Origin: a virus
Lineage: Duplodnaviria > Caudoviricetes
DNA: 64,000 nt
IMG/VR virus record: IMGVR_UViG_2880152234_000004
Span: 64,001 to 128,000 of that record
Direction: 5' to 3' (one strand)
Part shown: positions 1 to 64,000 of the stretch, one piece after another
Layout: the number at the start of each line of letters is the position of its first letter
How positions within the stretch are numbered: position 1 is the stretch's first letter
The notes under the pieces: generated by a model
What the model was told of the DNA's origin: nothing
Seen by the model: only the letters and a program-made list of their open reading frames with translations
Databases searched by the model: none
Translations under genes and position numbers: made by a program

Positions 1-636
1 CCATAGATAACCTAACAAATAAAAAGCATGACCAAGTTTTTCATTTTCAATATCATTAATTAATTTCCCTCGATCCTGTATCCAGTAAAGAACACACTGA
101 TCTTTCAATTCTCCATATATCTTTCTTTGAATCTCCTTATCATATGCAGCAAGTTCTTTTTTCAAAGTAAAGAAAGATCTCACGCTAATAAGCTTTTGAA
201 TATAAGGTTTAGTATGTTCCTTTATTGACTTATTTACAGTTACAGCGGCATGATTGGAAATTACAGTATTAGAAGTCCCCCTATTATTAAAATAAGTTTG
301 CTCTTCTTCTAGTGGCACAACCCACTTTACCTCATCGTATTTTGTCCTTTTTTCATTTACTTCAATTACATCCACATATTCATCAGGAATTAGATAACTA
401 CAACCATTTATATGGTTGTTTGGTTCACCGTTTGGTAGTCTCCGCAAAAAGAAATATGGTTTAGGATTCTTACCACAACCCTTATTATGACTTAATTTAG
501 CGTTACAATTTGTATTTGGACAATAAAAAACTTGGCTTCTATCCTTCATTATTTTTGTGACATCTCTTGCATAAATCGATTTTAAAGTTCCATTTACCTT
601 TATAAGTGCTTTTTGAATTGATCTTCCTCTCCCCAT
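1..636 (-). CDS. Partial (runs off left edge) protein with N-terminal CoiA-like Cys/His zinc finger
   Basis: Hand-translated: RBS GGAGG, ATG at 636, MGRGRSIQKAL...FYCPNTNCNAKL...PYFF...HINGC, open to base 1; absent from ORF track. Confidence 0.7.
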   Translation of the reverse strand, partial: MGRGRSIQKALIKVNGTLKSIYARDVTKIMKDRSQVFYCPNTNCNAKLSHNKGCGKNPKPYFFLRRLPNGEPNNHINGCSYLIPDEYVDVIEVNEKRTKYDEVKWVVPLEEEQTYFNNRGTSNTVISNHAAVTVNKSIKEHTKPYIQKLISVRSFFTLKKELAAYDKEIQRKIYGELKDQCVLYWIQDRGKLINDIENEKLGHAFYLLGYLW

Positions 637-741
637 TGTAGTTACTTACCTCCATTTAATTTTCTTTTAATTACGAATGAGGATGGGAAAAGTTTCAAAC
701 TTCTTTATAAAACACTTCTTTCATCTTGATTCTTTATGCTC

Positions 742-1137
742 TCAATTCCGTAAGAATATAGAATCCCAGAACCAATAAATTAAAGCTGCAACAATGCTCA
801 TAATGTAATAATTTAAGCTTTTTAGCACAGCAAGAGCACTTGTTGGATTAGTCACAACAAAGAACGTTAACGCAGCTACAAAAGCTATTACGATGTAAAT
901 AATAAGATTAAGAAAATTAAACTTTCTGACCCTTCTTCTTAGCAACACTTGCAAAGGGACGGCAAACACCAAGTAAGTGATTAAAGCGTAAAATGCAATG
1001 ATGGCAATTGTGACTAATGCTATTGCCATAAAACCAGAGTAAACAAACAGATACAGACCAAAGATTAGACCAAATGACAAACTTGAAAACGCTAGAGTAT
1101 AAACATAACTGTTTAACGCTTTTTGATTGAGGCTTAA
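742..1137 (-). CDS. yopD: UPF0715-type multi-pass membrane protein (YopD-like); expected start codon reads TTA
   Basis: Hydrophobic, ends ALIYWFWDSIFLRN; RBS GGAGGTG 5 nt before in-frame TTA at 1137 gives 131 aa; ORF track starts at TTG 1080. Confidence 0.55.
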   Translation of the reverse strand, partial: LSLNQKALNSYVYTLAFSSLSFGLIFGLYLFVYSGFMAIALVTIAIIAFYALITYLVFAVPLQVLLRRRVRKFNFLNLIIYIVIAFVAALTFFVVTNPTSALAVLKSLNYYIMSIVAALIYWFWDSIFLRN

Positions 1138-1168
1138 ATCAGCACCTCCGCTTGTTTCACATTTCCCT

Positions 1169-1186
1169 TTAAAATCGTAGTTTTAT
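1169..1186 (+). repeat. Junction motif WTAAAA-N6-TTTTAT
   Basis: TTAAAA-TCGTAG-TTTTAT. Confidence 0.7.
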
Positions 1187-1603
1187 TTAGTCTTGAGAAA
1201 GTTTGTCAAAATCTCTTTCTTTCATTTCAGGTAAAGTTAGATTAATCCCTAACATATTTATTAATTCTTGTACATATCTTTTAATTGCAAGCATATCAAA
1301 TGGAAAATCGAAATCAAATTCCTCTTTAACGCTTAGAATATCCATTGAATACGAACAATTATGCTTCATACCCAAAAGATCATCATTAAAGCTTAGTACA
1401 TCTTTATATGATTGATCAGATAACTCAAAGTGAGTAACTAAATAAACACTAATATGGTTACCACCTTGAGAATCAAAATCCTCTAATCTTTCCTCAAGTA
1501 CTAATAAAAATGCAGATCTCTCATCATCACTTAAGACCAATTGAAAAAATTCTAAGTTTCTTAGTTTCAATAACCGTTTAAATCTTGTGTGTTGTGCCCT
1601 CAT
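1187..1603 (-). CDS. Hypothetical acidic protein, possibly the 3' remnant of a longer gene
   Basis: 138 aa ORF with weak RBS; an alternative upstream frame has protein-like stretches broken by stops. Confidence 0.45.
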   Translation of the reverse strand: MRAQHTRFKRLLKLRNLEFFQLVLSDDERSAFLLVLEERLEDFDSQGGNHISVYLVTHFELSDQSYKDVLSFNDDLLGMKHNCSYSMDILSVKEEFDFDFPFDMLAIKRYVQELINMLGINLTLPEMKERDFDKLSQD

Positions 1604-1648
1604 AATCTAATTCTGCCTTTCCTGGTATAAATCGTTTTAGAAAGAGTA

Positions 1649-2290
1649 TTACATGTATTTATATTCTTCTACCCAGTTGTGATATTTTTCATAAAGTGGA
1701 CGTATTCGTTTGAAATCAAGAGCTATGACTTCACATCCTCGGTCATCATAGATAAAGAAAATAATGTCTTTTGTAATGTTCACAAAGAAAACATCAGGGT
1801 AATCAATTGAGTAACCCCCGAATCTCGGTTTCAATGGAAAATCTTCATTACTGGCTGCTTTAAGTAGTTCAGTTACATGTAAGTCTCGAGGTTTGCATAA
1901 CAAGGAAAATTGTTGCATCTCGTATTCTTCAGCTTCATCTATCTCAAAGGGGTAGGAATATGTCTTTACTTGAATTTGATTTAAATAATTTTTACACTTT
2001 AGAAACGGTTGATACACCTTCAATTTTTTTATAAATTTGTCGTTGGTTTTGTGCTTATACATATTCGTCACAAGGAATATGTCATCGTTTTGTTCAAATA
2101 ATTCATTGAAAATGGTTGAGATTTGCTCATATACAAACCGAAATCTCTTAAGATTCAATTCTTCATTCTCTTTGAGTTGGTAAATATTTTCCCCAAGACA
2201 CAAATGGATTCCTATGCTCCATTGATTATAGATGCTAGGAATTAATTCGAGTCTTGGAAACCTTTCCTCCATATACCCCATTAAATTCAT
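1649..2290 (-). CDS. DUF3885-family protein
   Basis: C-terminal motif FFVN..KDIIFFIYDDRGCEV..LYEKY..W. Confidence 0.75.
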   Translation of the reverse strand: MNLMGYMEERFPRLELIPSIYNQWSIGIHLCLGENIYQLKENEELNLKRFRFVYEQISTIFNELFEQNDDIFLVTNMYKHKTNDKFIKKLKVYQPFLKCKNYLNQIQVKTYSYPFEIDEAEEYEMQQFSLLCKPRDLHVTELLKAASNEDFPLKPRFGGYSIDYPDVFFVNITKDIIFFIYDDRGCEVIALDFKRIRPLYEKYHNWVEEYKYM

Positions 2291-2419
2291 TCACACATTC
2301 TCACTTTCGGTTAATCGAATAGCAATTTTTTGAATCACTCGCTTTTTGCCTTCCTATAACAATTAAAAATTATGGAATAACAGGAGTGTTTCATTTAAAT
2401 GTCAACATACTCTTTTTTG

Positions 2420-2437
2420 ATAAAAGAATGATTTTAT
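2420..2437 (+). repeat. Junction motif WTAAAA-N6-TTTTAT
   Basis: ATAAAA-GAATGA-TTTTAT. Confidence 0.7.
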
Positions 2438-2545
2438 AGTGATTTTATTTTTGTACTCTAATTGCTTCATTCACATAATTGTTTTTTGAAATGATACGTC
2501 TCTGCTCTCCATCTTCCTGTTTTCATTGGTTTGCCTTGATTAGTT

Positions 2546-2770
2546 TTAACCGCCTTTATTTAGATTGGAAAACACTTCTGTAGAAGTCAATTTAATTTCA
2601 TCAGCAAATGTAATCAACTTCTCTAAATCGTCTTTATCAAAGAACTCGGGGTCAGTATTCTTAAGAGTTTCATTTGCATTATTTAGCATTAAAAGTAATT
2701 GTTCAATTTCTTCAAATGGATTCAATTTATTTGGTTCAACTGGTGAAAAATCAGAGTTTGTTGGTTCCAT
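2546..2770 (-). CDS. Small acidic hypothetical protein
   Basis: 74 aa, RBS AAGGAG before ATG. Confidence 0.7.
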   Translation of the reverse strand: MEPTNSDFSPVEPNKLNPFEEIEQLLLMLNNANETLKNTDPEFFDKDDLEKLITFADEIKLTSTEVFSNLNKGG

Positions 2771-2788
2771 ATTTATCTCCTTATCAAG

Positions 2789-2806
2789 TTAAAAGTACGA
2801 TTTTAT
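2789..2806 (+). repeat. Junction motif WTAAAA-N6-TTTTAT
   Basis: TTAAAA-GTACGA-TTTTAT. Confidence 0.7.
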
Positions 2807-2840
2807 GTAGACCTAAAAAACTTGTAATTCTTTCCTAACC

Positions 2841-3089
2841 TTATAACTTTAGTATACCATTTTTTCCCGAGTGATCGATATGGTTATGATCTTTTTGGAA
2901 TAGTAACAATTCATGTAGCTCAATGTTTAGGTATGTACAGACTTTATCTAACAGCTCTCTTGGATACCGTTCCATTTCATCTCTGTATAGCTTCCTGACA
3001 GTCGGATACTCATGATCAATATCTCTGGATAGTTGCCTAATACTAATCCTTCTTTCGTCTAATATGAGCCTTAAATTTGATTTAATCAA
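2841..3089 (-). CDS. yopB: Xre/Cro-type HTH transcriptional regulator (YopB-like)
   Basis: [47 protein letters not shown] pattern; RBS GAGGTG. Confidence 0.7.
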
Positions 3090-3183
3090 TCGTTCTCACC
3101 TCTGATTACTTTTGATCACTTAAAATGATCATTAAACTTATAATATTGGCCAAGGTTATCGTTCTCCTTGACCCTGTGGAACA

Positions 3184-3627
3184 TTAAAAAGGATAGTCGT
3201 CCGGCTCTTCATGGTCAAATCCATAAGTGCCTTTTATTTTCACATCTCCGCATCCTGGATTTTTTGTAATCTCTAGAGAGTGATTTTTATATGGATCTCC
3301 CTCTACTCTGTCTGTTGCAGTAAAATCAAAGTGGTTTCCTGTGAATTCTTTTACACTCCTTGGGAAAACCCATCCACCCAGAGTTATTCTGTTGATTGTC
3401 ATTGTTAGAGTACAACCTTCAGCATCAAAAACCGTAAACTTGTACCACAACCAAGTGGGATAGTAGTTCTCGTTATCATAATCAGCCATCGAAAACCCAG
3501 TAGATTCCTCTGTCATAGTAAAACTCACTTTCTTGTATTCAGTTGTAATCTTAGCAGTAGCACTGTTAACATAAAAACCTGAGATTAAGCCAAAGCAAAT
3601 CAAAGTCAAAACGAATAACCTTTTCAT
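3184..3627 (-). CDS. Secreted hypothetical protein (Sec signal peptide)
   Basis: MKRLFVLTLICFGLISGFYVNSATA signal; RBS GGAGAGGG before ATG 3627. Confidence 0.75.
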   Translation of the reverse strand: MKRLFVLTLICFGLISGFYVNSATAKITTEYKKVSFTMTEESTGFSMADYDNENYYPTWLWYKFTVFDAEGCTLTMTINRITLGGWVFPRSVKEFTGNHFDFTATDRVEGDPYKNHSLEITKNPGCGDVKIKGTYGFDHEEPDDYPF

Positions 3628-3698
3628 TCCCTCTCCTCCCCTCACCTAATTATAGCATAATTTGGTAATTCGGAAAGGTAGTGATAACTGAGATTACT

Positions 3699-4076
3699 TT
3701 ACGCTATTTTTGCCTTGTTTTGCATAAAAACTGAGTCCCAGACCCAAAAGATAAAAGCAAATGAAATGCTAAACAAGTAAATTTCGTATGACAATAGAAT
3801 CCCTAAGGTGTTAATTGGATCAGTGATTAAAGCGAAGAATAACCATACTAAGAAGGAAAAGAATAAGTATATGAATAAATATTTCAGGCTAAACCTTTTT
3901 GGCTTACGATTTAAAAAATATTGAACAGGCGTTGCAAAGATTAAATAAAATATATAGAGAATGGCACTTATTAGAATGTATGGATAGTAACCATTATAAT
4001 CGATGCAAAAAACATAAACAGCAGCAGCAGATAACGCAGACAAGACATGAACAAACATGATCCTAAAAACTTGCAT
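3699..4076 (-). CDS. UPF0715-type membrane protein (paralogue of 742-1137)
   Basis: Shared motifs FATPVQYFLNRKPKRFS and FIFWVWDSVF; RBS AAAGGGG. Confidence 0.7.
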   Translation of the reverse strand: MQVFRIMFVHVLSALSAAAVYVFCIDYNGYYPYILISAILYIFYLIFATPVQYFLNRKPKRFSLKYLFIYLFFSFLVWLFFALITDPINTLGILLSYEIYLFSISFAFIFWVWDSVFMQNKAKIA

Positions 4077-4138
4077 GTTTTTTATAACCCCTTTCATGTT
4101 AAAAGCTTCTTCATCATTGTCTAGACGCCTCCTTAAAA

Positions 4139-4327
4139 TCACTTTAAAATCCATGTTTTATTTGATCTCAGCTTCAATTTGCAAAAATCTCCTAATGGTT
4201 CAACACATATTACTTCGTACATACAGTCGTCATAAGTATTAAGAAGGACAGTTGTATCTTCTTTTATTTGACCTCTCTCTAACATGCTTTGTAATGAATT
4301 TATTAGCTGCTTTACGTTCATAGACAT
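4139..4327 (-). CDS. Small hypothetical protein
   Basis: 62 aa, closely coupled to upstream gene, RBS AGGGGAG. Confidence 0.55.
   Translation of the reverse strand: MSMNVKQLINSLQSMLERGQIKEDTTVLLNTYDDCMYEVICVEPLGDFCKLKLRSNKTWILK
4144..4161 (+). repeat. Junction motif WTAAAA-N6-TTTTAT
   Basis: TTAAAA-TCCATG-TTTTAT. Confidence 0.7.
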
Positions 4328-4330
4328 TAA

Positions 4331-4753
4331 TTAATCTCCCCTTTCTACTGAATTTCTCTGTATATTTCTTAGCCTCTGAGACAATGCCTGTTGATACTTC
4401 TTCCCTTCATTAGTTGCTGAACAATCAATTAGGTTAAGCGTGTGGCCTCCTTTTTCAACAGTAGTCAATAATTGATCACCTACATCACGATTAACCCATT
4501 TTTTATGCCTTCTTTCTCCTAGGTATGAAAAACCAAAATTGTTTTGTGTATGTAAATTGACTATGCAACTGGATGAAAGACTTGCAATTGCAATTTTAGC
4601 AGCAAGGATTATTGATCTATTTTGTGTCCGCTCTAAACAACTAAAATATGTTTCTTTCACAATTCCTTTGTATCTAAATATCACGATAGCTAAACCAGTT
4701 TTTTCAGGCGCAGTTTGTAGCACTCTGATGAAAATATCAATTTCCTTAGACAT
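4331..4753 (-). CDS. RNase HI-like fold protein lacking the catalytic acidic residues
   Basis: GLAIVIFRYKG..RTQNRSIILAAKIAIASL..CIVNLHTQ..VNRDVGDQL aligns by eye to RNase HI GWGAILRY..TTNNRMELMAAIVALEAL..CEVILSTDS..VKNVDLWQRL. Confidence 0.6.
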   Translation of the reverse strand: MSKEIDIFIRVLQTAPEKTGLAIVIFRYKGIVKETYFSCLERTQNRSIILAAKIAIASLSSSCIVNLHTQNNFGFSYLGERRHKKWVNRDVGDQLLTTVEKGGHTLNLIDCSATNEGKKYQQALSQRLRNIQRNSVERGD

Positions 4754-4848
4754 AATATCCACCTTTTCTAGATTTTATATTATATCTAATTATCACATAT
4801 TAAGACCAAAGCTCAATCAATATATTATTGTCGCTTTTGTGTATGGAG

Positions 4849-5170
4849 TCAGCATGTAACCAACTTTTCAACCTTCTTTACAAATTCAACAAACTGATTT
4901 TGGTCTTGAAGAATACCAAGCTTTCATATTCACCGGTAAAAAGCCATTGAGGGTTTCCCCATTTGTCTGTATCTCCATGATAAAACTTGATCCTTTTGTG
5001 TTTATCTCTTCATCTTCCTGAATTTCATAATGATACTCAATCAATTTCTTCAAAGAGTGGCTGTCCTTTATTTCTTTTGTATAAAAAGTTAATCCTTGAT
5101 CCTCATATTGCTTTAGTTTAAAGCCTTTATCCAGTAAAAATTTAAGGTTGTTTTCATTTAACACTGTCAT
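4849..5170 (-). pseudogene. Hypothetical protein with apparent frameshifts near its 3' end
   Basis: ORF 4886-5173 has a good RBS; after ..IQTNGE protein-like sequence continues in shifted frames (PQWLFTGEYE / LGILQDQNQFVEFVKKVEK) at A-runs. Confidence 0.45.
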
Positions 5171-5207
5171 CACTTAGAACCCCTCTCATTAAAGCTGCAG
5201 TAAGTAT

Positions 5208-5504
5208 TTAAATGTTCTCTTCGATTAAATTTTCTTTCAAAAGTTCTAATAGCTTATCAACATATTCTTTTTGATCTTCATTGAAGTAAGTGCTAAACAA
5301 ATCATTCTTTTCAAAGTCATCGAGTTTATCTTTAAGGCTTGAAATCTCATATAGTGTTTCAACTGGCTTCCCTTCAAAAACAAACTCAACACTTTCATCA
5401 CCGTACAAAGTAATCGTTTCAAGCGCTTCTTTGATGTCTCCATTCCAGTTTTTCAAATAAAACAATTCCATTGACACGTCATACGATAGACCAATCGTGT
5501 ACAT
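5208..5504 (-). CDS. Small acidic hypothetical protein
   Basis: RBS AAGGAG before ATG 5504. Confidence 0.7.
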   Translation of the reverse strand: MYTIGLSYDVSMELFYLKNWNGDIKEALETITLYGDESVEFVFEGKPVETLYEISSLKDKLDDFEKNDLFSTYFNEDQKEYVDKLLELLKENLIEENI

Positions 5505-5614
5505 GTTTAACACTCCTTATTCCCTTAGAATTAATGATTATTGTTTCTTAAAAGACTTATTTGGGTTTAAACTGCTGTTTTATTTTGAATTCAAGTACCT
5601 CGTCGATACAAAAT

Positions 5615-5857
5615 TCACATATCACTTACCTTTTCCTTGCTTTTTGTTGATTTTTCTTGTATACGTTTCACGGTTATTTCAATAATATCTCCCGGCTCTG
5701 TATTCATTCCTAGATCAAAATCTACCCCTGTCAAAAAGTCTGCCGCTTCAATCTCACTTCCTTTTTGAACAACAAGATACCAGCTGCCGGATTCTTCATC
5801 ATATTTAACTTTACCTTTTAAATTTAGAATAGTGTTTAATTGCTCATTCTTAGACAT
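5615..5857 (-). CDS. Small hypothetical protein
   Basis: 80 aa, RBS AAGGGG. Confidence 0.7.
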   Translation of the reverse strand: MSKNEQLNTILNLKGKVKYDEESGSWYLVVQKGSEIEAADFLTGVDFDLGMNTEPGDIIEITVKRIQEKSTKSKEKVSDM

Positions 5858-5869
5858 CTCATATACCCC

Positions 5870-5887
5870 TTAAAATTGTTGTTTTAT
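5870..5887 (+). repeat. Junction motif WTAAAA-N6-TTTTAT
   Basis: TTAAAA-TTGTTG-TTTTAT. Confidence 0.7.
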
Positions 5888-5894
5888 TCATAAC

Positions 5895-6137
5895 TTACAG
5901 TCGATTTTTAACATCATTTTTATAATTTGTTGCGTAGAAATATCCATCAGTACATTCAACTTTTACAATTGGTGTAAATTCATCTTTGTTATTTTCGTTT
6001 ACTTCCTTATATTCATAGCCCTCAATAACCTCATTATCTAAAATGTATTCATATGTTCCTACGCAGTTAAATGTTGTTCCAATAATTTTCATTGCTTCAT
6101 AAGTGTTTTTATTTGTTTTAATAAATTCCATTTTCAT
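5895..6137 (-). CDS. Small hypothetical protein
   Basis: RBS GAAGGG; first gene after a sigmaA-like promoter. Confidence 0.65.
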   Translation of the reverse strand: MKMEFIKTNKNTYEAMKIIGTTFNCVGTYEYILDNEVIEGYEYKEVNENNKDEFTPIVKVECTDGYFYATNYKNDVKNRL

Positions 6138-6151
6138 CATTTCCCTTCTGT

Positions 6152-6169
6152 TTAAAATATGCATTTTAT
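6152..6169 (+). repeat. Junction motif WTAAAA-N6-TTTTAT
   Basis: TTAAAA-TATGCA-TTTTAT. Confidence 0.7.
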
Positions 6170-6200
6170 AATGTTTATATTTTTTGTATTTGTTAATTGT

Positions 6201-6229
6201 ATTATAACCTGATTACCCTTAATGATCAA
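6201..6229 (-). promoter_or_regulatory. SigmaA-like promoter for the small-gene array
   Basis: Minus strand TTGATC-17 nt-TATAAT, with nearby AATACA motifs reminiscent of SPbeta early-promoter repeat elements. Confidence 0.6.
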
Positions 6230-6472
6230 CCATTTATTATACATATTTTTTGTTTTTATATTATCTCTATAATAAATCGCTCATGAGGGGGTTTGGGGGT
6301 GGTGTGAGCAAAAATTGTTCAGGTGAGGAACGAACCGTTTTGAACAATTAGCAGCACCCCCATTCTCTTATTTTATTATTTAATTTATTTTTGTCTCTCT
6401 TAAAGACTTAGACGGGAAAACCCTTGGTATTATTGAGCTTTTTTTAGAGTTTAAGAGGTTTATTCTCTTTAG

Positions 6473-7690
6473 CTACCCATTTAACCATTCAATAAGTAGC
6501 TCCCTCATCCTTAATGAGGGTATGTATAATGTTATTTCTTCACCATCTCTTATTGCAGATCTCCAAATCCATTGTACTAATTCGGATAATGCAAATGCAT
6601 CTTGATCAATTGTTATTTGATATTTCTCTTTAAAATAATTATATAGAACAGTGTTAACGTATCTGTTTATTGTATACACCAAGTGTTTTTTGTGCTTAAA
6701 ATCATTGGTAGCTCTTGCATTACATGACACAAACCCTTTTGTATACCCATTCCCCTTTACTTTGTTTTTGTGTTCTGAATAAGTCGTCCACATAGCTTCA
6801 TCACTTGATGATTTAACAATGTTGTTAAAGTAATTGAATACATTGTTCTTTACCTTCTTGATCGTATATGGTGATTTATTTTTATACCAATTAGATGATA
6901 AAGAATAATCCAATTGGCCAACTGTATTCAAGTTACCTTCATATATTTTTATTTTATTTCTTAATTGAGCCTTTAGAATACTCTCAAATTCAGTATTATG
7001 TTTTGTAAACCTATATTGCCCATCTATAAATTCAGAAACGTATCTTTGATACTTGATATTGTTTATATCATAATAATATCTTTGTATTTGAGCATCAAAC
7101 ATGTAAGTGAGTATGTAAACCTCTTTAAACAACTTGAATATATCTGCAGGAAAATTCCAAATCAATATATTGTCTTTAAAGTACATCAGATTATTGTTTA
7201 AAGCCATATCACGAATATCATCATAACGTGTTTCATAGTCCTTTTTTTCTTCGTTCCATTTCACAAATCCGTCTTCAACATATATTAACTTTGATTCAAA
7301 TAGTGTAGTAAGATCATGCTTCTTAACGCGTAACTGTTCAACTACTTCCATAACTTCATCTAATATCAATGTATAGTTACCTGAAAGGATCAGCTCCTTT
7401 GTTTCGTCATTAGCATTTTTGAATAGATTATGTGTGGCAACAATATTTTTGTTCTGAGATAAAAGTTCATGAAATGACTCAAACTTATATTGTGTTTTGT
7501 CACCTTTCTTCTTTACTTTAGGTTCATAAATTTGTTTACTGCTTATGCTCTTCTTAATACGATCCACTTCATCCAAGTATGGTGTAATGAAAATAAAGTT
7601 TTCGTCTGTCCCTGAATTATTCATCATGTCAATTGCTGCAGTTGTTTTACCGGATCCCATAATAGAATCAATCACTTTAACCTTTTCCAT
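6473..7690 (-). CDS. yonV: YonV, SF2 (DEAD/DEAH-like) helicase-domain protein
   Basis: Walker A DSIMGSGKT, Walker B LILDEV, QWIWRSAIR motif VI; synteny. Confidence 0.8.
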   Translation of the reverse strand: MEKVKVIDSIMGSGKTTAAIDMMNNSGTDENFIFITPYLDEVDRIKKSISSKQIYEPKVKKKGDKTQYKFESFHELLSQNKNIVATHNLFKNANDETKELILSGNYTLILDEVMEVVEQLRVKKHDLTTLFESKLIYVEDGFVKWNEEKKDYETRYDDIRDMALNNNLMYFKDNILIWNFPADIFKLFKEVYILTYMFDAQIQRYYYDINNIKYQRYVSEFIDGQYRFTKHNTEFESILKAQLRNKIKIYEGNLNTVGQLDYSLSSNWYKNKSPYTIKKVKNNVFNYFNNIVKSSSDEAMWTTYSEHKNKVKGNGYTKGFVSCNARATNDFKHKKHLVYTINRYVNTVLYNYFKEKYQITIDQDAFALSELVQWIWRSAIRDGEEITLYIPSLRMRELLIEWLNG

Positions 7691-7800
7691 ACAATCCCCT
7701 TATATTTTAAATTTGTATCTAAAAATAAGGAACGATAATTGCTTTACCGCTCCTTAATTTGTAGTTCATATTAAATTATCCTTTTATGTTCGCTGAATGA

Positions 7801-7962
7801 TTAATAAGAATCATCTTGTTTTACTTTGCTTATCTCTTCTCTGTACTCTAATAGCTCTGAATCAATTCTGTCAGTTGTGTCTTTGATGGAGTCAATATCT
7901 TTCTTGAGCATTTCTAATTCCTTAGCAAGCTGCCGAATAGCATCCGGGAATTTTTTCTCCAC
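7801..7962 (-). CDS. yonU: YonU-like small coiled-coil protein (53 aa, possibly C-terminally shortened)
   Basis: Hand-translated GTG start, RBS GAGGTG: MEKKFPDAIRQLAKELEMLKKDIDSIK...; lies between yoyJ and yonV. Confidence 0.65.
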   Translation of the reverse strand: MEKKFPDAIRQLAKELEMLKKDIDSIKDTTDRIDSELLEYREEISKVKQDDSY

Positions 7963-8006
7963 TCATCTCACCTCAATGATTTTATCATACCATGAGGCCT
8001 ATATGA

Positions 8007-8258
8007 TTAGTGTGACTTGTTTCTTAGTTTAAAGAATACAAAATAGATGATCCATAACAGTATGACAATGATGCATGTGACTACAAATATTGTATTAATA
8101 AGTGTTTGTGCTTCGCTGCTGAAGTAATCCTTAATGAGTTGAAACATTAAGAATAAGCCAATGAATGTGATATGAGTAAACCATAATGAAAATCGTTTCA
8201 TGTTTGCAATGTGCTTGATCATGTTATAATATGAGTAGGAACTAAAGGAGAAGTTCAT
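8007..8258 (-). CDS. yoyJ: YoyJ small membrane protein (SR6-regulated)
   Basis: Two hydrophobic segments; directly downstream of yonT; true start may be an internal ATG. Confidence 0.75.
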   Translation of the reverse strand: MNFSFSSYSYYNMIKHIANMKRFSLWFTHITFIGLFLMFQLIKDYFSSEAQTLINTIFVVTCIIVILLWIIYFVFFKLRNKSH

Positions 8259-8340
8259 TCCCCTTTAGCTTGGTACTCATCTGCGTATACGTTTGCGTTG
8301 TCTCTTCCTACGGAGTCGCTTACGTGTACGCTTTTTCTTT
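8236..8340 (+). ncRNA. SR6-like antisense antitoxin RNA (ends approximate)
   Basis: Extended -10 TGTTATAAT (8222-8230); antisense to yoyJ 5' end and yonT 3' end; ends in a hairpin plus U-run near 8340. Confidence 0.65.
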
Positions 8341-8453
8341 TTGCTTGTCCCATTCATTAAGTTTCTTACCTTCTCAACTATTGTGAGGCAGTTGATAGTA
8401 AGAACTGTTAATGAGATAAGGAAAGCAACTAAGATACCCACCTTCTCAAGCAC
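8277..8453 (-). CDS. yonT: YonT type I toxin
   Basis: GTG start after AGGAGGTG; one TM helix followed by a very basic tail KKKKRTRKRLRRKRQRKRIRR. Confidence 0.9.
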   Translation of the reverse strand: MLEKVGILVAFLISLTVLTINCLTIVEKVRNLMNGTSKKKKRTRKRLRRKRQRKRIRR

Positions 8454-9351
8454 TATGTACACCTCCTTTCCTATGACTTTATTATAACACATTTCGTTAT
8501 CTTTATATACATATTTTTTATATTTGTGTTAAGTTATTTATGTGTTAATGGATGGTGTTGAGATACTTTGTTTGCTGTCTGAGTGAACAAGAATGCAATT
8601 GGATTGGGAATTGATTAAGGATGCTTAGAGGTTGTTATATTGATTCTGAGATCGTGTGAGTGTGATGAGTGGTTAGTGTAGGATATATGATTGGGTAAGG
8701 TATGGTTATGTATAGTGATGAGGTTAGGTTAAATATGTCTTCGATTCCCTCGGATCCGTTATAAATACGATTATTTTTAATGAATGGTTATTCATTTTCA
8801 AATTACTAATCATTTTATTTTTTTAAAAATTTATTCTTGTGTTTGCCTTGGAATTATGTTAGCACTGTTGCAGACCTGCCCAAGTCATTAAATGCACGTA
8901 TAATGTACCTTATACACGTATTACAATACCAATATATGGGGGTATATTTACATCTAATGGTAAAATCAAGGGAACAGATGTACCCATAGCACTTCCATTT
9001 CCACACCCTATACAAATTTTCATTTTCTTAATTCCACCTCAAAATCGCCCTATTTCACATCGTAATTGCTTTCGTAAAAGCCTTTTATATCAACGTTTTC
9101 CCCTTTTCAAATTACCTCGTTTTCATCAATATTTAGATAAAGCATCCACTTCCCCCTACTCTCACTTATGTTTTACGATCGTTTTATCCCTAATCACCAT
9201 TCGATGCATCAAATCCCCTTACGTTTACTGGATTTTTGAACTCTATTATATTATTTACGATAGGCATGTTTTTAGATTACGATAATCACTCTATATGGCT
9301 TAGAATTCATCTCAATAACCTGGAGCTGTTAACATACTAGCGAAAAAACAA

Positions 9352-9380
9352 TAGACAAATACAAATAATATGTATATAAT
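9352..9380 (+). promoter_or_regulatory. SigmaA-like promoter of yonP-yonO
   Basis: TAGACA-17 nt-TATAAT. Confidence 0.65.
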
Positions 9381-9406
9381 CATCTCATAGGTGAGGAGGT
9401 GAGATA

Positions 9407-9601
9407 ATGCAAAAGGATTCAAAGAAAGTAACGTACATGTTTAGTAATTTAATTGGATTTTTAGAGACTACTATTATTGAAGGAACTGCTTCACAAGAAG
9501 AAAACACTCTTTATGAGGGCTATAAACTTTTTGGAACAATCGATAAAAAGAGCTATACATACAAAAATCTTGTACATAAGTATCTAAACAGCGATTATTA
9601 A
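9407..9601 (+). CDS. yonP: YonP small hypothetical protein
   Basis: 64 aa, strong RBS GAGGAGGTG, directly before yonO. Confidence 0.75.
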   Translation: MQKDSKKVTYMFSNLIGFLETTIIEGTASQEENTLYEGYKLFGTIDKKSYTYKNLVHKYLNSDY

Positions 9602-9640
9602 ATCAAAAAATATGCATAAAAGAAATAAGGGGAGAATTTA

Positions 9641-12169
9641 TTGAAAGGAAAAAAAGACGGTCTAAATAAGCAAGTACATATTTACAGTATTGATACTTCT
9701 GCTTTTTATAATGATCAAGAAAACAAATTACATAACAAGATTTTAAAATCATATAGGTACAGAGATCATCTCAAAAAACTTGAACATGTTGATAAAAAAC
9801 ATAAGAAGTACATAACGCAAAGGATTATTTCCTTAAAAGAAAAGCTTTATAAAGCCTTTAACGATCATATTCAAATAAGAACACTTAGAACAGATTCTCT
9901 GAAAGATAATAATGTGATTTCATTATTTGATTCAGTCTTAACTCGAACGCTGGGAATCAAAGAAAACTCTCTCTCTGAAGAGATCATGGTTGTCCAAACT
10001 TATCACTTTCAAATTTTAAGGGACATTATTGATAAAGGATTCATACATAACAATGAGAAATACGTTTATTTCACTAGCAGTGCAGGTCAAATACGAACCA
10101 AAAAGTCTTGTTTTATCAAGCAAAGCACCTTAGATGAGTATCAAAATGCTTTAACTTGTGGCCTTAGTGTGGAGCAAATCAATGCTCAAGGTGGGAGTAG
10201 CATAAACAAATGGAATAGCTACATGGCCTTATCGAATAGCGCCAGCAGTCCATGGGAAATTGATATTGATAAAACAATTGTCGTAAATGACTTAGAAACA
10301 AACGTTTCCAGCCTGGTTGATTATATTGATCGTGATACATATGAAATCAATCGTAAAGTTATGGATATTCCTATAGAACATACAGATGGTTGCGGAATGA
10401 TGCTTCCCAGTTTGAGCCAGAAAAGCTTTATGGTCAGATTACCTTGGGTTAAGGGTCTACTTGTTCCATTTGACTTTAGAAAGTTTGCTGAAAAACACAG
10501 TTCATTTATAGTTAAGGACGTCTACGGTAAAGATTGGGACATTATTAAAGATGATATCCAAATAATTTTTACGAAAAGCCAGTTTAAGATGTGGAAGTAC
10601 TATGATTCATGGGATGACTATCGCTCTAAATTTAAAAAGCATGGATGTCTAGGCGCTAAGTTAAATGAAGAAGATCCATCTGTTGAGGGAAAACTGACTT
10701 ACCAAATGCTACAAACACTCACTGATATCACAGATGAGGAATTGAAACAAATCAGCTCAAAGACTGTTAGTGAGATTACTCAATTAGGCACTGATAAAGA
10801 AACCATGATGAAAGTTTTGGGGGCTACCGAGAAAAATAAACATAAAACAAGCCTTCAAGAAGCTCTACTATCATATCCAGAGCTGCTAAATGATGATCAC
10901 ACCAAAGAAATCATTAAGAATAAGAAGAAGAGTATGATTAAGGACGCCAAATCAGGAAAATTACTTGTCAGTGATGCTGGGTATACATATTTATGTCCAG
11001 ATCTATATGCTTTTTGTGAAAGACTGTTTCTTGGAATTGAGAATCCAAAAGGACTTCTCACCGGCAGCAATGTCTATTGTTCTTTATATGATGAAGGGCA
11101 TATTGATATCCTTCGCTCCCCTCACCTATACAGAGAACATGGCGTTAGATGGAACAAAAAAGATGAGGAATATGAAAAGTGGTTTATTACCCGAGGTGTT
11201 TATACCAGCATTCATGATCCGATATCGAAACTGCTGCAGTTTGATAATGACGGGGATAAGGCTTTAATTATTTCTGATGAGCTAATCGTCAATATTGCCA
11301 AGCGTAATATGGAGAACATCGTTCCTTTGTATTATGAAATGTCTGTAGCCCAGAAACAAGAGATTAATAGCAGAAACATCTATGAAGCACTAACTCTTGC
11401 TTATGGAATCAATATCGGGGAGTACAGTAACAACATCACTAAGATATGGAACAGTGACAATATAAACATGGACGTGATCAAATGGTTATGCATGGAGAAT
11501 AACTTTACTATCGATTTTGCAAAAACCTTATTCATGCCCACCCGCCCTGATCTTGTTGATGAGAAAATCAAAGATTACATAAAAAATAAAGTGCCCCACT
11601 TCTTCATCAATGCAAAGGATAAAGAAGAACATAGCGTAGAGTTGATTAATGAAAGTACAGTAAATAAGTTAGACTCAATTATCCCTTCCGACCGAATTAA
11701 TTTCGCAACTGTTGCAGGAAAGTTCGATTATCGTTTCCTGCTTAAGAACAAGGAGATTAAATTGGACGAGGCAATTATTAGTGAATACAAACGATTAGAC
11801 CAGCACAAGAAATGGCTTATGAATGATGAAGACATTAAGCCTGGGCAAAAACATTATGTCTATAAGATCATTAAAGACAGATTGTTGAAAATCCATAATG
11901 ATGAGCAATATGTTACTGATGTTTTAGTTAAGTATCTATACAAGAAAAAGAGTAAGTTTAAGACAACTTTGTGGGAGTGTTTTGGAGAAAAGATTTTGCT
12001 TAACTTAGAATACAATTTTAAAAAGTTTAATCAGTGCGGAGGATGCGGAAAGTTATTTAAAGCTGTAACAAATAGACACAAAAAGTGTCAAAATTGCTCT
12101 AAAATTGAGAGAAGGAATTATCAAAAAAATTTGATGCGTAAAAAAAGAAAAGAAGTTGTTAGCATTTAG
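9641..12169 (+). CDS. yonO: YonO single-subunit (two-barrel) DNA-dependent RNA polymerase for late genes
   Basis: Catalytic QFDNDGD (DxDGD), LRSPH and TDGCG motifs; C-terminal CxxC..CxxC ribbon. Confidence 0.93.
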
Positions 12170-12419
12170 AAAGCGCCTTGAGCCTTACTCCCCCAAGGGG
12201 TACAGCGATTTTACCGGAAAAAGTTTAACAAAAAAAGTGCCTTGAACCCTTGATATAACTGGGCTGAAAGCCCCTTTTGAGATAATCGCCATAAGGGAGA
12301 AAGAAAGCTAATTTCCACATAAAAGGGTGAGTAAGTCTCCCACTTTTCAAAATGTACAAACATTACCGTAATTATACTTTACCACAAAAATAAACAAAAT
12401 CACTAGGAGGAATTAAAAC

Positions 12420-12695
12420 ATGAACAAAACAGAATTTGTTGGAGCAGTTGCAGAAAAATTAGGTGTTACTAATAAAGAAGCTAATCCTAAAGTAGAAGCA
12501 GTATTTAATGTCATCGTTGAAACACTAGCAAAAGGTGAATCAATCAAGATTCCAGGAGTTGGAACATTTGAAGTTCGTGAACGTGCAGCTCGTAAAGGGA
12601 GAAATCCCCAGACAGGCGAGGAAATTGATATTCCAGCTACAAAAGCACCTGCATTTAAGGCTGCTAAGGCTCTCAAGGACGCAGTGAAAGCTTAA
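12420..12695 (+). CDS. yonN: HU-family DNA-binding protein YonN
   Basis: GVGTFEVRERAARKGRNPQTGEEIDIPA HU signature. Confidence 0.95.
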   Translation: MNKTEFVGAVAEKLGVTNKEANPKVEAVFNVIVETLAKGESIKIPGVGTFEVRERAARKGRNPQTGEEIDIPATKAPAFKAAKALKDAVKA

Positions 12696-12746
12696 CAATC
12701 TATAGTGAAGGATTAGATTAGTATCCCTCCCCTCTCTTCACCTATA

Positions 12747-12827
12747 AATGCGGTGGCGGAATAGGTAGACGCAGACAAGCCGGAGGGCCGTAAACTTATG
12801 TGAGGTGCAAATCCTCTCCCGCATTCA
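12747..12827 (+). ncRNA. tRNA-like RNA without a canonical anticodon loop
   Basis: Acceptor AATGCGG/CCGCATT, D-arm GCG-GAATAGGTAGA-CGC, T-arm GAGG-TGCAAAT-CCTC; central region irregular. Confidence 0.6.
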
Positions 12828-13604
12828 TCTCCAGGTTAATTAATTAGAGTTCTTTTATTATTGATGGCATGGGGGTGTACTGATATGTGGGATATCAGTT
12901 CTCTGCTAATATTCATTAGTTTGTGGACTTGGAGTGTCAGGGTTTCGGATAAATGGCTATTATCGGGCTAAAAATGCCGGTAAGACTTAACGCATTAGTA
13001 TAAATTGCGACTGATTCCCATCAGGGTCTTATTATGGGTGGCATATAACCTGATTATTAATTGCGGTGTAATGCTTCGGCTTACACTTAGGTAAGGCAGA
13101 TGCGTCTTCCTTCCCTTTAAATAATGCCCTTGTAAGCTTTGAAGCTAATTATGCGGTCACATAAAAACTTTTTCCGGTTAGCGAGTCTTCTATACTCGTA
13201 AAATAAGGGGAATAGTGTTTGAGCGATTGATCACCGCTCCTATTTCACAGAAAAGGATTATTTTCGGTCTTGCCTTTTCAATTTTCTAAGCAATACATTC
13301 GCTATGTCTCCTTAAATGTTCTGAATGGAGATTTACCTTTCCCATGCACATACCTCCTTACACGGGTCAGAGAAAACTGTGCAAAATAAATGGCGAGCGT
13401 TTGAGACGCTTTGTTTCTCAATAAGGCGTGTAACCTAACAAGAGAGACTGAAAATGCCATTGAGAAGGATTATAATGGGTCTTTCCTTCCGTATAATTGT
13501 TTTCAAATTTCCCTGTCAATCCGAAGGCTTGCGTTCCTACGTGAGCTACTGACGTAGGTGAGATGGGTAAGAAAATAACTAGAACAATAGTATTTAAAAG
13601 TCAT

Positions 13605-13781
13605 TTACTCTTTTTTTGTAGCTTTTACTTTATCATAACCAAACATATAGCCAAAAGCTATCAATGCTGCCCCACCAAAACGAAGATATTGATGATATTC
13701 AAAATCTTTAAAAACAGTAACCGCTCCAACTATCAACAAAACACCTATTATAATACAGGTATTCAAAACTTTGTCTATCAA
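13605..13781 (-). CDS. Small two-TM membrane protein (58 aa)
   Basis: Hand-translated: RBS AGGGGTG, TTG start, MIDKVLNTCIIIGVLLIVGAVTVFKDFEYHQYLRFGGAALIAFGYMFGYDKVKATKKE. Confidence 0.65.
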   Translation of the reverse strand: MIDKVLNTCIIIGVLLIVGAVTVFKDFEYHQYLRFGGAALIAFGYMFGYDKVKATKKE

Positions 13782-14048
13782 AAAAACACCCCTTTTTCAA
13801 ATTCATCTACACTTCATTATACACATGGATTATTTTACCACACAGAGCACTTCTTGATAACTGGAATAGGTCTGTAATACATATGTACGCAAGTTATCAA
13901 TAATCTCCTTCGGGCGTTTCCCCAACGCCTATCCGACTTATCTTTCATCTCCTTTATATCCCCTTCTCGGACGTTACCGATGCTTCGGATCATCGGGCTT
14001 CCGAAGGAGCTTATTGTACGTAAATAGAAAACTACTGGAGGAAATTAA

Positions 14049-14240
14049 ATGGCAAGCAAAAAAGTACATCAAATTAATGTTAAAGGCTTTTTCGATATGG
14101 ACGTAATGGAAGTTACTGAACAAACTAAAGAAGCTGAATACACATATGACTTCAAAGAAATTCTCTCAGAGTTTAATGGAAAGAATGTTTCAATTACTGT
14201 AAAAGAAGAAAATGAACTTCCTGTTAAAGACGTTGAGTAA
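14049..14240 (+). CDS. yonK: YonK-family protein
   Basis: 63 aa, RBS GGAGG; first gene of the late operon by synteny. Confidence 0.85.
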   Translation: MASKKVHQINVKGFFDMDVMEVTEQTKEAEYTYDFKEILSEFNGKNVSITVKEENELPVKDVE

Positions 14241-14252
14241 GGAGATGACTGA

Positions 14253-15470
14253 ATGATCGATCCTATTCAAACTAAGCGTCACTCAGATGAAAACCTTAAA
14301 GAATGGAAAATAAGAATCTGCTCTAATAAAGACATTTATAATCTAAACTGGGAAGAAATCAAAGAGTTAATAAACAAAGAAACCGGCGAATCTAAAGGTG
14401 AATCAGCTTATAGAAAATGGTTCAACAACTTCATTGAGGGGGTTGAATACCAAAGAGAAAAGTCAGATGAATCAAATAATTCTCTCCTTGAATTGGAACT
14501 GAAAAAGGTTGAAATCATGGAAGAGAGAAAAAAGCTTCAAGCTGTAAAGCATGAAATACATAAAAACACACGTGTCAAAGGCCGAACAGAGCTGCTATAT
14601 GAAAATGTAACTGAAGCAATTGAGAAAGTAGGCACTCTCCCTCCCCCTTCCTTCTATCCATTAAATAAGAGCGAAAGAAAAAGAGCTGCTGTTCTAGGGT
14701 TTGGAGACGAACACTTCGGAAAGCAATTTAAAAGCAACAACAATGAATACAACGAACAGATTTATTTGCAGCGTATGAATCAGATCCTTTCTGAAACTGT
14801 TGAGTACATTCAAAAAGAAAATTTAGATGAGTTGGTCGTGTTAAATGGTGCTGATAGTGTTGAAGGTATGGCATTGCGCGTATCGCAATTAACTGCCCTT
14901 CAGTACGGGTTTATTGACCAAGTGATAAAATACTCTAGGTACAAAGCTGAATGGCTTTTAGAACTTTCTAAGCACGTCAAAATTAAGTACATACATATCC
15001 CTTCTGCAAATCATACTGAACTAAGATTACATAATACAAATCGCTCGGAAATGCCTAAAGAAGATGTAGAACGTATTATCGTTACTTATATTCATGACGT
15101 ACTCAAAGACAATGAGCGAATTGAAGTTCCTTTATACGACGAAGGAATTGTGGATTTTAAATTACTTGAATTTGAAATTGTTGCTTGTCACGGACACCAG
15201 ATTAAAAACAAAAAGAATGCTATTCGTGACATTTCACAGATGAAACGAAAATTTTACGATTACATGTACATCTCCCACTTCCACCACGGAAACATGCTCA
15301 CTGTAGGTGAAGCAGCCACTCATAATATCCAAGTTATACAACTCCCTTCTATAATGGGATCCGATGAATACAGTGACAGGTTAATGACAGGTGCCAAAGC
15401 TGGAGCAAACCTATCAATTTATGAGTCCGGTAAAGGTCGTACTATTCAGTATGATTACATATTGAATTAA
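14253..15470 (+). CDS. yonJ: YonJ metallophosphoesterase-fold protein
   Basis: GDEH, GADSVEG, ANH, CHGH and SHFHH metal-binding motifs. Confidence 0.85.
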   Translation: MIDPIQTKRHSDENLKEWKIRICSNKDIYNLNWEEIKELINKETGESKGESAYRKWFNNFIEGVEYQREKSDESNNSLLELELKKVEIMEERKKLQAVKHEIHKNTRVKGRTELLYENVTEAIEKVGTLPPPSFYPLNKSERKRAAVLGFGDEHFGKQFKSNNNEYNEQIYLQRMNQILSETVEYIQKENLDELVVLNGADSVEGMALRVSQLTALQYGFIDQVIKYSRYKAEWLLELSKHVKIKYIHIPSANHTELRLHNTNRSEMPKEDVERIIVTYIHDVLKDNERIEVPLYDEGIVDFKLLEFEIVACHGHQIKNKKNAIRDISQMKRKFYDYMYISHFHHGNMLTVGEAATHNIQVIQLPSIMGSDEYSDRLMTGAKAGANLSIYESGKGRTIQYDYILN

Positions 15471-15491
15471 TTTAATAAGGAGTAAAACTAA

Positions 15492-15587
15492 ATGAAGACA
15501 AAAAGTTTTATTAACGAATTAAGTGGTCATTGGGTTAATTTCACAGATAAATTTAAAACGGAGCTTTCCATAATTATTGCTGGTTAA
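15492..15587 (+). CDS. Short ORF (31 aa), possibly a truncated gene
   Basis: RBS AAGGAG; MKTKSFINELSGHWVNFTDKFKTELSIIIAG. Confidence 0.35.
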   Translation: MKTKSFINELSGHWVNFTDKFKTELSIIIAG

Positions 15588-15667
15588 TTCCTACAACTGA
15601 GCCTAATCGAAGTGTTAGGACATTATTTTTTCAACTAAGGGAGCCTCGATGTAGGCTCCAACTTTGT

Positions 15668-15685
15668 TTAAAACTTTAATTTTAT
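15668..15685 (+). repeat. Junction motif WTAAAA-N6-TTTTAT
   Basis: TTAAAA-CTTTAA-TTTTAT. Confidence 0.65.
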
Positions 15686-15795
15686 CCAGATAAGCACTTT
15701 TTTAGAACGCCCAGCGATGATTGCAGTACTCCCCTTCCGCTCTATTGCTGGGCGTTTCATAAAATGTGTTTACATCAACTTTATGGAGGTGAAAT

Positions 15796-16716
15796 ATGTC
15801 TGCAGAGAAAATCAAATGCTCATGCTGCGGCAAAGAACAAAATGCCAATCAATATTATATCTCGGAATCTCCTTTCAATACTGCAACCGGCAAGCTGTCA
15901 GTATGTAAAAGCTGTCTCCAAAATGAATTCCAAAAAGACAAAGATAACTTAAAGAATGTTCAAAACATCTTAAGAATGATTGACCGTCCTTTTGTTTACG
16001 ACTTGTGGGTTTCCGCTGTTAATGAATCAGAGTCCAAGAAAAAATCAGCTGGAAATGTGTTAGGTACGTATATGAAAAATATCGGAATGAAAGATTACAA
16101 GTCAAAAAATTGGGCAGACAGTGAGTTTGACTTTGAAGAAGAACAAGAATATACAACACAGCTATTACTAGCTAAAAGTACAGAAGATATATCTAAGGAA
16201 GACATAGATGAATTAATGCAATTCTGGGGTCGTGGTCTTGATGTTGAAGATTACATTTGGCTTCAGAATGAGTACATTGACTTCACGAATAGGTATGAAT
16301 GTGATTCTAAAGGAATGGAACTTCTTATAAATGAAATATGTTTGACTCGGCTAGATATCCGCAAACGGCGTGAAAATGGCGAAAAAGTCGATCAGCAGCA
16401 AAAAACTCTTCAAGATTTACTTGGGTCAAGTAATTTAAAACCGGTTCAAGAAACTGGAGCAAGTGGAGTTGAACAAGAGTCTTTTGGCACTCTGATCAAA
16501 AAATATGAGAATGAGAAACCTATTCCTGAGCCAGAGCCTAGATGGAAAGATCCTGATAAAATCGGGAAATACATTAAGGTATTTTTCCTTGGGCATCTGT
16601 CCCGAATGCTTGGTTTGAAAAATCAATATTCAGAGGAATATTGGGAAGAAATGAATAAGCATACTGTTGAAGAACCTGTTGCAGAAGAAGAGGATCGAGA
16701 AAATGACTTCGCATAA
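15796..16716 (+). CDS. yonG: YonG, Zn-finger protein, putative terminase small subunit
   Basis: CSCC..CKSC; overlaps start of terminase large subunit. Confidence 0.75.
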
Positions 16717-18472
16717 AAATTTTACAACAGATCGCAACAAGCACAGTCGAGGAATCAATATTTTTAAAAAGGGAAACAACTTAAAAAAGAAATCAAAATC
16801 CGAACGATTAATGGATGGTATCGGCGCATGGACTTCTTTCTATAGAGCAAACCCACATCGTTTTGTAAAAGAATACTTGGGTATTACACTTAAATTGTTC
16901 CAGTGTATTTTAATTTACATGATGGTACATAATCATTACTTTATGTATCTAGCCAGTCGTGGGCAGGGTAAAACATGGTTAACCTCTGTATACTGCTGTG
17001 TGCAAGCCATACTCTTCCCAGGCACTAAAATAGTTATCGCATCGGGCACAAAAGGACAAGCTCGTGAAGTCATAGAGAAAATTGATGACTTACGTAAAGA
17101 ATCGCCTAATTTAAGGCGAGAAATAGAAGATTTAAAAACCTCAACGAATGATGCTAAAGTGGAGTTCCATAATGGCAGCTGGATTAAAATCGTAGCCTCA
17201 AATGATGGCGCCCGCTCCAAGCGTGCAAACCTCCTTATTGTAGATGAATTCAGAATGGTTGATTTTGAAATCATCAGTAAGGTACTTAGAAAATTCCTGA
17301 CAGCTCCCCGTTCTCCTAAATATCTCGAAAAAGAAGAATACGCTCACTTAAAAGAACGAAACAAAGAAATTTACTTGTCATCCTGCTGGTATAAGGTTCA
17401 TTGGTCATTTAACAGATTCATAACTTACTACAATGCCATGATGAAAGGATCCAAATACTTTGTTTGCGGTCTTCCTTACCAGATCGCAATTAAAGAAGGC
17501 CTTTTGGATAAAGATCAGGTTAGAGATGAAATGGCTGAAGAAGACTTTGACCCTATTGGTTGGTCAATGGAAATGGAAGCTCTATGGTTTGGTGAATCTG
17601 AAAAAGCTTATTATAAATTTGAAGACATTGAAAAGAACCGCAAGCTTGCTTCCCCCCTCTTCCCCCCTGACTATTACAGTCTGATCAAGGATTCCAACTT
17701 CAAATATGAAGGCAAGAAACCAGGAGAAATTAGGCTGGTAAGCAATGATATCGCTGGAATGGCCGGTAAGGATAATGACGCAAGTGTTTACACTGTATTC
17801 AGACTTATCCCAAACTCCAATGGATATGATCGTCATATTGTATACATGGAGAGCATCGTAGGTGGTCACACAGGAACTCAAGCAACAAGAATTCGACAAA
17901 TATACGAAGATTATGAATGCGATTATATTGTATTGGATACTCAGAGTATCGGACTAGGTGTGTATGATGCATTATGCCAGCCTTTATATGATAAAGAACG
18001 TGCAAAAGAATATGAGCCATTTTCATGTATTAACGATGACAGAATGGCTGAGCGTTGTACTTATCAAAATGCCGAAAAAGTAATTTATAGCATTAAAGGT
18101 AATGCACAATTGAACAGTGAAATTGCTGTATTACTCAAAGATGGATTTAAACGAGGGAAAATCAAAATTCCTATCAACGAAAATGAAGGAAAAGAATATC
18201 TGAAAAGATTTAAAGGCTATGAAGGGCTATCTCCTGAAGTTAAAGGAAAATTCCTTTCAAGCTATGCTCAGATTACCCTTCTAATAAATGAAATGATCAA
18301 CTTGGAAGCTGAATATAGCGATAACGGACAAGTTAAGCTTAAAGAGCCAAAGAGTAAACGAAAAGACAGATATAGCTCAGTGGCTTATGGCAACTATATT
18401 GCTACCGTATTAGAAAGACAGTTAAACAAACAAACTGAATATGACGTTGAAGATGAACTAGTCTATTTTTAA
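16703..18472 (+). CDS. yonF: Terminase large subunit
   Basis: Walker A ASRGQGKT, Walker B LIVDEF, nuclease acidic motifs DIAG and KRKDRYS. Confidence 0.92.
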
Positions 18473-18512
18473 AAGATATGACGTTGAAGATGAACTAGTC
18501 TATTTTTAAAAG
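18439..18512 (+). repeat. Perfect 37-bp tandem duplication spanning the terminase stop codon
   Basis: ATATGACGTTGAAGATGAACTAGTCTATTTTTAAAAG at 18439-18475 and 18476-18512. Confidence 0.95.
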
Positions 18513-18526
18513 AAATGAGGTGAAAC

Positions 18527-20047
18527 ATGGTAACCTTAAATAAAGTTGACATTGAGTCTGAAGAGTATAAGCAAATGCTGAATGACTATTCAACTTATAC
18601 TTCTACATTTGCTTCCGGCTTTATCTCAAATATGTTTTCCAATGGCATTGTTACGGAAATTGAGGCCGAACAATTAAAGAATTATTTTTCTAACCCCGAT
18701 GAATTTCAAGAAGAAATTGAAGATCTTGCTGAGTATTTTTACATTTCGACTGCAGAGATTCACCAATTGTTTGAATTGATTGAAGCCCTCCCTACCCTCA
18801 ACTATAAAATTGACTCCTTTAATAAAGTTAAGTCTTCAGATAAGCACATTTCCCTTTTGAATAAATCCTTACATAAGGTCAAACATAAAAGACTTACTAG
18901 GGATCTGTTAAAACAGGTAGCTACAGCTGGCACCCTTGTTGGCATATGGCTTGGGGATGCTAAAAACCCCTATCCGTTTATTTTTGATGAAATTAAATAT
19001 GTATTCCCCTCCTTTAGAAGAAATGGAGACTGGGTATGTGTAGTTGACATGGAGCTGTTCACTAAGTATAAAGATGATCACAGAAATGAGTTGTTAAAAA
19101 GCCTCTCCCCTTATATTAAACAAAGCGATTATGAAAACTTCATGAAAGATCGAGAGAAATATCGATTTAAGGAATTGCCACAAGAAAGAACTTTTCCACT
19201 ACGCACAGGGACGCTAAAAAGAAATCAAGGGTTGGGAACATCTTGGGTTACCCCAGGTCTATATGACGTTCTCCATAAAAAGAAACTTAAAGATGTTGAA
19301 AGATCGATTGCAAATAAAATTATTAACGCTGTTGCAGTTCTAACGATTGGAACAGATAAAGGTAATGGCGAATACACAAACATGAAGCTGCCTAAAGCAA
19401 TTAAACAAAAAATTCACGGTGGAGTTAAAGCAGCTTTAGAGAAGAACCAAAAAGATGGAGTAACTGTAGTATCAATCCCTGACTTTGCTGACATCAACTT
19501 TCCAGATGTTAAAGCAGATGGATTAGATGGAGCAAAGTTTGACCATATCAATAGCGACATTCAATCTGCTTACGGCTTATCCGGCTCCCTTTTAAATGGT
19601 GATGGGGGTAACTACGCAACATCGTCGTTAAACTTGGATACATTTTATAAGCGTATTGGTGTTTTAATGGAGGATATTGAACAAGAGGTTTATCAAAAGT
19701 TATTCAACCTTGTTTTGCCTGCTGCCCAAAAAGACAATTACTATATGAATTACGATAAAGACAAGCCGCTCACTCTTAAAGAAAAAATGGACATTTTAAT
19801 TAAATTAAACGATAAAGGTTGGTCTATTAAGCACGTAGTTGATAATTTGGCAGGAGTGTCTTGGGAAAGCTACCTTGAACAAACTCTATATGAAACTGAA
19901 GAGCTGAAACTCCAAGAAAAAATTAGACCTTATCAAACTTCATATACCTTCACTGGGAATGAAGCAGGCCGTCCAAATAACGGAAATAAAAACAACGACA
20001 ACACAGTGAAGTCAGCTACATCCAACGGTAATGACAATCCTATTTAA
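18527..20047 (+). CDS. yonE: Portal protein
   Basis: 506 aa directly after terminase; synteny. Confidence 0.8.
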   Translation: MVTLNKVDIESEEYKQMLNDYSTYTSTFASGFISNMFSNGIVTEIEAEQLKNYFSNPDEFQEEIEDLAEYFYISTAEIHQLFELIEALPTLNYKIDSFNKVKSSDKHISLLNKSLHKVKHKRLTRDLLKQVATAGTLVGIWLGDAKNPYPFIFDEIKYVFPSFRRNGDWVCVVDMELFTKYKDDHRNELLKSLSPYIKQSDYENFMKDREKYRFKELPQERTFPLRTGTLKRNQGLGTSWVTPGLYDVLHKKKLKDVERSIANKIINAVAVLTIGTDKGNGEYTNMKLPKAIKQKIHGGVKAALEKNQKDGVTVVSIPDFADINFPDVKADGLDGAKFDHINSDIQSAYGLSGSLLNGDGGNYATSSLNLDTFYKRIGVLMEDIEQEVYQKLFNLVLPAAQKDNYYMNYDKDKPLTLKEKMDILIKLNDKGWSIKHVVDNLAGVSWESYLEQTLYETEELKLQEKIRPYQTSYTFTGNEAGRPNNGNKNNDNTVKSATSNGNDNPI

Positions 20048-20077
20048 AACTTCACTTTTGAAGGGAGGTGAAATTAT

Positions 20078-30687: not shown

Positions 30688-31689
30688 ATGACCAAATCAA
30701 TTGAAAAGAATATGCTCAGATCTCGAGCAGTAAAGCTTCCTGAGGTCACGGAATCAATGTGGGAGCAAGTTGACGAGGAACATAGAAACCTGGTTCAAGA
30801 GTTTTTAGATGCTCACTCGTTTAGAGATAAAACACGAAAACAATATTACTCCTCCCTTCGTCAATTCTTTTGGTGGGTACATACCTCTCTTAACGGGAAA
30901 AAGCTTTATAAGATTTCAAAGCGTGATTTCATTAGGTATCAAAGTTTCTTAAAGAATCGTGGTATGTCTTCAAGTGGGATTGCCCTCAAAAAAGCCGGTG
31001 TATCCTCGTTAAATAATTATATTGAAAATGTTGTTTCAGAAGATGATCAGAATTATGAGAAATTTAGAAACTTCACTCGTGGACTCCCAGCTATACCAAA
31101 AACAACTACATATGAAAAAGTAAAAGTTACATATGATGATTATAAGCTTATGATGAACGCCCTAAAAGAAGATGAAAACTATTTGGGGATGGCATGGCTT
31201 GCTACTGCCTTTAATGTTGGCGGACGAAGAGCAGAACTTATACAATTAAAAACAGAAATATTAGATTACCCTATTCTAGAGGGTCAGTCATATGTGATGA
31301 GTCATAAGGTATTTGGAAAAGGTAAAGGCGAAGGAAAGCCTCTTGAGTACATGATTAACACAGAAGCATTGGAGTACCTTCGATTGTGGCATGAAAAACG
31401 TGGTTATGATCATGAATATCTCTTCACTACTCAGTATGGCGGAGAACCTAAACAGATGTCAGAGTCTTGGGCTGATTATTTTTGCTCTGATGTATTATCA
31501 GACATCCTTGGCCGCCGTATTAATCCTCACCTCTTTAAGGCCTCATGTATCACTTATCTCCTAGAAGTTAAGAAAATCAAAATCGAATTGATAAGCAAAT
31601 ATGTAGCTCATCATGAAGATGTCTCAACAACAATCAAGCACTATGATTTACGGGATTTTGAAGAAGAAAAGAATCAAATATTTGTTTAG
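30688..31689 (+). CDS. yomM: Tyrosine recombinase (XerC/D-like) YomM
   Basis: GGRRAEL, GKG, PHLFK, AHHEDVSTT..HY catalytic motifs; N-terminal SAM-like domain. Confidence 0.9.
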   Translation: MTKSIEKNMLRSRAVKLPEVTESMWEQVDEEHRNLVQEFLDAHSFRDKTRKQYYSSLRQFFWWVHTSLNGKKLYKISKRDFIRYQSFLKNRGMSSSGIALKKAGVSSLNNYIENVVSEDDQNYEKFRNFTRGLPAIPKTTTYEKVKVTYDDYKLMMNALKEDENYLGMAWLATAFNVGGRRAELIQLKTEILDYPILEGQSYVMSHKVFGKGKGEGKPLEYMINTEALEYLRLWHEKRGYDHEYLFTTQYGGEPKQMSESWADYFCSDVLSDILGRRINPHLFKASCITYLLEVKKIKIELISKYVAHHEDVSTTIKHYDLRDFEEEKNQIFV

Positions 31690-31707
31690 TTAAAATCCCT
31701 CTTTTAT
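31690..31707 (+). repeat. Junction motif directly after the yomM stop codon
   Basis: TAG then TTAAAA-TCCCTC-TTTTAT. Confidence 0.75.
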
Positions 31708-31831
31708 GCAGAATCAAGATTCCTCAGTAGAGGAATTTTGCTTAAGCATAGAATGTTCTACACAAAAAAGGAGTATCCTCCTATTTTATCGAATTATCTT
31801 ATTTGAAAATAATTTAGCGAGGATGTCAGCA

Positions 31832-32998
31832 ATGTCAAAGAATATTGTAAAGAATCAACATTATGTTTCAGAATTTATACTAAGGAACTTCGCCAATGAA
31901 AAAAAACAAGTAGTGGAATGCCAACTAAAGCACAAGAAAGCATATCCTATCAATATCAACCGCTCGATGAGCTCTAAGTATACTTATGAGCATAATAAAC
32001 TTGAGCAAAATCTCCTTGAAAAATATTTCAGCAAATTGGAAAGCAAAGTGGCACCTACATTAAAAAAAATTGTTAATGAGCTAGAAAAGGAAATGAGTAA
32101 TACAAGATTAGTTTATGAATTGGTTTGCTCTATCTTTATAGAATTATTAGTATTCTATTATAGAAGTGGTGCCCTACTTCATGAGTTCACTTCTCAATAT
32201 GGGCTAGTTAAAAGTGATGAAAAAATAGAACTTTTGATAAAAAAGATAATCAATTTTAAATATTTAAATGATCTTAAAACAATGATAGTGAATAATTACG
32301 AGTGGTCAATAATAAAAAATGATAAAAATGATTTTATTCTAAGTGATCAATACATCAGTACAGCAGCACTTTCAGCTAAAAGTCGTTTTTTAAATATTAC
32401 AAACAGACATATGGGTCTTAAAGATGTAATAATACTAATCCCAATCTCTAGTCGGTTTTATTTTGTCTTTTACAATGGGAAAAAGCCAAATTATATAAAA
32501 AAAGAGCAACTATGCACTCTAAATGAAAGTCAAACATTTGAAATAAACGTGGCTATTCTAAATAACTCTTATCAAAAGTGCATCAGTTGTAATGATGAGG
32601 CATTAACAAGAGTATTGGATAGATTTAACGAGGTGAATCCAGTCGGTTCATTTGCCCATTATAATTCTGGATATAAAGAGTTTAAAGTTAAAAAAGAAGT
32701 GTTTTTTTATGAAGAAGATCTAACATCTTATGAATTTTTTACATCTTTTCGTTTTCGTAAGTATAAGAATCTAAAAAGAAATGAAAGATGTGTCTGTAAA
32801 AGTGGCATGAAATATAAAAATTGTTGTTTGATTTATGTACAAAAAGCTGAACTTATCTTTAATGATTTCCAGCGTAATGTAAACCCTCTTTCCTACAGTG
32901 CTAATCCATACAATATTATCGAACAAAGCATTAACGAAGTATTCTCTATTGAAGAACCCCAATTATTTAAGGATATAAGATTAGCTTCTAAAAAATAA
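31832..32998 (+). CDS. DUF4238 protein with C-terminal SEC-C zinc motif; candidate anti-phage protein
   Basis: NQHYVSEFILRNF, FILSDQ, LIPISSR; RNERCVCKSGMKYKNCC; RBS GAGGA before ATG 31832. Confidence 0.75.
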   Translation: MSKNIVKNQHYVSEFILRNFANEKKQVVECQLKHKKAYPININRSMSSKYTYEHNKLEQNLLEKYFSKLESKVAPTLKKIVNELEKEMSNTRLVYELVCSIFIELLVFYYRSGALLHEFTSQYGLVKSDEKIELLIKKIINFKYLNDLKTMIVNNYEWSIIKNDKNDFILSDQYISTAALSAKSRFLNITNRHMGLKDVIILIPISSRFYFVFYNGKKPNYIKKEQLCTLNESQTFEINVAILNNSYQKCISCNDEALTRVLDRFNEVNPVGSFAHYNSGYKEFKVKKEVFFYEEDLTSYEFFTSFRFRKYKNLKRNERCVCKSGMKYKNCCLIYVQKAELIFNDFQRNVNPLSYSANPYNIIEQSINEVFSIEEPQLFKDIRLASKK

Positions 32999-33197
32999 AA
33001 AAACAACGCCCCATAATTTTTCCGTATTCTCGGATAATTGGTAGAGGTGTCACATATGTTATTTTTTAAGAAATGAAAACGGCAAATCAATTATTTAAGG
33101 TGATTATTACATATTATATGAGCACGAAAACTAAATATAAAATGAGAAAGAGGAATGCATTGAGCGTTCCTCTTTTATTTAGTTAAAAATTATACTG

Positions 33198-33392
33198 CTA
33201 ATTCGTTACGGGTCTTTTGTTTTTGAATAATCGTACGACAAAGGTGAACACCAATGAACAAATCAAACTAACCAATAACAAATTCAAAATTGAACTGACT
33301 TGTAATCCATCAGTGTTTATTTGGAAACCGAAAAACAAAGCGAAAAACAGAAAAGACAATGTGAAGGATCTAGAAAGAAAAAACTGTTTCAT
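33198..33392 (-). CDS. Small two-TM membrane protein
   Basis: 64 aa, RBS AAGGAG, antisense to the late operon. Confidence 0.65.
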   Translation of the reverse strand: MKQFFLSRSFTLSFLFFALFFGFQINTDGLQVSSILNLLLVSLICSLVFTFVVRLFKNKRPVTN

Positions 33393-33663
33393 AAAACATC
33401 AGCTCCTTTGTTTATTTTACGCTTGTTTTCTTACTAATTGTTCCTTTTTTATTGCCGGTTAAATTAACTTATATATATTGATCTTTGACTACCAAGCCAT
33501 AACCATTAATTTCGAGACCAAAGTAGAGATTCCCTCTGCCGTAAACCTCAGCATAATTAGATCCTTTTTATGTGGTGCTTTTTGTCGCTCTGGCCATCTC
33601 ATATCAGTCCTATACTTTTGGAAACATGGTATAATGCAGGTAAATGATACCGGCGGTGGTTAA

Positions 33664-34290
33664 ATGATTTGGGCAATTATTTTGGTTTTGGGGATTGGAG
33701 CTTTTTTTATAATTGGATCTCTTGGTATAGATAAACAAAAAGAGGAGGAAAAACAAAGGTTAAACAAAATTGAATCTGCCGGGAACTTCTCTTCCCAGCA
33801 CAGATATGTTCTCAATCCCGATAAAAATAAAAAATTAACTTTAAAAGAGTCTGAAAATAAGTTTATTGTTCATCAGTTTAAATCAAACAATGATCTTGAA
33901 GAAATGGTTATTCCATTCGATAAAATTATTGAAGCTGAAATTTCTATTGATGATACTTCAATATCAACTGTATCTAGAGGTAGTCAAATGGCAGGTACAG
34001 TTGTCGGCGGGCTTGCTGCAGGCGGTATTGGTGCTCTTATTGGAGGGTTATCATCAAACAGAACTGAGTCGAAACAATTTAGAAAAATTGACCTTAAATT
34101 AAAACTTGATGATTTTTCAAATCCTATATTTAAACTAGAATTTTTGCCAAGTAAAAATGATCTTGGTTTAGAAAATACTAAAGGATTTAAACAAGATGAC
34201 CAAAAAGTTAAAGAAGCCTTATCGAATGTTGAAATTTGGCAAGGGATTATGGAAATAGCAATACGCAAAGGGAGTAAAGTCGCTCAATAG
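33664..34290 (+). CDS. Membrane-anchored protein, YomJ-like (candidate superinfection exclusion)
   Basis: N-terminal TM, GGLAAGGIGALIGGL glycine motif, own TG-TATAAT element; just before the tape measure gene. Confidence 0.6.
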   Translation: MIWAIILVLGIGAFFIIGSLGIDKQKEEEKQRLNKIESAGNFSSQHRYVLNPDKNKKLTLKESENKFIVHQFKSNNDLEEMVIPFDKIIEAEISIDDTSISTVSRGSQMAGTVVGGLAAGGIGALIGGLSSNRTESKQFRKIDLKLKLDDFSNPIFKLEFLPSKNDLGLENTKGFKQDDQKVKEALSNVEIWQGIMEIAIRKGSKVAQ

Positions 34291-34308
34291 CTGAGTGGCT
34301 TTTTTATT
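34278..34308 (+). terminator. Intrinsic terminator
   Basis: AGTCGCTCA-ATAGC-TGAGTGGCT plus T-run. Confidence 0.65.
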
Positions 34309-34344
34309 TTCCTCCCTCCCCTACTGAAAGGAAGTGATTCTTAC

Positions 34345-37300
34345 TTGAGTCAAAACCTCAAAATCATATTAACCCCGCAAGCTGATACGTCATCAAAAAC
34401 TGTCGAACAGTTAAATCAGCAAATCAAATCTTTAGAAAAAAAGCTTAACTCCCTCAAACTCAACACAAATATTGATTCTAAAACCTTAAAAGCTCTGCAA
34501 GAATTCTCTTCTGCTGTAGATGCGTATCAAAAAAATCTAAGCTCTTATAATCAAACAGTAAAAGAAACGTCCACAGTAATTAAGAATGCTGATGGATCAG
34601 TTGAAAAGCTCACCCAGCAATACAAGAAAAACGGTGAGATTCTTCAACGTGAAACGAAAATAATCAATAATCGTAATGCTGCTCTAAGGCAAGAAACTCA
34701 AGAGATTAACAAACTCGCTCAAGCTACTGAAAAACTAGGTCAAGTACAAAAAAAGACCGAACAAAAGAACTTACAGGGTCAAACCACTAAGGTTGTACAG
34801 AAAAATCGTAACGGTTTTGAAGACATTGTTTATACGACTGACCCTAAAACTAATGCAACTTCATCAAGAACTACAACTAATTATGATCAGCAACGGAAAG
34901 CAGTTGAACAACTAAACCAGAGCCTAGAAAAGTTGAGAGAAAAAGGACTAGTCTCTTCCCAAGTGCTCACTCGTCTCTCGACTTCAATTAATGGTGCACA
35001 AACAGCTTCTCATATTGATCAAATTGCTAACCGTATTAAGCGTCTTGATGATTCATCCACCGCTAAAGCAAAAACAAAAGAACTTGAGCATCAAGTTCAA
35101 TTATATCAACGTCAAGCGCAAATAAATGTTCAAAACCTCAATACTCGTTACGGCAGTTCACTTAGCACTGCTAACTCCTCTGTCCTGCAGAATTATCTCA
35201 ACTCAGTAAACCAACTCTCGGCAAGAACTCCTAATTTAAGAACACAGATGCAGAATCTAAACATGCAATTCAGAGAAGTATCTGCAAATGCATCCTCTGC
35301 CTCTAGCAATGTTTCAGGTTTTGGGGAACAATTAACACAGTCATTCAGCCGTATGCCCGCATATTTTCTGAGTGGGACAATATTCTATTCGGGCATTCAA
35401 GCATTGAAATCGATGGTGGATCAGGTTATTCAGATTGACACACTTATGACTAATATTCGCCGGGTTATGAACGAGCCTGATTACAAGTTTAATGAACTCC
35501 TTAAGTCTTCAATTGCTCTAGGTGATCAGCTTTCAAATAAAATTTCAGATATACTTGAAATCACTGGTTCATTTGGGAGAATGGGATATGATGAATCTGA
35601 ACTTGGTGACGTAACTAAAACTGCTCAAATATTACAGAACATCTCAGATTTAAATCCTACTGATACAGTAAACACTTTAACAGCAGCAATGCTTAACTTT
35701 AATGTAGCAGCCGGTGATTCTATATCGATTGCGGATAAGTTGAATGAAGTCGATAACAATTATGCAGTAAGTACCTTAGATCTTGCAAACAGTATTAGAA
35801 AGGCAGGCTCTACAGCTTCTACTTTCGGTGTAGAATTAAACGACTTAATTGGGTATACAACAGCAATTGCTAGTACTACTCGTGAATCCGGGAATATTGT
35901 TGGTAACTCATTAAAGACGATTTTTGCTCGTATTGGTAATAACCAGAGTTCAATCAAAGCATTAGAACAGATCGGTATCTCAGTAAAAACAGCTGGTGGT
36001 GAAGCTAAGTCTTCAAGTGAATTAATTGATGAACTCGCTGAAAAATGGGACACGCTCTCTGATGCCCAAAAACAAAATACATCAATAGGCGTTGCGGGTA
36101 TTTATCAATTGTCTCGTTTTAACGCAATGATGAATAACTTCTCCATTGCCCAAAGTGCCGCTAATACTGCCACTAATTCAGTCGGTAGCTCATGGAAAGA
36201 ACAACAAAAATATGCCGATAGCTTGCAAGCTAGAGTCAATCGTTTATCCAATGCTTTTACAGAAATGTCTGTGGCATCAGGTGAAGCGTTAATATCTGAT
36301 AGTATCGTAGTGTTCGCAGATGCATTAAAAAGTTTGATGCAATTAAGTGCGCAAGTAACCAAGTCCGTTGGATTACTTCCACAAGTATTTGGAGCAGCAA
36401 CAGCTTCAGTTATATTATTTAACTCTTCACTTCGTGCAAGTGCTTTAACTTCAGGCACTGCAATGGGTGCAGCTCTAAAAAATCTTATTCTTAATTTTAA
36501 TACTTTTACGGTTGGAGTGACAGCAGCTTCAGCCAAAACAGCAATTTGGAGTAAAATCACCGCTGCTTTTTCAACTTCAATCACAAGCTTAAAAAAGGCC
36601 GCAATGACTACTGGAGCTTTCTTAGCTGGTAGCTTCCTACCTATGGCAGCAATGATGGCCTTTGGTGTTGTTATTGAGAAGCTAATATCCTCATACTCCA
36701 AATTAAAACAAGCTCGAGAAGATTTCGAACAAGCTAAGATAACAAGTATTGAAGCTATAACAACAAACAAAGACTCAACGGATAAGTTAATTGCTCAATA
36801 CAAAGAATTACAAAAAGCAAAGGAATCTGGAACCCTTAGTTCTGAAAAAGAGCAAGAATACCTTCAAGTTACACAACAACTAGCTCAGACTTTCCCAAAT
36901 TTAATTGCAGGATACGATTCACAAGGTCAAGCAATAATCAAAAACAATGACGCTCTAAAAGAAGCTATTCAATATACTAAAGAACTAGCAGATCTTAATA
37001 AAGAAGATATTAAGACTGGTGCAAAAAGCAACTTTAAAGAGAGTTTAAAAGATATTGAAAAGCTAAATGATAAAATTGAGCAGTATAAACAAATTGCTGA
37101 TTATTATAAAGACGGAAAAAGCTGGGATATTTTTTCTTCAGATAATGATAAAAAGAACCAAGGGATTAAAGCTGAACAAGACGCTCTACGCACTGAACAG
37201 GAACTGTCTAGCTCCCAGGCTAAAATCAGAGAACAAGTACTTCAAACTGTCGATGCGTTCAACTCAGTAAAGATCAATCCAAACCTCTCTAAACAAATTA

Positions 37301-40300
37301 ATGATGCATTTAATAAAATTGATTTCAGTAAAATGAACCCTGATGAGCTTGAGTCATTTTCGATTAATGTAGCAAACTATATGGACGAGATACAAAGAGC
37401 TCTTCAATCAGGCAACAAAGATAACTTCTCAAAAGCTTCACAAGGGCTTGAACTGCTTATAAATCAAGCTATGAGTGGCAAAGACAAAAATAATGGTCTT
37501 GTGCTCTCTTATGGAGATCTTAAAGATGCTATTGACTCAGCAAACAATTCAGCAGAAGCATCTAAAGTAACATGGGACGAAAATGGAGAAGGTGTTGATG
37601 CTTTAGGAGAATCTATTGGCACCCTGTCTGACAAGCTAAAAGATGCTAAAGGTGACTTTGAAGCAATTAGCTCTATTATAAGTGACCTTGTTAAATCTAA
37701 ACAAAATGATTTAGCTATTTCGGCAATGCAAAATGATGCTTATAATGCTATGGCTGATAACATCTCCCCTTTAAATGAATTACTTGAGAAAATGGCGAAG
37801 GGTAAAAGTTTATCAGCTACAGAAGCTATGAAGCTTATACAGAAAGAAAACGATCTTGCAGGTGCTATTTCAGTAGAAAATGGCGTTGTAAAAATAAATA
37901 GAAATGCAGTTGTTAAGCTTCGTGACACAAAACTAAAAGCGTACAATGATATGCAGCAGTCTGTTAAGCAGGATCTAATAAATCAAGCTAATGCTTTAAA
38001 CAAAAAGATTAATATGTATAAATCTGAAGTTAAAGCGATCAAGACCGTTCAAGATGCTTATAATATGAAGTCAGATATTGAAAAACAAAAGCAAAAAATT
38101 CTTGATGAAATGAAAAAAGGTAATGGTGGAGCAATTCAATACCTTCCTAAAACTCAAGAAGATTTAAATCAAGTTACTGATATTACAGATCAACTTAAAG
38201 AACTTGATAAATTAGCTGATTTAGCCTCTTCTTCCCTTTCAGAGACTGGCACATCAATGGAAGGCATGTCTTCATCTGCAGAAAAAGCTTCTGAAGAAGT
38301 AAAAACTTCAATGTATGTTGCTGATAAATACAAGGAGGCATTAGAAAAAGTTAATGCCGAAATTGACAAGTATAACAAACGGGTCAATGATTATCCGAAG
38401 TATTCTCAGAAATATAGAGATGCGATTAAAAAAGAGATAAAAGCTCTACAACAAAAGAAAAAGCTTATGCAGGAACAAGCTAAGCTGCTTAAAGATCAAA
38501 TTAAATCCGGTAACATTACGCAATATGGTATTGTAACCTCCACAACTTCATCTGGCGGAACCTCCTCTTCAACTGGTGGCTCATATACAGGAAAGTATTC
38601 AAGCTACATAAATTCTGCAGCTAGTAAATACAATGTTGACCCTGCCCTTATTGCAGCTGTAATTCAGCAAGAATCAGGGTTCAATGCTAAAGCACGATCT
38701 GGCGTAGGCGCTATGGGACTAATGCAACTGATGCCAGCAACAGCAAAAAGATTAGGGGTAAATAACGCTTACGATCCTTATCAAAATGTTATGGGTGGAA
38801 CCAAATATCTTGCCCAACAGCTTGAAAAGTTTGGCGGTAATGTTGAAAAAGCATTGGCTGCATATAATGCTGGGCCTGGTAACGTAATTAAATATGGCGG
38901 TATCCCTCCTTTTAAAGAAACACAGAATTATGTTAAGAAGATTATGGCCAACTACAGCAAATCCCTCTCCTCTGCCACTTCTTCAATCGCCAGCTATTAT
39001 ACAAATAATAGCGCTTTTAGGGTAAGCTCCAAATATGGACAACAGGAATCCGGTCTCCGCTCCTCCCCACACAAAGGAACTGATTTTGCTGCAAAAGCAG
39101 GTACAGCAATTAAATCTCTTCAAAGTGGTAAAGTCCAAATTGCTGGCTACAGTAAAACTGCAGGTAACTGGGTTGTTATTAAACAGGATGATGGAACAGT
39201 TGCCAAGTACATGCACATGCTTAACACTCCTTCTGTAAAAGCAGGTCAATCAGTTAAAGCCGGTCAAACTATTGGTAAAGTTGGTAGCACAGGGAACTCA
39301 ACTGGGAACCACCTTCATCTACAAATCGAACAAAATGGGAAAACAATCGATCCTGAAAAGTACATGCAAGGTATTGGAACTTCTATTTCAGATGCGTCAC
39401 AAGCTGAGGCAGAACGGCAACAAGGGATAGCACAGGCTAAATCTGATCTTCTCTCCCTCCAAGGAGATATCAGTTCAGTCAATGATCAGATTCAAGAACT
39501 TCAGTATGAGCTAGTTCAATCTAAACTCGATGAGTTTGATAAAAGAATTGGGGATTTTGATGTTCGGATAGCTAAAGATGAATCAATGGCTAACCGATAC
39601 ACTTCTGACAGCAAGGAATTCCGCAAATACACCTCTGATCAGAAAAAAGCTGTAGCAGAGCAAGCTAAAATTCAACAACAAAAAGTTAACTGGATTCAAA
39701 ATGAAATAAAAACAAATAAAGCATTGAATTCTGCTCAACGTGCTCAGCTTCGAGAAGAACTTAAACAAGCCAAGCTAGATTTAATTTCTGTTCAAGACCA
39801 GGTACGTGAGCTACAGAAACAACTTGTTCAATCTAAAGTTGATGAAACACTCAAGTCAATTGAAAAGTCATCTTCTAAAACCCAAGGGAAAATTAAAGAT
39901 GTCGATAACAAAATTTCAATGACTGAAGAAGATGAAGACAAGGTTAAGTACTATAGCAAACAGATAAAGCTCATTCAGCAACAACAAAAGGAAGCCAAAA
40001 AATATATCAAACAGCTTGAAGAGCAAAAGAAAGCTGCGAAAGGTTTCCCTGACATTCAGGAACAGATCACTGAAGAAATCGAAAACTGGAAAGATAAACA
40101 GAAAGATTTCAATCTTGAGCTTTATAACACCAAAAAGTCTATCAAGGATATCTATAAATCCTTAGCTGATGAAGTTGTGTCAATCTATAAAGAAATGTAC
40201 GAAAAGATGCGGGATATTGAGTTAAAAGCGCATCAGAAAGCAACACAAGACTTGATTGATGAGATTGACAAAGAAGACGAAGAAGCTAAGTATCAGAAGG

Positions 40301-41223
40301 AATTGAAGGAGAAAAACCAAGCAATACAGGAAACAAAAAATAAGATTAATAAGCTTTCCATGGACGACTCCTCTGAGGCTAAATCGCAAGTCAAAGACCT
40401 AGAGAAACAGCTTCAAGAACAACAGGAAGCTTTGGATGAGTATATTAAAGACCGTAGCAACACAAAACGTAAAGAAGCCCTTCAGGATCAGCTTGAAAAA
40501 GACGAGGAGTCAATCAACAACAAGTACGATGACCTGGTAAATGATGAACGAGCATTCAAAAAGCTTGAAGATAAGCTCATGGATGGTAAAATCACTGATA
40601 TCGCTAAACAGCTTAATGAATTCACCAAGTTTATAAACGAGAATATGAAGTCTATTGGAAAAAGTATCTCCAATAATTTGATTGATAAGCTTAAGGACGC
40701 TGCCAATGCTTTAAATACAGTTACAACTGGAAATACAACAGGTAAAAAGGTGTCATCATTTGCTTCTGGTGGATATACAGGCACAGGGCTTGGAGCAGGA
40801 AAGCTTGCATTCTTACATGACAAGGAACTTATTTTAAACAAGACAGATACTGAAAACATGCTGAAAGCTGTAAAACAAGTTCGTCAAACGTCCACTGATA
40901 ACTCAGTAAAGACTGCCTCTAAATGGGGTCAACCTGGTAAAATTTCTGATGTTTTAAGTAAGAGTATTGCTCTTGTAACACCTGCTATGAACGCCGCAGT
41001 TTCTAGTCAAACAAATCTAACAAAAGGCTTAATTCCAACTCTTAAGAACTTCTCGACCCCTACTGTACCCCCTTCTACACCTCAAGGGAATACATCAAAC
41101 AATCAGAACTCATTCACAATTAATGTAACAGAAGCTAGTAATGCTAAAGAGACTGCAAGCTTAGTATACAAACAATTAGCAAATGGGCTTAAAAATACTG
41201 GACTAAATTTCAACATCACATGA
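34345..41223 (+). CDS. cwlP: Tape measure protein with lytic transglycosylase (SLT) and M23 peptidase domains (CwlP/YomI)
   Basis: 2292 aa; QESGF..GAMGLMQLMP..AAYNAGPG SLT motifs; HKGTD and HLH M23 motifs. Confidence 0.93.
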   Translation: MSQNLKIILTPQADTSSKTVEQLNQQIKSLEKKLNSLKLNTNIDSKTLKALQEFSSAVDAYQKNLSSYNQTVKETSTVIKNADGSVEKLTQQYKKNGEILQRETKIINNRNAALRQETQEINKLAQATEKLGQVQKKTEQKNLQGQTTKVVQKNRNGFEDIVYTTDPKTNATSSRTTTNYDQQRKAVEQLNQSLEKLREKGLVSSQVLTRLSTSINGAQTASHIDQIANRIKRLDDSSTAKAKTKELEHQVQLYQRQAQINVQNLNTRYGSSLSTANSSVLQNYLNSVNQLSARTPNLRTQMQNLNMQFREVSANASSASSNVSGFGEQLTQSFSRMPAYFLSGTIFYSGIQALKSMVDQVIQIDTLMTNIRRVMNEPDYKFNELLKSSIALGDQLSNKISDILEITGSFGRMGYDESELGDVTKTAQILQNISDLNPTDTVNTLTAAMLNFNVAAGDSISIADKLNEVDNNYAVSTLDLANSIRKAGSTASTFGVELNDLIGYTTAIASTTRESGNIVGNSLKTIFARIGNNQSSIKALEQIGISVKTAGGEAKSSSELIDELAEKWDTLSDAQKQNTSIGVAGIYQLSRFNAMMNNFSIAQSAANTATNSVGSSWKEQQKYADSLQARVNRLSNAFTEMSVASGEALISDSIVVFADALKSLMQLSAQVTKSVGLLPQVFGAATASVILFNSSLRASALTSGTAMGAALKNLILNFNTFTVGVTAASAKTAIWSKITAAFSTSITSLKKAAMTTGAFLAGSFLPMAAMMAFGVVIEKLISSYSKLKQAREDFEQAKITSIEAITTNKDSTDKLIAQYKELQKAKESGTLSSEKEQEYLQVTQQLAQTFPNLIAGYDSQGQAIIKNNDALKEAIQYTKELADLNKEDIKTGAKSNFKESLKDIEKLNDKIEQYKQIADYYKDGKSWDIFSSDNDKKNQGIKAEQDALRTEQELSSSQAKIREQVLQTVDAFNSVKINPNLSKQINDAFNKIDFSKMNPDELESFSINVANYMDEIQRALQSGNKDNFSKASQGLELLINQAMSGKDKNNGLVLSYGDLKDAIDSANNSAEASKVTWDENGEGVDALGESIGTLSDKLKDAKGDFEAISSIISDLVKSKQNDLAISAMQNDAYNAMADNISPLNELLEKMAKGKSLSATEAMKLIQKENDLAGAISVENGVVKINRNAVVKLRDTKLKAYNDMQQSVKQDLINQANALNKKINMYKSEVKAIKTVQDAYNMKSDIEKQKQKILDEMKKGNGGAIQYLPKTQEDLNQVTDITDQLKELDKLADLASSSLSETGTSMEGMSSSAEKASEEVKTSMYVADKYKEALEKVNAEIDKYNKRVNDYPKYSQKYRDAIKKEIKALQQKKKLMQEQAKLLKDQIKSGNITQYGIVTSTTSSGGTSSSTGGSYTGKYSSYINSAASKYNVDPALIAAVIQQESGFNAKARSGVGAMGLMQLMPATAKRLGVNNAYDPYQNVMGGTKYLAQQLEKFGGNVEKALAAYNAGPGNVIKYGGIPPFKETQNYVKKIMANYSKSLSSATSSIASYYTNNSAFRVSSKYGQQESGLRSSPHKGTDFAAKAGTAIKSLQSGKVQIAGYSKTAGNWVVIKQDDGTVAKYMHMLNTPSVKAGQSVKAGQTIGKVGSTGNSTGNHLHLQIEQNGKTIDPEKYMQGIGTSISDASQAEAERQQGIAQAKSDLLSLQGDISSVNDQIQELQYELVQSKLDEFDKRIGDFDVRIAKDESMANRYTSDSKEFRKYTSDQKKAVAEQAKIQQQKVNWIQNEIKTNKALNSAQRAQLREELKQAKLDLISVQDQVRELQKQLVQSKVDETLKSIEKSSSKTQGKIKDVDNKISMTEEDEDKVKYYSKQIKLIQQQQKEAKKYIKQLEEQKKAAKGFPDIQEQITEEIENWKDKQKDFNLELYNTKKSIKDIYKSLADEVVSIYKEMYEKMRDIELKAHQKATQDLIDEIDKEDEEAKYQKELKEKNQAIQETKNKINKLSMDDSSEAKSQVKDLEKQLQEQQEALDEYIKDRSNTKRKEALQDQLEKDEESINNKYDDLVNDERAFKKLEDKLMDGKITDIAKQLNEFTKFINENMKSIGKSISNNLIDKLKDAANALNTVTTGNTTGKKVSSFASGGYTGTGLGAGKLAFLHDKELILNKTDTENMLKAVKQVRQTSTDNSVKTASKWGQPGKISDVLSKSIALVTPAMNAAVSSQTNLTKGLIPTLKNFSTPTVPPSTPQGNTSNNQNSFTINVTEASNAKETASLVYKQLANGLKNTGLNFNIT

Positions 41224-41266
41224 GTCGGCTAAGATTGCCGGCTCTATTTATATTGGGGGTGAAAAA

Positions 41267-42028
41267 TTGATTAGGCAGAGCCAATATTTCATGTTTGATA
41301 ACGTAAAGTCGATCGACTACGGTGTGGAAAACGTTAATACAGAGTCTGGATTAGTTGAGGAATCTTTTTTAGGTTCACGATCAGTTAATGAAACTTATGT
41401 AAAAGGAAGATCAGAGCCGTACACTGAAGGCGTCAAAAGAGAATCAAAACAATTCCCTTTAAACTTTTATGTTGGTGAAAATTATGATGAGAAAAAAATA
41501 AGAGCAATTAAGCGCTGGCTAGATGTCGATGATTACAAACCGTTGGCATTCAGCGAAAATTTAGACATTGTATATTATGCAATGCCTGTGGATACAAGTG
41601 ATTTAGTTCATAATGCGGCAAGACATGGATATGTTCGTTTAACAATGAAATGCAACTCCCCTTATGCATACAGTCGAAACACAAGTACCCATTCCTTTGA
41701 TATATCATCAGAAATGAAAATCATTGAACTCCATAATAAAGGCGATGTTGCGATTTACCCCACTGTTGAAATTCTTAAAATTGGCGATGGCGATGTGAAA
41801 ATCGAGAACCTAAGTGATTATACTGACCCCTTTATTTTCAGCAATCTAAAAGACAGAGAAATGGTTAAAGTGAATGGCGTCAAAGAAATTATTGAATCGT
41901 CTTTATATGGGAATGAAAGATATGATGATTTTAATGACAATTATATTAGATTGGATTACGGAAAAAACCGATTAAAAGTGACCGGAAAATGCAAAGTGAG
42001 ATTCACTTTCAGATTTAAGTATCGATAA
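41267..42028 (+). CDS. yomH: Distal tail protein (Dit)
   Basis: Follows TMP; LTMKCNSPYAYS..HNKGDV..LDYGKNRL. Confidence 0.8.
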   Translation: MIRQSQYFMFDNVKSIDYGVENVNTESGLVEESFLGSRSVNETYVKGRSEPYTEGVKRESKQFPLNFYVGENYDEKKIRAIKRWLDVDDYKPLAFSENLDIVYYAMPVDTSDLVHNAARHGYVRLTMKCNSPYAYSRNTSTHSFDISSEMKIIELHNKGDVAIYPTVEILKIGDGDVKIENLSDYTDPFIFSNLKDREMVKVNGVKEIIESSLYGNERYDDFNDNYIRLDYGKNRLKVTGKCKVRFTFRFKYR

Positions 42029-42040
42029 GAAGGTGAAAAA

Positions 42041-44683
42041 TTGATAACTATTCGCAAGGACACAGAAATAAAAAACATACGCTTATCCCTTGCTAAGCCA
42101 GACAAGACTAAAATAGCCAACATTGATGAAGTTCTGAATCCAACTGTAACTTTAAATCATGGAAGCAGCGTGCACGAACTCTCCTTCTCTATTCCGCTTA
42201 AAGCAACCTATGATGGCATAATTAAAAGAAACCATGTTGTAGATTTACTCAAACCCTGGTATTTAATTAAAACTGAATTTTACGGACTTACTGTTTGGTT
42301 TATTATTACTAAAAGAACTAAGTCACACAGTAGCGATATGGATACAATACAAGTTGAATGTAGGTCACTTCAACATGAATTAAGCAGAATGAGCGTTCTT
42401 AAATATGAGGAGACGTCTAAAAACCTGCAGGAAGTAGTTACAGACTGCTTAAAACATACAAGCTGGACGATTGGATACATAGATACTCTCTTTAACATAA
42501 AACGAAGACAGTTTGATGTATCATCGACTAACAAGCTTGATTTCTTATATTCAATTTGCGAAAAGTTCGATACAATTCCAGTCTTTGATACAGTAAAAGA
42601 AACTGTAAGCTTCTATAAAGAATCTGACATTTCCAAATACAAAGGCCTTAAACTTAACCCCCGACTGTATATGATTAGCATGGACGATTCGGATGATGCA
42701 GATGAATTAATAACAAGACTATATGCTACTGGAAAAGATGGTATCGGTATTAATTCAGTGAACCCAACTGGACAATCCTACATTGATGACTTTTCTTATT
42801 TCCTCTTCCCCTTTCAACGTGACCAACAACGAAATGTTATTTCCCAAAGTGCCTATATGCCAGATGAACTTTGTCATGCAATTCTTGATTACAATGACCT
42901 TGTTAATAACGAAGGAAATGCGTTTAATAAACTCCTCACACAAAAGAACGAAGCTGAAATTAGTTTAACCGAATTGAATAATGAGCTTTACACCCTTGAC
43001 CTTGAAGTCCAAAAGCTATTAGATCGAATTGAAGTTGCGAAGAAATCTGGAGATGACACAAGTCAACTGAAAGCTCAACTCGCCATAAAGCAGAAAGCAG
43101 TAGTAGAAAAGAAAAACCAAATTGCTACGATTGAATCAACAATTTCTCAAATATCTGCTTCAATTTCCAAGCTTAAAAAAAAGCTTTCTTTTGAGAACAA
43201 TTTTAGTGAAAATCAGCAAAAACTGCTCTCACGTTTCATTTCAACAACTGAATGGTCAAATGACAGCATCTATGACGAGAATGAACTTTATGATGATGCT
43301 AATGAAGAACTTGAAAGTCGCAATACACCGCCAGTGAATGTAACACTAGATATAGTGAACTTTTTTAACTGTCTTAGTGAAAAACATAACTGGGATAGGC
43401 TCAGTTTAGGAGACATAGTACGAGTTCAACAGAATGATTTAAATACCGATATTAAAGCCATACTTTCAGCAATAACAATTGATTTTGAACAATCAAATAT
43501 TAGTGTCACAGTTACAAATGGAAAAAGAGTTCAATCTGATTTTGAGAAAATCATAAAGACTGTTTACAGAACAAACAAAATAAGTACTGAACTAAATAAA
43601 AGAAAGATCGAATGGGACAAAGCAACTGAAAACTTCAATATTCGAAATGACAGAATTTCAGTGCCGCCGGCCTCCCCTGCTATTGCTTCTGATGGCACTG
43701 CAATTACCCATAAGGTAAATGATAACGGGTCAGTTGATATTACCATTCAGTGGGACTATGTTGATTCCGATGAGGACAAATACAACATCGATGGATTTGA
43801 GATTTACTTGCACGGTAGTGATGACAATGAAGAGTACACATTTGGCTCAGTGCAAGCTAGCGAGAACTTACAAAATGTTAAATATGACAGACGCACAGCC
43901 ACTTTTACGGGATTACCTTCAAATATGTTCTACACTATTGGTGTTCAAGCTTATCGAAGAGTTGATGCGGATATAGACATAAATCAGATTCTTCTTTCGG
44001 ATATAGTTAAATCGAATCATCCTTCTGAAAACCCCTACCTCCCTTCTCCTTCTGTTGAAGTTAAAGGAAGCCTTAGTGGAAAAGTTAATGGCCTCTATAC
44101 AATCTCTACAGAAACAAAGCCTGAAATCCCTGAGGCAGGAACAATTTGGATTGATCCCAAAACAAATAAACAAGAGCTTTTTAACGGCGAACAATGGATT
44201 GTCTCTTCCTCTGGCTCGGCAGACTCCTTGAACGGATACATAGCATCAACAACTAACTTTCCAAATTCTATACCTGTTCGTAATGACTCAGGTGTAATTA
44301 ATGCCTCTATTGATGGGAATGCAGAATCATTAGGTGGCAGATTAGCCTCAGAATATGCTCTAGTTGAAAGCATTCCAGTCACACCCAAGTTTGCTAAAGG
44401 AACTTATATTGGTGATGGGACTACGAGCAAACTAATCCCTCTCACCTTTTCTCCAGACATGGTCAAGATTACACCTATCTCTTCTGAGGATAGCCAGTTG
44501 GTTATTGAAAGCTCTTCTGGAGGCTATGCATATCAAATAACTTCTTCTGGACTCTCTTTAATAGGAGGAGATTTAAGTTATGGTGCCTTGGGAGACAAAT
44601 TATTTGTAACTGGATCTGATGCTAATTGTAGAGGAAATAAATTAAACGTCAAATATATTTGGGAAGCATACCAACAAAATTAA
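42041..44683 (+). CDS. yomG: Baseplate hub/Tal-like tail protein with FN3 region
   Basis: [11 protein letters not shown] prophage-tail motif; synteny. Confidence 0.8.
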
Positions 44684-45516
44684 TGGAGGTGATTAATCTG
44701 ACTGATTTTGCTGAGCTATATAACGATCCGATTTTAAGCAAAAAAAGAAAAGGAACAGTTGAAGATCCCTACTTAACATATAATGAATCACTTACGGTTT
44801 ACAATGGTAGAGTTCTTCTAACTGAAGTTCCCAACCGTGAATTCCGGGTCGAAGTTATTGGCGATAACAAAGAATGGCGAGAAATTGAAGATGGTGAACT
44901 TGAAAACAACTATTTTAAAGTTGATTACCTAATGGGTGTTGTATTTTTCAAGGCTACAAATGAAGGAAAATCGCTTACATTCAAATATAGTGGCGAAGGA
45001 GCCTCCTTCTTCCCTGCCTCTCGAATTTGGATTAAACGCCAAGGAAACATGGTTGTCGAAACTCTTCAGGGGCTTATTGATGAAGCCGAAGATGCAATTA
45101 TTCGAATGAATGAGCGAATTGCTGAATGTGAGCGTGTTACAAAACGCTGTATTGAAATTACAAACTGGTGTAGACAAGCTACCTCTGATTATGAGTATGT
45201 TGTTGAAAACACCAGAAAAATATATCTGCCAATGGTTTATACATATAGCGATTTATTGAACACCTACCCTACCCCTCAAATAGGATGGGTTGTCACGGTT
45301 AAAGAATCAGGAATTGAGTATCGATGGGATGGCTTTGACTGGATTAATATTAGTATTTCAGATCAGTTTGATGGCTATGATGTTGTTTGCAGTTATATTG
45401 AACCTTATAACATAAGAACAATATGGCTTAGAACAAATAATGCACCAGTGAAAAAACGAGTAAAGACTTCTGTAGAGACTCCTGATGGCAGCATGATTTG
45501 GATTCGCAGAAGTTAA
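44683..45516 (+). CDS. yomF: Baseplate/tail protein (start ATG 44683 or CTG 44698)
   Basis: TAATG overlap with yomG; GGAGGTG also precedes in-frame CTG. Confidence 0.75.
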   Translation: MEVINLTDFAELYNDPILSKKRKGTVEDPYLTYNESLTVYNGRVLLTEVPNREFRVEVIGDNKEWREIEDGELENNYFKVDYLMGVVFFKATNEGKSLTFKYSGEGASFFPASRIWIKRQGNMVVETLQGLIDEAEDAIIRMNERIAECERVTKRCIEITNWCRQATSDYEYVVENTRKIYLPMVYTYSDLLNTYPTPQIGWVVTVKESGIEYRWDGFDWINISISDQFDGYDVVCSYIEPYNIRTIWLRTNNAPVKKRVKTSVETPDGSMIWIRRS

Positions 45517-45529
45517 AGGAGGTTACATA

Positions 45530-47614
45530 TTGAGCGATAATTTAATTCCTGTAAATACTATGGGTTACTATGATGAAGAAGCCCAAAAATGGATACCTTT
45601 AGATGCAGTAGGTTTAAAATCAAATGACAATAGATACACTGCAGATGATATTCGCAGTAAATTTGATGAATTTAAAAAGAGCACAGACACATTACGAACA
45701 GAGCTTGAAAGCATTGGTGTTAGCATTGCCAAGTTCGGTGCTAAAGGTGATGGAGTAACAGATGATACAGATGCATTTCAAAAAGCTTTAGATATAGGCG
45801 GAAAGGTAATTATCCCATCTGGAACATATCTAGTTGGTCAGCTAAAGATAAACAGCAACACTCACTTCTTTGGTCTAGGAAAAACAACAATTAAGCACAA
45901 CCTATCAACCGGTTGGTCTTCCCCATTTCCACGTGCGATGATTGCAAATTCTAACTTACCTGCATATAAAAAACCAAATGATGCTACCAGAGAATATAAA
46001 ACTGGCTTAAATAAAAATATAATCTTAGAGAACATAACTTTTGATGGTCAGAATCATCCAATCTACGGTATACAGATGGTCGCTGCTGATTATGTGTCCA
46101 TTATAAATTGTGATGTTATCAATACATCTGGAGGTTTAGATTTCCGAGCTGTTAGAGATTCATATGTCAACTTACATTTAGATAACGTTAAAGAAGACGG
46201 CATTTCAATTTCAGATCAGAATTTTAAGCCTTTAACTGGAGAAAGAGGTATTTCTACTCGGGTACTTTTCGAAAAATGTCTAGTTGAAAACTCATGTCTT
46301 GTTAATTCTGACACTCCACCGGATGCAAACGCATATGAATTCGATGATGGCATGTCTCACATCTACCTCTTAAATTGTGGAGCTATAAATAATCATGGAT
46401 CAGGATTTGAAGTTCACGTTCATACTTCAGAATATGATGTTACAGATATCCACTTCATAAACTGCTTCGCAATCAATAATACCCCATCAGCCGGTGTGAC
46501 ACGAACAGTTGCTGGCTTCCACCTTGGTCAAACCCCTCTCGAAAGTAAATTAGGCCGTATTTATTTTGAAAATTGCACATCAATTGGAAGTCCAAATGCT
46601 TTTGCTGGAAGCCCCGGTTCTCAAGAAGGAACTAAAGATGAAATTTTTATACATGGTGGATATTGGGAAGCCGGAAACTTTTACGAAAAAGAAGTAAGAG
46701 ATATGCGTAAAACCGCTATGTTATTGAAGAAACAATTTAATAACTTTGTCATTAAAAACGCTACGATTAAAGCTCCCAAAGACGGATTTGGCATCTATAC
46801 ATATTTAGAAGGTAAAGATTTAACTGTTACTGGGAACAGTTTTAAAGATACCTATATAGCTGCAAGGTTAGGTCATTATGAAGGAGACGTTGTTTTTAGT
46901 GATAATCGAGTAGAACCAGGTGAACATACAACAAGCCCTTACTCTGCTTTTGTTTACGTTAATACTAAAACGGCGATCATTAAAGATAACATCCTTAGAA
47001 TGAATTCAAATGATTACTCTTCTTCAATAGTTAGAATAAACGGTGTAAAACGAAGCATCATTTCGGGCAATACAATTGAAAACACAGGTGCGCTCTATAA
47101 TAATGCTATTCAGGTTGATGGTGTAGGAGAAACAATAGTTGAAAAGAACATAGCAACTAATTTTGAAACAGGCGTATTTATGTCTAACGAATCTGATTCA
47201 GTGATCATAGCAAATAACAGTTTCAAAACATGTACTCGAATCACAAACAGAACAGATGCAAGTTTTTTGATTCTTGGTCAAAATGCTGGTGCTACGATAA
47301 ATAACCCAGGATGGATTAACGCCCAATTAGAAAATGGTTGGCAATCTTTTAGAACCCCTCGCTACACTAAAAACGGAAACATTGTCACTATTTCGGGAGC
47401 AGTTAAATCTGGATCTGCTGGTACCGCAATATTTACTCTACCCGAAGAATATAGACCTACATATGCAGTAACATACACACAATACAATAGTGGAACATCA
47501 ACCAAAAGTGTTGTTATGACAATTAACAACACAGGTACGGTTGTACTCTCTACCTCAATACCAGGAGCTAATACTGATTATGTTTTATTAGATATAACTT
47601 ATACCTTAGGGTAA
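45530..47614 (+). CDS. yomE: Tail spike/receptor-binding protein with pectate-lyase-like beta-helix
   Basis: FGAKGDGVTDDTDAFQKA..IPSGTYL; parallel beta-helix repeats; C-terminal LENGW..FTLPEEYRP. Confidence 0.8.
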   Translation: MSDNLIPVNTMGYYDEEAQKWIPLDAVGLKSNDNRYTADDIRSKFDEFKKSTDTLRTELESIGVSIAKFGAKGDGVTDDTDAFQKALDIGGKVIIPSGTYLVGQLKINSNTHFFGLGKTTIKHNLSTGWSSPFPRAMIANSNLPAYKKPNDATREYKTGLNKNIILENITFDGQNHPIYGIQMVAADYVSIINCDVINTSGGLDFRAVRDSYVNLHLDNVKEDGISISDQNFKPLTGERGISTRVLFEKCLVENSCLVNSDTPPDANAYEFDDGMSHIYLLNCGAINNHGSGFEVHVHTSEYDVTDIHFINCFAINNTPSAGVTRTVAGFHLGQTPLESKLGRIYFENCTSIGSPNAFAGSPGSQEGTKDEIFIHGGYWEAGNFYEKEVRDMRKTAMLLKKQFNNFVIKNATIKAPKDGFGIYTYLEGKDLTVTGNSFKDTYIAARLGHYEGDVVFSDNRVEPGEHTTSPYSAFVYVNTKTAIIKDNILRMNSNDYSSSIVRINGVKRSIISGNTIENTGALYNNAIQVDGVGETIVEKNIATNFETGVFMSNESDSVIIANNSFKTCTRITNRTDASFLILGQNAGATINNPGWINAQLENGWQSFRTPRYTKNGNIVTISGAVKSGSAGTAIFTLPEEYRPTYAVTYTQYNSGTSTKSVVMTINNTGTVVLSTSIPGANTDYVLLDITYTLG

Positions 47615-47622
47615 TAAATAGA

Positions 47623-47650
47623 AGGTAGTCCATGATGTGGACTACTTTAC
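47623..47650 (+). terminator. Terminator after yomE
   Basis: AGGTAGTCCA..TGGACTACTT hairpin followed by T-rich tract. Confidence 0.6.
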
Positions 47651-47748
47651 TTTTAATTCCATTGGGAATATAATGTTAAATGAATAATTTGGTAATATCA
47701 TAGACTGTAATACTTATTATTTAATTGAAACTTTTGGAGGAATACATA

Positions 47749-49392
47749 ATGGCATTGAAGAGTCTACTCTCTTTTAAAAATAAACTTGAAACCAATGTCA
47801 GCAACATTGAGTCAGAAATGACCATGTACAATGAAATGATTGAAGGCATAGATGAAATCGAAACTGAAGACGGCGCTCAACAAAAAATTGATGCACATAA
47901 AAACGAAGACGGATTACATGTTACAAGTTTAGACAGAGAAAAATGGAATTCAGCATATCAAACATCTACGGAAGCAAAAGATACAATTGATCAATTAAGT
48001 TTATCTAATGCTCAATCAAGGCTCACACTTTTAAGTGCATATGATGATATTGAAGCATATCATCCAAAGGTAGTTGGTTTTAAGGAAAGATGGAATGGCT
48101 ACCTTTATTGGATGGCTTTCACTCCATATCCTAAAGGAGCTCAAGCAAAAGAGAATCCTCATATTTTAGTGAGTGACGACATGATTAATTGGTCTGAACC
48201 TAACGGATTTAAGAACCCTCTTGAACCGCAGCCTAATGGAAGTGCAGATAAACAATATAATTCAGATACTCATATGGTCTATAATGACCAATTAAATAGA
48301 TTAGAGGTCTATTGGCGATTTGTAGATGAAGATGCCAAAACCGTGACGATTTTTAGAAAAGTCACAACAGATGGAAAGACATGGAGTGATAAAGAGGTTG
48401 CAATTACTGGAATTAGAAGTGATCGAGACTATATAAGTCCTGCAATTATCTTTGAGGATAATAAATACAAGATGTGGTGCGTTAGTAATGGATACAAAGT
48501 AATTTACTCTGAGAGTGCTACAGGAACAGAGTGGGATGAGTTTAAGGATATTTGTATACCAATGGATATACCAATGAATCTATGGCATCTTGATGTTATC
48601 CATACAGATGTTGGGTATGAGATGGTCGTTACGGCCTTTGTAACTGGCCAAGACAGAAATACAATGACTCTTTACCATTCAGTATCGGTTGACAATGTAA
48701 CATGGTCTTTGGCAAAACCTATACTTAAGCCATCTAACAAGGAATTTGCATGGGATAATCAAGGTATTTATAGAGCTTGCCTAATGAAAATGAATGGCGT
48801 GTACTTCCTTTATTACTGTGGGTCAAGCAAAAAGTGGGATCGTGGTACAGGTTTAAGCTTTGGGACAGATGTTTATAAACTAAAAGGGTTAGACAAAAAC
48901 GATGTCCACATCCTACAAAATGTCAGATCCATTAATATGATTTATAATGCTTTCCTAAGGAACTATGGATTACAAATAGCAGCACTTCAGCCGGACAATT
49001 CAATTTGGAAAGCATGTTTGCGTTTCAGTGGCGCAAATGAAGTGAAATTCGTTAATGATTTTAATGAAAACATTTTAATCAATTTAGCTGTTGATGCATT
49101 GAGAACATCTAATGGAATTAAGTTCATTGGAAAATCAGCTTATTACAATTCTAATGAATTTAAAGTGTATGAACCAGGTAAGGCTAGTATTGTTGGAATC
49201 GGTGCTGCTGATTTCTTAAGACCCAAGAGAGTAAATGATCCAACAAAGTCTGGAGGTCTAGAAATATCTTCAGTTGTCTTTGAGGATAACGGGGTTTGGG
49301 ATGGAACTGAACGTGAAGGTGCAATTAGATATGACAGTACCCGGAAAAAACACGTGGGGTTCGATGGTATTGAATGGCATGATCTATATTAA
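47749..49392 (+). CDS. Accessory virion-type protein with glycoside-hydrolase-like beta-propeller
   Basis: N-terminal GAQQKIDAH..HVTSLDREKWN tail motif; HPKVV..WMAFTPYP..ENPHILVSDDMINW; Asp-box-like TTDGKTW and SVDNVTW. Confidence 0.65.
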   Translation: MALKSLLSFKNKLETNVSNIESEMTMYNEMIEGIDEIETEDGAQQKIDAHKNEDGLHVTSLDREKWNSAYQTSTEAKDTIDQLSLSNAQSRLTLLSAYDDIEAYHPKVVGFKERWNGYLYWMAFTPYPKGAQAKENPHILVSDDMINWSEPNGFKNPLEPQPNGSADKQYNSDTHMVYNDQLNRLEVYWRFVDEDAKTVTIFRKVTTDGKTWSDKEVAITGIRSDRDYISPAIIFEDNKYKMWCVSNGYKVIYSESATGTEWDEFKDICIPMDIPMNLWHLDVIHTDVGYEMVVTAFVTGQDRNTMTLYHSVSVDNVTWSLAKPILKPSNKEFAWDNQGIYRACLMKMNGVYFLYYCGSSKKWDRGTGLSFGTDVYKLKGLDKNDVHILQNVRSINMIYNAFLRNYGLQIAALQPDNSIWKACLRFSGANEVKFVNDFNENILINLAVDALRTSNGIKFIGKSAYYNSNEFKVYEPGKASIVGIGAADFLRPKRVNDPTKSGGLEISSVVFEDNGVWDGTEREGAIRYDSTRKKHVGFDGIEWHDLY

Positions 49393-49451
49393 TTTTTAAG
49401 GCACCTTCTCTAGAGGGTGTCTTATTTAATTGAGGAGGTGTTACGTTCTAG

Positions 49452-49469
49452 ATAAAATATAGATTTTAT
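49452..49469 (+). repeat. Junction motif WTAAAA-N6-TTTTAT
   Basis: (TTCTAG)ATAAAA-TATAGA-TTTTAT. Confidence 0.7.
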
Positions 49470-49588
49470 TCAAAATACATACTTGAAAAACAGAGATAGT
49501 AAGAGCATACGTGAGATAAAGAGAGATTGGGTTAAGTCCCCTTCTCTCTTTTTTGTGCTCAAATTTAATTATTAGGAGAGATGTTTTT

Positions 49589-50659
49589 ATGACAATTCAA
49601 GCGAGACAAATGTTGGTGCCATCAGGTAAATATTCAATTAAATGTCCTTATGCAATGTCGGCAAAGTATATTACTTTTCACAATACAGCTAATGATGCAT
49701 CGGCAAATAATGAAATTACATACATGAGAAACAATAATGCTGAAGTATCTTATCACTTTGCAGTGGATGATAAAGAGGTTGTTCAAGGTATTCCAGTGAA
49801 TCGAAATGCATGGCATACGGGAGATGGATCAGGTGTCAATTCCGGAAACCGTACGTCTATCGGCGTAGAGGTTTGCTACTCTAAATCTGGTGGAGAACGA
49901 TACAGAAAAGCAGAAGCACTGGCAATCAAATTCATTGCACAACTACTTAAAGAACGTGGCTGGGGAGTTGAGCGAGTTAAGAAACACCAAGAGTGGTCAG
50001 GAAAATATTGTCCTCATCGTGTTTTAGATGAAGGTCGTTGGGATGAAGTTAAAAATAAAATTGCTGCCGAACTAAAAGTTCTCGGTGGCAGATCAACTGC
50101 TCCAACAAAAACATCAATCAGACCAACTACATCCTCCCCTTCCTCTTCATCAGCAGCAAGTGGTTCACTAAAATCAAAAGTTGACGGTCTTCGCTTCTAT
50201 TCAAAACCATCTTGGGAAGATAAAGATGTTGTCGGCACAGTAAATAAAGGCATTGGATTTCCTACAGTTGTTGAGAAAGTTAAAGTCGGATCTGCGTACC
50301 AATACAAAGTTAAGAACTCTAAAGGCGCTACATATTACATCACTGCTTCTGACAAATATGTTGATGTTACAGGATCAGTTAAAACCTCTTCTCCTGCCCC
50401 AAAAACAACATCAACTTCTTCAAGCTCCTCATCTATTAAATCCGTGGGAAAAATCAAAATTGTTGGTGTATCAAGCGCAGCAATCGTAATGGACAAACCT
50501 GATCGAAATAGTTCTAAAAATATTGGCACAGTCAAGCTTGGAAGTACTATTTTAATTTCTGGTTCAGTTAAAGGCAAAAACAATTCCAAAGGTTACTGGG
50601 AAGTTATTTATAACGGTAAACGTGGATACATCTCAGGACAGTTTGGTTCAAAAATCTAA
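49589..50659 (+). CDS. blyA: Endolysin, N-acetylmuramoyl-L-alanine amidase with SH3b-like cell-wall-binding domains
   Basis: HNTAN..HFAVD..AWH..HQEWSGKYCP Amidase_2 motifs; C-terminal half BlyA-like. Confidence 0.8.
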   Translation: MTIQARQMLVPSGKYSIKCPYAMSAKYITFHNTANDASANNEITYMRNNNAEVSYHFAVDDKEVVQGIPVNRNAWHTGDGSGVNSGNRTSIGVEVCYSKSGGERYRKAEALAIKFIAQLLKERGWGVERVKKHQEWSGKYCPHRVLDEGRWDEVKNKIAAELKVLGGRSTAPTKTSIRPTTSSPSSSSAASGSLKSKVDGLRFYSKPSWEDKDVVGTVNKGIGFPTVVEKVKVGSAYQYKVKNSKGATYYITASDKYVDVTGSVKTSSPAPKTTSTSSSSSSIKSVGKIKIVGVSSAAIVMDKPDRNSSKNIGTVKLGSTILISGSVKGKNNSKGYWEVIYNGKRGYISGQFGSKI

Positions 50660-50774
50660 ATATATTCAATTATCTCGGAGGGTATTTGTTGATCTAATGT
50701 ATCAGTGACTATCCTCTTAATTTTAGGAGGTGATGTAATGTCACCTTTCTATATTCATTAAAGGTTGGTGACAA

Positions 50775-51167
50775 ATGGATAACTTTGAGCAAAGCACAAT
50801 TTCAAGATTAAGTGCACTAGAAGAAAAAGCAAAACACACTAATAACAAGATTGACTCTCTTGAGGAAAGAACAAATGTTATCGGTCGTATTGCTACGCTA
50901 GTTGAGCAACAAGTCGAAATTAATAAAGACTCTCAAGCACAATCAAGAGAACAGTTCAGTACTCTTAACGAAATGAGTAACAGTTTAAAAAATCTAAGCA
51001 AATCGTATGAAAAACTGGACAATCGAGTTGAAATATTGGAACGCTCTGATTCTACTCGTAAAATTGATCCCTCACAATTCACAAAAGACCTTGTATTCAA
51101 GGTGTTGCCAAGTGTAATTGCCACTATTGTCGGTGCATGGTTGCTCATACATTTTGGCCTCAAATAA
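50775..51167 (+). CDS. Holin-associated coiled-coil protein with C-terminal TM (XhlA/BhlA-like role)
   Basis: Coiled coil plus single C-terminal TM, between lysin and holin. Confidence 0.65.
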   Translation: MDNFEQSTISRLSALEEKAKHTNNKIDSLEERTNVIGRIATLVEQQVEINKDSQAQSREQFSTLNEMSNSLKNLSKSYEKLDNRVEILERSDSTRKIDPSQFTKDLVFKVLPSVIATIVGAWLLIHFGLK

Positions 51168-51187
51168 AATTAACAGGAGACGATTAA

Positions 51188-51439
51188 ATGACTAAAATCA
51201 ACTGGAAAGTAAGACTTAAAAAGAAAACATTCCTTGTTGCGATTTTCTCTGCAACACTGTTATTCACACAAGCAATTGCTTCTGCATTTGGATACGACTT
51301 GACTGTATTTGGTGACGAATTGATAGAGAAATTTAATGCACTTCTAACTTTTTTATCTGCAATGGGTATCATTGTTGACCCAACAACTCAAGGTATTTCT
51401 GATAGTGAACAAGCCATGGGTTATGATTCACCGAGATAA
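51188..51439 (+). CDS. Holin (phi LC3-like family)
   Basis: INWKVRLK..GIIVDPTTQGISDSEQAMGY signature. Confidence 0.85.
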   Translation: MTKINWKVRLKKKTFLVAIFSATLLFTQAIASAFGYDLTVFGDELIEKFNALLTFLSAMGIIVDPTTQGISDSEQAMGYDSPR

Positions 51440-51593
51440 AACCCCCTACCCTTCTCTCGATTGAGGAGGGTATTTTTTTCGTTTTTTTTAAATAAAAAAT
51501 TGCAGAAAACTTTACATCCTTTTACAATTTTTTCAATGACTATGTTATGATTGTTTTCGAGGGATTTTTGAAATTTCAGAAAGAGGGGTTTGT

Positions 51594-52709
51594 ATGAGTA
51601 AGATCGCTTCAGAAGTTGTCGCTACTACACTGAATGACTGGTACATTGCTATAAAAAAGCAAAAGGTTGATGAGTCAATAAAATATTATTCAGAGATAAA
51701 GAAACTTTTTGATGAAATGGAAGAAGATCAAGAAGTTCTTGCGTATTATAGTCTATTAGAAGAAAGACATAAAATGTTGCTGCATTCCTCACGAGGAGAA
51801 CCTTTGCAAAAACACACCTATTTTACTGAAGACAATCAAAACTTCATTAAAAAAACAAATGATAAATTAGAATACAACTTTTATTTATTTGAAGCAATGT
51901 ATGAGGCATACAACAAAAACTATGATCGAGCAATTAACTTATATGGATTAGCTGAGAAAAAGCTTGCAGAAATTCCGGATGAAATTGAAGCTGCTGAATT
52001 TTATTCTAAAGTCTCTTACTTATACACTCTTGTTAAACAAAGCATTGTGGCACAACACTATATAAAAAATGCAATTTCGATATATAAGCGACACCCTGAT
52101 TATAAATGCAAACTTGCTACATCAACAATGATTGCAGCTGCAAACTATGCTGATATGAAACGATTTGAGGAAGCAGAGAAATATTACTTAGAAGCAATTG
52201 ATATTGCAGTAGAAACAAAAGATGAATTTTTGAAAGCTCAATTATTTCACAATCTTAGTATCGTTTATTCTGATTGGAACAAACCTGATAAATGCATTGA
52301 ATCACTTGAAGAAGCAATAGGAAATGAATCTTGGGTAAATTCAATTTATTATTTAAACTCTTTATTCATGATGATTAAAGAACTCTTTAAAATTGACGAA
52401 AAAATGAAAGCCATTAATTTTTACAATAAAGCACAGGAAAGACTCATATTAATGGAGAATAAAGTATACGAAGCCAAAATCAGCGTCCTGTATAACCTTT
52501 ATTGTGGGGAATTAAAAAATAATTTCATCAATTGTATTAGTAATATTGAGTTTTTAAAACAGCAAAATGAACTTGAAAGTGTAGATGAATTGTCCTACAT
52601 AGCTGCAAAAAGGTTTGAATCAATAGGTGCTTTTGAAGAAGCAACAAGCTTTTTCAATGCGAAAATTTGGGCTGAACAGAAAATGAACCAGGTGGAGGGA
52701 ATCTTATGA
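51594..52709 (+). CDS. rapK: Rap-family TPR regulator RapK
   Basis: MSKIASEVVATTLNDWY..MEEDQEVLAYYSLL; matches recalled RapK sequence. Confidence 0.9.
   Translation: MSKIASEVVATTLNDWYIAIKKQKVDESIKYYSEIKKLFDEMEEDQEVLAYYSLLEERHKMLLHSSRGEPLQKHTYFTEDNQNFIKKTNDKLEYNFYLFEAMYEAYNKNYDRAINLYGLAEKKLAEIPDEIEAAEFYSKVSYLYTLVKQSIVAQHYIKNAISIYKRHPDYKCKLATSTMIAAANYADMKRFEEAEKYYLEAIDIAVETKDEFLKAQLFHNLSIVYSDWNKPDKCIESLEEAIGNESWVNSIYYLNSLFMMIKELFKIDEKMKAINFYNKAQERLILMENKVYEAKISVLYNLYCGELKNNFINCISNIEFLKQQNELESVDELSYIAAKRFESIGAFEEATSFFNAKIWAEQKMNQVEGIL
52433..52460 (+). promoter_or_regulatory. SigmaH-like internal promoter for phrK
   Basis: ACAGGAAAG-12 nt-GGAGAAT inside rapK 3' end, close to the sigmaH consensus. 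Confidence 0.55.
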
Positions 52710-52828
52710 AAAAACTTGTGCTTTGCGTATCTATTTTAGCTGTAATTTTAAGTGGGGTAGCTTTAACGCAATTGAGTACAGATTCACCATCTAACATCCA
52801 GGTAGCCGAAAGGCCTGTCGGAGGTTAA
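52706..52828 (+). CDS. phrK: PhrK signalling pre-peptide (ERPVG)
   Basis: Hand-translated MKKLVLCVSILAVILSGVALTQLSTDSPSNIQVAERPVGG; ATGA overlap with rapK. Confidence 0.92.
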   Translation: MKKLVLCVSILAVILSGVALTQLSTDSPSNIQVAERPVGG

Positions 52829-52846
52829 AAAAAAGGTTGATTAATT

Positions 52847-52878
52847 AGCCCTACTCAAACATTTGAGTGGGCTTTTAT
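52847..52878. terminator. Terminator between convergent phrK and uvrX
   Basis: AGCCCTACTCAAA-CA-TTTGAGTGGGCT hairpin plus T-run. Confidence 0.7.
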
Positions 52879-52879
52879 G

Positions 52880-54130
52880 TTATGATTTATGTCCACCAGT
52901 AAGGTCGGCTCTGTGAAGCGCAGTACCAGCAGATGTATAAGAAACTGCTCTCAGAATCGCTCTCGATCCATATTTACTTCTAATCCCGTCCATTACAAAT
53001 CCAAGCTTTCTTCTCTTTTCATTATCCACTTCAAATAAACTCAGCTGCTGATTAACATCTTCTTCAATATTTGATAACGTAACTGAGATACTTCTCACTG
53101 TTTTACCCGAGTAAAACTTATGAAAGAGCATTAAGCAGCATCTATAAATATCCATTGTGATATTTGTGGGAAGATCAATTGTTTTTGCTCGATGAAATCC
53201 ACCACCAAGCTCATCTTTACTGTAGCCAATTCCCAGGCTGATTGTTCGACCAACTTTATTATGTGTACGTGCCCTTCTTGCAACTTCCTCACAAATCTCC
53301 AGAAGAACAGCCTTAATCTCTTCTCTCTTTGTATAATCCCTCAGCAAAATCTGACTCTTACCAAAACTAATCTGCCCCTGCATCAATGGAGCTCCAATTT
53401 CTGATAAATCGATTCCATGAGCATGATAATACAACTGGTTTCCCATTATTCCGAACTTCTTTTCAAGCAGCTCTAAAGGAAATTTAGCTAACTGACCTAC
53501 AGTTGATATTCCCATCCGATTAAGATTTCTTTCCATTCTCCCTCCTATCCCCCACATTTTAGACAAAGGGTAAACCTTCCAGAGTTTATTTGGCACATCT
53601 TCATATCTCCAACGTGCAATACCTCTCTTTGTTTTCTTACTCTCCAGGTCAAGTGCAAGCTTACTGAGCAACATATTGTCTCCAATGCCTACTGTGCACA
53701 TCAAACCAAACTCTCTCCACATGCTGCTTTGAATTGCCTTGGCCATTTCTTCAGGATCTTCTTTTCCTGCATCTAAAAAAGATTCATCAATTGAATAGGT
53801 ATGTACACATTTTTCAGGAACAAACCTGTAAAACAGCTTTGTAATCTCAGTCGAAACTCTGATGAAAAGCTTCATTTGCGGATTTACAATGTGTATTCTT
53901 GGATCTTCAGGTATCTCAAAAAGTCTCGATCCTGTTTTGATTCCAAAATCTTTTTTAAGTGCAGGAGATGCAGCTAACACTACACTTCCCTGTCTCTCCG
54001 TATTTCCTACAACAGCAAGATAGCATGTTAAAGGATTAAGCCCCATTGTTACAGCCGATACCGAAGCATAAAAGGATTTCATGTCGACACAAGTTATATT
54101 CTTTCGTGGAAATTGTGAGTAATCAATCAT
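52880..54130 (-). CDS. uvrX: Y-family (UmuC/DinB-like) DNA polymerase UvrX
   Basis: VDMKSFYASV, YSIDESFLD, WGIG motifs. Confidence 0.93.
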   Translation of the reverse strand: MIDYSQFPRKNITCVDMKSFYASVSAVTMGLNPLTCYLAVVGNTERQGSVVLAASPALKKDFGIKTGSRLFEIPEDPRIHIVNPQMKLFIRVSTEITKLFYRFVPEKCVHTYSIDESFLDAGKEDPEEMAKAIQSSMWREFGLMCTVGIGDNMLLSKLALDLESKKTKRGIARWRYEDVPNKLWKVYPLSKMWGIGGRMERNLNRMGISTVGQLAKFPLELLEKKFGIMGNQLYYHAHGIDLSEIGAPLMQGQISFGKSQILLRDYTKREEIKAVLLEICEEVARRARTHNKVGRTISLGIGYSKDELGGGFHRAKTIDLPTNITMDIYRCCLMLFHKFYSGKTVRSISVTLSNIEEDVNQQLSLFEVDNEKRRKLGFVMDGIRSKYGSRAILRAVSYTSAGTALHRADLTGGHKS

Positions 54131-54455
54131 TGTATGTAACTCCTATGATGTTATTCATGTTGACATAAACTGTATTGTCGTTCTGGTCTTTTACGTGAAG
54201 CTTTTGTTGTTCAAAATTAATGTAATGTACTCTGCCGGTAACATTTTCAACGAATCCATTGTTAAAGAGTTTGAATTTCAACTCTTTATTAAATTCCAAT
54301 GCCTCAGAGACGAGAAGATCCATCTCTTCAATTTGTTGGTCATCTAAGGATGGCTTTTCAATTTTTGATACATCAATCAAATCTTGTTTAAGCTGTGTTA
54401 AATGTTCTGGAAGCATCATTGATGTCCATTTGATTGTTCCTCGGTCTCTAAGCAT
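54123..54455 (-). CDS. yolD: YolD-family protein
   Basis: DRGTIKWTSMMLPEH signature. Confidence 0.92.
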   Translation of the reverse strand: MLRDRGTIKWTSMMLPEHLTQLKQDLIDVSKIEKPSLDDQQIEEMDLLVSEALEFNKELKFKLFNNGFVENVTGRVHYINFEQQKLHVKDQNDNTVYVNMNNIIGVTYND

Positions 54456-54488
54456 ATCGACTCACTCCTTTATTAATCTAATATTAAC

Positions 54489-54532
54489 AGAACAAACGTT
54501 CTTTATTCAAGAGAAACCAGAACAAAGGTTCG
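54489..54532. promoter_or_regulatory. Two LexA (Cheo) boxes upstream of yolD-uvrX
   Basis: AGAAC-AAAC-GTTCT (54489-54502) and AGAAC-AAAG-GTTCG (54519-54532). Confidence 0.8.
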
Positions 54533-54627
54533 GTGTAAATGTTGGAAATAAAATTAAAGGTCAATAATGATATACGTAGTATTAATAAAGGAGGGATTCT
54601 TTTCCACAAAGGAGAGTGTATTGGTGA

Positions 54628-54963
54628 ATGAAGAAGAGGCTAATCGGATTTTTGATCTTAGTTCCTGCTTTGATTATGTCGGGTATTACTTTAATCGAAT
54701 CAAACAAAAAAGCACCTGAAGAAGTTTTAGAAAGTGCTTGGGATGAATTTGGTTTATTTAGTTTTCAAATTGGAATAACAGATCCGGCAATTACAATTGG
54801 CATGGATCAAACCAAAAGTGAGGCAAAGCTCCGTGAATATTTAGAACATAATCTGTCAAGAGAAGCAAAACAAAAATATAAGATTTATGTATTCAAAGAT
54901 GATATTGATAAATTGGAGAAAGAACATCGAGAGTATTTGCAAGCAAATAACCCCAATAAGTAA
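54628..54963 (+). CDS. yolC: YolC exported/membrane-anchored protein
   Basis: N-terminal hydrophobic segment; synteny. Confidence 0.75.
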   Translation: MKKRLIGFLILVPALIMSGITLIESNKKAPEEVLESAWDEFGLFSFQIGITDPAITIGMDQTKSEAKLREYLEHNLSREAKQKYKIYVFKDDIDKLEKEHREYLQANNPNK

Positions 54964-54965
54964 AA

Positions 54966-54992
54966 CGCCCAGCACTTTATTAAGCTGGGCAT
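54966..54992. terminator. Terminator between convergent yolC and yolB
   Basis: GCCCAGC..GCTGGGC hairpin. Confidence 0.6.
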
Positions 54993-55004
54993 TGTTTTCA
55001 TTAT

Positions 55005-55370
55005 TTAAATTGAATTTTTATAAGCATTAATTGCTTCGTTTCGCAGCAGCATATTATTTTTGTTAACCATACCTAAGTTATAAGTTTTTTTGATAATATC
55101 TAATACCTGTGAATCTAATGCAGAGAGATTGCCTCCCGGATTAAATCTTGATTTCCAATAATCTAAAGACTTATTTAGGTCAAATGAGCTTTTTTTGTTC
55201 TCAGGTTTAACTACCTCATTTTTCTCAAGTTTTTCACAGAATTTACTAAAACCAATTGATGAAGGAGTTGGGTTATTCCCTCCGTATCCTTCTGTAGCCA
55301 AACTGCAAAATGCTAAGAACTTTGGATCTTTAGTTACATCATAATTAGAAGTGCTAATCACCTGGTTCAC
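55005..55370 (-). CDS. yolB: YolB hypothetical protein
   Basis: Synteny; overlaps yolA stop. Confidence 0.7.
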
Positions 55371-55834
55371 TCTCTTTCAAAATCAATTTTTCGGCTGTAA
55401 ACAAAAGTAGTGCCTGAGCTTAATGCTTTAATCTGTATAGAGTTATCTTGAAGTGCGTCCATTGGAATCTCAAAATATTTATCCCAGCCTATAACTACCT
55501 TATTCTGACCAAGAATGGCATCGGATTTATACATCCTAGCTGTACCATCATATAACAGATTTTTTCCATCTTTACCCGTGATAACTGTTAACTTTGTATA
55601 CCCCATAAAACGAGCCTTAACGTGAAGTTTATCACCTTTTAAAACACTTGGAGCTTTGGTTTGACTAAAAGTGATGTTATCCCAAGCAAAATCGTTCCCG
55701 TCTGATGTAATCCCTGTAATTTGCAGATAATAAAGTGGTGTTGCTTCTGCTGCTTTGGCTTTTGTTGGATCAGTGTAAGCAAAAGCTACTACTGCTAGAA
55801 AAGCAAGCAGCACATACGTAATTCTTTTCTTCAT
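55367..55834 (-). CDS. yolA: YolA secreted protein
   Basis: Signal peptide [22 protein letters not shown]; synteny. Confidence 0.8.
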
Positions 55835-56064
55835 TTCCTAAATCCTCCTTGGTACAAGTTTACATGTTAAATATCGTCATTTGAAAGGAATTGTTTAATA
55901 TTTGAAATAAAAAAGAACCTGCATTTTGCAAGTTCATTCATATTGTCAATTTATTGTGAGTTTTTAACGACAAGGACATTTATGTATAGTATAATATTTC
56001 CTGTACATTAAGATTGCTCACTCAAGGGAGTCTTGCTCATCCCCTAATGAAAGGGGGTGATGCT

Positions 56065-56148
56065 ATGTCAACATTCCAGGCATTAATGTTAATGCTTGCA
56101 TTCGGGTCGTTTATAATCGCCCTGTTGACGTATATAAATAAAAAATAG
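56065..56148 (+). CDS. Type I toxin, BsrE/BsrH family (27 aa)
   Basis: Hand-translated MSTFQALMLMLAFGSFIIALLTYINKK; RBS AAAGGGGGTG with upstream complementary CATCCCC. Confidence 0.88.
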   Translation: MSTFQALMLMLAFGSFIIALLTYINKK

Positions 56149-56270
56149 ACCTCCCTTGAGCCTCAGAACCTAAAGGGATAGGTCTACCAAGAAACCACAT
56201 CGAGCAAGCCCTTTGATGGGCAACTTTTTGTACAGAGCCGGGGTGTTGGTAGCACCCTGGTCTTTTTATT
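56138..56270 (-). ncRNA. Convergent antisense antitoxin RNA (SR4/SR5/as-BsrH type; ends approximate)
   Basis: Minus-strand terminator TAGACC..CCCTT..AAGGGAGGTCTA-TTTTT over the toxin stop; toxin terminator GCCGGGGTG..CACCCTGGTC-TTTTT at 56237-56268. Confidence 0.7.
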
Positions 56271-56378
56271 TTATGCATTTCTTATTAAACAAATGCATTT
56301 TTTATACTTTAAAAAGTATAATCCTCATCCTAATTATAACCATATAAAAATGGTATTTGCAATACTATTGCTTTATGG

Positions 56379-56396
56379 TTAAAACCATTATTTTAT
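56379..56396 (+). repeat. Junction motif WTAAAA-N6-TTTTAT
   Basis: TTAAAA-CCATTA-TTTTAT. Confidence 0.7.
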
Positions 56397-56430
56397 TGGA
56401 ACCCAGTACTTTATCGATGCACAAGTGATA

Positions 56431-56939
56431 TTATCCATGATTCAGTTCAAATTCTTCTCTTGTCATCCCAAAGCAAATACCATCATAATAGGCACCTTTA
56501 GTGAAAATGATCTTTCTTAGTTGTCCCTCTTTCATGAAACCTAATTTTTCATGTAATCGTATGGATGGATTATTAAAAGAATAAACAGTTGTATTTACTT
56601 TTTGATAAGCAAGTTCCAAAAAGAAAAAGCGAAGAACCATCAAGATCATTTCTTTGGCAAATCCTTTGCCCCTATATGGCTCGAATACAGCCAAATAATA
56701 ACCGAAGGTACCATTTTTCCTATCACAGTCAAAGGTTTCAATCATACCTACTATATACGGAATTCATCTTTTTCTAATTGTTCTTCTACCCATTCTCTCA
56801 TGTTATTAGCTGAACGAGGAAAATGTAGCGAGTCCATATTTCGCAGAATTTCATCATCTAACGAATCAAATATAACGATATCTTCAGGTTGAATTGCTCG
56901 CAGTGTAAGATTCTCCCCTGTCCAATAAGTAACTGCCAT
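56431..56939 (-). pseudogene. yokL: YokL GNAT acetyltransferase, split by frameshift
   Basis: N-half (to ..KDEFR) and C-half (IVGMIETF..YRGKGFA..SIRLHEKLGF) are in different frames. Confidence 0.8.
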
Positions 56940-56974
56940 TTTAACTTTTCCTCCAGTTATCTCCATACGTTTTC

Positions 56975-57553
56975 TTAACTGCTTAGTAAGTCATCATCTA
57001 ATTCAATATACAGAATTCCATCATCTTCTTTATCAGCTTCAATTGGTTCATCAACTAAACTGAAGACAAACTCCTCAAACGAATTGGCAATTAAGAAAAA
57101 GTCTTTGTCGGGATGACTTAATTCATGATCCCAAAACAATATCTTTCCATTATCGATATCCATGCATATTTCATTCCCGCCTGCAGAGCTTGCTATAGGA
57201 ATAATATTTCTAGGAAAGCGATCAGAATATGTATCTATTGCTTTCTGAAGACTGTTATGATCGTTCGCTAAACCATAAAAACCTTCTAACAATTGTGTAT
57301 CATCGCCCTTGCCCATCCAAGGATCTTTCTCTAAAGGTTTATAGCAAACGTCATACTCAATTTCATCTGTTGTTTTTGTACTTTCTAGATAACAGCCGCC
57401 ATATTCCTTCAAAAAATCCTTATAATCAGAAGGTAATTGTTTTCCTATGTTCATTTCAATTTCTTTGAGTTGTTCATTTTTATTGATTCTGGGATCTGTT
57501 TTTGCATCAATTGAAAACTCTTTCAACATTTGTTTGATATTATTGAAGCTCAT
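56975..57553 (-). CDS. yokK: SMI1/KNR4 (SUKH) immunity protein
   Basis: LPSDYKDFLKEYGG..IPIASSAGGNEIC..FWDHE..IANSFEEF. Confidence 0.85.
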   Translation of the reverse strand: MSFNNIKQMLKEFSIDAKTDPRINKNEQLKEIEMNIGKQLPSDYKDFLKEYGGCYLESTKTTDEIEYDVCYKPLEKDPWMGKGDDTQLLEGFYGLANDHNSLQKAIDTYSDRFPRNIIPIASSAGGNEICMDIDNGKILFWDHELSHPDKDFFLIANSFEEFVFSLVDEPIEADKEDDGILYIELDDDLLSS

Positions 57554-57607
57554 ATTAATCCCCTCCGCATTGCACACTTTAGCAATGAACAATTGCAATA
57601 CTTTTGT

Positions 57608-58066
57608 TTAATTGTCTAAACTAACTTTCAATGCATCAGCTAGCATGGCGTTAAAATCATTAAATTTGTTCATCAGCGTTCCAGAGGGTTTATCAAGCTC
57701 TAAGTATTCATTCTCAATTACATCTAAACAATACCAAGCTGTATCTGAGTCACCAAAAAACAGATATTTTTTCTGCTCATCATTTTCGTGCCACTGTTCA
57801 TTTGTTTCAATAAAACCATAAACTTCTTCATCATTTTCTTCTCTCAGTAATTCTTGATCCAATCCATAGATTACCAAGCCATTAAAATCTAATCCGTTTA
57901 CAGTTTGAAGGAATTTTTTATATTCTAAAGGAATCTCATTTACAGGGAACTTACCTAATACTGCTTCTTCAAAGTTCCTTATTTCTTGGTCTGTAACAGG
58001 AGAATTTAATTCATCTCCATACTTTGCTTCAGTTTTTCGAATTTCCTCTAATAAATTTACCCACAT
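57608..58066 (-). CDS. SUKH/YrhA-type immunity protein, probable cognate antitoxin of the LXG toxin
   Basis: EYKKFLQTVNGLDFNGLVIYG..FFGDSD; directly downstream of the toxin. Confidence 0.75.
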   Translation of the reverse strand: MWVNLLEEIRKTEAKYGDELNSPVTDQEIRNFEEAVLGKFPVNEIPLEYKKFLQTVNGLDFNGLVIYGLDQELLREENDEEVYGFIETNEQWHENDEQKKYLFFGDSDTAWYCLDVIENEYLELDKPSGTLMNKFNDFNAMLADALKVSLDN

Positions 58067-58078
58067 AATACTGCCCCC

Positions 58079-59983
<1,905 letters not shown>

Positions 59984-60064
59984 CTACTCTATGTAAATTT
60001 TACCACAATAATCTATTTGAATAACAGAAAAAGACAGCCGAAAATGACCGCCTTAAACATCGTG

Positions 60065-60606
60065 CTACCTTGTTCTATAATAATTTTCTGCGGTATAGTA
60101 GCGCCATTCCCAAAAAGTTGCCCCATTGGATTCTATATACCGATCTAGAAATATCTCAAAGTTTAAATTTAATGGTGTATACTCTCCTAATTGTAATATA
60201 AAAAGATAGTTGGGATCACCCTTATCCAATTTATCTTTGTCGATCATCAAATGACAACCTTCTAATAAATGACCAATTGGGATGCCATTGATACCTTCAA
60301 ATAAATCCTCATATTTTAGTTCCTTTTCAATCTCTTCAAGGCTAAATAAATAAAGTCCCCCACCTATATTCTCCCCATCAAAAAGAATCTGAAAAATTTT
60401 CGCACCATTATGTAGTGTCATGAACTTCTGATAATCCTTTGGAAGGCTAAGTTGGTGTTTAGCATCAAAGCTTTGGAGGTCATTCAGGGTTGCTTTGTCC
60501 TCTGAAAATGTAACAAGGAACTCCATGATATATCCTTCAGAACAAAATAATTTAATGGCCTCTTTTTCATCTAACCGTTGACTGTCTTATGAACAAAGTT
60601 AGTCAA
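60065..60606 (-). pseudogene. yokH: YokH-like SMI1/KNR4 protein with 5' frameshift (in-frame part 60065-60526)
   Basis: [18 protein letters not shown] motif; RBS plus TTG at 60606 reads [11 protein letters not shown]-stop, body in another frame. Confidence 0.65.
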
Positions 60607-60672
60607 ATAAATCACCCCATATATAAATGCTATTTATAATCACGGATACATGGCAAATGAAACTTTAATAAT

Positions 60673-60885
60673 TTAAACATTAACAATTTTATTCATAATT
60701 GAAGCAGCATTAGTAGTGAACAAAATATATGTACATTTAGTTGTTTTAATCACTACCCTGTCGGTAGAGATAAAAGGAAATCCAATCCTTACTGCGCTTT
60801 TCTCTTCTCCCCAATAGTTTGGATCAAGCAATACCTCGTTAATTAATTTCTCTGATTGGAATTTCACTTTTGAATAAATTCGCAA
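60673..60885 (-). pseudogene. Degenerate SunI/YnzG-family gene
   Basis: [37 protein letters not shown] resembles YnzG/SunI-like domain; 5' part broken, no RBS. Confidence 0.5.
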
Positions 60886-60961
60886 ATTCAGGGTGGTGTT
60901 TAATCTTTATGACAACTTTCCACTGATAAATTTTTAAAAATCATCACCAAGAATGTCCTTA

Positions 60962-62047
60962 TCATTGATTTTCAAGCTTAGCCCTAGCGATCTTCATATA
61001 TTCACTGATAAATGGCGATTCCATTCTTTGTAACCCTCCCATGTGTTGGGGAAGAACTAAACTTTTTGCAAATCTAGAGTCTGTTAACCACGGTAGAGCT
61101 ATTTTTTTGGTAACTCTATTATTTGAGAAATTTATAATTTCGTGGTTATCATCTACTGAATTGAAAAATTTCACTTCTCTTTCTAGTTCATTAATTTTAG
61201 ACGTATTCTTATTTTTATTATAAATTTTTCTAATATAATCCTCTTTTATTCTCTGATTAAAGAACGTGTTATCATAAGAGTTTAAATAAAACAATTCATT
61301 TAAATAATCTATTTCTCGGGCTCTTTTTAATGTCAGAACACCATTTTCTGCCTCTGGAATATCATATGCTTCACTATCGTAAAAGAGTAAACAATGCTGA
61401 GAAGATATTGGAAGGAATAACTGTAGCCCTCTAGTAACAAGGCCAAAACCCCTTCCATGATAATTCCTTCCAATATAAAATGAATTGTAACGAACTAATG
61501 GATTGTCTGATGTTATGAACTTTCTTGATGTTTTCTGTAATATCAAGATAGGTTCCAAATCATAAATTAGCGGGGTACTTTCTAAAGCAATACCTATAAT
61601 ATTATTAGCAGGTTGATTTATCTTGATTTCAAATTGGTCTAAATCTACTTCTTTAAAATCAGGATGTCCCTTAATCATTGTTTTGATCAGTTTATCAGCT
61701 GCATTTTCTGCTGAGTCAGCACTCCGTAAATTTCTTCCCTCACTAACTAATAAAAAAGTAAGTAGATGCTCATAATCTTCTATTTCATTAACAAAGTCTA
61801 GGATACTGTTTGTGTCTATAATTTTCTTTATAATTCTCGCGGCTTTTCTTTCAATCTCTTTATCTAAAAAATCCTCAACTACTTTGTCGTCACCGTAGAA
61901 ATTGTTTCTTTGACACATATCTTTAATCGAAGCATTTTGGATGTATAATGAATTCATGATATTAAATGTGCTAATTGATTTGTCAGTTTCAGAAAAATTT
62001 CTCAAATAAAATTTCGGAACATAGTGCTGTCTACTTTTTTGTCCCAT
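60962..62047 (-). CDS. DUF4238 protein; candidate anti-phage protein
   Basis: RQHYVPKFYLRNFS, FITSDNP, LFLPISS; RBS GGGAGGAG before ATG 62047. Confidence 0.8.
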   Translation of the reverse strand: MGQKSRQHYVPKFYLRNFSETDKSISTFNIMNSLYIQNASIKDMCQRNNFYGDDKVVEDFLDKEIERKAARIIKKIIDTNSILDFVNEIEDYEHLLTFLLVSEGRNLRSADSAENAADKLIKTMIKGHPDFKEVDLDQFEIKINQPANNIIGIALESTPLIYDLEPILILQKTSRKFITSDNPLVRYNSFYIGRNYHGRGFGLVTRGLQLFLPISSQHCLLFYDSEAYDIPEAENGVLTLKRAREIDYLNELFYLNSYDNTFFNQRIKEDYIRKIYNKNKNTSKINELEREVKFFNSVDDNHEIINFSNNRVTKKIALPWLTDSRFAKSLVLPQHMGGLQRMESPFISEYMKIARAKLENQ

Positions 62048-62365
62048 ACTTGCTCCTCCCATATCCCTTTACTGGACAATTTTACTCCACCTATTATTTG
62101 AATTTTAATAACTTCTTTCATTGACTCTAATATGTGAAGGTACAAACACTTAATTAAGTTCCATTTGATTTTTCAACTGTAATCTCTAGCATAAGACCAT
62201 TCCCTTCTGATAACGAACCTAGTAAAATTTTAACATGCGCCAACAAAACCTAAACAGAGATGTGATTATATTAAGGAAAAATTAAATTCACAATAATTGG
62301 ATACAGGATTATAATTATTGATGGTTTACCGATATAAATAGAGAACAAACATTCTAAAAGGGGAA

Positions 62366-63262
62366 ATGAAATTGAAGAAAGTATTATTAGGTTTTGCAGC
62401 ATTCACTTTGAGCTTATCGTTGGCAGCCTGCAGCTCAAATGATTCTGAAAAAGTAAGCACAGAAAAAGAAACACCACAAGCGTCTTCGGATGTAGAAAAG
62501 AAAACAGAACAAAAGGAATCTACTAAAGAAAAAACTACTCACAAGCCTAAGGAAAAAGACAAAAAGGAATTAGTCGATGTGACATTAGATAGAGCAGTTG
62601 ATGGAGATACGATTAAGGTTAATTACAACGGAAATGTAGACACAGTGCGCTACTTGCTCATAGACACACCTGAGACGAAGAAACCAAATTCATGTGTTCA
62701 ACCGTATGGCGAAGATGCTTCTAAGCGAAATAAAGAATTGGTCAGCAATGGTAAACTGCAGCTTGAATTTGATAAAGGTGACGGGAGAGATAAGTATGGA
62801 AGACTATTAGCTTACGTTTATGTCGATGGCAAGTCTGTTCAGGAAACATTATTGAAAGAAGGATTAGCCAGAGTAGCCTATGTATATGAGCCAAATACGA
62901 AATACATAGACCAATTTAAGAAAGACGAGCAAGAAGCAAAAACAGAGAAGCTTTCTATTTGGAGTAAGAATGGATATGTGACTGACCGAGGGTTTAATGG
63001 CTGTGTGAAAGAAAAAACCACTGCAGTTAAAAAAGCAACAACATCTAAATCGGCAGCAACACAGCCTACAACTCCAAAAACATCAAGTGAAACTTCGACT
63101 ACAACTGAAAACGAAGCTTCTTCAGAGTCAACTGGAGAAACAGAAACATTTAAAAATTGTACTGAGTTAAGAAAGAAATATCCGAATGGAGTACCTAGCT
63201 CGCACCCTGCTTACCAATCGAAAATGGATAGGGATCATGACAACTATGCTTGTGAACGTTAA
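62366..63262 (+). CDS. yokF: YokF thermonuclease-family lipoprotein with Excalibur Ca-binding domain
   Basis: Lipobox LAAC; VDGDT, IDTPE, DKYGRLLAYV; DRDHDNYACE. Confidence 0.92.
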   Translation: MKLKKVLLGFAAFTLSLSLAACSSNDSEKVSTEKETPQASSDVEKKTEQKESTKEKTTHKPKEKDKKELVDVTLDRAVDGDTIKVNYNGNVDTVRYLLIDTPETKKPNSCVQPYGEDASKRNKELVSNGKLQLEFDKGDGRDKYGRLLAYVYVDGKSVQETLLKEGLARVAYVYEPNTKYIDQFKKDEQEAKTEKLSIWSKNGYVTDRGFNGCVKEKTTAVKKATTSKSAATQPTTPKTSSETSTTTENEASSESTGETETFKNCTELRKKYPNGVPSSHPAYQSKMDRDHDNYACER

Positions 63263-63340
63263 TTGAAAGCCCTTTGTGGCTTTCTTTTTTTAATATGTAA
63301 TATAAAAAACCCCTCCTCTAAATAAAGGAGAGGAATAGAT

Positions 63341-64000
63341 TTATAGAGAACCCCAGATAGATTTACCACCTGTATGTCCAGTTTTTTCATGTATAGTTCT
63401 ATTTACTAATTGCAATCTGCCTGTATTTTCATGATGGTGCCATATATACCCTCGTGGAGTTTTCCCATTTTTAATGTCTTGAATCTGATACTTATTAAAT
63501 TTTTTCGCATGCTCCCAAGTATTAATTGCCTTCTTCAAAGATGCGTTTGCATTTTTAAACTGAGTACTATTTGAAGATTTAATTAGACTCATAGGGAGAT
63601 TGTAATTGTATTTAGATGCGAAAACAGGAAAACCTTTAGAATTAAATTTTACACCAGTCTTAGGGTGCTTCTTTCCTGCGAGCTTACCATTTCTGACTGC
63701 AATTTTCTTTGTTGTTGACTTTAACGTCTGCTTAACTAAGAGCTTACCTCCGACACGACTAACAACAGCAATTGCAGGTGGAATTAACCAAGCCCATTGA
63801 GCATGATAAGATTCATCCTCACCTACATCATCAGTTTCTGGTTCAGTGGCGCTTTCAGTCGGAGTTACAACATTCTCTTCAAATTCACTATCAGGAACAC
63901 TTTCGTCTTCAATGATTTCTTCTTGCGCTGCGTCCTCTAATAAATTTTCATCTTCATAGACTGGAGCATCTACTAAATTATTATAATACGAATCTTCCGA
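63341..64000 (-). CDS. Partial (5' end off window) toxin: acidic region, hydrophobic helix and WHH-type HNH nuclease
   Basis: Frame open from 64000: ..EEIIEDESVPDSEFEE..HAQWAWLIPPAIAVVSRVGG..HPKTGVKF..GFPVF..YIWHHHE..LQLV..H..TGHTGG..W. Confidence 0.8.
   Translation of the reverse strand, partial: SEDSYYNNLVDAPVYEDENLLEDAAQEEIIEDESVPDSEFEENVVTPTESATEPETDDVGEDESYHAQWAWLIPPAIAVVSRVGGKLLVKQTLKSTTKKIAVRNGKLAGKKHPKTGVKFNSKGFPVFASKYNYNLPMSLIKSSNSTQFKNANASLKKAINTWEHAKKFNKYQIQDIKNGKTPRGYIWHHHENTGRLQLVNRTIHEKTGHTGGKSIWGSL

Follow-up and report, generated by a model that had tools for sequence, protein, structure and literature searches.

A strict 16-base palindrome, consisting of TAAAA, six free bases, and TTTTA (the core dyad), marks gene borders in an SPbeta-like Bacillus prophage, and related phages carry copies with the same six-base centre next to which their homology often stops. 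We studied a stretch of 64,000 nucleotides from this prophage (positions 64,001 to 128,000 of IMG/VR record IMGVR_UViG_2880152234_000004), referred to here as the window. The motif, its strictness, placement, conservation, and spread over phage lineages, as well as a footprint of exchange at its edges, were observed directly. Our tentative reading, to which we assign a probability of roughly 40%, is that the dyads are addressed, lox-like joints, that is, docking sites for a paired phage protein that would allow orderly gene exchange at like centres.

A strict dyad with a six-base spacer at gene borders

On the plus strand of the window, TAAAA-N6-TTTTAT starts at exactly the 11 positions listed in the first-pass annotation (the dyads of Table 1 other than 22097 and 32377, two core copies which that annotation had missed). 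Counting both strands, we found 15 matches, compared to 0.56 +/- 0.86 expected from 100 dinucleotide shuffles, none of which reached 15. When the spacer of TAAAA-Nk-TTTTA was varied from k = 0 to k = 20, 13 copies were found at k = 6 and 0 to 3 at each other length; N6 alone was enriched, as had been suspected. SPBc2 contains 34 copies with the N6 spacing versus 0 to 4 with other spacings. The earlier statement that every spacer is different was also correct, as no two in the window are alike. Based on the list of open reading frames (ORFs) and on the gene map of SPBc2, 12 of the 13 core dyads are intergenic or on a gene end. The exception is the previously missed copy at 32377, which is inside an ORF. 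These copies are genuine gene-border sites, and their arm-spacer-arm layout is that of tyrosine-recombinase core sites. Dyads with one mismatch were not above chance, either in the window (18 at k = 6 versus 9 to 25 at other spacings) or in SPBc2 (41 versus 34 to 60). Therefore, the variants at 708, 5567, and 20045, initially counted with the motif, are indistinguishable from chance.

Table 1. Dyads of the window and the candidate partner gene, with their surroundings and their counterparts in related phages
Feature	Coordinates	Surroundings	Related phages
TAAAA-TCGTAG-TTTTA(T)	1170..1186	Between minus-strand gene 1187-1603 (stop abuts dyad) and yopD-like gene 745-1137	Contigs break at 1163/1168; same-centre copy in 0/5 related genomes
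ATAAAA-GAATGA-TTTTAT, fully symmetric	2421..2437	Between minus-strand genes 1649-2290 and 2546-2770	Same-centre copy in SPR and BUCT082, neither flank related
TAAAA-GTACGA-TTTTA(T)	2790..2806	9 nt upstream (gene sense) of RBS of gene 2546-2770; downstream of yopB-like gene 2841-3089	Best megablast place starts at 2782-2790 in 6/25 phage records; contig joints at 2790/2799; same-centre copies in phi3T, SPR, and Goe11 with 0-1 related flank
TAAAA-TCCATG-TTTTA(T)	4145..4161	11 nt upstream (gene sense) of RBS of minus-strand gene ending at 3699	Same-centre copies in SPR (0 related flanks) and BUCT082 (1 related flank)
TAAAA-TTGTTG-TTTTA(T)	5871..5887	Between minus-strand genes 5615-5857 and 5895-6164	Loose contig ends begin exactly at 5871 (runs X1 and X2); contig joints 5892/5895 to 6142 omit gene 5895-6164, sited between dyads 5871 and 6153; same-centre copies in Goe11 and BUCT082, both flanks unrelated
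TAAAA-TATGCA-TTTTA(T)	6153..6169	Just upstream (gene sense) of RBS of gene 5895-6164; sigma-A-like promoter (6229-6201) and SPBRE-like core (6238-6251) upstream of dyad	Contig loose end at 6169; same centre in 5/5 related genomes, flanks unrelated in 4, one related in Goe11
TAAAA-CTTTAA-TTTTA(T)	15669..15685	Between yonJ (14253-15470) and yonG (15796-16716), after G+C hairpin	Same centre in 5/5 genomes, at most 1 flank related; in SPBc2 between yonH and yonI, both missing from window prophage
(A)TAAAA-GGAGTA-TTTTA(A), core dyad	22097..22112	Between yonC and yonB; yonB RBS inside spacer; minus-strand match 22096-22112	Both flanks homologous in SPBc2, phi3T, and Goe11
ATAAAA-GACAGT-TTTTAT, fully symmetric	27870..27886	Between yomT and yomS, upstream of yomS RBS	Kept with both flanks in 5/5 genomes
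yomM homologue, 333-aa tyrosine-recombinase-family protein	30688..31689 (+)	Inside tail operon; candidate dyad partner, nothing more
TAAAA-TCCCTC-TTTTA(T)	31691..31707	Starts 2 nt past stop of yomM homologue; overlaps ATG of inserted DUF4238 gene (31706-32998)	Same centre in 5/5 genomes, 0-1 related flank; 400 bp from yomM in SPBc2
TAAAA-GTCGTT-TTTTA, core match without extended arms	32377..32392	Inside DUF4238 ORF 31706-32998	Same centre in 0/5 related genomes; probably a chance copy
ATAAAA-TATAGA-TTTTAT, fully symmetric	49453..49469	Between gene ending at 49392 and endolysin (yomC-like) gene 49553-50659	Same centre in 5/5 genomes, right flank alone related; homology ends 1-13 nt left of dyad
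TAAAA-CCATTA-TTTTA(T)	56380..56396	Between yokL-like gene (56431-56745, minus) and small ORF 56111-56278	Same centre in 4/5 genomes; SPBc2 and Goe11 with 2 related flanks, SPR and BUCT082 with 1

The arms had been described as keeping a constant plus-strand polarity whatever the gene direction. On the plus strand, TTTTAT is present in 11 of the 13 core copies and ATAAAA in 4. Minus-strand genes surround seven of the 11 listed copies, for which the gene-sense reading is ATAAAA-N6-TTTTAW. This is the general SPBc2 pattern: in gene sense, position -1 is A in 26 of 34 dyads, and position +16 is A in 16 and T in 17. Among plus-strand genes of the window, two copies have the plus polarity (15669 and 31691), one has the opposite (22097), and two are symmetric (27870 and 49453). 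With informative sites divided two for and one against, constant polarity could not be upheld. A longer arm, TCTRAATAAAA, was strand biased in phi3T, SPR, and Goe11 (24 forward versus 5 reverse). Its preferred strand would be the early-gene sense strand, judging from the yokA-first layout common to these records and SPBc2 and not gene by gene.

The dyad is a phage-specific conserved element

The whole genome contains 68 dyads, of which 39 are inside the prophage. The longer arms are missing from the 29 others, and outside the prophage the k = 6 spacing shows no excess; the host chromosome lacks such a motif. Among all spaced 5-mer palindromes (all arms, spacers of 0 to 12), TAAAA-N6-TTTTA ranks first in five phage lineages: SPBc2 (34 copies), Perkons (17), Kirov (25), phi116 (37), and a Staphylococcus SPbeta-like phage (17). 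Only 5 to 6 bp of each arm are invariant in the distant lineages. At orthologous sites, substitutions affected 7 of 230 arm positions, 13 of 138 spacer positions, 35 of 276 positions in the 6-nt flanks, and 58 of 644 in the outer flanks, a pattern indicating that the arms are selected and the centres free.

The dyads might be no more than conserved intercistronic spacers that provide a stop-codon context and an A/T-rich unstructured stretch before the RBS. No dedicated protein would be needed; the dyad would be kept because it aids translation of the next gene and would be a passive homology patch. At 9 SPBc2 sites, the upstream gene terminates at the TAA contained in the left arm; in the early region, 12 of 27 copies are followed by an annotated start after 20 to 36 nt, and 21 of 34 SPBc2 copies have a Shine-Dalgarno-like word within 30 nt. 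However, a translation spacer requires neither exact inverted symmetry nor exactly N6, some dyads occupy convergent junctions without a downstream start, sense and antisense are no different, and the motif is missing from the host chromosome. We consider this explanation unlikely.

A transcribed dyad could also form a hairpin for intercistronic processing, stability, or termination, which we judge to be very unlikely. Intercistronic processing sites in Bacillus phages are a precedent, for example, the RNase III or RNase Y site in the early RNA of phage SP82, and the position between a stop codon and the next RBS agrees with such a role. Against it, the minimum free energy of the dyad core was about 0 kcal/mol, with no difference between sense and antisense. 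Inclusion of 6-nt flanks gave -1.5 to -2.2 kcal/mol versus -0.7 for shuffles (flanked range to -3 versus -0.7 to -1.7). At symmetric positions, G-U was no more frequent than A-C, and terminator-like sites in positions 1 to 9400 numbered 4 versus 3.1 expected, with 0 at dyads. Moreover, copies occur at convergent and divergent junctions (three of each in the SPBc2 early region). Taken with the core energy and the lack of a strand difference, this means that the dyad does not act through RNA folding. The same energy led us to reject both a stable RNA hairpin and a folded single strand as in attC.

Like centres are shared between genomes with different neighbours

SPBc2 and the window prophage have 27 same-centre pairs compared to 0.65 expected. 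Twenty-five of them are colinear, and the remaining two fall in an additional SPbeta-like patch past the end of the prophage. Homology between these prophages often stops 0 to 3 nt from the dyad edge. Across six SPbeta-like genomes, the 15 genome pairs, which are not independent, gave 361 same-centre copy pairs, with about 0.65 per genome pair expected by chance. Neither flank was related in 146 of these pairs, one flank in 124 to 129, and both flanks in 78 to 91. Like-centred copies were thus retained at syntenic positions next to unrelated DNA on one or both sides. For the 13 copies of the window, 41 same-centre counterparts were present in the five other genomes (18 with no related flank, 13 with one, and 10 with both). 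A related flank came with the same centre 207 times and with a centre differing at three or more bases only 4 times, which argues for exchange between like centres. Although only 2.8% of the intergenic bases of SPBc2 belong to dyads, dyads account for 30 of the 82 isolated exact islands that are syntenic; SPBRE is a further repeated element among these islands.

The breakpoint comparison proposed with the first-pass annotation gave a divided answer: homology between related phages very often ends at dyad edges, but the excess of breakpoints is modest. Breakpoints were found at 14 of 22 dyad junctions versus 39 of 98 other junctions (P = 0.057). Dyad junctions were about 1.5 to 3 times more breakpoint prone, an excess that was not significant once gap length was controlled, nor when gaps of at least 20 bp were compared. 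Identity change points lay within 60 bp of a dyad in 11 of 238 cases versus 7.3 under the null, and most identity change points were inside genes. These values do not support the notion that dyads drive most of the mosaicism.

The first-pass annotation had proposed integron/pdif-like capture, in which a recombinase tolerant of unlike centres would cut out individual genes as circles and place them at any dyad. A clean insertion, which we count in favour of joints as well, fits this proposal: a 1.2-kb gene lies between two dyads with unlike centres in the window prophage, and the SPBc2 counterpart has one dyad. The four related flanks with unlike centres and the gene skipped between two dyads in related-phage contigs (5895-6164) also fit. 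However, of 28 indel or replacement events distinguishing the window prophage from SPBc2, one had a dyad at both ends, 11 at one end, and 16 at neither; therefore, this is not an integron or pdif cassette array bounded on both sides. The 207-to-4 preference for like centres, the colinearity of same-centre copies across genomes, the lack of attC-like length or fold, and the failure to see an attI/Pc-type platform likewise speak against capture, which we regard as the least probable of the explanations.

Candidate proteins

SPbeta integration is carried out by a serine recombinase (PMC8612738), which leaves two tyrosine-recombinase-family proteins, YomM and YopP, without a known task. The dyad-bearing lineages have in common three genes of this fold, YomM, YopP, and YopR, which are separate in each genome. 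Among the DNA-binding types of SPBc2, these three alone were detected in each of the four distant dyad-rich genomes and absent from both dyad-free YonO-bearing genomes; YomM homologues in the four were 34 to 61% identical. The window homologue is 97.6% identical to SPBc2 YomM and matches Pfam Phage_integrase (32.8 bits), with a SAM-like N-terminal domain just under the 27-bit cut-off (26.5 bits). The YomM and YopP families retain R, K, H-x-x-(R/K), H, and Y, and the suggestion that recombinase-fold proteins accompany the dyads was borne out to the extent that these phages have orphan YomM and YopP with catalytic-type residues. Inspection of the family alignment by eye showed lysine in place of the second catalytic arginine in both proteins of the SPbeta clade, which may, like MrpR, bind DNA without catalysis.

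The association is confounded by descent, since the approximately nine lineages also share tail genes (yomG, yomH, and yonG) and nrd genes. Enterococcus phage VFW encodes a YomM of 26% identity yet shows no dyad enrichment. In the nearly complete record G004, dyads are moderately in excess, but the genome has no YomM and only a weak YopP-like match. The known repressor does not use dyads, as the ten MrpR ChAP-seq peaks are all at SPBRE promoters (PMC10516654). YopR/MrpR has been assigned to a different site, and the dyad is distinct from the known SPBRE/MrpR operator.

Possible operators or proposed joints

A possible, although doubtful, alternative is that the dyads are dispersed operators, comparable to mycobacteriophage stoperators and the scattered C1 operators of P1, at which a dimeric phage regulator would control or stop transcription along the long early operons. 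This regulator might be a protein of recombinase fold that, like MrpR, has become a DNA binder, or some other protein. Exchange would be a by-product: the 16 to 28 bp of identity would be the sole sequence shared by unrelated neighbours, and rare short-homology recombination, for example by the Sak4-type annealing protein YorG, would land there. Selection on the arms with free centres is consistent with operators, and so are dyads in leaders between promoter/SPBRE and RBS (6153 in the window and SPBc2 yosX) or ahead of the promoter regions of aimR and yorE. The lysine at the second arginine, the modest breakpoint excess, and the presence of SPBRE, a regulatory element, among the conserved islands point in the same direction. 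Against operators, stretches of 16 to 24 bp are no longer than the minimum identity usually needed for homologous exchange, yet both flanks are lost in 146 of the 361 same-centre pairs. Furthermore, some dyads are placed where two genes converge and no transcript is in need of control, and a search of the distant dyad-rich phages at E <= 1e-4, in which short proteins are easily missed, yielded no SPbeta HTH_XRE protein. In favour of operators, the same phage offers a precedent in MrpR/SroF, described in PMC10516654 and bioRxiv 2025.11.27.690993 as having a recombinase fold and acting only as a repressor, and PMC8612738 places YopP in the repressor operon. The MrpR peaks, all at SPBRE promoters, argue the other way.

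Several observations weigh against the joint reading itself. An invariant arm of 5 to 6 bp is short for a recombinase, and a routine regulatory role would account for the strong purifying selection at about 35 sites more readily than exchange alone. We also count against it the modest breakpoint excess, the 16 of 28 indels without a dyad at either end, the change points inside genes, the discordance of VFW and G004, shared descent, and the lysine.

If the dyads are joints, they would be fixed double-stranded DNA docking sites for a dimeric phage protein at gene borders, each with its six-base centre as an individual label. Binding of a protein, its identity, and strand exchange beyond mere binding are what we infer; the most likely agent would be orphan YomM, from the tail operon, or YopP, from the yopM-R operon, acting on dyads in the manner of Cre on lox variants with different centres. 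Related phages would swap DNA beside dyads at copies with the same centre, and the copy and its centre would stay put while neighbouring genes are replaced. Identical arms would let one protein read all copies, and different centres would prevent deletion or inversion between copies within one genome. Where centres are equal, exchange could take place precisely and without damage to genes, whether the partners are two genomes or two copies of the same genome.

RESULTS

Copies of the dyad in the window

We placed the window at G000:C1:1627681-1691680 within a 4.29-Mb Bacillus genome (43.7% G+C) that carries the SPbeta-like prophage. By megablast, 25 Spbetavirus-type records matched it at 86 to 94% identity, and its layout was read from the gene map of the annotated SPbeta reference, SPBc2. 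The first-pass annotation had listed 11 plus-strand copies of TAAAA-N6-TTTTAT, and each was recovered exactly where it had been placed. Counting both strands, we obtained 15 matches against 0.56 expected, a number reached in 0 of 100 shuffled sequences. The preferred spacing and the position at gene borders were borne out as well. The core TAAAA-N6-TTTTA (referred to here as the dyad, with its six free middle bases as the centre) occurs 13 times in the window, compared to 0 to 3 times at every other spacer length from 0 to 20, and 12 of these 13 copies lie between genes. Conversely, the three one-mismatch variants that had been added to the list were indistinguishable from chance, as the window holds 18 one-mismatch copies at N6 versus 9 to 25 at other spacings; in SPBc2 the figures are 41 versus 34 to 60. 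Because copies with one mismatch show no enrichment at N6, the ten arm bases behave as an all-or-none unit. In a separate observation, yonH and yonI of SPBc2 are missing from the window: the gap between yonJ and yonG is occupied by just a G+C hairpin and the dyad at 15669, which has the centre of the SPBc2 copy lying between yonH and yonI.

Features of the window discussed in the text (window coordinates)
Feature	Position	Strand	Remarks
Early genes, yopD/yopB/yonV/yonU/yonT-like	up to ~9 kb	minus	from SPBc2 gene map
yonP, yonO (RNA polymerase), yonN, late operon yonK to yomC	up to ~50.7 kb	plus	from SPBc2 gene map
yol/yok genes	after ~50.7 kb		from SPBc2 gene map
TAAAA-N6-TTTTAT copies (starts)	1170, 2421, 2790, 4145, 5871, 6153, 15669, 27870, 31691, 49453, 56380	plus	first-pass list
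Additional core copy	22097		yonC-yonB junction
Additional core copy	32377		inside an ORF; probably chance
SPBRE-like core AAAAAATATGTATA	6238-6251, 8506-8519	minus	with the next row, two exact and two one-mismatch; 0.26 expected
SPBRE-like core AAAAAATATGTATA	9363-9376, 9605-9618	plus
yonO	9641-12169	plus	whole; 842-aa ORF
yonJ-yonG gap	15470-15796		yonH and yonI missing
yomM	30688-31689		passed Pfam Phage_integrase; dyad 31691 starts 2 nt past the stop
DUF4238/SEC-C gene	31706-32998	plus	430 aa

Anatomy and conservation of the dyad

The whole G000 genome contains 68 core copies, 39 of which fall within 1,551,361-1,696,987. The 29 copies beyond the prophage are devoid of the longer arms described below, and on the host chromosome outside the prophage N6 does not exceed other spacings. 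This lack of a dyad excess argues against a host reader such as XerC/XerD (CodV/RipX in Bacillus). Past the prophage end, at G000:C1 ~1,551,000-1,558,000, we noted a patch of SPbeta-like early genes with yokI-, yoqP-, and yoqV/W-like pieces, perhaps a further, incomplete element or the product of rearrangement at that end; it bears two dyads with the centres of SPBc2 copies 92753 and 95129.

SPBc2 has 34 core copies versus 0 to 4 at other spacings, and the related genomes phi3T, SPR, Goe11, and BUCT082 have 30, 35, 34, and 37, respectively. Thirty of the 34 SPBc2 copies are intergenic or at a gene edge in a genome that is 86% coding, and 27 are found in the early region. At nine sites the preceding gene uses the TAA of the left arm as its stop codon, and 12 early copies end 20 to 36 nt ahead of the next annotated start, right before its ribosome-binding site; three convergent and three divergent junctions also carry a dyad. 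The wider SPBc2 consensus, T-Y-T-R-A-A-TAAAA-(K-N4-M)-TTTTA-W-N-N-A-R-A, spans about 28 bp, and its outer parts pair in some copies only. In the SPbeta clade, the longer arm is TYTRAA-TAAAA (11 bp, partly conserved); the invariant arm over all lineages is 5 to 6 bp. The SPBc2 record annotates just two dyads, as stem_loops at 2622-2651 and 116406-116431, and no mention of the dyad was found in the main-text passages searched in PMC10516654, PMC8270828, PMC5467207, PMC8612738, and bioRxiv 2021.11.22.469490. Some dyads are succeeded by a second repeated junction word, TTTAGAGTAAAAATAAAAT, which extends into the ribosome-binding site (SPBc2 113680-113705 and 132763-132790, as well as the G000 prophage outside the window).

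At orthologous sites compared between SPBc2 and the other genomes, the arms had 7/230 substitutions (3.0%), most of them in the few copies located within genes. The corresponding values were 13/138 (9.4%) for the six-base centre, 35/276 (12.7%) for the next 6 nt, and 58/644 (9.0%) for the outer flanks. A signal acting as RNA was addressed by folding. The mean MFE of the core was about 0, and with 6-nt flanks it was -1.5 to -2.2 kcal/mol versus -0.7 for shuffles; sense and antisense folded equally, with no G-U bias, and we rejected a stable RNA structure. Together, the conserved arms, the free centre, the exact one-turn spacing, and the absence of a fold would fit a paired protein on double-stranded DNA, and a protein of this kind probably reads the dyad as duplex.

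A fixed polarity on the plus strand had also been proposed, for which the window holds too few informative copies. Seven of the 11 listed copies lie among minus-strand genes and, read in gene sense, are ATAAAA-N6-TTTTAW. Among plus-strand genes, the proposed polarity is found at 15669 and 31691 and the opposite one at 22097, and two copies are symmetric. The general pattern in SPBc2 is A at -1 in 26 of 34 copies, with A (16) or T (17) at +16. The longer arm TCTRAATAAAA is strand-biased in phi3T, SPR, and Goe11 (24 versus 5).

Rejected identities

Several known elements were considered and discarded. Promoter-like sites for sigma-A numbered 52 in positions 1-9400, compared to 47.5 expected, and terminator-like sites numbered 4, compared to 3.1 expected, with none at a dyad. 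A link to the YonO polymerase was rejected: the YonO-bearing phages PMBT24 (0 copies) and TR-TP1 (4 versus 0 to 5 at other spacings) are without dyad excess, and Kirov has 25 dyads and no YonO match at E<=1e-4. Moreover, no dyad is present at the YonO start mapped upstream of yonK, as located in the text of PMC5467207. The yonO gene itself is uninterrupted in the window; its match comes in two pieces in Goe11, Goe14, BUCT083, phi3T, and others, where it is interrupted by an insertion, for example a GIY-YIG nuclease gene.

The dyad is also distinct from SPBRE, the operator of MrpR (YopR, also called SroF), which was reportedly defined by Lazarevic et al. in 1999. As criterion for SPBRE we used the 15-bp word at the ten genes or promoters with MrpR ChAP-seq peaks, which include yorE, aimR, yonT, yonP, and yonX and are described as SPBRE promoters in the body of PMC10516654. 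A AAAAAATATGTATA-like word, and not the dyad, was found in 9 of the 10 upstream regions of genes with peaks. As described in a preprint, a single SroF/MrpR molecule binds 24 bp (bioRxiv 2025.11.27.690993). The four AAAAAATATGTATA copies of the window lie apart from the dyads. They precede the yonT-, yonP-, and yonO-like genes as well as the gene at 5895-6164 and presumably are the MrpR/YopR operators of the prophage.

Exchange of neighbours at dyads with equal centres

We compared dyads with equal centres in two genomes (same-centre pairs). SPBc2 and the prophage share 27 such pairs, versus 0.65 expected, and 25 of them are in the same order; the two non-colinear pairs are on the additional SPbeta-like patch past the prophage end. 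Many pairs align perfectly as far as the dyad, and their sequences become unrelated 0 to 3 nt beyond it, on one or both sides. We extended the comparison to the 15 pairings of six SPbeta-like genomes (SPBc2, phi3T, SPR, Goe11, BUCT082, and the prophage), scoring the flanks at 150 and 40 bp. Among 361 same-centre pairs, neither flank was related in 146, one in 124, and both in 91 with 150-bp flanks; the 40-bp flanks gave 146, 129, and 78. A related flank accompanied the same centre in 207 cases versus 4 in which the centre differed at three or more bases. Together with the 25 colinear pairs of 27, this is the comparative footprint of an exchange restricted to identical centres.

The same picture was obtained from the window. 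Its 13 copies have a same-centre copy in 41 of 65 comparisons with the five other genomes, of which 18 have no related flank, 13 have one, and 10 have both. The dyads at 6153, 15669, and 31691 are found in all five, with mostly foreign neighbours. In a clean case of insertion, a 1.2-kb prophage gene lies between dyads with the centres CAGAGA and ACGATA, where SPBc2 has the ACGATA copy alone. Contigs of related phages from four public runs (X1, X2, X3, and X5, at shares of at most 0.13 and used as extra comparisons only) break at 1163/1168, 2790, 5871, and 6169 and jump 5892/5895-6142, a gene between two dyads. The best megablast place begins at 2782-2790 in 6 of the 25 records. We also searched for isolated exact islands of 14 to 40 bp. 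The first control was swamped by 73 to 100 nonsyntenic chance matches per pair and by diverged genes, and a syntenic intergenic control was used instead. Of the islands from this control, 30 contained a dyad and 52 did not, and many of these 52 were SPBRE pieces; dyads make up 544 of 19,525 intergenic bases. The word TTTAGAGTAAAAATAAAAT is likewise among the isolated conserved islands.

The expectation that breakpoints between related phages coincide with the motif stood in part: ends do fall at dyads, but their excess over other junctions is modest. Using 33 query sequences with 183 unique HSP ends, we found ends in 14/22 dyad junctions of the early region versus 39/98 others (P = 0.057), and the difference was not significant when only gaps of at least 20 bp were counted (14/22 versus 33/61, P = 0.47). 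The first genome pair alone gave 12/22 versus 29/98 (P = 0.044). In aligned DNA of the six genomes, 11 of 238 identity change points were within 60 bp of a dyad, where the null gave 7.3 with a maximum of 16. By junction, a change point was present in 13/23 dyad junctions versus 35/127 others (P = 0.013), or 13/23 versus 24/69 with gaps of at least 20 bp (P = 0.087). The integron- or pdif-like cassette array initially envisaged was not recovered. Among 28 indel or replacement events between the prophage and SPBc2, a dyad was found at both ends in 1, at one end in 11, and at neither in 16. From this modest excess and the single two-ended event, the dyads appear to be one class of joint, and neither the engine of all mosaicism nor a cassette array.

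Distribution among phages

Scanning IMG/VR for the pattern yielded 118 stretches, 28 of which had at least three N6 copies. Fourteen of these 28 had zero blastn coverage against SPbeta (reported as 0.00), and in them the succession of stop codon, dyad, and ribosome-binding site was the same. Whole-record counts were 13 (G001), 6 (G002), and about 10 (G003, G004, and G005), versus 0 to 5 for reversed-pattern controls. Among named phages, N6 copies and the range at other spacings were 17 and 0 to 3 in Perkons, 25 and 0 to 3 in Kirov, 37 and 0 to 3 in phi116, 17 and 1 to 4 in the Staphylococcus SPbeta-like phage, 7 and 1 to 4 in Lactococcus 949, and 7 and 1 to 6 in Enterococcus VFW. In an unbiased ranking of nine genomes, in which every 5-mer arm was counted at spacers 0 to 12, TAAAA-N6-TTTTA came first in SPBc2, Perkons, Kirov, phi116, and the Staphylococcus phage; with the same arms and spacers, no comparable dyad was seen in Lactococcus 949, Enterococcus VFW, PMBT24, or TR-TP1. 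With ORFs covering 87 to 91% of the sequence, 29/34 copies lie between ORFs in SPBc2, 12/17 in Perkons, 21/25 in Kirov, 28/37 in phi116, and 9/17 in the Staphylococcus phage. The Enterocloster phage PMBT24 (loci L136-L140) has ten copies of TAAAA-N5-TTTTA and at most five at other spacings, which could be a variant spacing or chance.

Candidate proteins

We searched eight genomes with all SPBc2 proteins by tblastn. YomG/H (tail), YonG, NrdE/F, YosR, YomM, YopP, and YopR were found in each of the four distant genomes rich in dyads and had no match in either dyad-free genome; none of the SPbeta HTH_XRE proteins, nor YonN, was common to the distant genomes. YomM, YopP, and YopR have the tyrosine-recombinase fold and are separate genes in each of the four, with identities to the SPBc2 proteins of 34 to 61%, 27 to 31%, and 24 to 31%, respectively. 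YopR/MrpR is already assigned to SPBRE in the text of PMC10516654. Because SPbeta integrates through the serine recombinase SprA, as stated in PMC8612738 (main text), YomM and YopP are left without a known task. In a MAFFT alignment judged by eye and with no reference structure, both families keep the first R, the K, H-x-x-(R/K), the second H, and the Y, and in the SPbeta clade the second catalytic arginine is a lysine in both.

The association of YomM and YopP with dyads has its caveats: it comes from about nine lineages and is confounded by their shared descent. Enterococcus VFW has a YomM homologue (26% identity), yet no dyad excess, and G004 has a moderate excess with a weak YopP-like match only and no YomM. 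Two dyads of G004 beside recombinase genes were discarded as evidence, as one lies within a G+C hairpin terminator and the other in an ORF. The HU-like YonN is an unlikely reader: the 97%-complete G004 has no Bac_DNA_binding gene, and YonN had no match in Kirov, phi116, or the Staphylococcus SPbeta-like phage. In the phage collection, 165 records carry a YomM-like gene of the recombinase family. Several large phages with YomM, namely the Lactococcus 949 group, Bacillus Kirov/PBC2-type phages, and 85- to 95-kb phages of Enterococcus and Staphylococcus, we take to be virulent and nonintegrating. Right behind yomM and the dyad at 31691, the window has a gene with DUF4238 and a SEC-C motif that lacks an SPBc2 counterpart at that place; it is an accessory insertion in the tail operon and possibly a defence gene.

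DISCUSSION

As far as comparison of genomes can tell, the data show a phage-borne dyad that is strict, under selection, and placed at gene borders; its copies are individually marked by their centres and act as fixed points amid the exchange of their neighbours. The best explanation, to which we give a probability of roughly 40%, is that YomM or YopP acts on the dyads as a recombinase that joins like centres. The sites of Cre/loxP (phage P1), the lox variants, and XerCD/dif are core-type sites of tyrosine recombinases, defined by inverted arms around a 6- to 8-bp centre, by an R-K-H-R-H/W-Y recombinase encoded nearby or in the same element, by exchange between identical centres only, and by binding and strand exchange at the arm-centre borders. 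The dyad has such arms, around an asymmetric 6-bp centre; its footprint is one of exchange between equal centres only, and recombinase-family genes lacking a known task are present in the genomes that bear it. Headful packaging from a pac site is common to P1 and the SPbeta group, a likeness drawn in the preprint itself (bioRxiv 2021.11.22.469490). Unlike lox or dif, the dyad occurs naturally some 30 to 40 times in a genome, at gene borders and with a different centre in every copy, and has an invariant arm of only 5 to 6 bp; YomM and YopP of the SPbeta clade carry the lysine at the second catalytic arginine.

True capture of cassettes shares the remaining, smaller part of the probability with a passive linker and an RNA signal. 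In Acinetobacter plasmids, many Xer-type 11-6-11 pdif sites border accessory genes, and dif modules have a site at each end. The dyads resemble them as numerous arm-spacer-arm sites bordering accessory genes, but paired-site modules accounted for one event, the host chromosome has no dyad excess, and the arms are, we presume, unlike those of XerC/XerD. Integron attC sites are imperfect palindromes of about 57 to 141 bp that fold as single strands, one to each mobile unit, so that an inserted gene has a site on either side next to an attI/intI platform. The dyad likewise has a variable spacer and sits right behind, or overlapping, the stop of a promoterless gene; unlike attC, it is a unit of 16 to 28 bp with a fold (about 0 to -2 kcal/mol) close to that of shuffles. 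Further, like-centre dyads at syntenic places exchange, in place of capture at one attI; no attI/intI platform was found, and the dyads are spread over the entire phage genome.

Alternatively, the dyad could be a dispersed operator at which the 16 to 28 bp of shared sequence give rise to exchange as a side effect, a reading that we regard as somewhat less likely than that of a recombinase. A different comparison is offered by the PeSLs (promoter-early stem-loops) of T4-type phages, composites of an early promoter and a stem-loop terminator thought to act via homologous recombination (PMC2839356 and PMC4122927). They too are short conserved intergenic motifs amid small variable genes, at which related phages have insertions, deletions, and replacements coming to an end, as is the case at the dyad with the modest excess described; unlike PeSLs, the dyad has neither promoter enrichment nor a stable stem-loop and is strict, with a copy-specific centre. 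For the operator itself, a parallel is the stoperators of Cluster A mycobacteriophages, which are described as asymmetric, oriented with transcription, and bound by a monomeric immunity repressor (PMC9283540 and PMC6550527). The dyad would share with them dozens of intergenic copies of one short word in a temperate phage; its core, however, is symmetric, and the SPbeta repressor binds a different word, with ten ChAP-seq peaks in the account of PMC10516654. SPBRE, which likewise recurs between the genes of this phage, is itself read by a recombinase-fold protein, and it differs from the dyad in sequence and places, being nonpalindromic, present in about 10 copies, and bound by a monomer over 24 bp (same source and bioRxiv 2025.11.27.690993, text).

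Should YomM or YopP indeed recombine like centres, a more elaborate proposal, which we consider a long shot, is that the dyads are distributed lox-like sites with private centres, served by either protein, whose daily task is the recA-independent joining of equal copies. Such joining could circularize an injected genome that is circularly permuted and was packaged by headful, no matter which part of it is terminally redundant, and could mediate precise crossing-over between sister or co-infecting genomes. YomM is encoded within the operon of virion genes, which would suit a protein carried along with the DNA. As a side effect, a supergroup of large Firmicute phages (SPbeta, Perkons, Kirov, phi116, and Staphylococcus SPbeta-like) would possess a fixed scaffold of addressed joints for trading genes without breaking them.

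SPbeta is a model temperate phage, and the dyad is its most over-represented spaced palindrome. If the dyads are a dispersed operator, they would suggest that an undescribed global regulator acts on the 70-kb early region. If they are sites of YomM or YopP, they would constitute a natural recombination system with many sites and many centres, and a set of mutually exclusive recombination sites usable as a tool; they would also explain how gene order is kept in these phages despite accessory swaps exactly at gene borders.

Follow-up and report, generated by a model that had tools for sequence, protein, structure and literature searches.

What occupies the long gap between yonN and yonK in SPbeta-like phages, a gap in which SPBc2 has no annotated CDS? 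The DNA analysed here, a stretch of 64,000 nucleotides referred to below as the window, is an SPbeta-like prophage of a Bacillus host. In it the gap measures 1353 nt (1320-1858 nt in ten named relatives) and holds, at the start of the late genes, a tract at 12830-13560 that is conserved across SPbeta-like phages. An initial annotation of this sequence had described a hairpin-dense tract without sizeable ORFs, encoding either one large RNA or several small late RNAs, possibly transcribed by YonO. The plain features that it listed were all recovered: the longest ORF is of 52 aa, with none of 60 aa or more; the GC content is raised, at 39.8% against 35.0% for the window; and the six stems that it named are present, at 12879/12892, 13066/13081, 13182/13194, 13221/13235, 13396/13406 and 13536/13552.

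The tract is non-coding, since 3-base periodicity is absent among 19 aligned relatives (78/76/72 variable columns over the codon positions; core alignment A1), the gap runs in the same alignment are mostly of one nucleotide (136 runs), and the longest ORF differs in strand and frame from one of these 19 sequences to another. Folding energy, by comparison, is of little help. The whole tract gives z = -2.19 on the + strand, where 1 of 20 shuffles folds as well, and z = -1.41 on the - strand, and single modules lie between -0.5 and -1.3 on either strand (200 shuffles each). The stems are thus real, but a density of hairpins beyond chance is not borne out by energies of z -0.5 to -2.19 on the + strand. 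Single-sequence folding energy is unremarkable and uninformative here; the support for structure is comparative, and the significance of what is a real observation lies in covariation and not in hairpin density.

A search of Rfam, which the initial annotation had proposed as a check, gave one match in the tract, DUF3800-VIII (RF03075) at 13507-13572 on the + strand, with 52.5 bits against a gathering score of 40.2. No other family, including GOLLD, ROOL, tRNA, skipping-rope and abiF, matches 12100-14100 at E<=1, and neither GOLLD nor ROOL reaches its gathering score anywhere in the window. The tRNA-like element said to lie upstream of the tract was not recovered either, by Rfam at E<=1 or by ARAGORN, which finds 0 tRNA genes in the window and none in locus L012. 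Part of the block in question (12740-12825), namely 25-26 nt at 12748-12773, is shared by six or more other genomes with 96-100% identity. In phage Goe14 the slot after the HU gene holds a skipping-rope-like element of 31.3 bits, below the gathering score of 36.7. A part in packaging, as packaging RNA or pac site, was rejected: pac is placed between yonR and yonP, and position is the only tie of the tract to packaging.

Several neighbouring features lie outside the tract. The gap between yonO and yonN is non-coding and structured-looking at 12170-12300, with the same sequence kept in SPbetaL2 (L039); contigs from the RNA library of run X24 reach a depth of 409 there, joining the stretch in rearranged ways. 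Downstream, the insertion of about 300 nt that carries a 58-aa ORF is missing from SPBc2; the ORF is annotated as hypothetical in four relatives and no Pfam family was found for it. It could encode a small membrane toxin, akin to the other type I systems of this phage. Two RNAs known from the type I toxin-antitoxin systems of SPbeta, SR6 antitoxin RNA and BsrG RNA, were placed by Rfam at 8239-8342 and 56004-56260. The coordinates of all features are collected in Table 1.

Table 1. Genes, blocks and modules around the yonN-yonK gap (window positions, except in the last row).
Feature	Position	Strand	Description
yonO	9641-12169	+	
yonN	12420-12695	+	HU-like
Block B	12798-12949		
Promoter hairpin	12879-12899	+	ACTGATAT-loop-ATATCAGT; 1-2 nt upstream of the core; upstream half of the candidate YonO promoter
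Conserved core	12901-12918	+	CTCTGC-TAATATTCATT; predicted start-site equivalent at ~12908
Block C1	12950-13120		
M1	12950-13055	+	Helix 12973-12986/13026-13045 enclosing hairpin 13011-13024 and a swapped inner hairpin
M2	13056-13120	+	Hairpin a 13066-13086 (CUUCGG loop), hairpin b 13089-13116, A/U-rich tail
M3	13118-13170	+	Small hairpin element with flanks AUGCCCUU and GCGG
Block C2	13121-13296		
C2b	13171-13296	+	Hairpins CGAGT/ACTCG and GAGCG/CGCTC within a longer stem; end hairpin AAAAGG/CCUUUU
Block C3	13297-13489		
C3 module	13297-13495	+	Helices 13346-13350/13378-13382, 13389-13394/13456-13461, 13396-13400/13406-13410 and 13464-13469/13484-13489
DUF3800-VIII RNA	13507-13572	+	RF03075, 52.5 bits
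Block D	13509-13567		
58-aa ORF	13605-13781	-	Hydrophobic; inside the ~300-nt insertion, outside the RNA array
yonK-proximal leader end	13885-14048	+	98% identical to SPBc2, against ~82% for the core
yonK	14049-14240	+	
yonJ	14253-15470	+	
Composite motif copies in L002	2282-2306 and 2439-2463 (of L002)		

Modular build and covariation of the tract

Of 50,697 phage records searched by blastn, 54 match the tract. SPbeta-like phages do so in two to three pieces at 80-88% identity, and single pieces are matched elsewhere: 13056-13111 in Goe3-like phages, 13194-13284 in phi18-2, 13351-13456 in SIOphi-like Herelleviridae and 13513-13567 in Brevibacillus phages. A block map was drawn from 40, then 29 further loci. 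Relatives carry additional sequence, ~170-200 nt of it between blocks B and C1 and 315-385 nt between C3 and D, and some lack whole blocks (12704-13061 in L039 and L048, 12762-13120 in L046, 13121-13296 in L050), with direct repeats at the block junctions. Blocks C1, C2 and C3 each close with a similar hairpin and A/U-rich tail, all blocks are always on the late-gene strand, and some loop positions are 98-100% invariant. Modules are gained, lost and swapped between relatives and recur singly in unrelated phages, a pattern that fits cassettes rather than one folded unit.

Other insertions and junctions were noted in the same comparison. A shared module, GAGGGTATTCGGTAGGGTAA..., is followed by a C2b-like element in phi18-2 (L031, ~600-670) and precedes a C3-like element on a bacterial contig (L024, ~1640-1700, - strand), a further sign of cassette shuffling. 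A 415-aa ORF is inserted after C3 on the opposite strand in SPR (L040, 2124-3371, -), where no PADLOC family was found for it, and also in one viral contig (L092, 7562-8809).

That the tract consists of modular structured RNAs is in our view very likely, and the evidence is the way in which pairing is kept as sequence changes. For C1, aligned over 24 sequences down to ~70% identity (A2), 32 pairs are predicted by RNAalifold, and compensatory changes occur in 14. Drawn as M1 plus M2 with one added hairpin, C1 has 36 pairs, with 95.4% of cells paired against 39-55% when the pairing is slid; 16 pairs are changed on both sides, against 2-5 when slid, and 0 of 500 shuffles score as high. M1, seen in SPbeta-like prophages only, contributes both-side changes in 8 of the 18 pairs of its helices 1-3. 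M2 alone, over 37 distinct sequences and 19 pairs, is 94.0% paired against 41-60% slid, with 9 double changes against 2-4. The apex GAUGCGUC of its hairpin b is invariant, and downstream of that hairpin UUUUAAUUUU is found in the copies linked to Abi_2 genes (see below) and UUUAAAUAAU in the window.

C3 was aligned over 10 sequences that include SIOphi-like phages and a bacterial copy (A4), and 22 pairs were drawn by hand; 90.5% of cells are paired against 34-55% slid, and 10 double changes stand against 0-4, values that are somewhat flattering because the structure was drawn from the same sequences. Its first helix occurs in four different versions, each fully complementary, and its loop ACCUCCUUACACGGGUC is near-invariant. 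Within the loop at 13346-13382, ACCUCCUUA is likewise near-invariant from SPbeta-like to SIOphi-like phages; it appears to resemble the anti-Shine-Dalgarno end of 16S rRNA. For C2 the support is moderate and the covariation weak, only 3 of 31 predicted pairs being double-changed and many showing G-U switches; the 3' half of C2b recurs in phi18-2. G-U pairs are located on the + strand and so favour an RNA transcribed in the same direction as the late genes.

A candidate YonO promoter at the head of the tract

A late start site of YonO in SPbeta has been published, at position 2225998; the paper mentions an 'unannotated non-coding RNA' in the interval from this site to yonK and leaves the YonO promoter open (Forrest 2017), and searches for later work on YonO brought up no more about either. 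Over the stretch compared, genome G041 does not differ from SPBc2, and its yonN and yonK bracket coordinate 2225998. If G041 is numbered like the reference of Forrest 2017, which this mapping assumes, the start falls at 2445 of locus L002, which is the initial A in a TAAT..TCATT core.

This core is part of a composite motif in the order of a 5-9 bp hairpin, 1-2 nt, a 6-nt spacer block (GTCGGA or CTCnnC) and TAATrnTCATTT, which was found in 39 unique contexts in 36 sources. A hairpin stands at the same place before the TAAT core in 34 of these contexts, with six different stem sequences; the five copies of ATAGAA type fold weakly. Most phages have two tandem copies, as in L002. The window has a single one, at a junction that looks like a deletion between repeated sequences, and this is the only composite copy on the + strand of the 64 kb. 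The frequency of the pattern as a whole does not exceed chance, with 2 matches over both strands and at least 2 in 33 of 100 shuffles. It counts against the promoter reading that the motif is absent from the available sequence of SPbetaL2 (L039), L048, L046, L062 and L063, and in the first two of these M1 is missing as well.

Judged by this motif, transcription most likely starts near 12908. Since the start-site equivalent falls there, the first stem (12879-12899), which had been counted among the stems of the RNA, does exist but would belong to the promoter-like motif, ahead of where the RNA probably starts, and the body of the RNA would begin after it. Furthermore, because the first ~80 nt hold the motif that matches the YonO start in SPbeta, the late operon probably has the remainder of the tract as its 5' leader. 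We consider it fairly likely that the tract is a YonO leader, YonO being the presumed polymerase in this phage. The suggestion of several small late RNAs, possibly made by YonO, thereby gains support: under the coordinate assumption, the published SPbeta start maps onto the motif that also stands at 12901-12918.

The window's own version of the tract occurs in no run of the RNA libraries (0.12-0.13 of the sampled words in each of 24 rows). The contigs that these libraries do give are relatives at 80-95% likeness, and transcription, strand, ends and processing are not readable from them; a shift in depth from 8.4 to 22.7 near 12950 in a contig of run X1 is only a hint.

Genes that adjoin the modules elsewhere

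A covariance model of C1 (R1) matches all SPbeta-like loci and also SIOphi (63 bits) and Goe3 (55 bits), with matches in 6 of 150 other Bacillales genomes and in 3 of 150 genomes of a class-wide sample. The part common to the matches outside SPbeta-like phages is only the 3' 65 nt, that is, M2, whose exact degenerate pattern is present in 31 viral contigs (11 examined) and 13 metagenome contigs. M2 is an RNA family missing from Rfam, newly described here, as is the link that follows.

In 14 of 24 examined loci outside SPbeta-like phages, M2 adjoins, on the same strand, a gene for an AbiD-like HEPN protein of the Abi_2 family (PF07751): in 4/10 species genomes, 1/2 other viral contigs and 9/12 metagenome contigs, counts that overstate independence, many of the loci being interrelated. 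PADLOC calls AbiD for both of the two M2-neighbour ORFs scanned. In the nine metagenome loci, whose proteins are mutually only 52-98% identical, 52-60 nt separate the end of the gene from M2, and M2 lies ~45-90 nt downstream of the gene in four genome loci. It is thus downstream of Abi_2 in 13 of the 14 linked loci; the exception is L112, where M2, followed by a terminator, precedes the gene by 138 nt. All 13 Abi-linked loci listed (12 distinct flanks; L072 is unlisted) have a sigma-A-like promoter (TTTACG, 17 nt, TAtcAT) ahead of M2, and SIOphi-like phages have a TTGACG version of it. The ten loci without an Abi_2 neighbour are L071, L074, L075, L076, L080, L081, L104, L116, L118 and L124; L118 has 206 nt upstream only, and the upstream flank of L116 is that of the Goe3 locus (L029). 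In Goe3, M2 lies inside a tRNA island that also has a skipping-rope RNA three bases from tRNA-Arg. An Abi_2 gene was found in none of five phages checked (Goe3, SIOphi, SPBc2, Goe14 and phi18-2), and the host genome has neither an Abi_2 nor a DUF3800 gene.

Two further modules also have neighbours of this kind. M3 follows a PemK/MazF-like ORF in L026, and it follows the sole other PemK-like homologue in 91 family genomes too, a protein 46% identical and from a different genus, at which the M3 stem is changed but still complementary. The link of M3 to PemK, new here, holds at 2/2 homologues. In both loci examined for DUF3800-VIII (L007 and L008), a copy with the same 57 nt comes right after a DUF3800 gene; for a DUF3800 gene (PF12686) near the phage copy, no match was found in the host genome, all but 8000 bases of which were covered. 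The M2 plus AbiD-like locus of L112 (5539-7128) and the DUF3800 plus DUF3800-VIII locus of L007 (1885-2361) both have YolD-like genes as neighbours and are close to a prophage end that carries a serine recombinase.

For M1, C2b and C3, no partner gene came to light. The ORFs beside the C3-like copy in L024 have no PADLOC or Pfam matches, and an occurrence of C3 outside phages was rejected as a signal, its 17-nt core being found at one mismatch in 1 of 400 other Bacillales genomes, less often than a reversed control pattern (7).

Proposed orphan partner RNAs and competing explanations

The tract, then, is non-coding, conserved, covarying and modular, and its modules are linked to genes elsewhere. 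We propose that it is the promoter-proximal part of a long late-operon 5' leader of SPbeta type and a mosaic, on the + strand, of five or more small structured RNA modules that evolve independently, not one large RNA. YonO would read from the hairpin-plus-TAAT..TCATT motif, starting at ~12908, through the modules to yonK. At least three of the modules would be orphan copies of RNAs that elsewhere adjoin genes for nuclease-type toxins or defence proteins, namely M2 (AbiD-like HEPN), M3 (PemK/MazF-like) and DUF3800-VIII (DUF3800). Released by processing into small RNAs, or acting as decoys, they might bind and neutralise host nucleases late in infection. The decoy proposal is made because the modules copy RNAs beside nuclease genes and because AbiD/F has been described as a protein plus a short RNA, similar to type III toxin-antitoxin systems (reviews; Saunier preprint). 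DUF3800 has, in addition, been described as an RNase H-fold nuclease in a defence context and skipping-rope as a tRNA mimic (preprints).

The chances that the tract is a mosaic array of orphan toxin-partner RNAs, made late by YonO and perhaps mimicking antitoxins, appear to us evenly balanced. Antitoxin mimicry as its function is more tentative, an idea to which we give somewhat less than an even chance. Further still, and rather unlikely in our estimate, the array could be a multivalent, cassette-like string, the first late product of YonO from a hairpin-type promoter, by which SPbeta-like phages disarm several abortive-infection or toxin systems at once (AbiD/F-type HEPN, MazF-like and DUF3800 RNase H-like nucleases), with M2 as a new class of AbiD partner.

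Weak points of this proposal are the missing partners of M1, C2b and C3, the 10 of 24 M2 loci that have no adjacent Abi_2 gene, and the side on which M2 lies. Known AbiD/F partner RNAs are upstream of the gene and match abiF, whereas M2 is mostly downstream of Abi_2 and has no match to RF03085 at gathering score in the Abi_2-linked loci L015 and L073, nor at E<=10 in L112. Because of this position (13/14) and the missing abiF match, M2 could instead be part of a 3' UTR, serve as a terminator or do something else. In other respects it is like the AbiF/AbiD ncRNAs (RF03085; RCd22; AbiFr) in being short, with two hairpins, and in having a promoter and a terminator of its own next to an Abi_2/HEPN gene; L112 even shows the order of RCd22, with the RNA upstream of the gene and a terminator after it. 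It differs from ToxI-like type III antitoxins in being single-copy, without tandem direct repeats.

Alternatively, the hairpins may serve the late operon itself as a cis-acting leader. They could insulate the late genes from read-through of the host polymerase out of yonN, while a hairpin-insensitive YonO passes, or they could stabilise the 5' end or control translation of yonK. The place of the tract, between the mapped YonO start and yonK, speaks for this, as do the similar hairpins and A/U-rich tails at the ends of C1, C2 and C3, and M2 and C3 are both upstream of portal genes in SIOphi-like phages. YonO is also described as pausing little, and as mostly without conserved domains such as the flap that mediates hairpin-dependent pausing and termination in multi-subunit polymerases (Forrest 2017). 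However, a strong terminator-like hairpin, read by eye, splits the SIOphi tract from the portal operon. Modules also occur far from late operons, as in the tRNA island and near AbiD-like, PemK-like and DUF3800 genes with promoters of their own; whole modules are lost in relatives; a terminator scan finds a single site in the tract (13395-13411); and the invariant loops and a three-way junction exceed what a terminator needs. A cis-acting role is therefore unlikely in our judgement, though the main rival.

Less probable still is that the mosaic has its meaning at the level of DNA, as a hotspot of recombination and cargo insertion whose modules are leftover flanks of defence or toxin cassettes, functionless in the phage. 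Such a hotspot would account for the extreme mosaicism, the direct repeats at block junctions and the genes inserted in relatives and here (the 415-aa ORF in SPR, the 58-aa ORF in the window). Yet compensatory changes keep the pairing within the phage lineage, in prophages ranging from the B. subtilis type to the B. pumilus type, and this, with the fixed strand and the invariant loops, points to selection at the RNA level.

A single large RNA with a GOLLD/ROOL-like structure, as the initial annotation had contemplated, was rejected and is very improbable: ~660 nt of contiguous conserved non-coding sequence beside the tRNA-like piece and the z of the whole tract would favour it, but not even a match at E<=1 to these models was obtained, RNAalifold on 19 sequences gives few long-range pairs (covariation term of only -0.96), relatives that have lost whole blocks look functional, and elsewhere modules occur by themselves. 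A series of small ORFs, for which short CDSs annotated in some records (phi3T_55-57, for example) might be cited, is scarcely credible given the absent codon periodicity, the frame-breaking indels and the ORFs that shift strand and frame.

Compared with known systems, the proposed array of orphan partner RNAs is closest in idea to pseudo-ToxI of phage PhiTE, described as an RNA mimic of a type III antitoxin (Blower 2012, PMC3475682): there as, by our proposal, here, a phage lacks the toxin gene but has a non-coding version of the RNA that partners an abortive-infection RNase of the host. The array would differ in stringing together several unrelated RNA classes, none of them a tandem-repeat antitoxin, in that its AbiD-linked M2 is mostly downstream and not upstream of the gene, and in that neutralisation is a proposal here. 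Its members resemble the DUF3800-I to -XI, skipping-rope and drum motifs, described as small, ornate, prophage-common RNAs tied to particular neighbour proteins and often ending in terminators (Weinberg 2017, PMC5737381); unlike those, they are orphans, in tandem in a late-operon leader and beside families outside Rfam. Tandem small structured RNAs on one strand are also seen in phage tRNA islands such as that of Goe3, whereas the window has no tRNA gene and the modules do not fit tRNA models. With GOLLD and ROOL the tract shares being prophage-borne, non-coding and several hundred nucleotides long, but not a model match or a single conserved architecture, and its modules are lost and gained.

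New here are the orphan-array reading and the candidate for the YonO promoter, in which a hairpin whose covarying stems come in six versions is joined to a conserved TAAT..TCATT core. If true, the reading would explain the 'empty' gap of 1.3-1.7 kb in every SPbeta-like genome and the non-coding RNA mentioned in 2017. M2, with its 37 distinct members in phages and bacteria of several Bacilli families, is tightly linked to AbiD-like defence genes, and M1, M3 and C3 are further candidate new RNA families. The orphan-array reading would also suggest a role for orphan DUF3800 and skipping-rope motifs, as partner RNAs of nucleases that phages have copied. Single cases of RNA-based anti-defence are known; an array of several classes would be new.
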